Shown piece after piece: positions 1-14,488 of a stretch of 14,488 nt of DNA. The stretch lies in the IMG/VR virus record IMGVR_UViG_3300028883_000184; one strand, given 5' to 3'. The translations under genes and the position numbers were made by a program. Positions within the stretch are counted from its first letter, which is position 1. Every line of letters begins with the position of its first letter. The DNA comes from a virus. The notes beneath the pieces were generated by a model. It saw only the letters and a program-made list of their open reading frames with translations. It made no database searches and was not told the DNA's origin.

Positions 1-127
1 GAAGACATCCTTACAGAAGACATCCTTACAGAAGACATCCTTACAGAAGACATCCTTACAGAAGACATCCTTACAGAAGACATCCTTACAGAAGACATCC
101 TTACAGAAGACATCCTTACAGAAGACA
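1..127. repeat. Perfect 15-bp tandem repeat GAAGACATCCTTACA, 8 full copies plus a 7-nt partial copy. Iteron-like array and left copy of the terminal redundancy.
   Basis: Read directly. 1..120 is 8 exact units, and 121..127 (GAAGACA) then diverges into CGCGAGG. 1..121 is identical to 14368..14488. Confidence 0.95.
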
Positions 128-216
128 CGCGAGGGGAATTACCCAACCCCTCTATAGAACGGCCTTTAAACGCCCATATAATGATTATTAAATCTGAGGG
201 ATAATAATTAGAGGTT

Positions 217-238
217 GGGAGGGGGCTGAAACCCTCCC
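217..238 (-). terminator. Possible stem-loop downstream of the last gene of the structural operon
   Basis: GGGAGGG (217..223) and CCCTCCC (232..238) form a 7-bp stem with an 8-nt loop, about 50 nt past the stop at 289. No clean oligo-T tract on the minus strand, so terminator function is uncertain. Confidence 0.3.
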
Positions 239-288
239 TATGTCTATCCTGCATTGCCTCCCCCCGACGGTAGGATCATGGGCGATCA

Positions 289-930
289 TTAGGAATTTGA
301 GTATAGAAGGATACATCTACAGTTCACACACTCCGAGGCGGGACCATCCCCTGGGAACATTATCCCTCCCGAGAAGGGTTCGTTTAGGTGTCTTTTCTCT
401 CCATCTCGTTTTTTGTGAGATTTCCGGGAGGCTCCATCGGATACGCAACACCAAATTTTGTATTTGTAACGGCCTTTTCCGAGCTCGTTTTCGAGCTTAG
501 AACCGTTAAGAGCTATGATTCGCTCCGTTCTTATGATCCGCTTTATTCGAGCTGGAGAGCATATGTACGAGTTCTTCAGTTTGCGAGCTGCCTCTTTTGC
601 CTCTATCGGCCAGTTTTGAAGCACAAATTTCTTTATAAATCGCATGTCGCTGTCGGTCATCTGACCGACTAACCGGTTCATGCCATGAGCTCTAAAGTAT
701 TTCCTGGCCGATTCATGAGGAAGCTCATCGATTAGTAGAGGCCAGAATCGAGCGTTCTTTTTAGCTAGCAGCCTTCGAGCTGGCTTCTCGAAAGTCGCAA
801 GGGTGACGAAGTAGTTAGGGCCTAGTCGTGAAGCTTCGGCTCGAAGATCGAAATAACCGGTCCTTCTCATCAAAGAGATGATAGGAGCCACCACCGAGGC
901 CAGAACCTCCAACCCCTCGTCTTCGATCAT
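289..930 (-). CDS. Head morphogenesis protein, Mu gpF / SPP1 gp7-like
   Basis: 213-aa ORF. The C-terminal half shows the family pattern as I remember it: IIRTERIIALNGSK, W..VSDGASRKSH..RDGE, then PGDGPASECVNCRC. ATGA start/stop overlap with the upstream gene at 927..930. TAA stop. Confidence 0.8.
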   Translation of the reverse strand: MIEDEGLEVLASVVAPIISLMRRTGYFDLRAEASRLGPNYFVTLATFEKPARRLLAKKNARFWPLLIDELPHESARKYFRAHGMNRLVGQMTDSDMRFIKKFVLQNWPIEAKEAARKLKNSYICSPARIKRIIRTERIIALNGSKLENELGKGRYKYKIWCCVSDGASRKSHKKRDGEKRHLNEPFSGGIMFPGDGPASECVNCRCILLYSNS

Positions 931-1286
931 ACTATTCTACCTATCCGAGGCCGAACCATTCTAAGGCCCTCTTGTGAGTCTTTACGGAGCGATTCCAGTT
1001 TAGCCGAAGTATCTCGAACCCTCGTATCTTGAGTTGGAGTGAACCTCCCTTTTTGATAAGATCCTTCGACCCGGTGACGGATCCTATCGGCGTAAGACCT
1101 GTAAGAATAGAAGGCAGCCAGCGAAAGGATAGCGTCATCTTTCAGAGCCTCGGACACATCAGACCGGGCCACAGCGTCGACTTTAGTTTGAGCTCTGGAG
1201 AGGTTTAGCTCGAATACGTCATCGGCTAGATCGCCTTCCTCTTGGATGTTTATGGCCGTCCTAACCTGGGAGATGGTTACCGTCAT
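927..1286 (-). CDS. Putative head-tail connector/adaptor (gp6-like)
   Basis: 119-aa ORF downstream of the capsid gene. GGAGGAT Shine-Dalgarno just upstream of the ATG at 1286. Size, position and an acidic N-terminal segment (ISQVRTAINIQEEGDLADD) fit small head-completion proteins. No diagnostic motif was recognised. Confidence 0.5.
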   Translation of the reverse strand: MTVTISQVRTAINIQEEGDLADDVFELNLSRAQTKVDAVARSDVSEALKDDAILSLAAFYSYRSYADRIRHRVEGSYQKGRFTPTQDTRVRDTSAKLESLRKDSQEGLRMVRPRIGRIV

Positions 1287-1318
1287 CGAGGATCCTCCAT
1301 AAAAATAGACGGTAGAGC

Positions 1319-1681
1319 CTACAGAGAGTAGGCCTCTATGGTTCCCGCGATTGTGGCGCCTGCGATGTCGATATGGAGCGTACCATCAGACTGAACGAAC
1401 CGGGCCGTCTCGATAGGTCCTAAAACCACTTCTGCAGCACCCCCCTCGCACTCATAGGCCAAATCACCTAGAGCCCTTCTGAAAGCTGGTTCTGAGGTTC
1501 CCGCTTTGATGGTGATACTATCCTCTTCTGTGGCTGCACTGATATGGAAAACCAGAACCACCTTCTCAAAGTCAGACCCGGCGGCTATGACGTGATCGCT
1601 TCCTTTGTCGATTGCATCGGCGGTTTTAGCTTCGACGAAGGCTCCTGAGAGTTCATTAACGATAATTTCAGATCGTACCAT
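1319..1681 (-). CDS. Hypothetical capsid-module protein (decoration or head-associated candidate)
   Basis: The ORF track starts at a TTG (1687). The ATG at 1681 lies 7 nt after a GAGGTGG Shine-Dalgarno and is the likelier start. Placed directly after the major capsid gene. Function unknown. Confidence 0.6.
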   Translation of the reverse strand: MVRSEIIVNELSGAFVEAKTADAIDKGSDHVIAAGSDFEKVVLVFHISAATEEDSITIKAGTSEPAFRRALGDLAYECEGGAAEVVLGPIETARFVQSDGTLHIDIAGATIAGTIEAYSL

Positions 1682-1692
1682 TATCAACCACC

Positions 1693-2547
1693 TCAGGACT
1701 TGTTACAGGTTAAGACGCAAAGCGCAGCCGGATCAATGACCTTAGCACCATAGCAATGCAAGCCCCTGAGTGCATCGGCGAAGTATTTCTCAGGCCTATA
1801 AGCCTCGGTCTCGTTCACGCTATCGGCAAAGGTGCACGCTCTAGAAGTCCCGGCGAGGATCTTATAGAGAGTCCCATCAGTGTTAGGTACGTTGTTGGAC
1901 TGCAGAAGGTCAAAGCCGTATAGCCTGCCTAACTGACCGTTTTTCATAACCCCCTCAATTGCAGACCAAGCCGGGTTAGTAACGCTAGAATCTTTCATGA
2001 GCTTGACCGTTAACCACGGTGGAAGGATCAGGAACCTACCTTCAGAAGGCACGTTAGCTTCGTCTAGGGCTTGTTTCACGGCTAAGAACTCATCGGTTAC
2101 GTCGTCAGTTTCTCCGTCAAAGGTCTTCGGGCTGTCATCAGAGCCCACAGCGTTACCGGCTTGGGCGGCCATGATTCCAGCGATATGTTGATCGGCTAGA
2201 TCTGAGAGCTGATAACCCGCGTCTTGGGTGGCGCTCTGCATAAGGGCTACATTCATTTGGGCCTTATCGATGTCCTCGACCCTGAAATTAAAGCTCTTGC
2301 TTTGAGTGATGTTCAGGACGGTTTGGGCGTCGTCTAACTCTTCAGGATCGCCTAAGCCGGTGGACTTGTCATAATTGTCTATGGTTATAGGGCCGTGGCT
2401 GGTAATCCTTACAGTGTCCCCCTTACTCTTGATTTCGCCTTCGTAATCACGGTTGATAACTCCAGTTTGACCGTAAACTAGGGCTTTCTGGAGGCTCTGG
2501 AATATTTGAGCGCTCCAAATCTCGCCTATAAAATTTGTTATTGCCAT
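1693..2547 (-). CDS. Major capsid protein (HK97-fold, P22-coat-like family)
   Basis: 284-aa ORF directly after a scaffold gene. The N-terminus FIGEIWSAQIFQSLQKALVYGQTGVINRDYEGEIKSKGDTVRI matches the N-terminal signature I associate with P22-coat-type capsid proteins. GGGGT ribosome-binding site upstream. Confidence 0.85.
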   Translation of the reverse strand: MAITNFIGEIWSAQIFQSLQKALVYGQTGVINRDYEGEIKSKGDTVRITSHGPITIDNYDKSTGLGDPEELDDAQTVLNITQSKSFNFRVEDIDKAQMNVALMQSATQDAGYQLSDLADQHIAGIMAAQAGNAVGSDDSPKTFDGETDDVTDEFLAVKQALDEANVPSEGRFLILPPWLTVKLMKDSSVTNPAWSAIEGVMKNGQLGRLYGFDLLQSNNVPNTDGTLYKILAGTSRACTFADSVNETEAYRPEKYFADALRGLHCYGAKVIDPAALCVLTCNKS

Positions 2548-2562
2548 TTTCTAACCCCCGGC

Positions 2563-3039
2563 TCATATTTTACTGAGTGAGCCATCTTTCAACTGTTGCG
2601 AGATCTGATCCCAGTTTTCAGTTATCTCGGAGGAGGACATGGATTTGATATCGGCCCTTGTGAACGGTTTCGTCGTATCCTGAGGCGGGTTAGTTCTCGA
2701 ACCCACAGAAGGACCCGGCCCTAAGCTTTCGGATAGCGTTTTGGCGTCCGTCTCCAGCTCCTCTTTAGATTCCCCCTGGAGACGTTCGGCCATGGCTTCT
2801 GGAAGGTTGTGAGCCTTCGCCACCTCGATTTTAAGGGCTTTCCTCAGACTATCCTTATTCTCATCAAGCTTCGTTTTGAGCTTTTCATTTTCTGCTTTTG
2901 CAGCGTCTAGATCGGCCTTAATTTGGTCATAATCGGCGTATTTCGCCTTCTCTTTGGCCAACCTTTCCCCAACAATCCGATCTACATCGGCTTGGGTGAA
3001 TTTCTTTTCATCGTCCTGGGTAATTTTAAATCCCCCCAT
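2563..3039 (-). CDS. Scaffolding protein (DUF4355-type)
   Basis: 158 aa, highly charged, with predicted coiled coil (KADLDAAKAENEKLKTKLDENKD). FTQADVDRIVGERLAKEKAKY resembles the conserved opening of DUF4355 scaffolds. Lies immediately upstream of the capsid gene. Confidence 0.75.
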   Translation of the reverse strand: MGGFKITQDDEKKFTQADVDRIVGERLAKEKAKYADYDQIKADLDAAKAENEKLKTKLDENKDSLRKALKIEVAKAHNLPEAMAERLQGESKEELETDAKTLSESLGPGPSVGSRTNPPQDTTKPFTRADIKSMSSSEITENWDQISQQLKDGSLSKI

Positions 3040-3107
3040 TTCCCAAAAAACACGATCTTTACGGCGTCGTTTATCCTAATTGTATAATTAATTCGTCTCT
3101 ATTATAA

Positions 3108-3129
3108 ATAGTTTATCACAAAAAGGACA
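3108..3129 (-). promoter_or_regulatory. 22-bp element ATAGTTTATCACAAAAAGGACA (copy 1), abutting a TATA-like box upstream of the scaffold/capsid genes
   Basis: Exact copy of 7310..7331. On the minus strand it reads TGTCCTTTTTGTGATAAACTAT, followed at once by TTATAAT. Lies 69-90 nt upstream of the scaffold ATG (3039). Confidence 0.6.
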
Positions 3130-3157
3130 AATATTTGTATTAGCATCGCATTGTATA

Positions 3158-3199
3158 AGTAATAGTAATCATAGTAATCATAGTAATCATAGTAGTATA
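3158..3199. repeat. 9-bp tandem repeat AGTAATCAT: 3 exact copies (3164..3190) with degenerate flanking copies
   Basis: Read directly: AGTAAT AGTAATCAT AGTAATCAT AGTAATCAT AGTAGTATA. Sits in the divergent intergenic region between the scaffold gene and the toxin cassette. Confidence 0.85.
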
Positions 3200-3229
3200 G
3201 ATGCAGAAAAGTGAGAGGTGTGTAGATAA

Positions 3230-3382
3230 ATGGCAAAACCACTGCGATTGGGCTATAAAATGACCTTAGAAGAGTCAAAAGCTTTCGCGGAAATTGACCG
3301 TGGGTATGTGGTTACTCAGCGGCAGAAAGATCTAGTCAGGAATGCCAAAAAATCCTGCAGCACGCACCCAATTAAATTTTAA
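3230..3382 (+). CDS. Unlisted 50-aa ORF, candidate antitoxin/partner of the GNAT toxin
   Basis: Translated by hand: MAKPLRLGYKMTLEESKAFAEIDRGYVVTQRQKDLVRNAKKSCSTHPIKF. GAGGTG lies 10 nt upstream of the ATG at 3230. Its TAA stop shares one base with the GNAT ATG (TAATG at 3380..3384). It is below the 60-aa cutoff of the supplied track. Confidence 0.6.
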   Translation: MAKPLRLGYKMTLEESKAFAEIDRGYVVTQRQKDLVRNAKKSCSTHPIKF

Positions 3383-3942
3383 TGGCATTCCCTATCAAAG
3401 ATTTAAAGATAGAAGCCCTTAGTGAGTCGCATGCTTCTGCGCTCAATAGTTTTACTTGTGGCACCTCCGCAGATTTAGATGATTTTATACAAAATGATGC
3501 TATATATGAGCAAGGACGACGATTAAATAGAACGTTCTTATTCTTTTATAAAAAAACACTTATTGGTTATGTCTCTTTAACCTCCGACCTTACAAACAAG
3601 GTGCGTTTCTATAAAGCCGATCTTGTGCAGAAAAAGGACAGTGATAGTCCTGTTTACACATCCTTCCCATGTGTTTTAATTGGAAGATTAGCAGTTAAAG
3701 ATGGTTATCATCGCAAGGGAATCGGAGAGTTCATAGTAACAAGAGCAATAGGAATTGTGTTGGAGAATGTTTCAAAATTTATCGGCGTTAGGTTTGTCAC
3801 AGTCGATCCAATAAACGAAGACGCGCGAAAATTCTATAAAAATAAATGCGGTTTTGTTGATATGATTGGTGTCAAAGTTGACGAGGAACCTGGTAGGATG
3901 TATATTAACCTGGAGAAAATCTGTGGAAATATGGGGCAGTAG
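3382..3942 (+). CDS. GNAT-family N-acetyltransferase, TacT/AtaT-like type II toxin candidate
   Basis: 186 aa. FTCGTSADLDDFIQNDA resembles the N-terminal F.CG...L..FL motif of TacT-like toxins. LIGRLAVKDGYHRKGIGEFIV is the acetyl-CoA motif A (R/Q-x-x-G-x-G). ARKFYKNKCGF is motif B with the conserved Tyr. Confidence 0.85.
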   Translation: MAFPIKDLKIEALSESHASALNSFTCGTSADLDDFIQNDAIYEQGRRLNRTFLFFYKKTLIGYVSLTSDLTNKVRFYKADLVQKKDSDSPVYTSFPCVLIGRLAVKDGYHRKGIGEFIVTRAIGIVLENVSKFIGVRFVTVDPINEDARKFYKNKCGFVDMIGVKVDEEPGRMYINLEKICGNMGQ

Positions 3943-3957
3943 ACGATTCGTCTTTTG
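3941..3957 (+). terminator. Hairpin plus T-run just after the GNAT stop codon
   Basis: AGACG-ATT-CGTCT (3941..3953) followed by TTTTG. It overlaps the TAG stop (3940..3942). The stem is only 5 bp. Confidence 0.4.
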
Positions 3958-4013
3958 TCTTAAAGGCCACGTGTACATTATATAACATCGCCCGGATTAA
4001 ATATCACTTAAAG

Positions 4014-5417
4014 TTAAATTACCGACAAAGCCTCATCGTTTCGCTCTTCTTTGATCGCTTCAAGTTCGGTGTCTAGGTCTGTCTCTGTGGCGTCCTCATC
4101 TAACCGGGCCAAAGCACCCCTAGTCGAAGTGAGGTTTGCCGTTTTACGTGTGGCTTCCACTTGTGCATTTTCGAGCGGATCCTTAGGCAATGCAGACCGC
4201 CACTCGAGGGCCACGTTGGTTAGTTTAGAAGAGCCCGACAGCCTCGAGGATACCTCCAGCTCAGCACATAGCCTAAGAGCCTCCAGGATCGGTTTTTTGA
4301 TCCTCAACCTAAGCCGGTTCACCTTAGCTAAGGTCGGGATAGCTAACCGTTTGAGAGCTGAACCGCTCTCTGCCAACCCGTTCTTAGTGTCTCCGAGAAG
4401 GGCCGGGCTGATTTCTCCAACGGCCATAAGCTCGGATTTGATCTCTTCGATTTGAGAGAAGTTGGCCGCTAGGGAGGCATCCCATGTGAGATATTGAGGA
4501 AATTTTTGATCCTCGTCAACCCCGAAGTACCGCCCGCCTCCTATGGTAAGAACGGGTTCGCCTGTGTATGGATCGGTCTCGATGACGTCGGACGGTCCCG
4601 CTATGTTAGGCGCACTGAACTTATCGAGCGTCTTAGAGGTCCTTATAAGCCTCTTTTCGAGCTCTTCGACCAGCCCCTCGAGATCTCCATAATCATCGAG
4701 CCCGTACACGCCGTTAGACTGAAGCGAGCCATGGAGCGGTATTATCAGGAAATCTTTAACCCCCGTCTCCAGTTCAGGCTTAAGATCTTTGAACCTCTCT
4801 AGGGTAGAAAGATAGATCTCTTTGCTGATGGTTCCCCCTCCTGAGAGCTCATAGAGTCGGTTCTCGATGGTCCCTTTTTTGTGGATCTCCAGCCTCAAAA
4901 AGTCGGTTTTCACGTGATCTACGAATTCAGTCCATGAATAAGCTAAAACGTGAGCTAATACCTGAGAGCCGTCGTCTGGAGAGACCACCGGGAACCAAAA
5001 TTTAGGGTTCACTCGTTCGATAATCCCTCTTTGGTCGAACCTCACTTTGAGGACGGCATTCCCAAATTTGAGAACGTCTCCTATGGAGTCGTATATGAGT
5101 TGGTGGTAGTCGTTAGCCTCGATGATCCTATCAACGGTTTGTTGCTCATCGGCGGTGATCTTCGGAGGCTGACCGACTGCAAGATCGCTTATTAGCGTTG
5201 TCGATCGCTTGAACCAGTTAACCGCTATATGAACGATGTTAGGGGCATCCACAGGATTGAGTTTAGGGTCCTCTACAAGATTGAGGCCCGGAAAAGTACG
5301 GTCGTGGTCTCCCTCAAATAAGAGGATGGTTCGATCGTAACGTCTCAGTCGGTTTGTTTCGTCCCTCGGTGGCCATGGTTTACCCTGGCCTAAAAAGTCA
5401 AAATTAGTAAGAACCAT
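4014..5417 (-). CDS. Portal protein
   Basis: 467-aa ORF directly after TerL, with AGGAGGGTG Shine-Dalgarno. The N-terminus GKPWPPRDETNRLRRYDRTILLFEGDH resembles the conserved start of SPP1 gp6-type portals. Acidic C-terminal tail. Confidence 0.8.
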   Translation of the reverse strand: MVLTNFDFLGQGKPWPPRDETNRLRRYDRTILLFEGDHDRTFPGLNLVEDPKLNPVDAPNIVHIAVNWFKRSTTLISDLAVGQPPKITADEQQTVDRIIEANDYHQLIYDSIGDVLKFGNAVLKVRFDQRGIIERVNPKFWFPVVSPDDGSQVLAHVLAYSWTEFVDHVKTDFLRLEIHKKGTIENRLYELSGGGTISKEIYLSTLERFKDLKPELETGVKDFLIIPLHGSLQSNGVYGLDDYGDLEGLVEELEKRLIRTSKTLDKFSAPNIAGPSDVIETDPYTGEPVLTIGGGRYFGVDEDQKFPQYLTWDASLAANFSQIEEIKSELMAVGEISPALLGDTKNGLAESGSALKRLAIPTLAKVNRLRLRIKKPILEALRLCAELEVSSRLSGSSKLTNVALEWRSALPKDPLENAQVEATRKTANLTSTRGALARLDEDATETDLDTELEAIKEERNDEALSVI

Positions 5418-5419
5418 AT

Positions 5420-6634
5420 TTACACCCTCCTTCGTTGTTGTGGGTTTTGAGGGGAGGAGCCGGAATTTTTGAAGATGCGATTAGCTATGTATCGTAACGT
5501 GTCGACCAAATCGTCGTTATCTTTGATCGGCTTGTCTTCGCCTCTCTCGGTGGCTTTTGGATCCCATCGGTAACCCTCCATCTCCTCGATGAGCATAGGA
5601 CAGGCAGGCCCAACAATGTAGAGGAGCCCTGTCTCAAAAGCGGTAGATGCGCGAGATATCCCATCTACGACGGCGTTATCGGCCTTCTTAACTCTTTGAA
5701 ATCCGTCTTTTTGGAGCTGGAGCCGGAACGATTTGGCCGATGGGTCAACGTCTATAGAGGACGGGAATTTGCCGTCTAGAAATGTTCTAAGATCTTTGGA
5801 CAGCTCGGAGTTTGTGAGGTCGGATTTGCGGTATTCTCCAGCGATGTACCACGCCCGTCCGATCCGATACGCTTTGAGGAAGCCTGTAGGGTGAGTGGCT
5901 CCCCAATCAACAGCTACCCGGATAGCTTCGACCCTACCATCTGGAAGCCTCGGTACGACGTGAACGGCCCGGTCGAAGTTACGATAAACGGCGCCTTCGG
6001 CGGCTACCCATTCGCCTAAGATGTACCGTTGATAGAATAGGCCCGTATACTGCCTTTTGAGTTCGGCCACGTAAACGGGATCTAGCCAAGGATTATCGGT
6101 TAGCTTGAAATGCCAGCTCTTTAGATCGAGCTCTTCTTCTCGATCCAACCAGCTTTTTTTGAGGTAATGTGAAGGGTTCCCGGGGTTGCTCGTTGCGAAC
6201 AATTGAGCGTCTTTCTCCGAGAGCCTCGAGATGAGCATGTCCCAAAAGCTCATAGGTACTAAGGATGCCTCGTCGACGTAAGCACCGCCTAAGGTTAGGC
6301 CTGCGATCTTCGAGTAGGCCGCTTCATCGTTAGCCCCTTCGACCATGATCTTACGGCCGTAAATTGAGACGGTCTTCAAGGATCGTTTGTAAACGTAGTT
6401 CTGAGAACCTACCAGCTTAGAGATAGGCAAAAGAACGTTCCTCTCGAGGCTGGTTTGGGTTTTGCCCACCATCAAAAGGTTGTATTCGCTCGGGGTTTTC
6501 AAAAGGTACTTCAACCATCGGACGTTTGCGCCTACTGTTTTAGCAGACCTTACCGCACCATGGCTTATGTTGACCCTCGCATCGGAGTTAAGGCAAAAGT
6601 CCCGCTGTTTGCCTACCGGAATTTGGAAGGTCAC
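5420..6634 (-). CDS. terL: Terminase large subunit (PBSX/XtmB, Terminase_3-like)
   Basis: 404 aa. Walker A HGAVRSAKT, Walker B GGAYVDEAS, coupling motif ATSNPG. Nuclease acidic residues in VAVDWG and DNDDLVDTLRY. GTG start preceded by GGAGGG, overlapping the TerS stop (GTGA). Confidence 0.92.
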   Translation of the reverse strand: MTFQIPVGKQRDFCLNSDARVNISHGAVRSAKTVGANVRWLKYLLKTPSEYNLLMVGKTQTSLERNVLLPISKLVGSQNYVYKRSLKTVSIYGRKIMVEGANDEAAYSKIAGLTLGGAYVDEASLVPMSFWDMLISRLSEKDAQLFATSNPGNPSHYLKKSWLDREEELDLKSWHFKLTDNPWLDPVYVAELKRQYTGLFYQRYILGEWVAAEGAVYRNFDRAVHVVPRLPDGRVEAIRVAVDWGATHPTGFLKAYRIGRAWYIAGEYRKSDLTNSELSKDLRTFLDGKFPSSIDVDPSAKSFRLQLQKDGFQRVKKADNAVVDGISRASTAFETGLLYIVGPACPMLIEEMEGYRWDPKATERGEDKPIKDNDDLVDTLRYIANRIFKNSGSSPQNPQQRRRV

Positions 6635-7041
6635 GTTCTACCCTCCATAGAATCGAAAAGCTTTGAGATTTCGCCGCCCTTGTCTCCGCCTAGATCTTCG
6701 TCTTCGAGGCGTCTCTTATCTATTCCTATAGCCACGCCTAAAAACCAGTCTTTCAAGTCTCGAGGGGTGTCGATTTCTGGCAACAGATGACGGGCTTTAT
6801 CCAAACCCTCTCCTACCAGCTTGATACGGGCTTCGCTTGCATAACAGGATTTGGCGATAGCTGCATTTTTCGTAACCGACCGGTCGCCTAAATCAAGTCC
6901 GTTTCGTCTCGCAACGTCTATAATCGTTGATTTAGCTCGGTTGAACTTCTTTGCAGCTTGGCGGGTGCTCATTCCAGCTTCGAGAGCTTCACATATGGCC
7001 GCTTCTTCTTCCTCGGAGACAGGCCCGCCTTTCGATGCCAT
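6631..7041 (-). CDS. terS: Terminase small subunit candidate (N-terminal HTH)
   Basis: 136 aa, immediately upstream of TerL and translationally coupled to it. HTH-like segment MSTRQAAKKFNRAKSTIIDVARRNG. Assignment rests on position and architecture. Confidence 0.7.
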   Translation of the reverse strand: MASKGGPVSEEEEAAICEALEAGMSTRQAAKKFNRAKSTIIDVARRNGLDLGDRSVTKNAAIAKSCYASEARIKLVGEGLDKARHLLPEIDTPRDLKDWFLGVAIGIDKRRLEDEDLGGDKGGEISKLFDSMEGRT

Positions 7042-7047
7042 GGTTCT

Positions 7048-7278
7048 TTAATGCCGGAAAAGAGCCGGGTTCTCAGTTTCGGGAAGGCGATACAAAAGCG
7101 CGTTCGGACGGCCTCCAGGTCGGGAAGCTAAAAGATATCGGGAATGAGCCTTATAGACCGCTCCTTTGATCGAAAGGGCTGAGGAGTGTTCCCCTTCGGC
7201 CTTAAGCCGTTCTACGATCTCCATCGAGGAGACTTCTTCATCGGGTTGAACTACTGAGACGACACGTTCGACTAGCAT
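7048..7278 (-). CDS. Small wHTH-like protein, first gene of the packaging operon
   Basis: The track starts at a TTG (7296). The ATG at 7278 lies about 27 nt downstream of a TATATATA box (7304..7311), so a leaderless start at 7278 looks likelier. MEIVERLKAEG ... GGRPNALLYRL looks like helix plus wing. Confidence 0.55.
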   Translation of the reverse strand: MLVERVVSVVQPDEEVSSMEIVERLKAEGEHSSALSIKGAVYKAHSRYLLASRPGGRPNALLYRLPETENPALFRH

Positions 7279-7309
7279 ACAAAGTTTAGATTTCAATTAA
7301 GACATATAT

Positions 7310-7331
7310 ATAGTTTATCACAAAAAGGACA
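7310..7331 (-). promoter_or_regulatory. 22-bp element ATAGTTTATCACAAAAAGGACA (copy 2), abutting the TATA box of the packaging operon
   Basis: Exact copy of 3108..3129, in the same orientation relative to the downstream genes. On the minus strand it is followed directly by ATATATG. Confidence 0.6.
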
Positions 7332-7372
7332 GTTTATCTCATCAATTATCCTAAAAGGATATGAGGGGTTCT

Positions 7373-7746
7373 TGATATTATATAGTCATTTTTATAGCTA
7401 CTACTTCGCGGCGCGAAGTGCGAAGTAGTCTGCGAGAGAGGAGAGATCTGAGGGAAAAAGAAGTTCTATGAAAATAAGGTTGATTTGTACTAAACTTTTT
7501 TTTCAGTAGTAGTATTACTACTGTAATACTACTACTACATAGTACTACCACTATCCTGCCTTACTATATTAGTATACTATATAAGTGTTACTATACAATA
7601 TTGTATAAATCTGTACATTAAGACTGTTACAAATTTTCTTGTAAATATGTCTAAAATCTAGGGGGTTTGAGAGAGCCCCTCTCCCCCAGAGAACTTCGCA
7701 CTTCGCGCCGCGAAGTAGTAGCTATAAAAATGACTAGATAATATCA
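7373..7746. repeat. 54-bp inverted repeat pair (7373..7426 and 7693..7746; one mismatch, inner 44 bp perfect) flanking a 266-bp AT-rich spacer
   Basis: The reverse complement of 7383..7426 (TAGTCATTTTTATAGCTACTACTTCGCGGCGCGAAGTGCGAAGT) equals 7693..7736 exactly. Nine further bases match beyond a single mismatch (7382/7737). The spacer holds overlapping palindromes of AGT/ACT triplets at 7504..7540. The right arm covers the last codons and stop of the 229-aa gene. Confidence 0.95.
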
Positions 7747-8423
7747 GAACGGTTGAGGATTAAGCGATATCCTCTCTTTCCAGGTCGGATATCTTCCTTA
7801 ATCTCGAATCGTCCATCTTTCTTTAGATGCTTTACGAAACGATACAACTTGTCTTTAGAGAGCTTTCCGTCTTTCCCTCTCATATCGGGGAAATTCTTCT
7901 TACAAACATCGGTAACATGCATGGTGATCCCATCTTTATGTGGATATTCTTCAAGATGGTAAACCATCGTGTTGTATATCGCATCGATTCGATCTTTTGT
8001 GTCTTTTGATGGTGCTGGATTGCGCCTCCGCTCGCGCTCTCGATACGCCATCCTTCTGAGATGCATATTATTAAGTGTATTATTCGTGCAACTGTTGGCT
8101 AAGTCAGAATCGCCGTATATGTCAATATGTTTGGGCAAATCTGCAGCCGTTGGGTCGTCGCTTTGACGCGCATACGAAAACCGATCATATGCATCAAAAT
8201 CACACCATTGTAGATATGTGAATACAGCTTCAAGCTGAGTTTTTATCCCCCTATTTTCCAGCCGAAGCTTCTCGTTTTCTTGCCTCAGCTCTTCGATTGC
8301 TTCCTTCATCTCATCGATTGCATCGAGGGCATATATGAGACGCTCTTCGACATCAAAAACAGCACCATGAGGGCCTACATGAGGCGCCGAAACATTTATT
8401 ACGTTACAAGTATCTCTATTCAT
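7734..8423 (-). CDS. Coiled-coil plus C-terminal wHTH-like protein, function unknown
   Basis: 229 aa. GGAGTGA Shine-Dalgarno 9 nt upstream of the ATG at 8423. Heptad-like EMKEAIEELRQENEKLRLENRGIK, basic RERERRR linker, and C-terminal LSKDKLYRFVKHLKKDGRFEIKEDIRPGKRGYRLILN. Confidence 0.7.
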   Translation of the reverse strand: MNRDTCNVINVSAPHVGPHGAVFDVEERLIYALDAIDEMKEAIEELRQENEKLRLENRGIKTQLEAVFTYLQWCDFDAYDRFSYARQSDDPTAADLPKHIDIYGDSDLANSCTNNTLNNMHLRRMAYRERERRRNPAPSKDTKDRIDAIYNTMVYHLEEYPHKDGITMHVTDVCKKNFPDMRGKDGKLSKDKLYRFVKHLKKDGRFEIKEDIRPGKRGYRLILNRSDII

Positions 8424-8865
8424 CGCTAAATCACTCCGGATTTAGTTAAACCGCCCCCTCAACTCGGTGATCGAGCACCGGGTTGGGGACCTCATTCTAA
8501 TATCAATTCAAATCTTTATTGCGGCTTTAATTATTGATCAGACCCATACTTCATATATTTACCCATATTCTACTCCATATTCGATCTAATTTAGAGGATA
8601 ATCCTCCAATATCGTAACTGATAAGAGCATCCTATAACCTAATACGAGATAAGAGTAAAAATCTAATGTGATGCATAGTTCACGGCTCTAGATGCTGTAT
8701 TCAGAATTTAAAGAATTAATAACTTCATTAAATCGAAAACTACTTAAAATAAGACGCTAATTGAGGTCTAACGTGACCGGCAAAGTGTCCATAGATTCCT
8801 TAAACTAGGAGGTGCTAAGGTCTTTTTTTCTTGGATATGCGATCACGTGGGCGGTAACGTGGCCT

Positions 8866-8905
8866 TACTTCGGCCGGGGGCGGTAAACCCTATAGAACCG
8901 AAGTA
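8866..8905 (-). terminator. Stem-loop downstream of the RHH gene
   Basis: TACTTCGG (8866..8873) pairs with CCGAAGTA (8898..8905). The 24-nt loop contains a nested GGG/CCC pair. Lies 22 nt past the stop at 8927. No oligo-T follows on the minus strand. Confidence 0.3.
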
Positions 8906-8926
8906 CTGACCATTCTATGTTTTTAA

Positions 8927-9319
8927 TTAGTCAACGACTGAGGGGGTTTCCCTTTTGTTTTTCGTTGGGCGATTCTCCAAGCTTTTTACCATTGCCTCAA
9001 GCTCATCTAAATCATCGAATCCCGAAATAAGCGTCTTTACGTGATTCTCATCCAATCCAAGCGCAAGCAGTCTCTTCCGAAGCCCCTCTAAAATCAAAGC
9101 ATTTTCTTTTTCTTCCTCTTCAAAACGTTGAAGCCCCATGACCAACAACTCCCCACCAACCGTAGTCAGTGTGGAGTTATATTCATACGCTATATCTTCC
9201 AGTCGTTTGTGATATTCGTGGGGGACACGTACAGTTATTCTAACCGAGGCCCCCTCAATCCTAACGAAGCGGTTTTCACTACCCCGTATATCTTTTTGAG
9301 ACATAATACTACTTTGCAT
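8927..9319 (-). CDS. Ribbon-helix-helix (CopG/Arc-like) DNA-binding protein
   Basis: RITVRVPHEYHKRLEDIAYEYNSTLTTVGGELLVMGL fits a beta-strand/helix/helix RHH fold. The track start at 9322 is TTG. ATGs at 9319 and 9304 are alternatives, so the start is uncertain. Confidence 0.75.
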   Translation of the reverse strand: MQSSIMSQKDIRGSENRFVRIEGASVRITVRVPHEYHKRLEDIAYEYNSTLTTVGGELLVMGLQRFEEEEKENALILEGLRKRLLALGLDENHVKTLISGFDDLDELEAMVKSLENRPTKNKRETPSVVD

Positions 9320-9415
9320 CAATAGTATTTAATCTTGATGCACAGCATAATAGTTGATGTGCATCCAATATTGTTGATACGTATAGCGTGTATGCACAGC
9401 ATGCGTGCATGCAAT
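9313..9415. promoter_or_regulatory. Operator-like palindrome cluster upstream of the RHH gene
   Basis: TGCATCAA (9315..9322) pairs with TTGATGCA (9335..9342). GATGCACA (9337..9344) pairs with TGTGCATC (9358..9365). ATGCACAGCAT is repeated at 9338 and 9392. There are two GCATGC palindromes near 9399..9414. Confidence 0.5.
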
Positions 9416-9781
9416 TTCTTATATGGCCTTTTGCCCTTCAAATCTTAAAAGTCCATATAAGACTTCCAGAACGAATAGAATTAGTTAGTGATTTGTATAG
9501 AATTGGAGGGCGGTTTTTATTCAGCCCACGTTATGCGAAAATGGAAGGGTCCCATTTTGATAACCCATATGTTCCATAGACTGTATGAATAAGGGGGTTT
9601 GATCGCCTACCATAGTGGGTATTTTCCCGAAAACTCTAATTATAATGGTGGAATGGGTCGCTTGCTAGCGGTTACCGATGCATAACGTTTTTGGAGCATG
9701 AAATGGTTAGAATAAAATGATTATTTTCTATATATTGCAGTATGGAAAAGATCATAGAGTGAGCGGTTGAAAGTAATGCTA

Positions 9782-10159
9782 TTATGAGTATATCGGCATG
9801 ACTTTCAGCTCACTTATCACCTCTTCAGAGGGTGAGGGATCACATGATGAAGGGGCGAAATAGTTCGATACCGCATCGTCAAGCTTAAACAATTTCTCCA
9901 CAATGGGGTTTTCGATGTCTAATTTGTACATCTTCGCACGGCCAACTTCTCGGGTAGGTATTACCAATCCCGCCATTTCCAGCTTAGGCCACGCAGCCGC
10001 CAACGTGGTTCGGCTTATCCCGGCTCCTTTGGATATGTCTGTCTTGGAATAGTCGAATATCTCGTTATCCAACATGAAATCCAGTATCTTAATAATCGAC
10101 TCAGAGCCGAATGTTTGCAAAAACAAGCTCTGTTCGCTGCTACATTTCATCTTACCCAC
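9782..10159 (-). CDS. Winged-helix transcriptional regulator (MarR/TrmB-like, archaeal style)
   Basis: ILDFMLDNEIFDYSKTDISKGAGISRTTLAAAWPKLEMAGLVIPTREVGRAKMYKL reads as recognition helix plus beta wing. The track start at 10159 is GTG, with an alternative ATG at 10150. Confidence 0.8.
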   Translation of the reverse strand: MGKMKCSSEQSLFLQTFGSESIIKILDFMLDNEIFDYSKTDISKGAGISRTTLAAAWPKLEMAGLVIPTREVGRAKMYKLDIENPIVEKLFKLDDAVSNYFAPSSCDPSPSEEVISELKVMPIYS

Positions 10160-10186
10160 ATCTCCTATCAGTATTGTTCAAATTTT

Positions 10187-10269
10187 TGTACATTAATTAA
10201 TTTAATGTGCATAATTGGTGCACACTAAAAGTACATTAGATGTAAATCTAATGTAGATTCAATGTACAT
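10187..10269. promoter_or_regulatory. Divergent promoter/operator region with TGTACA-type palindromes
   Basis: TGTACATTAA (10187..10196) pairs with TTAATGTGCA (10202..10211) with 1 mismatch. TACATTAGA (10232..10240) pairs perfectly with TCTAATGTA (10247..10255). ATGTACAT palindrome at 10262..10269. TTATAAATA box at 10309..10317 lies ahead of the plus-strand gene. Confidence 0.5.
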
Positions 10270-10334
10270 ATATCTTTTCATTAATTGATTGTATATTGGA
10301 AAGGAAAAATTATAAATAGTATAAAACCATTCAC

Positions 10335-10625
10335 ATGGACATGACATCAAAACAAGAACTACGGTTCATAATAATAAAAAAATTAATACGTTTAAATAAG
10401 TGGGGGGGTTATCATACAGATATTACGAACTTAAAAAAAGGCACCCCTACCCACCTACAAGGCGATATAATCAAAGAAGCTAAAATAATGATTAAAGAAA
10501 CTCTATTAATCTCTAAACCCAGCACTGGTGAAATACATGTATCCCTTAATCCCACTATGAAAGCCGAGATTGACCAAATATACAAACAAGGTGCAGGACG
10601 ACGAAAAAAACATATAAGAAGTTAA
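10335..10625 (+). CDS. Small basic protein, possible wHTH, first gene of the AT-rich cassette
   Basis: 96-aa ORF. LLISKPSTGEIHVSLNP resembles a wing, and the tail is basic (GRRKKHIRS). The TATA-like box is about 25 nt upstream of the ATGs at 10335 and 10341. Function unknown. Confidence 0.6.
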   Translation: MDMTSKQELRFIIIKKLIRLNKWGGYHTDITNLKKGTPTHLQGDIIKEAKIMIKETLLISKPSTGEIHVSLNPTMKAEIDQIYKQGAGRRKKHIRS

Positions 10626-10652
10626 GGCAAAATAAATAAGAAGGAATCGAAT

Positions 10653-11495
10653 ATGATCAATAGAGACATTATCGATGTATTAAATTTTAGAGAGGATATA
10701 TCACCATTCCTCGTGCATTTAACTAAAGATGGGCCCATTGACGAATCACCAAACAAACAAACATCAAAAGAAGCTCTGGAGAAAATTATCGAAAACCAAG
10801 AACTTGTTTGCGCTAAATGCTTACTCACTAGACGGGACAAAAACGGAAATGAGATCGGAAAATATAACATGAGCGTTGCTCGTTTCGGTATGTATACTCG
10901 GAATATGGATGACGAAAAACAACGCCAATTATTTAGCGCAATCAGCTTTACAGAGACGCCACTAAACGAAATTCAATCCTTAATTGATATCAAGGGCCGT
11001 AATGTGGATCTCAGACAATATGGGCTTGTATTTCACAAGAACAAACTAGCAGATAAAGGTGTAGGTCCTGTTTTGTATTTAAACAATACCAATAAAAATA
11101 ACAAAGACGAGCTTATTTACAAACTTTGTAAAATTTTAATAACAGAGTGTGACGGGGAACATGAAGATGTGGCTAAAGAACTTTTTCCGATGATCTCAGT
11201 ATTTGGAAACCAAATCACGCCATATGGAAAGAATGGGACAAAACTAAAAAATTACGACTTCTTATGGGAGAGGGAGTGGCGTTATCCCTATGCAAAAGGA
11301 CATCTTAAGTTTGATCGTGACGACCTGTTTATTGGATTATGTCCAGATAATGAAATTGATAAGTTTGAGGAGTTAGCAAATACTTGTAAATTGAAAGATC
11401 TTAAATTTGTAGATCCTTACAGAAATCTGAAATATTACGCAAAAAAATTAATTACAGAGAGAAAGAATGCAGGTATAGAAGCTTCTGTAGTGTAA
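10653..11495 (+). CDS. AbiGi-like abortive-infection family protein (putative)
   Basis: 280 aa with an AGGA ribosome-binding site. The motif series FLVHLTK, ISFTETPL, YGLVFHKNKLADKGVGPVLYL and WEREWRYP matches my memory of the AbiGi family layout (H-x-T, F-T-E/D, YG-h-x-F, E-R-E-W-R). The region is visibly more AT-rich than the structural genes. Confidence 0.65.
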   Translation: MINRDIIDVLNFREDISPFLVHLTKDGPIDESPNKQTSKEALEKIIENQELVCAKCLLTRRDKNGNEIGKYNMSVARFGMYTRNMDDEKQRQLFSAISFTETPLNEIQSLIDIKGRNVDLRQYGLVFHKNKLADKGVGPVLYLNNTNKNNKDELIYKLCKILITECDGEHEDVAKELFPMISVFGNQITPYGKNGTKLKNYDFLWEREWRYPYAKGHLKFDRDDLFIGLCPDNEIDKFEELANTCKLKDLKFVDPYRNLKYYAKKLITERKNAGIEASVV

Positions 11496-11540
11496 TTAAC
11501 CAGAATGTTGCCCACACCTTTCAGGACCTCAGAAAAAGGA

Positions 11541-11690
11541 TTATATGGTGCTCTCCGAGAACCGCCATAACCCCCTACCTTCTGGCCTGGGTTCTATCTT
11601 ACATTGTTGACAAATCGGCCCTTTTCCCGGGATTCATCCTCCTAAACGAGAGAAGATCATAGGAGACCCACAGATAACGCAGGGCTTCAT
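11541..11690 (-). pseudogene. Zinc-ribbon micro-ORF (CxxC-x19-CxxC) interrupted by an in-frame TGA: pseudogene or readthrough candidate
   Basis: Hand translation: MKPCVICGSPMIFSRLGG-TGA(11634..11636)-IPGKGPICQQCKIEPRPEGRGLWRFSESTI-TAA. The ATG at 11690 overlaps the stop of the preceding micro-ORF (ATGA). Not in the supplied track. Confidence 0.5.
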
Positions 11691-11779
11691 AAATTCATCT
11701 CCCCTAACCACTCTTCGAACGTATCAGGATACTCCTCGAAAAGGTCGGAAAGAAGGACCTTTACGCATTCAGAACTCAC
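11687..11779 (-). CDS. Unlisted 30-aa micro-ORF translationally coupled to the SWIM gene
   Basis: GTG at 11779 overlaps the TGA stop of the 136-aa gene (GTGA, the same coupling as at TerS/TerL). Product: MSSECVKVLLSDLFEEYPDTFEEWLGEMNL. No ribosome-binding site was assessed. Confidence 0.4.
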   Translation of the reverse strand: MSSECVKVLLSDLFEEYPDTFEEWLGEMNL

Positions 11780-12186
11780 GCGGCCATCTCCTCGGGAATG
11801 CCGAACATAGGCCGCTGGTTCTCATCGAGGGGTTCCTGTTGTTCTCTTTTGATTGCCCTTTCTCGGTTACGTTGGTCTATTCGGGCCTTACGTTCCAACC
11901 TTCGCGCAAGTTCTTTTTGGTGTTTGCAGAGCTCGCCCGTTCCTGCCTTTCTAAATCGGAAATCTGGACAGCTACATTCTGACAGTGTAACCATGTAATA
12001 GCCGCGCTTGTCACTGGTTTTCATAAAAGCCGTAGGCTCACTAAAATAGGGCTCTCCAAAGCACACCACTTTAGGGAGCTGGGTAACGGCCATTTTGGCT
12101 ACGAAAGCTACCCCTTCGGCGCTGTGAACGCCTTCTGGTAGGTCTTCTGCTATCGGTTCGGATACATCGATTTGTTTAATCGACAT
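11776..12186 (-). CDS. SWIM zinc-finger protein
   Basis: CSCPDFRFRKAGTGELCKH fits the SWIM pattern CxC-x(n)-CxH. Basic C-terminal tail. GGTGA Shine-Dalgarno upstream of the ATG at 12186. Confidence 0.8.
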   Translation of the reverse strand: MSIKQIDVSEPIAEDLPEGVHSAEGVAFVAKMAVTQLPKVVCFGEPYFSEPTAFMKTSDKRGYYMVTLSECSCPDFRFRKAGTGELCKHQKELARRLERKARIDQRNRERAIKREQQEPLDENQRPMFGIPEEMAA

Positions 12187-12294
12187 TTGAATTCACCAAC
12201 TACCAATAGGACTTCTAGATATATAAAGTTACTGCTAGTCACTAAAAGTGAGTGAACATAACTTATTTAAAGATAAAAGACAAATGAGAACCAC

Positions 12295-12471
12295 ATGAAA
12301 GAATACACTACAATAGGAAAGATTTTTGGTGGCGGGAAAGTAACCGTTCCAAAAGCAATACGTGACGCTATGAGGCTAAGGGATGGTGATTTAGTCGAAA
12401 TCACGATTAGAATAGTAGAAGATGAGTCAGAAGGTAAACAGGGAAACGCTGAGCGCCCTGTCACCGCCTGA
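12295..12471 (+). CDS. Unlisted 58-aa AbrB/SpoVT-like (MazE-fold) DNA-binding protein
   Basis: Hand translation: MKEYTTIGKIFGGGKVTVPKAIRDAMRLRDGDLVEITIRIVEDESEGKQGNAERPVTA. G-x-VTVPKAIR-x(3)-L-x(2)-GD-x-V is the swapped-hairpin AbrB signature. TTTAAA box about 27 nt upstream of the ATG. The 65-aa minus-strand ORF at 12267..12464 is its antisense shadow. Confidence 0.75.
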   Translation: MKEYTTIGKIFGGGKVTVPKAIRDAMRLRDGDLVEITIRIVEDESEGKQGNAERPVTA

Positions 12472-12498
12472 AAGACATTTCGAACCTGGTGAATTCAA

Positions 12499-12948
12499 AT
12501 GTCAACAGATACATTAGTCGTACCAGAATATGAAGCTATCGAACCGTCCTCTACCTTCGAGCGCTTAGTCATGGCCCGTTTGGAGGCTCTTGAAGCTGAA
12601 AATCGAGAGCTAAAGGACATTGTGGAAGAGCAACAGAAAGAGATAGATGCCCTTCGAGAAGAGATAGGCAGAGAGCGGGCTTTTGATCGAAAACGCATTT
12701 CTAAGCTCGAAACCCGCAAGCAACAGACCGGTCCCAAATCTCGTGAACAAATTAGTGAACTAATGAACTATCTCCAAGATTGCCCTAACCACATCACGCC
12801 CCTCGAGGGAGCACGCCACCATCTAGGTGTGAGTAAAAATCGTTTAAGCAATCTGTTAGCCTCGCCGGATGCTGAAAATCAGTTTCTGCTAATCAAGAAT
12901 CCTAATGATCACCGCAAACGGCTAATTAAACTTCGGCCACAAATTTAG
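12499..12948 (+). CDS. Coiled-coil plus C-terminal wHTH-like protein, same architecture as the 229-aa ORF
   Basis: 149 aa. ARLEALEAENRELKDIVEEQQKEIDALREEI coiled coil, then ISELMNYLQDCPNHITPLEGARHHLGVSKNRLSNLLA ... FLLIKNPNDHRKRLIKL. GGTGA Shine-Dalgarno upstream. Confidence 0.7.
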   Translation: MSTDTLVVPEYEAIEPSSTFERLVMARLEALEAENRELKDIVEEQQKEIDALREEIGRERAFDRKRISKLETRKQQTGPKSREQISELMNYLQDCPNHITPLEGARHHLGVSKNRLSNLLASPDAENQFLLIKNPNDHRKRLIKLRPQI

Positions 12949-12956
12949 GATTACAA

Positions 12957-12973
12957 TAGTTCACAATGAACTA
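12957..12973. repeat. 17-nt palindrome TAGTTCACAATGAACTA (copy 1)
   Basis: 7-bp stem TAGTTCA/TGAACTA with a 3-nt loop, 9 nt after the stop of the 149-aa gene. Near-identical to 13130..13146. Confidence 0.85.
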
Positions 12974-13129
12974 AATTAATTCTCGATTATGTTTAAGTAC
13001 TGAAAACAAAAAGCGTGATTATTGCTCTTTGGGGTATGCTACTTACTTAGGGATATGGATATATATCAATCAATAGTATATATACTCATCATTATGTGGT
13101 TATCTCCGTTTCATTCTCGCAAAATAGTT

Positions 13130-13146
13130 TAGTTCACAGTGAACTA
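13130..13146. repeat. 17-nt palindrome TAGTTCACAGTGAACTA (copy 2)
   Basis: Same stem as copy 1, with a central A-to-G difference. Lies 31 nt past the stop of the RelE-like gene (13177, minus strand). Confidence 0.85.
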
Positions 13147-13176
13147 TTATTTGTCGACAACACTCTAAAATTTATT

Positions 13177-13488
13177 TTACTTGTTGTATTTCGCTACTAT
13201 GGAAGGTGCTTTTTTGTATACTTTATCGTGATGATCTACATATATAAATGTGATAATATTATCATCGAACGTGTATATAATAACATACGGGTCAACGTGC
13301 GAACCGCGAGCATGTTTAAGATCGTGGCGTTTTGGATCGCCAATTTGTGGATCCGATACTATCTGATCAATCTTTCCAAGTAGACGATCTTTTAAGGCCC
13401 TGTCCTTCTTAGTTAGCTTATTGAATTGCTTATCAAATTCGATGGTACTTCTATATTCATATCTCGCAGAATCTAATGGACGGGACAT
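13177..13488 (-). CDS. RelE/ParE-superfamily type II toxin
   Basis: 103 aa. IEFDKQFNKLTKKDRALKDRLLGKIDQIVSDPQIGDPKRHDL and the C-terminal PYVIIYTFDDNIITFIYVDHHDKVY match the RelE/ParE layout (F..-KL, then a Y-h-h-Y beta core ending H/R-x-x-x-Y). Confidence 0.8.
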   Translation of the reverse strand: MSRPLDSARYEYRSTIEFDKQFNKLTKKDRALKDRLLGKIDQIVSDPQIGDPKRHDLKHARGSHVDPYVIIYTFDDNIITFIYVDHHDKVYKKAPSIVAKYNK

Positions 13489-13508
13489 GTTATCAATAAG
13501 AGAATAGG

Positions 13509-13679
13509 TTATAGGTTGCGTAGATGATCCAAGAATTCTTTTTTGTTAGTGAAAGCTTTCACCTGGCCAGTTTTGTATTGTTCGATTCCACGCTTCAGCC
13601 CCTCCTCGAACTCCGTCACCCTTGCATCGCCTTTATCCACATAATTGGCCTTGACCGGGTGAACCTTTGCACTCGCCAT
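13509..13679 (-). CDS. Unlisted 56-aa ORF, candidate antitoxin of the RelE-like toxin
   Basis: Hand translation: MASAKVHPVKANYVDKGDARVTEFEEGLKRGIEQYKTGQVKAFTNKKEFLDHLRNL. GAGGT lies 8 nt upstream of the ATG at 13679. It ends 20 nt before the toxin ATG. The plus-strand 75-aa ORF at 13524..13751 is its antisense shadow. Confidence 0.6.
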   Translation of the reverse strand: MASAKVHPVKANYVDKGDARVTEFEEGLKRGIEQYKTGQVKAFTNKKEFLDHLRNL

Positions 13680-13761
13680 GGTAAATACCTCAAATCTAAA
13701 CGTCGTTCTTTGGGGATATATATCTTTTCACAAATGCCAATAATATCTTGATTTTATTCGA

Positions 13762-14265
13762 CTAACAACTTGTCGATCTATTCTCCATTAGGTCAAAGGT
13801 ATAACGCCGCGCCCTTTCCCCGTCCCGTCTTACGTTCTTAGCTTCGAGTCCCTCTGCTTTCATCAACCGTCCGAGTGGTCTACTTTCCATCCCAACAGCT
13901 TCTGCAATCACCGAAACGGGGGGTTCTATGCCTTTGCTGTGGAAGTCTTGGATCATTTTGATCGCCTTTTCGACGACGCTTTTGTCTGTCTTAGGTAAGG
14001 CCTTTCGTCGTGTCTTCTGTAAGGGTGTCTTCTGTAAGGATGTGTCTTTAGTTCTTACAGAAGACTTTTCTTTGTCTTCTGTAAGGCTTGCTGGAAGGTT
14101 TTTCCCGATGTACTTTTTCCTGGTTTTGCCACCTTCCCACCAGTAAGCATACCAATAAGGGCCATGGCCTGCGCCCGTTGCGCATTTCTTGCATCGCTCT
14201 TTTCCACAGAAGCTAAACTCCTTCTTGTATAGCCGCCCTGTCGCGGGATCTTTGAGCGAGTCCAT
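13762..14265 (-). CDS. Zinc-ribbon-like N-domain plus C-terminal wHTH protein, candidate iteron-binding initiator/regulator
   Basis: 167 aa. FCGKERCKKCATGAGHGPYWYAYWWEGGKTRKKYIGK is a CxxC...HGPYWY...K-YIG motif that I recall from an uncharacterised family (possibly DUF6788, to be confirmed). C-terminal VSVIAEAVGMESRPLGRLMKAEG ... RRDGERARRYTF is wHTH-like. The gene lies next to the iteron array and contains inverted iteron copies. Confidence 0.8.
   Translation of the reverse strand: MDSLKDPATGRLYKKEFSFCGKERCKKCATGAGHGPYWYAYWWEGGKTRKKYIGKNLPASLTEDKEKSSVRTKDTSLQKTPLQKTRRKALPKTDKSVVEKAIKMIQDFHSKGIEPPVSVIAEAVGMESRPLGRLMKAEGLEAKNVRRDGERARRYTFDLMENRSTSC
14012..14085. repeat. Iteron core copies inside the 167-aa coding sequence
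   Basis: GTCTTCTGTAAGG at 14012..14024 and 14027..14039 (15-nt spacing, inverted relative to the terminal array). CTTACAGAAGAC at 14054..14065 faces GTCTTCTGTAAG at 14074..14085, a perfect 12-bp inverted repeat with an 8-nt spacer. Confidence 0.9.
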
Positions 14266-14270
14266 AATTT

Positions 14271-14344
14271 GTCTTATGTAAGGAATGGTATATAGGATTT
14301 TCTTACATAAGACAAATTCCTTACATAAGATTCTTATGTAAGGA
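14271..14344 (-). promoter_or_regulatory. Promoter/operator of the 167-aa gene: variant iterons (CTTACATAAG) as inverted repeats around a TATA box
   Basis: GTCTTATGTAAG (14271..14282) and CTTACATAAGAC (14302..14313) are a perfect 12-bp inverted repeat bracketing TATATA (14289..14294). That box lies about 27 nt from the ATG at 14265. TCCTTACATAAGA-T-TCTTATGTAAGGA is a 27-bp palindrome at 14318..14344. Confidence 0.65.
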
Positions 14345-14361
14345 TTCGACGAGTTGCAAGT

Positions 14362-14488
14362 CTTACAGAAGACATCCTTACAGAAGACATCCTTACAGAA
14401 GACATCCTTACAGAAGACATCCTTACAGAAGACATCCTTACAGAAGACATCCTTACAGAAGACATCCTTACAGAAGACATCCTTACAG
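14362..14488. repeat. Perfect 15-bp tandem repeat GAAGACATCCTTACA: 6-nt partial plus 8 full copies plus 1 nt (right copy of the terminal redundancy)
   Basis: Read directly. 14368..14487 is 8 exact units in the same phase as 1..120. The window ends inside the array. Confidence 0.95.

Follow-up and report, generated by a model that had tools for sequence, protein, structure and literature searches.

A complete tail-less, capsid-encoding element from a family of mobile elements of Methanotrichaceae-type archaea

The window analysed here, a whole stretch of 14,488 nucleotides, is a complete genome, either a circle of 14,382 bp or a unit in circularly permuted form, that encodes a head and a packaging machinery with no recognisable tail. 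We favour, with somewhat better than even confidence, the reading that it is a tail-less capsid-encoding mobile element, of a family living in Methanotrichaceae-type archaea, that is tailed by a helper of the vir515-like siphovirus kind. The best reading of such an element is an archaeal, independently evolved and here plasmid-like counterpart of the bacterial capsid-forming PICIs (cf-PICIs). The interpretation of an earlier note, made from the sequence alone, is supported overall; its helper dependence for tails and lysis is inferred and not shown, and the host of this element is also only inferred. No earlier description of such an archaeal element was found in the searchable literature, and if tail borrowing is true, a lifestyle so far described only in bacteria would now be present in archaea.

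Circular closure, family and host

The window ends are identical over exactly 121 nt, as the earlier note had stated when it suggested a closed genome of ~14.37 kb. This overlap alone is weak evidence of closure because it lies wholly within a perfect 15-nt tandem iteron array (8.5 copies per end). The rationale for closure is instead based on an independent MEGAHIT contig, L083 (14,523 bp, k=141), which is 100% identical to the window, circularly permuted, and crosses the window junction unbroken from the MuF gene through the iteron array to the DUF6788 gene. Since this permuted assembly spans the junction, closure is real; the circular unit is 14,382 bp (14,523 - 141), and the circle closes through 9.9 iteron copies (148 nt in L083). 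The same element was found, identical, in at least five further datasets.

The window belongs to a family of more than 130 related loci, with a unit of 11.9-14.5 kb, that occurs both as circular contigs and as integrated copies. Circular relatives include L042 (99-nt overlap) and L060 (127-nt overlap), and one relative is a concatemer that carries 1.76 copies, 100% identical, of a unit of 11,923 bp. In several relatives, two diverged units are joined in an odd concatenation. Integrated copies of 13.5-14.0 kb are bounded by exact att repeats at tRNA-His or tRNA-Leu: L158 (19-nt repeat, tRNA-His, 13.9 kb), L168 (68-nt repeat, tRNA-Leu, 13.5 kb, within an 81.5-kb contig) and L165 (66-nt repeat, tRNA-Leu, 14.0 kb, integrase adjoining attR). 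At L050 the head module runs directly into LeuRS, an aminotransferase and an archaeal Hel308 helicase. Unlike the window, family relatives encode a primase-helicase, a tyrosine integrase or both, and tRNA genes are their insertion sites; an HNH nuclease is found in some members, and accessory modules differ widely. Persistence as a plasmid, previously offered as an alternative, is therefore not a rival but a second face of a family in which episomal and integrated forms both exist.

Could the window nevertheless be an artefact or a remnant, either a piece assembled from a larger genome of a tailed virus or a degenerating provirus whose tail genes are gone? Its end overlap falls in a tandem repeat, where assemblers break, and the odd concatenations among relatives would also suit an artefact. 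However, the permuted identical assembly bridges the junction, and circular relatives and att-delimited integrated copies are of equal size. The concatemer of 1.76 units likewise speaks against a fragment. A remnant is opposed by the head ORFs, all intact in the window, and by a capsid gene dN/dS of 0.05-0.11, which denotes strong purifying selection. Together with the recovery of the identical element in further datasets, this selection indicates that the genes are in use. We find this explanation hardly credible.

Some integrated copies sit in Methanotrichaceae chromosomes, and TATA boxes lie ~25-30 nt upstream of leaderless start codons. Both observations support the archaeal host that had been hinted at from promoter geometry, and residence of the family in Methanotrichaceae-type, acetate-using methanogenic archaea is supported. 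The host of this particular element is not established because its GC content of 0.44 lies below that of most family loci (0.51-0.58), including all those binned to Methanotrichaceae.

Head, packaging and maintenance genes

The first half of the window holds the head and packaging genes, with one cargo cassette between them:

289..930, minus strand: MuF-like minor head or head morphogenesis protein, 213 aa (PF04233 3.7e-9, phrog_2468 2.8e-17)
927..1286, minus strand: 119-aa ORF, no function assigned, at the position of the relatives' Ad1 adaptor (no family match)
1319..1681, minus strand: 120-aa beta-sandwich protein (phrog_24894 3e-17; predicted model pLDDT 92.4)
1693..2547, minus strand: major capsid protein, 284 aa (phrog_267 1.9e-59, PF25209 4.5e-11)
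2563..3039, minus strand: head scaffolding protein, 158 aa (phrog_233 1.5e-19)
3103..3129, minus strand: promoter/operator repeat copy 1, TGTCCTTTTTGTGATAAACTATTTATA on the minus strand, upstream of the scaffold-capsid unit
3230..3942, plus strand: cargo cassette of a 50-aa ORF and a GNAT acetyltransferase, 186 aa (PF00583 6.6e-9, phrog_1758 1.7e-30)
4014..5417, minus strand: portal protein, SPP1 gp6-like, 467 aa (PF05133 9e-11, phrog_533 1e-28)
5420..6634, minus strand: terminase large subunit TerL, 404 aa (PF04466/PF03237/PF17289, phrog_2 3.3e-48)
6631..7041, minus strand: putative TerS, 136 aa, N-terminal HTH (weak HTH matches, phrog_5536 7e-9)
7048..7278, minus strand: 76-aa protein, first gene of the packaging unit (no family match)
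7305..7331, minus strand: promoter/operator repeat copy 2, upstream of the packaging unit

HMM matches for TerL, portal, scaffold, capsid and MuF bear out the earlier claim of a head-and-packaging-only genome, and these are five of the seven head proteins it named. TerS remains putative, resting only on its position (it overlaps the TerL start) and its conservation in relatives. The seventh, the 119-aa ORF, finds no support as a connector or adaptor: it has no Pfam or PHROGs family match, hhalign against genuine Ad1 adaptors gave a probability of only 0.6%, and its AF2 model (pLDDT 56) had no match in a Foldseek search. Three homologues of it were found among 5.8 billion proteins. The 120-aa beta-sandwich gene directly follows the capsid gene, is kept across the whole family and in vir515, and probably encodes a decoration or auxiliary protein of the capsid. 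The window has no prohead protease. The 76-aa protein has homologues in L024, L047, L048 and L052.

The single minus-strand operon that had been proposed (7278 to 289) does not hold, as the head genes form two co-directional units, each behind a copy of one 27-nt promoter/operator repeat and separated by the plus-strand GNAT cassette (3230-3942). The TATA box of the 76-aa gene ends 25 nt upstream of its ATG, and the mRNA starting there is probably leaderless. Within the cassette, which lies between portal and scaffold, the stop of the 50-aa ORF overlaps the GNAT start in the layout of a toxin-antitoxin pair.

The rest of the window, with the iteron array at both ends, is as follows:

1..127, the same array as 14362..14488, no strand: iteron array, 15-nt unit, core CTTACAGAAGAC
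7373..7746, no strand: 69-nt inverted repeats, 93% complementary, around a 236-nt AT-rich, repeat-rich spacer
7734..8423, minus strand: 229-aa orphan (g229), N-terminal coiled coil (coiled-coil matches only)
8927..9322, minus strand: 131-aa ORF (no matches)
9782..10159, minus strand: 125-aa winged-helix protein, Csa3-like (Csa3 2.8e-5, HTH_54 3.4e-4)
10335..11495, plus strand: 96-aa ORF and AbiGi-like protein, 280 aa (PF10899 1.6e-7, AbiGi 5.5e-5)
11776..12186, minus strand: 136-aa SWIM zinc-finger protein (weak SWIM match)
12295..12948, plus strand: AbrB/MazE-like 58-aa protein and 149-aa coiled-coil protein (PF04014 2.7e-5)
13177..13679, minus strand: ParE/RelE-type toxin, 103 aa, with an upstream 56-aa partner (PF05016 1.5e-8, phrog_1213 7e-7)
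13762..14265, minus strand: DUF6788 protein, 167 aa (PF20586 1.6e-5)
14266..14318, no strand: inverted iteron-core pair flanking the TATA box of the DUF6788 promoter

As described before, this remaining ~7 kb holds repeats and only small DNA-binding, toxin or Abi ORFs. The largest unassigned ORF of the window is the 229-aa orphan, which has one distant homologue among 1.84 billion representatives. Where the earlier note counted two toxin-antitoxin modules, the toxin-type modules are ParE with its 56-aa partner, GNAT with its 50-aa partner, the AbiGi-like gene and a lone AbrB/MazE-like gene. The AbiGi-like gene is abortive-infection-type cargo. The SWIM zinc-finger protein is common to the window and relatives without a primase.

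The iteron core CTTACAGAAGAC has 22 matches, with 0 expected by chance, and four iteron cores fall within the ORF of the DUF6788 protein. In this protein a repeat linker connects a Cys/His-rich block at the N-terminus with a conserved C-terminal domain; the protein is presumed to bind the iterons, and the inverted core pair at its promoter is a probable autoregulatory operator. The inverted-repeat layout at 7373..7746 recurs at an equal map position in L052 and L047, and the region is a candidate replication origin or packaging site. The roles of both iterons and inverted repeat are inferred.

An alternative hypothesis is that of a domesticated or defensive element, in which the capsid module is kept for interference with incoming viruses, for example by titrating their tails or packaging machinery, or for a GTA-like role, and not to spread the element itself. 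The AbiGi-like protein and toxin modules among the cargo fit such a role, and host protection is common in bacterial satellites (PMC10085698). However, a TerS and a TerL of its own and a unit length suited to a small head point to self-packaging. Moreover, the occurrence of episomal, integrated and widely diverged copies across many metagenomes is typical of a mobile element and not of a host-fixed locus. Gene transfer agents also encode tails, and we consider this hypothesis quite improbable.

Absence of tail genes and the question of a helper

How would such a head reach a new cell? None of the window's ORFs has a match to families of tail proteins, lysis proteins, integrases or replicases. 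Thus neither profile nor structure searches (Pfam, PHROGs, NCBIfam, PADLOC, PDB and two AlphaFold models) gave the unassigned ORFs the tail or lysis identity that would have refuted the earlier note. A related genome with an adjacent tail module would also have done so: none adjoins the head genes in the 26 distinct loci whose sequence continues for 4 kb or more downstream of the capsid gene, no tail genes occur in the three integrated copies bounded by exact att repeats, and tblastn with the tail proteins of vir515 and D6E had no match in any locus with capsid identity of at least 50%. In vir515 and D6E, tail genes directly follow the head genes. Little is known of how archaeal tailed viruses lyse their hosts, so the lack of a lysis gene is weak evidence. 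With ~1,190 aa of window proteins unassigned and g229 an orphan, a small novel adsorption device is not strictly ruled out.

An Ad1 head-tail adaptor is encoded by most relatives, among them the ones whose capsid proteins are closest (L001, L002, L004, L113), which speaks for heads made to take up a tail; that of L011 matches phrog_477 (1e-15) and has tblastn relatives in other loci. No recognisable adaptor was found in the window or in relatives such as L052, L047 and L016, and how tails would dock on the portals of these members is unexplained under the tail-borrowing reading.

The missing adaptor in the window and several relatives also suits an autonomous plasmid-virus hybrid without a helper, in which tail-less DNA-filled capsids are delivered by an unknown tail-independent route, or move only between cells within sheathed Methanothrix filaments, and life is otherwise that of a plasmid. 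The full plasmid-type kit of the window (iterons with DUF6788, ParE- and GNAT-type toxin modules), its lack of an integrase and the absence of an identified matching helper agree with this. It is nonetheless unlikely in either variant: most relatives retain Ad1, whose only role known to us is joining portal to tail; we know of no portal- and terminase-packaged HK97-type head (Caudoviricetes) that is infectious without a tail; and the closest full-size relatives of the family are ordinary siphoviruses or myoviruses.

The tail, lysis and (here) replication genes might instead reside on an always co-inherited second replicon, making the window half of a bipartite or obligately paired virus. That the window lacks all three and that unit size is constant across the family are compatible with such pairing. 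Integrated copies, however, occupy tRNA genes without a companion and bring their own integrase and, in most cases, primase, as an independent element would; a conserved partner contig did not turn up, and accessory modules vary widely among members. We regard pairing as improbable.

If tails are borrowed, a candidate helper is the vir515-type lineage of full-size siphoviruses (36.5 kb, full tail), which has homologous heads and was detected in 5 of the family's IMG samples. The primases of vir515 and family locus L030 share 63% identity; the vir515 adaptor is only ~35% identical to those of the family, and the co-occurrence may reflect shared host and habitat only.

We hypothesize that the element persists between transfers through the DUF6788 DNA binder and its ~10-iteron array, the ParE- and GNAT-type toxin modules and the AT-rich candidate origin flanked by inverted repeats, and that host or helper enzymes replicate it. 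Two co-regulated archaeal promoters would then turn on TerS-TerL-portal and scaffold-capsid-decoration-like-MuF, and the head proteins would form small capsids, for which genome length suggests T=3 or T=4; lengths of 11.9-14.4 kb fit the T=3/T=4 predictions of PMC7762592. The element's own terminase would fill these capsids with element DNA, and a co-infecting tailed virus of the vir515-like siphovirus kind would supply tails and release functions to the filled heads. Capsid size, self-packaging, tail piracy and helper identity are inferences, with no particle, virome or induction evidence behind them.

Comparison with known systems

Among the closest known systems, vir515 (BK063672; Caudoviricetes sp., Methanosarcinales host, bioreactor, 36.5 kb circular), shares head-protein families with the window's family (identity of 43-46% for capsid, ~40% for decoration-like protein, ~28% for scaffold, ~35% for Ad1, 30% for TerL and 27% for portal), and it and its IMG/VR relatives share habitats and samples with the family. 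Unlike the family, it continues from its head genes straight into a full siphovirus tail module (major tail protein, tape measure, distal tail proteins); it is 2.5 times larger than the family unit, and the family contains no homologue of any of its tail proteins.

Archaeal satellites are known in pSSVx and pSSVi (Saccharolobus fuselloviruses), SRCEs (haloarchaeal/nanohaloarchaeal spindle viruses) and NMV2S (Asgard siphovirus; a 3.8-kb plasmid-like circle). These are likewise plasmid-derived, some with primase-helicases, and are proposed to use a helper virion. However, they measure 2.7-9 kb and none has a complete HK97-type head with a terminase; pSSVx, pSSVi and SRCEs are tied to spindle-shaped viruses, and each encodes no more than one or two proteins of the virion. 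P4 and SaPI-type PICIs are small (11-15 kb) and join small capsids to helper tails, and P4 can also live as a plasmid, but they redirect helper capsid proteins and have no capsid protein, portal or TerL of their own. Phage-plasmids (P1, N15, SSU5 types) similarly combine an episomal state, iterons and toxin-antitoxin modules with virion genes, yet they are complete viruses, 40-100 kb or more in length, that encode tails and lysis functions.

Bacterial cf-PICIs build their own small capsids and borrow helper-phage tails. As defined with SatelliteFinder (PMC10085698), they resemble the window's family in size (~10-15 kb), in having their own capsid protein, portal, TerS, TerL and adaptor (the last in most relatives of the window), and in lacking tail and holin genes. 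The window's relatives further match them in an integrase and primase-replicase upstream of the packaging genes, in site-specific insertion and, for some members, in an HNH nuclease. The family differs in its archaeal host, in a head built on a scaffold (P22/SPP1-type module with MuF) and not a prohead serine protease, and in the absence of any recognised AlpA-, Stl- or MerR-type regulator. Many of its members, the window among them, exist as circular episomes that carry iterons and DUF6788, whereas only three cf-PICIs are not chromosomal. The relationship of the family's head genes to those of archaeal vir515-type viruses implies an origin independent of the cf-PICIs.

Head and packaging genes of the element

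The earlier note had read the head and packaging genes as one minus-strand operon. The ORF map and profile searches bear out the co-directional module listed below; the single operon has to be given up, since a plus-strand cassette splits the module and each half has its own promoter copy.

Head and packaging module of the window (coordinates, strand, product and basis)
7048-7278, minus: 76-aa protein without a family match, listed by position and kept in relatives
6631-7041, minus: putative TerS; weak HTH matches and phrog_5536 only, 4-nt overlap with TerL, conservation
5420-6634, minus: TerL; phrog_2, 3.3e-48
4014-5417, minus: SPP1-type portal; phrog_533, 1e-28
3230-3942, plus: cargo cassette that splits the head module, a 50-aa ORF and a GNAT acetyltransferase
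2563-3039, minus: scaffold; phrog_233, 1.5e-19
1693-2547, minus: major capsid protein; phrog_267, 1.9e-59, and PF25209
1319-1681, minus: 120-aa protein; phrog_24894, 3e-17
927-1286, minus: 119-aa ORF; no match
289-930, minus: MuF-like protein; PF04233, 3.7e-9

TerS, also named in the earlier note, keeps its place on position and conservation only and lacks direct family support. An identical 27-nt sequence with a terminal TATA box precedes both halves of the module, and in both head-gene units the TATA box is joined to the motif TGTCCTTTTTGTGATAAA (minus strand, window 7310-7331 and 3108-3129). With at most four mismatches, the motif recurs in opposite orientation in the portal-scaffold spacer of ~30 relatives (for example at ~3063-3084 of the related locus L011), where the flanking proteins are only ~50% identical. 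It is absent from loci of the type of Caudoviricetes sp. vir515 (BK063672), a 36.5-kb full-tailed archaeal siphovirus with a Methanosarcinales host, and may be a conserved late operator. The portal-scaffold gap is also a hot spot for cargo insertion, occupied by the GNAT cassette in the window (3040-4013), by a 301-aa ORF in L060 (1469-2374) and by ~1 kb of other sequence in L014 (2233-3266). Two short tandem repeats, perfect or nearly so, are present in the window: ATAGTAATC in 3.7 copies between the scaffold promoter and the GNAT cassette (3162-3194), and a 12-nt unit in three copies in the promoter region of the gene for a 229-aa orphan protein (8547-8582).

The structural model of the 120-aa protein is confident (pLDDT 92.4) and describes a small beta-sandwich whose only matches are to uncharacterised Caudovirales proteins of about its own size (TM ~0.75) and, weakly, to jelly-roll lectins and capsid proteins. 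These predicted matches, together with the fixed position of the gene after the capsid gene, suggest that the protein decorates the capsid and is not a tail tube. The 119-aa ORF had been described as connector-like, a label that is unsupported by any family, fold or profile similarity to Ad1, the head-tail adaptor carried by most relatives; hhalign against the Ad1 adaptors gave a probability of 0.6%. Only 3 homologues of this ORF exist among 5.8 billion proteins, its AF2 model is poor (pLDDT 56, from 4 sequences) and has no Foldseek match in the PDB, a PDB profile search returned nothing, and a scan of IMG/VR found no relatives. Could the window be a decaying provirus? The capsid gene has a dN/dS of 0.05-0.11 against seven relatives, with synonymous sites near saturation, which rules this out; the head genes are not decaying.

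Profile searches of the other ~7 kb of the window found only small ORFs, including DNA-binding, toxin and Abi types.

Gene content of the other half of the window
229-aa coiled-coil orphan, on Pfam coiled-coil matches only, judged to be noise
131-aa ORF
125-aa protein with a Csa3-like winged helix
96-aa ORF and 280-aa AbiGi-like protein
SWIM-finger protein
AbrB/MazE-like protein and 149-aa coiled-coil protein
ParE/RelE toxin and 56-aa partner
13762-14265, minus: DUF6788 protein (167 aa), from profile searches

The 229-aa ORF is the longest one without assignment, and only an identical copy was found in the 5.8-billion set, with one marginal homologue among 1.84 billion representatives. As the first reading of the sequence had proposed, no tail, lysis, integrase, polymerase, primase or helicase gene was matched in Pfam, PHROGs, NCBIfam or PADLOC, a call to be taken together with the ~1,190 aa of window protein that remain without assignment and with the poor knowledge of archaeal lysis genes. 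Likewise, the window has no match to a prohead serine protease, no Rfam match at E <= 0.1 and no tRNA in a tRNA scan, and no AlpA, Stl or MerR regulator was recognised in it or in its relatives. A search of PLSDB plasmids returned only distant bacterial capsid matches.

The 12-nt core CTTACRKAAGAC of the iterons, the 15-nt repeats at the window ends, occurs 22 times in the window against 0 expected, which becomes ~16 on the circle because the arrays at the two ends are a single one, counted twice. The cores are confined to one region, comprising the array, an inverted pair on either side of the DUF6788 TATA box and four cores inside the DUF6788 ORF. Those four (window 14012-14085) encode the LTED/LQKT/LPKT linker repeats of the protein. 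With ~10 perfect 15-nt repeats beside the DUF6788 gene and an inverted pair on its promoter, the window has the layout expected of an iteron plasmid. In relatives, repeats with a diverged core are arranged in the same way around the DUF6788 genes, and for this reason the protein, which has an N-terminal Cys/His-rich block and a conserved C-terminal domain, is judged from sequence alone to be the likely iteron binder. Its putative target is CTTACAGAAGAC. The protein has no characterised homologue and no PDB or PHROG match; it is also encoded in integrated copies, and it could be an initiator, a copy-control protein, a regulator or a centromere protein, roles that are not told apart.

Just upstream of the packaging unit, 69-nt inverted repeats surround a 236-nt AT-rich spacer (window 7373-7746). 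The same layout in unrelated sequence is found at the same map position in two relatives (L052, 11631-11996; L047, 5041-5346), and at the corresponding site of a third (L004, 5427-5714) there are TGGAAA/TTTCCA inverted repeats reminiscent of archaeal origin recognition boxes. Across these four elements, inverted repeats of 33-76 nt flank AT-rich spacers of 214-240 nt. The window site could be an origin or a terminase recognition (pac/cos) site.

Circular map, integrated relatives and host

The two window ends are identical over 121 nt, from which a closed genome had been suspected. The identity is exact and falls within a perfect tandem array of 15-nt units that measures 127 nt at either end; alone it proves little, since such an array is where short-read assemblers break. 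Copies 100% identical to the window were present in two MEGAHIT k141 assemblies, one short ENA contig and two Logan runs (lookup of the 229-aa protein). Among these, a permuted contig of 14,523 bp runs from window position 8929 down to 1, through an unbroken array of 148 nt (9.9 iterons), and then from 14488 down to 12116, over the 11.2 of its 14.5 kb whose sequence was examined. Provided that the remaining 3.3 kb are collinear, its two ends share exactly 141 nt, the k-mer size, and the unit comes to 14,382 bp. Because this identical contig crosses the junction, the map of the window is circular, and the suspected closure rests on it and not on the end overlap alone. A circularly permuted linear molecule of a headful-packaged virus would assemble identically to a circle.

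Unit length is constant across the family. Circular relatives measure 13,800 bp (L042, whose 99-nt overlap lies in unique sequence) and 14,384 bp (L060, with an overlap of 127 nt), a unit of 11,923 bp was assembled 1.76 times at 100% identity, and many family contigs are 13-15 kb long. Three contigs join diverged unit pairs head to tail at 86-93% repeat identity (L006/L011, 21.4 kb; L014/L022, 26.5 kb; L124/L147, 32.5 kb), and these are either assembly chimeras of co-existing circular-genome variants or genuine tandem arrays.

Capsid-based scans recovered 41 loci from IMG/VR, 11 from GTDB genomes and 80 from metagenomes, and an adaptor search reached further ones. All loci have in common the gene order TerS, TerL, portal, scaffold, capsid, 120-aa protein and head completion genes. 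The non-head half is modular: most members encode a primase-helicase just upstream of TerS, many encode DUF6788 and some a tyrosine integrase. A subgroup formed by the window, L052 and L047 has no replicase and has a SWIM protein and coiled-coil proteins in common. ORFs of 792-1012 aa in relatives, considered as possible tail proteins, were identified as primase-helicases.

Inspection of a 38.8-kb Methanotrichaceae contig (L050) reveals integrase, primase-helicase, head module, Ad1 and MuF in this order, with the head module adjoining host genes for LeuRS, an aminotransferase and a Hel308 helicase with archaeal domain 4. For L050 and L087 no att repeats were detected, the left flank lying outside the sequence covered. 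Three further integrated copies have exact att repeats, and their interior has the head module and no tail.

Integrated copies delimited by att repeats
L158: 19-nt att, 3' end of tRNA-His, 13.9 kb, integrase beside the tRNA
L168: 68-nt att, 5' half of tRNA-Leu(CAA), 13.5 kb, within an 81.5-kb contig
L165: 66-nt att, 3' half of tRNA-Leu(CAG), 14.0 kb, tyrosine integrase beside attR

Just outside attR of L158, an 80-aa fragment (14211-14450) is 86% identical to the integrase of the element and may be left over from another insertion, either earlier or adjacent. That the window is a fragment of a larger virus is ruled out by the permuted junction-spanning contig together with the att-delimited copies.

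The host was sought through the genomes in which relatives reside. Eight of the 11 GTDB loci lie in assemblies assigned to Methanotrichaceae, to Methanothrix or to Methanocrinis. One unit-length member of 14,527 bp (L051, NZ_JARFPK010000054.1) belongs to the assembly of Ca. Methanocrinis natronophilus Mx, from a highly purified culture, and has TerS and a primase at its left and right ends, respectively, and DUF6788 with iterons in its central part; the species description mentions no plasmid or virus. A bacterial host was considered on account of loci binned to Synergistetes, Rikenellaceae and Syntrophobacterales and was rejected, as these are without host genes: the contigs are element sequence only, with a complete unit of 13.9 kb in L042 and mere fragments in L044 (1.1 kb) and L049 (3.3 kb). 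The copies with chromosomal flanks are archaeal (Methanotrichaceae). Moreover, the first genes of the transcription units in the window have a TATA-like box ~25-35 nt before the ATG, which implies leaderless mRNAs, and internal genes have GGAGG-type sites; this layout agrees with the archaeal promoter pattern suspected in the earlier note.

The GC content of the window is 0.44, whereas values of 0.51-0.58 are found in the majority of family loci and in every locus binned to Methanotrichaceae. A low-GC branch of the family (L004, L113 and L164-L174) has values of 0.39-0.45, and since the host of that branch is unidentified, the host of the window itself can be inferred at most to be a methanogen-type archaeon. 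Within the window, GC is ~0.50 in the head half (1-7000) and 0.35-0.42 in the accessory half (7000-14488). This mosaic and the low GC of the whole element suggest that the head module was recently combined with a backbone that came from a lower-GC host. The plasmid-like window member shows that the head module moves between different maintenance backbones.

Tail genes and proposed tail docking

In the nearest complete tailed viruses, namely vir515 (capsid 43% identical to that of the window) and the Bacillota phages D6E and AP45 (45-46%), the tail genes directly follow the head genes. A related genome with an adjacent tail module would have refuted the first reading of the window, and none was found among the relatives. 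The tblastn queries were ten vir515 proteins encoded downstream of its adaptor, comprising the neck, the major tail protein, the tape measure and the distal tail proteins, and five proteins of the D6E neck and tail. None of them matched in any locus with a capsid at least 50% identical to that of the window; among these loci are 26 distinct ones in which at least 4 kb of sequence follow the capsid gene. The few ORFs of 370-450 aa left unexplained in relatives comprised a DNA methylase, MMPL transporters of the host and proteins that lack a Pfam match. The window family is a discrete, selected and mobile unit of ~14 kb, with genes for a complete DNA-packaging head and none for a tail.

How would such a head acquire a tail? 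Docking of a foreign tail is proposed mainly because Ad1 is kept in most relatives, among them the ones whose capsids are closest (L001, L002, L004 and L113). The L011 adaptor matches phrog_477 at 1e-15 and has tblastn relatives in other loci. In relatives, Ad1 is always followed by a ~200-aa protein (L011, 5370-6050; L050, 11915-12511; L165, 11494-12087; and others) that has no Pfam, PHROG or PDB match and may be a family-specific head-completion or tail-docking protein. Neither an adaptor nor this protein is detectable in the window.

Contigs 97-100% identical to vir515 occur in 5 IMG samples that also hold family members, and head-protein families are common to vir515 and the family. The primase of a vir515-type locus (L053, 276-3446) is 63% identical to that of the head-only element L030 (2521-3792), and another vir515-type contig (L099, 1686-1949) encodes a 44% homologue of the 149-aa protein of the window. 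By these sequence comparisons, genes flow between tailed viruses and head-only elements. Siphoviruses of the vir515 type are a candidate helper lineage on circumstantial grounds; their adaptors are only ~35% identical to those of the family, and the window has no recognisable adaptor.

Proposed lifestyle and comparison with known systems

In the proposed mechanism, the element proteins would assemble small heads, the element terminase would pack element DNA into them, and a co-infecting tailed virus would supply the tails that complete the filled heads. The head size is inferred from length: reported genome ranges are 8.1-17.1 kb for T=3 and 13.2-24.5 kb for T=4 capsids, with a peak at ~42 kb for T~7 (PMC7762592), so that the elements, at 11.9-14.4 kb, fall within the T=3 and T=4 ranges and vir515, at 36.5 kb, near the T~7 peak. 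We hypothesize that the family comprises the first capsid-forming satellites of archaeal tailed viruses, which arose from a vir515-like siphovirus by tail loss, independently of the bacterial capsid-forming PICIs (cf-PICIs), and which build small heads of their own, steal tails and live in Methanothrix-type methanogens as tRNA-integrated elements, as primase-driven episomes or, like the window, as replicase-less iteron/toxin-antitoxin plasmids. We consider this hypothesis just as apt to fail as to hold; without particle, induction and host-linkage data, helper use and self-packaging are inferences.

If the hypothesis is true, the strategy of an own head and a stolen tail evolved independently in both prokaryotic domains, and Methanothrix/Methanosaeta, key producers of methane from acetate in digesters, sediments and wetlands, harbour a layer of gene transfer and probably of virus interference. 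It would also explain why many "incomplete" proviruses are reported in Methanotrichaceae MAGs. The unit-length 14.5-kb contig in the Ca. Methanocrinis natronophilus Mx assembly makes the family tractable.

Capsid-forming satellites were recognised in 2023, and the large surveys covered bacteria only (PMC10085698). Archaeal satellites in the searched literature are small plasmid derivatives, mostly tied to spindle-shaped viruses (pSSVx, pSSVi, SRCEs and NMV2S). Such elements go unmentioned in surveys of archaeal proviruses and viruses, one of which reports a Methanotrichaceae MAG with seven "provirus regions", and a preprint on small HK97 genomes states that tail genes are often missing in short metagenomic genomes and does not describe the window family. 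No prior description of the family was found in the searched literature, and a mention in the methanogen-virus compendium of Medvedeva et al. is not excluded.

An autonomous tailed virus would have the HK97-fold capsid, portal and terminase seen here and would also need tail genes, either for a tube or tape measure or for a podovirus nozzle and fibres, which are lacking. A gene transfer agent would be fixed in its host, would encode a tail and would package random host DNA; on the first two points it does not fit an element without tails and with mobile, episomal and att-flanked copies. The pSSVx/SRCE type, a small plasmid backbone with one or two proteins from a spindle-shaped virus, does not fit because the structural genes form a complete Caudoviricetes head module and are not those of spindle-virus proteins.

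The functionally closest known system is the bacterial cf-PICI, which makes its own small capsids and borrows helper-phage tails. The SatelliteFinder model for cf-PICIs asks for an own capsid protein, portal, TerS and TerL and forbids tail and holin (PMC10085698). The window meets both parts, with TerS by position only, and no tail is present in relatives. Other cf-PICI traits are not met: the head module has the phrog_233 scaffold and the phrog_267/PF25209 capsid in place of a prohead protease/HK97-type capsid module, and the window is circular and has no integrase, regulator, primase-replicase or chromosomal location, the tyrosine integrase and primase-helicase being present only in relatives. 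The host is not bacterial either, as the integrated copies lie in Methanotrichaceae chromosomes. The nearest capsid proteins in the phage collection are those of an archaeal virus and of Bacillota phages, and the head genes indicate that the family originated independently, from archaeal siphoviruses. The window family therefore works like a cf-PICI without being one, because it has an archaeal host, a scaffold-based head without a prohead protease, no recognised AlpA/Stl/MerR regulator and many episomal members.

What the first reader, a model, noticed from the sequence alone, without database searches (positions are those of the whole stretch)
7373..7746. 54-bp near-perfect inverted repeats enclosing a 266-bp AT-rich, palindrome-rich spacer
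Seen: 7373..7426 and 7693..7746 are reverse complements, with the inner 44 bp perfect and one mismatch. Each arm contains the sub-palindrome CTTCGCG-N-CGCGAAG. The spacer is markedly AT-rich and carries overlapping AGT/ACT-triplet palindromes (7504..7540). The right arm encodes the last four residues and the stop of the 229-aa gene. The unit sits just upstream of the packaging-operon promoter element (7310..7331). A 44-bp exact inverted match cannot arise by chance in 14 kb.

Possible interpretations (inference):
- An origin-like structure, with inverted recognition boxes flanking an unwinding element as in archaeal origins.
- A MITE-like insertion. I saw no clear target-site duplication.
- An invertible or cruciform switch controlling late-operon expression.
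- A long RNA hairpin.
Basis: partly seen in the sequence, partly recalled or inferred. Interest (0 to 1): 0.65.

Follow-up and report, generated by a model that had tools for sequence, protein, structure and literature searches.

The report
Gene-linked, origin-like inverted repeat
The inverted repeat is real. It is an enlarged copy of a conserved DNA element that, in mobile elements of the methane-producing archaeon Methanothrix, always sits directly after the gene for a small DNA-binding protein, and it is built like an archaeal replication origin, although that function is inferred and untested.

Summary
The arms are 7373-7441 and 7678-7746 (69 nt, 93% complementary). The inner 54 nt carry one mismatch and 44 nt are exact. 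The same sequence appears in three independent assemblies.

The window is a circular element of about 14.4 kb from Methanothrix. It has capsid, portal and terminase genes but no tail genes and no replication enzyme.

The 229-aa gene that ends inside the right arm belongs to an unannotated family of coiled-coil plus winged-helix proteins. In about 60 loci every family member is followed, within -13 to +27 nt of its stop codon, by an inverted repeat around an AT-rich core. These loci include plasmid pH6Ac of M. harundinacea, integrated elements and other capsid-only elements.

Each arm holds three half-sites (here ACTTCGC), arranged -> <- <- ... -> -> <-. The half-site sequence changes from element to element, but all six copies within one element match.

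The window also carries a second, canonical module (12499-13148).

In related elements the slot upstream of the terminase holds either this module or a D5/PrimPol primase-helicase. The spacer is the least stable duplex in the genome.

Best reading: a replication origin paired with its own binding protein (about 0.45). The MITE, invertible-switch, pac-site and RNA readings are poorly supported. A transcriptional operator remains a serious rival.

The parts
7373..7441 (.). Left arm of the inverted repeat, on the side distal to the gene and facing the packaging operon
   Evidence: 69 nt, 93% complementary to 7678-7746; the first 54 nt have 1 mismatch
7678..7746 (.). Right arm of the inverted repeat; it overlaps the stop codon and the last 3 codons of the 229-aa gene
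7403..7426 (.). Half-site cluster of the left arm: ACTTCGC (7403-7409), GCGAAGT (7413-7419), GCGAAGT (7420-7426). This is a dyad plus one extra half-site on the inner side
   Evidence: 7 copies in the window, 6 in the arms, 1.6 expected. The same -> <- <- layout is seen in canonical relatives
7693..7716 (.). Half-site cluster of the right arm: ACTTCGC (7693-7699), ACTTCGC (7700-7706), GCGAAGT (7710-7716)
7434..7455 (.). Purine/G-rich string directly inside the left half-site cluster (GAGAGAGGAGAGATCTGAGGG)
   Evidence: Counterparts lie inside the arms of L015, L011 and L066. [quoted passage not shown]
7660..7692 (.). G/C-string region directly inside the right half-site cluster (AGGGGGTTTGAGAGAGCCCCTCTCCCCCAGAGA); partly complementary to 7434-7455
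7461..7660 (.). AT-rich core; the least stable duplex of the whole window
   Evidence: z = 3.05-3.2 at 60, 100 and 200 bp
7505..7536 (.). Central 14-bp hairpin or palindrome built of AGT/ACT triplets
   Evidence: L066 has an analogous triplet-repeat palindrome, (CAA)n/(GTT)n, and L015 has an (AGT)n run
7734..8423 (-). 229-aa coiled-coil plus C-terminal winged-helix protein; inferred binding partner of the arms (module A)
   Evidence: family profile E = 1.8e-24
7305..7331 (-). Promoter-like 27-nt repeat (TATA-like box about 26 nt upstream of the ATG at 7278-7280) heading the packaging operon. It lies outside the inverted repeat and is adjacent context, not part of the unit
   Evidence: 96% identical to 3103-3129
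12499..12948 (+). Second family member in the same genome (149 aa), of canonical type (module B)
   Evidence: hhalign 98.7%, E = 1.5e-16
12955..13148 (.). Canonical-size inverted-repeat element of module B (arms 12955-12991 and 13112-13148; half-site AGTTCAC)
   Evidence: I15; nhmmer E = 2.4e-16

Best explanation
The unit 7373-7746 is the cis-acting partner of the gene that runs into it. That gene encodes a 229-aa coiled-coil plus winged-helix protein. Dimers of the protein are inferred to bind the three ACTTCGC half-sites in each arm: a dyad plus one extra half-site on the inner side. This would build two mirror-image protein-DNA complexes that face a 236-nt AT-rich core, the easiest DNA in the genome to melt. 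The most likely function is a replication origin with its own origin-binding protein, which opens the core and recruits the host replisome, since the element encodes no primase, helicase or polymerase. The window also carries a second, canonical module (12499-13148) with a different half-site. This suggests two independent origin-initiator pairs, for example one for maintenance and one for replication linked to packaging. Shown here: the repeat, the half-site layout, the strict linkage of gene and element, the change of half-sites together with the protein across elements, the low duplex stability, and the alternative occupancy of the slot by primase-helicase genes. Inferred, not shown: protein binding, DNA melting, and origin function itself.
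For: (1) Linkage of gene and element. The protein family has 114 cluster representatives at E <= 1e-3. Of the 39 metagenome loci, 36 showed the inverted repeat directly, starting -13 to +27 nt from the stop codon with an AT-rich spacer; one more was found by nhmmer, one contig was too short, and one (L056) gave a repeat at the match but no complete gene call. The same holds in L009, L011-L013, L015-L018, L059, L061-L066 and in plasmid pH6Ac of M. harundinacea 6Ac. A DNA profile of the canonical element finds one element beside each family gene wherever the downstream DNA is held (one second gene copy, L030 224-733, has none) and no element without a gene in 450 kb. (2) Layout. Canonical elements and the window share the arrangement -> <- <- [core] -> -> <-. 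The half-site sequence differs between elements (CCGTAAC, CTGTAAC, CCGGTTC, CCGAGAC, CCGCGTA, AGTTCAC, ACTTCGC, and others), but all six copies within one element agree. The third half-site is a direct repeat, so hairpin formation cannot explain it. (3) The repeat follows this protein, not the small terminase. L016 and L018 have closely related elements and winged-helix domains that are 88% identical, but their TerS-like proteins are only 55% identical. That is the same level as window versus L018 (58%), whose repeats are unrelated. (4) Slot occupancy. The position upstream of the TerS-like gene holds a D5/PrimPol primase-helicase in L009, L013 and L014. It holds a module of this kind in the window, L015, L011, L016/17, L018, L059 and L066. 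In L014 (TerL 79% identical) both flanks are homologous to the window and only the segment 7041-9400 is replaced. (5) The complete circular elements L016 (11.56 kb) and L011 (14.3 kb) have no recognisable replication enzyme and no iteron array. This module is their only conspicuous repeated non-coding element. (6) The core is the least stable duplex of the window. (7) The heptamer occurs nowhere else in the window except once inside a capsid gene, so it does not mark promoters. (8) The architecture matches tested archaeal origins: an AT-rich stretch flanked by inverted boxes next to the initiator gene, with a G-rich inverted repeat just inside the boxes. Examples are Halobacterium (33-bp repeat around 189 bp, PMC1447603) and Haloarcula oriC1 (PMC3936714).
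Against: No experiment or read-depth profile was available, so origin activity is untested. The protein has no ATPase, helicase or nuclease domain and no known relative. pH6Ac carries the module together with a 1124-aa protein that has a weak Prim-Pol match (E = 5.5e-4, below the Pfam cut-off) and an 11-bp x7 iteron array. The array lies at the minimum of the cumulative GC skew and is an equally good origin candidate there. The window also has a 15-bp tandem array at its ends (8.5 exact copies at each end, with degraded copies beyond) next to a DUF6788 gene. Relatives that carry a primase-helicase still keep a canonical module, so the two are not strictly exclusive. GC skew gives no support: the window's skew maximum (7517) falls inside the spacer, which is terminus polarity by the bacterial convention, and no such coincidence appears in L016 or L011. 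Canonical cores contain conserved TATA-like motifs and a covarying hairpin, which could equally belong to a small transcription unit.
Confidence: 0.45

Rival explanations
1. Transcriptional control region. The protein acts as a repressor or activator. Its two site clusters loop the AT-rich core, which holds TATA-type promoters, and control the packaging/capsid operon downstream or an antisense RNA.
For: The protein resembles MarR-type winged-helix regulators as far as any fold match goes. Canonical cores carry nearly invariant TATA-like motifs, GGATATAGATATAATA and TAGTATATAAAC. In capsid-only elements the module lies directly upstream of the late operon, and in the integrated clade it lies upstream of a long co-directional gene row. 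The outer parts of the enlarged arms contain outward-facing TATA-like boxes such as GCTATAAAAATG. The module B half-site variant ATAGTTYA also occurs in the two 27-nt promoter repeats and upstream of the 229-aa gene, 7 matches against 1.3 expected.
Against: The sites lie downstream of the protein's own gene, not at its promoter, and ACTTCGC occurs at no other promoter. Module B and its counterparts in L028-L030 lie between convergent genes, with nothing downstream to drive. The late operon has its own promoter-like element outside the repeat. The ATAGTTYA excess rests on about three independent events.
Confidence: 0.2
2. Partition (centromere-like) site bound by a coiled-coil centromere-binding protein, as in single-protein plasmid stability systems.
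For: The protein combines a coiled coil with a DNA-binding domain and has no enzymatic domain. The site lies directly after the gene, as parS and sopC do in P1 and F (my own knowledge). The module occurs in plasmids, integrated elements and virus-like elements alike, with element-specific site sequences, as incompatibility determinants do.
Against: No partition NTPase is encoded in the window. Centromeres do not need a conserved, easily melted core with a conserved hairpin. This reading does not explain why the module alternates with a primase-helicase in one slot.
Confidence: 0.1
3. Packaging initiation (pac or cos) site recognised by the terminase, given its position just upstream of the small-terminase-like gene.
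For: The position is directly upstream of the TerS-like/TerL genes in the window, L015, L011, L016-18, L059 and L066. The P1 pac site likewise has short repeats clustered on both sides of a cleavage region (my own knowledge).
Against: Repeat similarity follows the winged-helix protein, not TerS. The canonical module occurs in plasmid pH6Ac and in integrated elements that have no terminase or capsid genes. Relatives with a primase-helicase (L009, L013, L014) have the same terminase but no repeat at that position.
Confidence: 0.05
4. Structured RNA: the arms pair in a transcript (the 3' UTR of the protein's mRNA or a separate small RNA) to form a long hairpin around a structured core.
For: Predicted folding is very strong. 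The canonical core has an 8-bp hairpin with at least 7 different stems and a conserved loop GTGAYGRTC. In its core, G.T pairs outnumber A.C pairs 8 to 3 on the gene's sense strand.
Against: There is no Rfam match in the window or in five relatives. The third, directly repeated half-site has no role in a hairpin. The arm mismatches in the window are not wobble pairs. Exact stems of 54-80 nt are unlike known structured RNAs. Covariation of a palindrome is also expected for a dyad protein site, and the G.T excess is not significant.
Confidence: 0.07
5. MITE-like insertion, or an invertible DNA switch.
For: Long terminal inverted repeats around a non-coding segment. The core of L011 matches that of L015 better when flipped (35 against 19). 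The matched stretch is only 26 nt of AT-rich, partly palindromic sequence, so this is weak evidence for a past inversion.
Against: The position relative to one gene family is fixed in about 60 loci, once per gene and never alone. There is no target-site duplication. The arm is absent from IMG/VR. No recombinase is encoded in the window. Orientation is the same in three assemblies and in 23 of 23 canonical loci.
Confidence: 0.03

Closest known systems
Archaeal chromosomal origins (oriC with inverted ORB boxes next to orc1/cdc6), for example the Halobacterium NRC-1 orc7 origin and Haloarcula hispanica oriC1
   Same: An AT-rich, easily melted stretch of about 150-270 bp flanked by inverted recognition boxes, directly beside the gene for the protein that is specific for those boxes. 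In the enlarged type a G-rich inverted repeat lies just inside the boxes. Several initiator-origin pairs with separate specificities can share one replicon (PMC1447603; PMC3936714).
   Different: The partner protein is a coiled-coil plus single winged-helix protein of about 130-230 aa with no AAA+ ATPase. No ORB-like sequence is present. The element follows the gene instead of preceding it. It is found on mobile elements, not chromosomes.
Origins of phage satellites and phages whose initiator binds repeats beside an AT-rich region (SaPI rep-ori; lambda O protein and ori-lambda); comparison from my own knowledge
   Same: Element-specific repeats on both sides of, or next to, an AT-rich segment. 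The origin lies at or just after the initiator gene and ahead of the packaging genes. Lambda O is, likewise, a dimeric winged-helix origin binder without enzymatic activity that relies on host replication proteins.
   Different: SaPI Rep is a helicase, and the lambda origin lies inside the O gene. There is no sequence or family relationship, and the host here is archaeal.
PlrA/ORF80 of Sulfolobus pRN-type plasmids and single-protein partition factors such as pSK1 Par (my own knowledge)
   Same: Small, non-enzymatic, zipper or coiled-coil DNA-binding proteins that are conserved across a plasmid/virus family and bind paired sites close to their own gene. The function of PlrA is also unresolved.
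   Different: Their sites lie upstream of the gene and do not flank a conserved AT-rich core. No sequence similarity was detected.

Membership tests
Archaeal Orc1/Cdc6-ORB origin | AT-rich unwinding region flanked by inverted recognition boxes | tested here: met
Archaeal Orc1/Cdc6-ORB origin | Adjacent initiator gene of the Orc1/Cdc6 AAA+ family | tested here: not met
   The adjacent gene encodes a coiled-coil plus winged-helix protein with no ATPase. Pfam finds no Orc/Cdc6 protein anywhere in the window.
Archaeal Orc1/Cdc6-ORB origin | ORB or mini-ORB consensus sequence | tested here: not met
   The core TTCCAGTGGAAAC (recalled from memory), with up to 3 mismatches, gives 2 hits against 4.3 expected, and neither is near the unit.
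Archaeal Orc1/Cdc6-ORB origin | Autonomous replication or replication initiation mapped to the site | not testable with these tools
   This needs an ARS assay, 2D gels or marker-frequency analysis.
MITE | Terminal inverted repeats around a short non-coding segment | tested here: met
MITE | Target-site duplication | tested here: not met
   The flanks GGGGTTCT| and |GAACGGTT contain no direct repeat that abuts the ends.
MITE | Many dispersed copies at unrelated sites | tested here: not met
   There is one element per family gene, always at its stop codon, and none alone in 450 kb. The arm 26-mer is absent from IMG/VR. Host genomes were not scanned for the arm itself.
Invertible DNA switch | Site-specific recombinase encoded nearby | tested here: not met
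   No invertase or integrase domain was found among the 15 window proteins scanned, which cover most of the larger ORFs.
Invertible DNA switch | Both orientations present in a population | tested here: inconclusive
   Three assemblies share one orientation, and the canonical cores are in the same orientation in 23 of 23 loci. Raw reads were not available, so a minority orientation cannot be excluded.
Iteron-type plasmid or satellite origin (Rep plus iterons) | Repeated initiator sites beside an AT-rich region, next to the initiator gene | tested here: met
Iteron-type plasmid or satellite origin (Rep plus iterons) | Initiator of a known Rep family (RepA WH1-WH2, Rep_3, a helicase-type Rep, or HUH) | tested here: not met
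   No match in Pfam, NCBIfam or PDB sequences. The fold search returned only generic winged-helix hits with E > 0.01.
Terminase recognition site (pac/cos) | Site co-varies with, and is recognised by, the small terminase | tested here: not met
   Element similarity follows the winged-helix protein, not TerS. The module is present in pH6Ac, which has no terminase.
Known structured RNA family (Rfam) | Match to a curated covariance model | tested here: not met

The most novel reading that the evidence does not exclude
The coiled-coil plus winged-helix family is a new class of archaeal replication initiator with no ATPase and no relation to Orc1/Cdc6 or to known Rep proteins. Each member would fire its own inverted-repeat origin by recruiting the host replisome. 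The gene-plus-element cassette of 0.7-1.1 kb would then be a portable minimal replicon exchanged among plasmids, integrated elements and capsid-only virus-like elements of Methanothrix.
Probability: 0.35. Interest if true: 0.78.

Novelty: new variant of a known kind. Interest (0 to 1): 0.6.

Why it matters
Methanothrix is a major acetate-consuming methane producer in digesters, wetlands and rice paddies. To my knowledge it has no genetic system, and its mobile elements are almost undescribed. A compact gene-plus-site cassette that recurs in its plasmids, integrated elements and capsid-only elements is an obvious candidate for a minimal replicon, or at least a maintenance module, for building shuttle vectors. 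If the protein is an initiator, it would add a non-Orc, non-Rep way of starting replication in archaea. It would also make testable how mobile elements recruit the archaeal MCM replisome. If it proves to be a regulator or a partition factor, the module still defines a family-wide specificity system of protein plus six matched half-sites, which is easy to test by footprinting.

Tried and rejected
These searches found nothing:
- GenBank phages by blastn with the region.
- IMG/VR with the arm 26-mer and with the 229-aa protein.
- A first protein search with the 229-aa sequence alone, which returned only itself. Relatives appeared only after I aligned the positional counterparts from TerL-related contigs.
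- Rfam and tRNA scans.
- The fold search of the AF2 model (pLDDT 65), which gave only generic winged-helix hits with E > 0.01.
- Pfam, NCBIfam and PDB sequence searches, which gave only coiled-coil noise, including the sub-threshold YabA hit.

These leads were examined and dropped:
- A contig (L005) that seemed to diverge inside the spacer simply ends in a Nextera adapter.
- Cumulative GC skew was uninformative. The window's maximum falls inside the spacer, but this is not reproduced in L016, L011 or L009.
- The recognition-helix sequence does not map one-to-one onto the half-site sequence. L053 and L055 share a half-site but differ in the helix, so co-variation is supported only at the level of whole modules.
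- The enlarged cores (window, L015, L011) show no detectable similarity to the canonical core profile.
- The literature searches found no description of pH6Ac functions or of these Methanothrix elements.
- The promoter/terminator scanner was not used, because it models bacterial sigma-70 signals and the host is archaeal.

Full report
**1.

The repeat finder reports arms 7373-7441 and 7678-7746: 69 nt, 93% complementary, 236 nt apart. The region folds far better than shuffled sequence, with z = -16 as DNA and -22 as RNA.

Each arm holds three copies of the heptamer ACTTCGC/GCGAAGT. Six of the seven copies in the window are in the arms, against 1.6 expected. The spacer is AT-rich. Segment 7461-7660 is the least stable duplex of the entire window at three window sizes. 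A 14-bp hairpin built of AGT/ACT triplets sits at 7505-7536.

The structure is identical in three independent k=141 assemblies. The k=31 Logan contigs break inside the exact arm, as expected for a repeat longer than k. An apparent divergence in contig L005 is a Nextera adapter.

**2. What the window is**

The window is the contig ena:ERZ27252253:k141_2981246. A circularly permuted contig from another sample reads through its ends, so the genome is circular (or terminally redundant) and about 14.37 kb long.

It encodes the following:
- a MuF-like protein, an HK97-type capsid protein, a scaffold protein, a portal, a large terminase and a small HTH protein in the small-terminase position;
- GNAT, AbiGi, ParE and DUF6788 proteins.

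It has no tail genes and no primase, helicase, polymerase or Rep.

The closest terminase relatives come from Methanothrix and Methanotrichaceae assemblies, many on contigs of 11.5-15 kb. The host is therefore an archaeon, and the element is a small capsid-only mobile element.

**3. The repeat belongs to a gene**

The 229-aa gene that ends in the right arm at first looked like an orphan. Terminase-related contigs, however, carry proteins of 200-217 aa at the same position, each followed by a long gap. Those gaps contain inverted repeats:
- L015: 80-nt arms around 237 nt;
- L011: 32-nt arms around 258 nt;
- L016: about 32-nt arms around 146 nt.

The four proteins align: coiled coil, a conserved NPxPSxxT motif, and a C-terminal winged helix. 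A profile search over 1.84 billion cluster representatives finds 114 members at E <= 1e-3, all 115-235 aa long. An AF2 model shows a long helix followed by a winged-helix domain. There is no match in Pfam, NCBIfam or PDB sequences, and no specific fold match.

**4. The linkage is close to universal**

Among 39 metagenome loci encoding a family member, 36 showed an inverted repeat starting -13 to +27 nt from the stop codon.
- The arms are 21-36 nt.
- The spacer is remarkably constant, mostly 147-163 nt.
- Spacer GC is lower than that of the locus.

One more locus (L041) was detected by nhmmer, one contig was too short, and one (L056) gave a repeat at the match but no complete gene call.

The same arrangement holds in five genome-collection loci, four from Methanothrix, Methanotrichaceae or Methanosarcinales assemblies and one from an assembly labelled Methanomicrobiaceae. 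It also holds in the 11,991-bp plasmid pH6Ac of the cultured strain M. harundinacea 6Ac.

A DNA profile of the canonical element finds one element beside each family gene wherever the downstream DNA is held, and none without a gene in 450 kb of fetched sequence. The one exception is a second gene copy in L030 (224-733), which has no element.

**5. Anatomy of the canonical element** (alignment A6)

- Each arm is a palindrome of about 20 bp (for example AAACCGTAAC-AT-GTTACGGTT) plus one further half-site on the inner side. This gives -> <- <- on the left and -> -> <- on the right.
- The core carries a nearly invariant CGCTAGCGGCTAAAA.
- It also carries an 8-bp hairpin with at least seven different stems and a conserved loop GTGAYGRTC.
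- It has two TATA-like blocks, GGATATAGATATAATA and TAGTATATAAAC, followed by a variable stretch.
- The invariant 13-mer GCTAGCGGCTAAA always lies on the gene's strand, in 23 of 23 loci.

Half-site sequences differ between elements, but all six copies within one element agree. The third half-site is a direct repeat of its neighbour, so it cannot be explained by hairpin pairing. This argues for recognition of double-stranded DNA by a dimeric protein.

The window's unit has the same half-site layout. It also has longer arms (about 30 extra outer nt), a G-rich inverted repeat just inside the half-sites, a larger core and a central triplet-repeat hairpin. This enlarged type recurs in L015, L011 and L066, where the half-site is TGTACA, a G-string lies inside the arms, and the hairpin is (CAA)n/(GTT)n. 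The window core is homologous to the L015 core in the same orientation, with a score of 39 against a null maximum of 29, although the arms are unrelated.

**6. A second module in the window**

The 149-aa protein at 12499-12948 is a canonical family member (hhalign 98.7%). It is followed by a canonical-size element at 12955-13148 with half-site AGTTCAC. Two modules per element also occur in L015 and L059; L030 has two family genes but an element after only one.

**7. Which function**

*MITE and invertible switch.* The fixed, gene-linked position and the constant orientation argue against both. There is no target-site duplication, no dispersed copy and no recombinase.

*pac site.* This reading is disfavoured.
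- L016 and L018 have closely related elements and winged-helix domains that are 88% identical, but TerS-like proteins that are only 55% identical.
- That is no closer than window versus L018 (58%), whose repeats are unrelated.
- The module also occurs in a plasmid and in integrated elements without packaging genes.

*Origin.* Several results point this way.
- (i) The slot upstream of the small-terminase-like gene holds either a D5/PrimPol primase-helicase (L009, L013, L014) or a module of this kind (window, L015, L011, L016/17, L018, L059, L066). In L014 both flanks are homologous to the window and only 7041-9400 is exchanged.
- (ii) The window, L011 and L016 encode no replication enzyme. L011 and L016 are complete circles in which this module is the only conspicuous repeated non-coding element.
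- (iii) The core is the easiest DNA in the genome to melt.
- (iv) The heptamer is absent from promoters.
- (v) The geometry matches tested archaeal origins: inverted boxes around an AT-rich stretch beside the specific initiator gene, with a G-rich inverted repeat just inside the boxes (PMC1447603; PMC3936714).

*Against the origin reading.*
- The protein has no ATPase, and no ORB-like sequence is present.
- pH6Ac and the window have tandem iteron arrays that are also origin candidates.
- Relatives carrying a primase-helicase keep a canonical module.
- GC skew is uninformative.
- The conserved TATA-like blocks and the hairpin would also fit a small transcription unit.

I therefore give the origin-plus-binding-protein reading about 0.45. 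A transcriptional operator or loop gets about 0.2, a centromere about 0.1, an RNA element about 0.07, a pac site about 0.05, and MITE or switch together about 0.03.

**8. Comparison and novelty**

The element works like an archaeal origin-initiator pair, or like a satellite or phage origin. It fails the membership tests for those families: no Orc1/Cdc6, no ORB, no known Rep. I found no description of the protein family or of the element in Pfam, NCBIfam, Rfam, PDB or the searchable literature. I rate it a new variant of a known kind: a specific DNA-binding protein with a paired-site, origin-like element. If origin function is confirmed, the upside is a new initiator class and a minimal replicon for an organism that, to my knowledge, has no genetic tools.

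Noticed in passing
window 289-7296 (minus strand); relatives L009, L011, L012/13, L015, L016/17: Circular Methanothrix elements of 11.5-15 kb encode capsid, scaffold, portal, MuF and terminase proteins but no tail genes. They may be archaeal capsid-forming satellites or very small viruses. A 2025 preprint states that only two archaeal satellites (pSSVi and pSSVx) had been described before it.
   Followed up: partly
window 1-181 and 14293-14488 (one array across the circular junction); inverted copies at 14010-14043: A 15-bp tandem array (GAAGACATCCTTACA) has 8.5 exact copies at each end of the window, with degraded copies beyond. The two ends overlap, and the true copy number is not resolved by the assemblies. 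It lies next to the DUF6788 gene, which itself contains two or three inverted copies. This is an alternative origin or centromere candidate.
   Followed up: partly
window 12499-13148: A second, canonical protein-plus-inverted-repeat module (149 aa; half-site AGTTCAC) lies convergent with a ParE toxin and its antitoxin. The same arrangement occurs in L028-L030 and L038.
   Followed up: yes
window 3103-3129 and 7305-7331; also 8675-8682 and 13124-13131: A 27-nt promoter-like repeat heads the packaging operon and the scaffold/capsid operon. Its TATA-like box lies about 26 nt before the ATG at 7278-7280, which suggests a leaderless transcript. The repeat contains ATAGTTTA, the same 8-mer as the extra half-site of module B (ATAGTTYA: 7 matches against 1.3 expected).
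   Followed up: partly
window 3162-3194: A 9-bp tandem repeat, ATAGTAATC x3.7, lies in the divergent promoter region between the scaffold operon and the GNAT gene. Its AGTA-rich character resembles the core of the studied unit.
   Followed up: no
canonical elements, alignment A6 columns 82-104 (for example L044 about 835-860): An internal hairpin has a covarying 8-bp stem (at least 7 different stems) and a conserved loop GTGAYGRTC, beside an invariant CGCTAGCGGCTAAAA. Its role (host factor site, primase signal or RNA) is unexplained.
   Followed up: partly
L060 (plasmid pH6Ac, NC_016637.1) 935-1024: An 11-bp x7 tandem array (GAGCAAAGTTC) lies in a 1.4-kb non-coding stretch upstream of a 1124-aa gene with a weak Prim-Pol match, and coincides with the minimum of the cumulative GC skew (856).
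   Followed up: no
L011 1974-2231 compared with L015 5033-5269: The core of L011 matches that of L015 better in flipped orientation (score 35 against 19). This hints that the segment between the arms has inverted at least once in evolution. The matched stretch is only 26 nt and AT-rich.
   Followed up: partly
L039-L054, L063 (contigs up to 141 kb): In one clade the module sits directly after a tyrosine integrase gene at the edge of integrated elements in Methanothrix-type chromosomal contigs. Some of these loci carry two integrase genes.
   Followed up: partly
window 10653-11495, 13177-13679, 3382-3942: The element carries cargo of defence or addiction type: an AbiGi-like protein, a ParE toxin with a small antitoxin, and a GNAT acetyltransferase placed between the portal and scaffold genes.
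   Followed up: no
L005 902-932: A public MEGAHIT contig ends in Nextera transposase adapter sequence (CTGTCTCTTATACACATCT...), a chimeric tail that mimics a breakpoint inside the spacer.
   Followed up: yes

Follow-up and report, generated by a model that had tools for sequence, protein, structure and literature searches.

A clustered 12-bp motif as the probable target of a DUF6788 protein at its own gene on a virus-like element of methanogens

Introduction

A viral DNA record of 14,488 nt (IMG/VR IMGVR_UViG_3300028883_000184), analyzed here at its full length and referred to as the window, presents one short motif in three settings: a tandem array, inverted copies around a promoter, and further copies inside the gene that follows. 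Which protein reads this motif, and what does the cluster do for the element that carries it? A sequence-only reading of the window proposed an iteron-type origin with autoregulation, in which the 167-aa product of the adjacent gene acts as initiator or copy-number controller, and named a packaging (pac) site as the alternative.

Results

A small circular element with head genes

The window represents a circle of 14,382 bp whose ends overlap by 106 nt, positions 14383-14488 repeating 1-106. Once these 106 nt are removed, it is identical to the circularized MEGAHIT contig L001 (ERZ27252234 k141_697634), an independent contig with its own self-overlap of 141 nt that breaks at a different place from the window and is also circular. 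It is a small circular virus-like element of methane-producing archaea, whose head and packaging genes encode a TerS-like HTH protein, TerL, a portal, a scaffold, an HK97-type capsid protein and a MuF-like head protein; the TerS-like gene (6631-7041) overlaps the start of TerL, the canonical small-terminase position. ParE and GNAT toxin modules and an AbiGi protein are also encoded. Searches of Pfam, PHROGs and NCBIfam detected no tail, integrase, helicase or primase on the element, bearing out the earlier statement that it encodes neither of the latter two. Rfam and tRNA scans of the window were empty, on which basis a structured RNA or a tRNA-linked att site was rejected.

Nineteen motif copies within 522 bp

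On the circle, the 12-bp motif CTTACNNAAGAC occurs 19 times within 522 bp and nowhere else: 10 copies form the array, four lie at the promoter and five, in three combinations of frame and orientation, in the linker-coding part of the 167-aa gene. In the window as given, 22 sites match CTTACAGAAGAC or CTTACATAAGAC with at most one mismatch, against an expected 0.06, and none of 200 shuffles reached 22. All 22 fall within 14012-14488 or 1-126. These two forms, previously distinguished as G and T variants, differ solely in their central dinucleotide, a pair of bases that changes freely from copy to copy in individual genes of relatives.

In the sense of the gene, the order is an array of GTCTTCTGTAAG with a 15-bp period, an 18-nt spacer, the palindrome CCTTACATAAGA-a-TCTTATGTAAGG, an antisense copy, a TATATA box, a sense copy and the gene itself. 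The array (14362-14488, + strand, antisense to the gene) is built of the 15-bp unit CTTACAGAAGACATC, with 8.5 units in this part, and runs on at position 1 (1-127, +); on the true circle it comprises 14362-14382 plus 1-127, and at least ten 15-bp direct repeats lie 97 bp upstream of the ATG. The sequence-only reading had reported 8+8 perfect direct copies of CTTACAGAAGAC at the window ends. Eight are indeed found at 10-126 and eight at 14362-14478, but the two terminal arrays are a single array, counted twice via the end overlap.

The spacer (14344-14361, -; acttgcaactcgtcgaat in gene sense) separates the last array unit from the palindrome. Both inverted-repeat pairs previously placed at 14271..14344 are present, the second being a palindromic head-to-head pair of two truncated motif copies (14319-14343; CCTTACATAAGA-t-TCTTATGTAAGG in window orientation). 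The first consists of CTTACATAAGAC at 14302-14313 (+, antisense to the gene) and at 14271-14282 (-, gene sense), and brackets the gene's own TATA box, as had been noticed. This box, TATATA, was read from the sequence at 14289-14294 (-), 23 nt upstream of the ATG. The antisense operator copy lies 7 nt upstream of it, in the BRE position, and the sense copy at -17, between the box and the start codon. The position of the box predicts a leaderless or near-leaderless mRNA, given an inferred transcription start.

Within the gene (13762-14265, -), the four copies of CTTACAGAAGAC listed earlier were all found, at 14074-14085 (-), 14054-14065 (+), 14027-14038 (-) and 14012-14023 (-); a fifth, the CT variant CTTACCTAAGAC at 13988-13999 (-), had been overlooked, and the five together span 13988-14085.

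A DUF6788 domain joined to a winged helix

The 167-aa protein comprises a Cys3-His β-sheet domain (aa 1-58; 14092-14265), a disordered linker (aa 59-93; 13987-14091) and a winged helix (aa 94-167; 13765-13986). An HMM search with the protein identified DUF6788 (Pfam PF20586) over aa 15-64, with 25.4 bits (E 1.6e-05), narrowly missing the gathering cutoff of 27.2; all 19 of the 19 aligned relatives match the same family (best E 1.9e-07). The N-terminal 60 residues carry the invariant signature of DUF6788, C-x4-C-x2-C-x5-HGPYW, in which Cys20, Cys25, Cys28 and His34 are conserved in zinc-knuckle fashion, and the stretch HGPYW...GK..Y.G forms a β-hairpin. Across 44 archaeal and bacterial sequences, C20, K22, C25, H34, G35, P36, Y37, W38 and Y52 are invariant and C28 is present in at least 90%.

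Structural predictions agree with this division. The AF2 model of aa 1-64 alone is a β-sheet domain (pLDDT 90.6), and the linker is predicted to be disordered, with pLDDT below 50 at aa 64-93 of the full model. Foldseek searches with the full model returned generic winged helices only (DtxR, MarR and AspA, at E of about 0.1-0.4). The earlier description of a zinc-ribbon-like domain plus a wHTH is thus upheld by Pfam, AF2 and Foldseek, as a zinc-knuckle β-sheet domain followed by a C-terminal winged helix. With the N-domain alone, Foldseek gave no significant match to any solved DNA-binding fold (best E 0.8), and an AP2-like or integrase arm-binding-like fold is our guess. A PDB sequence search with the family profile produced weak generic HTH matches only, and no homology to an initiator family (Rep_3/RepA-pi, Orc1/Cdc6 or phage O) was detected in Pfam, PHROGs, NCBIfam or PDB sequence searches, DUF6788 being the sole Pfam family matched.

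Ktedonobacteria have hundreds of copies of DUF6788, and the domain also occurs on archaeal mobile elements and phages. In the archaeal proteins it is followed by a repeat-encoded linker and a C-terminal winged helix, neither of which is seen in members from bacteria and phages. No function is assigned to the family, and no paper in the literature searched mentions it.

Conservation of the layout among relatives

The layout is kept by about 30 related Methanotrichaceae elements, one of them a Prim-Pol plasmid that lacks a capsid, and outside this locus nearly all of them are free of the motif. Full-length relatives of the 167-aa protein were found only in Methanotrichaceae-associated sequences, one of them on a Candidatus Methanocrinis natronophilus contig. 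Each of 28 related loci has 1-8 antisense copies ahead of its TATA box, repeated every 14, 15 or 17 bp, and a single sense copy at -17 to -19 (27 of the 28 in the main survey, plus L008, where the same layout comes from a separate promoter comparison); the sense copy is also found in L043, L045, L055 and L056. Apart from the upstream, sense and intragenic copies, the 28 loci carry no motif in up to 17 kb. The antisense copy equivalent to 14302-14313 lies at -44 to -50 in all relatives, and a TATA-like box is conserved. Comparison of related elements, proposed earlier as a check on the repeats, shows the operator layout, with inverted copies overlapping the promoter of the gene, to be kept in every relative examined.

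The same association emerges from a search that starts with the DNA. Among 2.9 million IMG/VR contigs, all 11 with at least three tandem copies encode the DUF6788 winged-helix protein, as do 26 of the 27 with an inverted operator pair; the 27th was rejected as a chance match inside a tail gene. The architecture recurs on a ~15.6-kb Prim-Pol plasmid without capsid or terminase genes (L045, L046) and on an element with restriction-modification genes (L043), and its replicase contexts comprise a D5-like primase-helicase, Prim-Pol/MTBMA_p00010, or none. Relatives show no conserved partner gene downstream. Plasmid L045 has two further motif pairs, which were considered as a possible regulon and rejected: one is a shortened second copy of the gene's own promoter and initial codons, and the other has no TATA box. 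The literature searched held nothing relevant on Methanothrix viruses.

The motif accompanies the N-terminal domain

To what part of the protein does the motif belong? A set of 77 Ktedonobacteria/Chloroflexi loci shares only aa ~13-65 with the 167-aa protein. At these loci, TCTT[C/A]TGTAAG lies upstream of the gene and follows a TATAAT box after about 0-6 nt, mostly 4-6, and the bacterial chromosomal homologues have a single promoter site. Exact matches number 23 near the gene versus 8 in the remaining ~1.2 Mb, and with at most one mismatch the motif is present at 35 of the 77 loci versus 14 of 406 control windows; three of the bacterial matches are in the opposite orientation. The motif also stays with the N-domain where the C-domain has diverged, as in protein P0039 on plasmid L045. 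None of the more distant phage loci with DUF6788 (L033-L042) has it.

The central dinucleotide follows the clade of the N-domain: GPYW[S/A] proteins occur with CA or CG, and GPYWY proteins with AT, AC, AG or CT. Co-variation of protein and repeat, which the sequence-only reading had suggested looking for, is thus present, but it stems from what is essentially a single split in the phylogeny. Part of the motif's conservation in bacteria could come from common descent of paralogous promoters. When a motif keeps company with one domain at promoters of both bacterial and archaeal type, the best explanation is that this domain binds it, and from these sequence comparisons the DUF6788 N-domain is very probably the reader of the motif.

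Apparent selection on the DNA of the linker-coding region

The five intragenic copies span aa 61-93, covering the disordered aa 64-93, and encode, in order from 14074, LTED, SSVR, LQKT, LQKT and LPKT. That these copies compose the disordered linker in several reading frames had been overlooked in the earlier reading. Among relatives, the linker peptides LTxD, LxKT and SYVR all derive from one DNA motif, translated in frame 0, frame 2 and antisense, respectively, and occur 43, 58 and 9 times in 14 distinct genes. Codon-usage counts inside the motifs are partly circular, since the motifs are defined by DNA; non-circular evidence comes from the first intragenic copy, which holds the same alignment position in all members, with L61, T62 and D64 conserved. 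Relatives carry 6-12 intragenic copies, and protein length ranges from 162 to 207 aa among the 28 loci and up to 253 aa among the aligned proteins. The sites thus lie within the protein's own coding sequence, and their number alters its length. These data indicate that selection acts on the DNA of the linker-coding region and overrides the protein sequence there, the motif being kept in two frames and on the opposite strand to form a disordered linker.

The array as a probable expansion of one operator site

In L001 the array lies mid-contig and measures 148 nt with 10 cores, a copy number that is a lower bound, as 148 nt is just above the assembler's k=141. Loci L008, L011 and L028 keep the palindrome, and at the distal position they have one motif copy with the window's 18-nt spacer after it, which indicates that the array of the window grew from one distal operator site. 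Most relatives have just 1-3 upstream copies. Expanded upstream arrays were found elsewhere with eight copies (L016, L017), six (L024, L025) and four (L007), and a tandem expansion of ten lies inside the gene in L149. A 12-copy match in L146 was rejected as an unrelated T-rich repeat within a bacterial cell-division cluster, and an exact search for the window's array found no match in IMG/VR or JGI metagenomes, the window itself coming from an ENA assembly.

It is possible, though not likely, that the large array has no function by itself, being a recent neutral replication-slippage expansion of one operator copy whose size is partly an assembly artefact. The perfect identity of all 10 units fits recent neutral slippage, such that the size itself may have no function; copy number ranges from 1 to 10 among relatives, close relatives have one copy at the same place ahead of the same spacer, tandem runs arise in the gene too, the array is barely longer than the assembler's k, and many contigs break within these repeats. 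However, the arrays of six and eight copies, at 102-112 nt shorter than a read, are found in identical form in independent samples (L016/L017 and L024/L025), and several independent expansions with different periods suggest that such arrays are at least tolerated and perhaps favored, for instance to titrate a repressor.

Discussion

A proposed autoregulatory operator complex

From the anatomy of the cluster, its conservation and the linkage of motif to domain, we propose an explanation that, taken as a whole and judged on sequence evidence, is probably correct: CTTACNNAAGAC would be the cognate site of the DUF6788 N-domain, through which the protein represses its own gene. Protein bound to the copies that abut the BRE/TATA and to the copy between the TATA box and the start codon would block TBP, TFB and RNA polymerase. 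The array, presumably a recent slippage expansion of the single distal operator site, together with the palindrome and the five intragenic copies, would provide extra binding sites, and with 19 sites in 522 bp the protein would be expected to coat the 5' region of its own gene as one large complex. Autoregulation is well supported. That it takes the form of repression is suggested by the position of the sites, by analogy with archaeal repressors.

Self-repression leaves this explanation incomplete, as a purely self-repressing protein would have no obvious purpose. As the element offers the protein no further site, the functional entity is probably the bound cluster itself. Since, moreover, the module moves between capsid-encoding elements and plasmids, we infer that the complex may also have a cis-acting maintenance role, whether in origin recognition, copy control or segregation.

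Origin, partition and packaging

Origin function would be compatible with the operator explanation, as an added function. In this reading, which is possible but rather unlikely, the protein would bind the origin as initiator, the array, the intragenic cluster or both would be the origin, the promoter inverted repeats would autorepress, and the winged helix would recruit host or element replication proteins. The layout does resemble that of iteron plasmids, with direct repeats, inverted copies over the promoter and a gene transcribed away from them, and sites in a linker-coding region whose copy number changes linker length mirror the lambdoid phages. On the element, the protein has sites at its own gene alone, the window has no replicase, and the module is common to capsid-encoding elements and a Prim-Pol plasmid. 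Against this, the protein is unlike any known initiator family, the module occurs in three replicase situations without matching changes, and the repeat period differs among relatives (14, 15 or 17 bp). Most relatives make do with few upstream copies, and the single promoter site of the bacterial chromosomal homologues fits a regulator.

Base composition around the cluster was compared with that of the rest of the window. There is no AT-rich unwinding element inside the gene beside the sites, and beyond the array lies a modestly AT-rich stretch at about 150-230 (-330 to -270 relative to the gene). AT content in non-coding DNA is highest at other places, 7500-7650 (24-29% GC) and 10200-10400 (22-28% GC), and two regions of the window are more AT-rich and origin-like. 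One, at 7373-7746, lies outside the motif system and is a rival origin candidate; it has 69-nt inverted repeat arms, 93% complementary, flanking a 236-nt center in which GC falls to 24-29% and the short repeats TAC and TACTATA occur; no DNA homologue of it was found in relatives. The other, at 10160-10334, is an AT-rich strand-switch gap. GC skew is no guide to the origin, as gene orientation dominates skew in a 14-kb element. Of the earlier iteron-type proposal, the autoregulatory layout therefore stands, with copies bracketing the TATA box and kept in relatives, but the array as replication origin is not established.

A broader joint claim would hold both that DUF6788 is a previously unrecognized class of sequence-specific DNA-binding domain, a small zinc-knuckle β-sheet unlike any solved structure, with a ~12-bp target (G)TCTTNNGTAAG conserved from Chloroflexi chromosomes to archaeal mobile elements, and that the site cluster is a replication origin or copy-control locus. 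On this view, the protein of Methanotrichaceae viruses and plasmids would have inscribed its own sites in its linker-coding DNA in three reading contexts. We regard the joint claim as unlikely. If true, the locus would be an archaeal counterpart of the lambda origin inside the O gene, working without an element-encoded replicase.

It is quite improbable that the cluster is a centromere-like or tethering site, assembling a partition complex that also autoregulates, in the manner of ParR on parC or omega on its heptads, or tethering the episome to host structures. Many short sites lie close together in mixed orientation, upstream of and overlapping the promoter of the putative binding protein's gene, a design comparable to omega/parS of pSM19035, and the window's toxin-antitoxin modules point to an element that persists like a plasmid. 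However, no ParA-, ParM- or TubZ-type NTPase was found among the window's ORFs or adjoining the gene in relatives, where a conserved downstream partner gene is likewise missing, and the protein has neither a ribbon-helix-helix nor a ParB fold. The packaging alternative, in which the protein recognizes the DNA in the manner of a small terminase and the repeat cluster is where packaging starts, is highly improbable: TerL, portal and capsid proteins are encoded on the element, the window sequence starts and stops inside the array, and in P22, SPP1 and P1 the pac site lies inside the gene of the recognizing protein, but the window's termini are an assembly overlap rather than mapped ends, a separate HTH gene already occupies the small-terminase position before TerL, the same gene/promoter/linker architecture is found on the capsid- and terminase-less plasmid and beside restriction-modification genes, and the motif stands at promoters of bacterial chromosomal homologues.

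Significance and comparison with known systems

With the operator explanation, DUF6788 gains a concrete predicted role, that of reading one defined 12-bp DNA motif and autoregulating. The module is the one common to the ~14-kb head-only virus-like elements and the plasmids of Methanothrix-group methanogens, a group for which no genetic tools or replicons are described in the literature searched; should the cluster serve as origin or maintenance locus, vectors could be developed from it.

In lambdoid phages, the origin lies inside the O gene, and the number of O sites varies among relatives and alters protein length (PMC7466680). The present locus is alike in that the predicted sites of a two-domain DNA-binding protein lie mid-gene, vary in number and change the length of the protein, and here the site-bearing region encodes a poorly conserved, disordered inter-domain segment. 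It differs in that the protein has no sequence or fold relation to O, no match to the phage O-protein family being found in Pfam. Moreover, the sites are 12 bp, non-palindromic, and placed in both orientations and several frames; the coding sequence that flanks them is not AT-rich; extra copies bracket the gene's own promoter; the host is archaeal; and the origin is a candidate.

Iteron plasmids such as P1 (RepA with incC/incA), pPS10, R6K and pSC101 combine direct repeats with inverted promoter copies that mediate autorepression. The present system likewise has upstream direct repeats and inverted copies that overlap the promoter and would autorepress, and its extra arrays could titrate the protein. 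Unlike these plasmids, it has no Rep_3/WH1-WH2 homology, no DnaA- or ORB-like boxes were identified, its units of 14-17 bp are shorter than the in-phase ones of about 22 bp, and most members have 1-3 upstream copies.

In pSM19035 omega heptads and in ParR/parC, short iterated sites serve as operator and centromere at once. Here, too, one short motif is iterated 7-10 times in mixed orientation at promoters, is presumably autoregulatory and would be expected to seed a large cooperative complex; by contrast, there is no partner NTPase gene, the protein combines a zinc β-sheet domain with a wHTH rather than a ribbon-helix-helix, and the sites reach into the coding sequence. Overall, the system is the operator/iteron theme played on an uncharacterized, putative DNA-binding domain.

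Gene content and element type

The window element is a complete circle of 14.4 kb (1-14382) that carries head and packaging genes only, comprising a TerS-like protein, TerL, portal, scaffold, HK97 capsid and MuF. Searches of Pfam, PHROGs and NCBIfam found no tail, integrase or replicase gene in it. The Methanotrichaceae relatives examined (L002, L003, L008, L011 and L026), at ~13-16 kb, instead encode a D5-like primase-helicase or a Prim-Pol/MTBMA_p00010-like replicase. The window element may represent a satellite that forms capsids, or else a small HK97 virus without a tail. Some contigs are, roughly, two-unit concatemers.

Accessory genes lie at 13177-13679, 3230-3942, 10653-11495 and 12295-12471. 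A ParE-family toxin is encoded with a small gene upstream of its own, and a GNAT acetyltransferase gene is preceded by a 50-aa gene in a toxin-antitoxin-like pair; an AbiGi-family protein and an AbrB/MazE-like protein are also encoded. The presence of several such genes hints at a plasmid-like, persistent lifestyle.

Repeats and conserved non-coding elements

Upstream of the packaging operon lies a gap of 437 nt containing an inverted repeat with arms of 69 nt each (7373-7441 and 7678-7746; 93% complementary), separated by a 236-nt centre in which GC content falls to 24-29% and short TAC and TACTATA repeats occur. The region 7373-7746 has no DNA homologue in the relatives, where a replicase gene occupies this position. 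The region resembles an origin or is a complex regulatory region.

A second conserved repeat, TATA(A/T)ATAGTTTATCACAAAAAGGACA, is found at three sites (3103-3129, 7305-7331 and 13122-13154), two of which lie immediately upstream of minus-strand operons, encoding scaffold/capsid and packaging genes, respectively. This element looks like a common late promoter or operator for another regulator.

Among relatives that are otherwise ~65-70% identical, a non-coding block of ~95 nt (caccgcaacaattctattctcaccattttataagcacc...gtgggtgaaatcagcatc) is near-identical and sits directly upstream of the DUF6788 motif copies (L002, 7490-7565; L003, 3020-3110; also L018, L026 and L056). Candidate identities for the block, which is not present in the window, are a small RNA, a terminator-promoter unit and some other cis site.

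DUF6788 genes in other elements and in bacteria

On the Prim-Pol plasmid L045, a 31-nt palindrome occurs seven times (ATAGCTTGTGGCCCAGTGGTCCACAAGCTAT and compensated variants), adjoined by a lone pair of inverted DUF6788 motif copies; elsewhere on the plasmid, the DUF6788 promoter and first ~10 codons recur as a truncated duplicate (13770-14360 and 3620-3700).

The proteins P0022 and P0005 share near-identical C-terminal winged helices while their N-domains belong to different clades (alignment A1), which suggests that N- and C-domains are shuffled by recombination inside the repeat-encoded linker.

Bacterial DUF6788 genes, represented by the Ktedonobacteria/Chloroflexi loci L058-L134, number in the hundreds (466 confirmed by tblastn in GTDB species representatives), often with more than one copy per genome. 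BTAD/SARP and STAND-type ATPase genes adjoin some of the bacterial genes (L047). The bacterial DUF6788 genes have a conserved promoter in common, ggTTATAAT-N(4-6)-TGTCTTCTGTAAGA.
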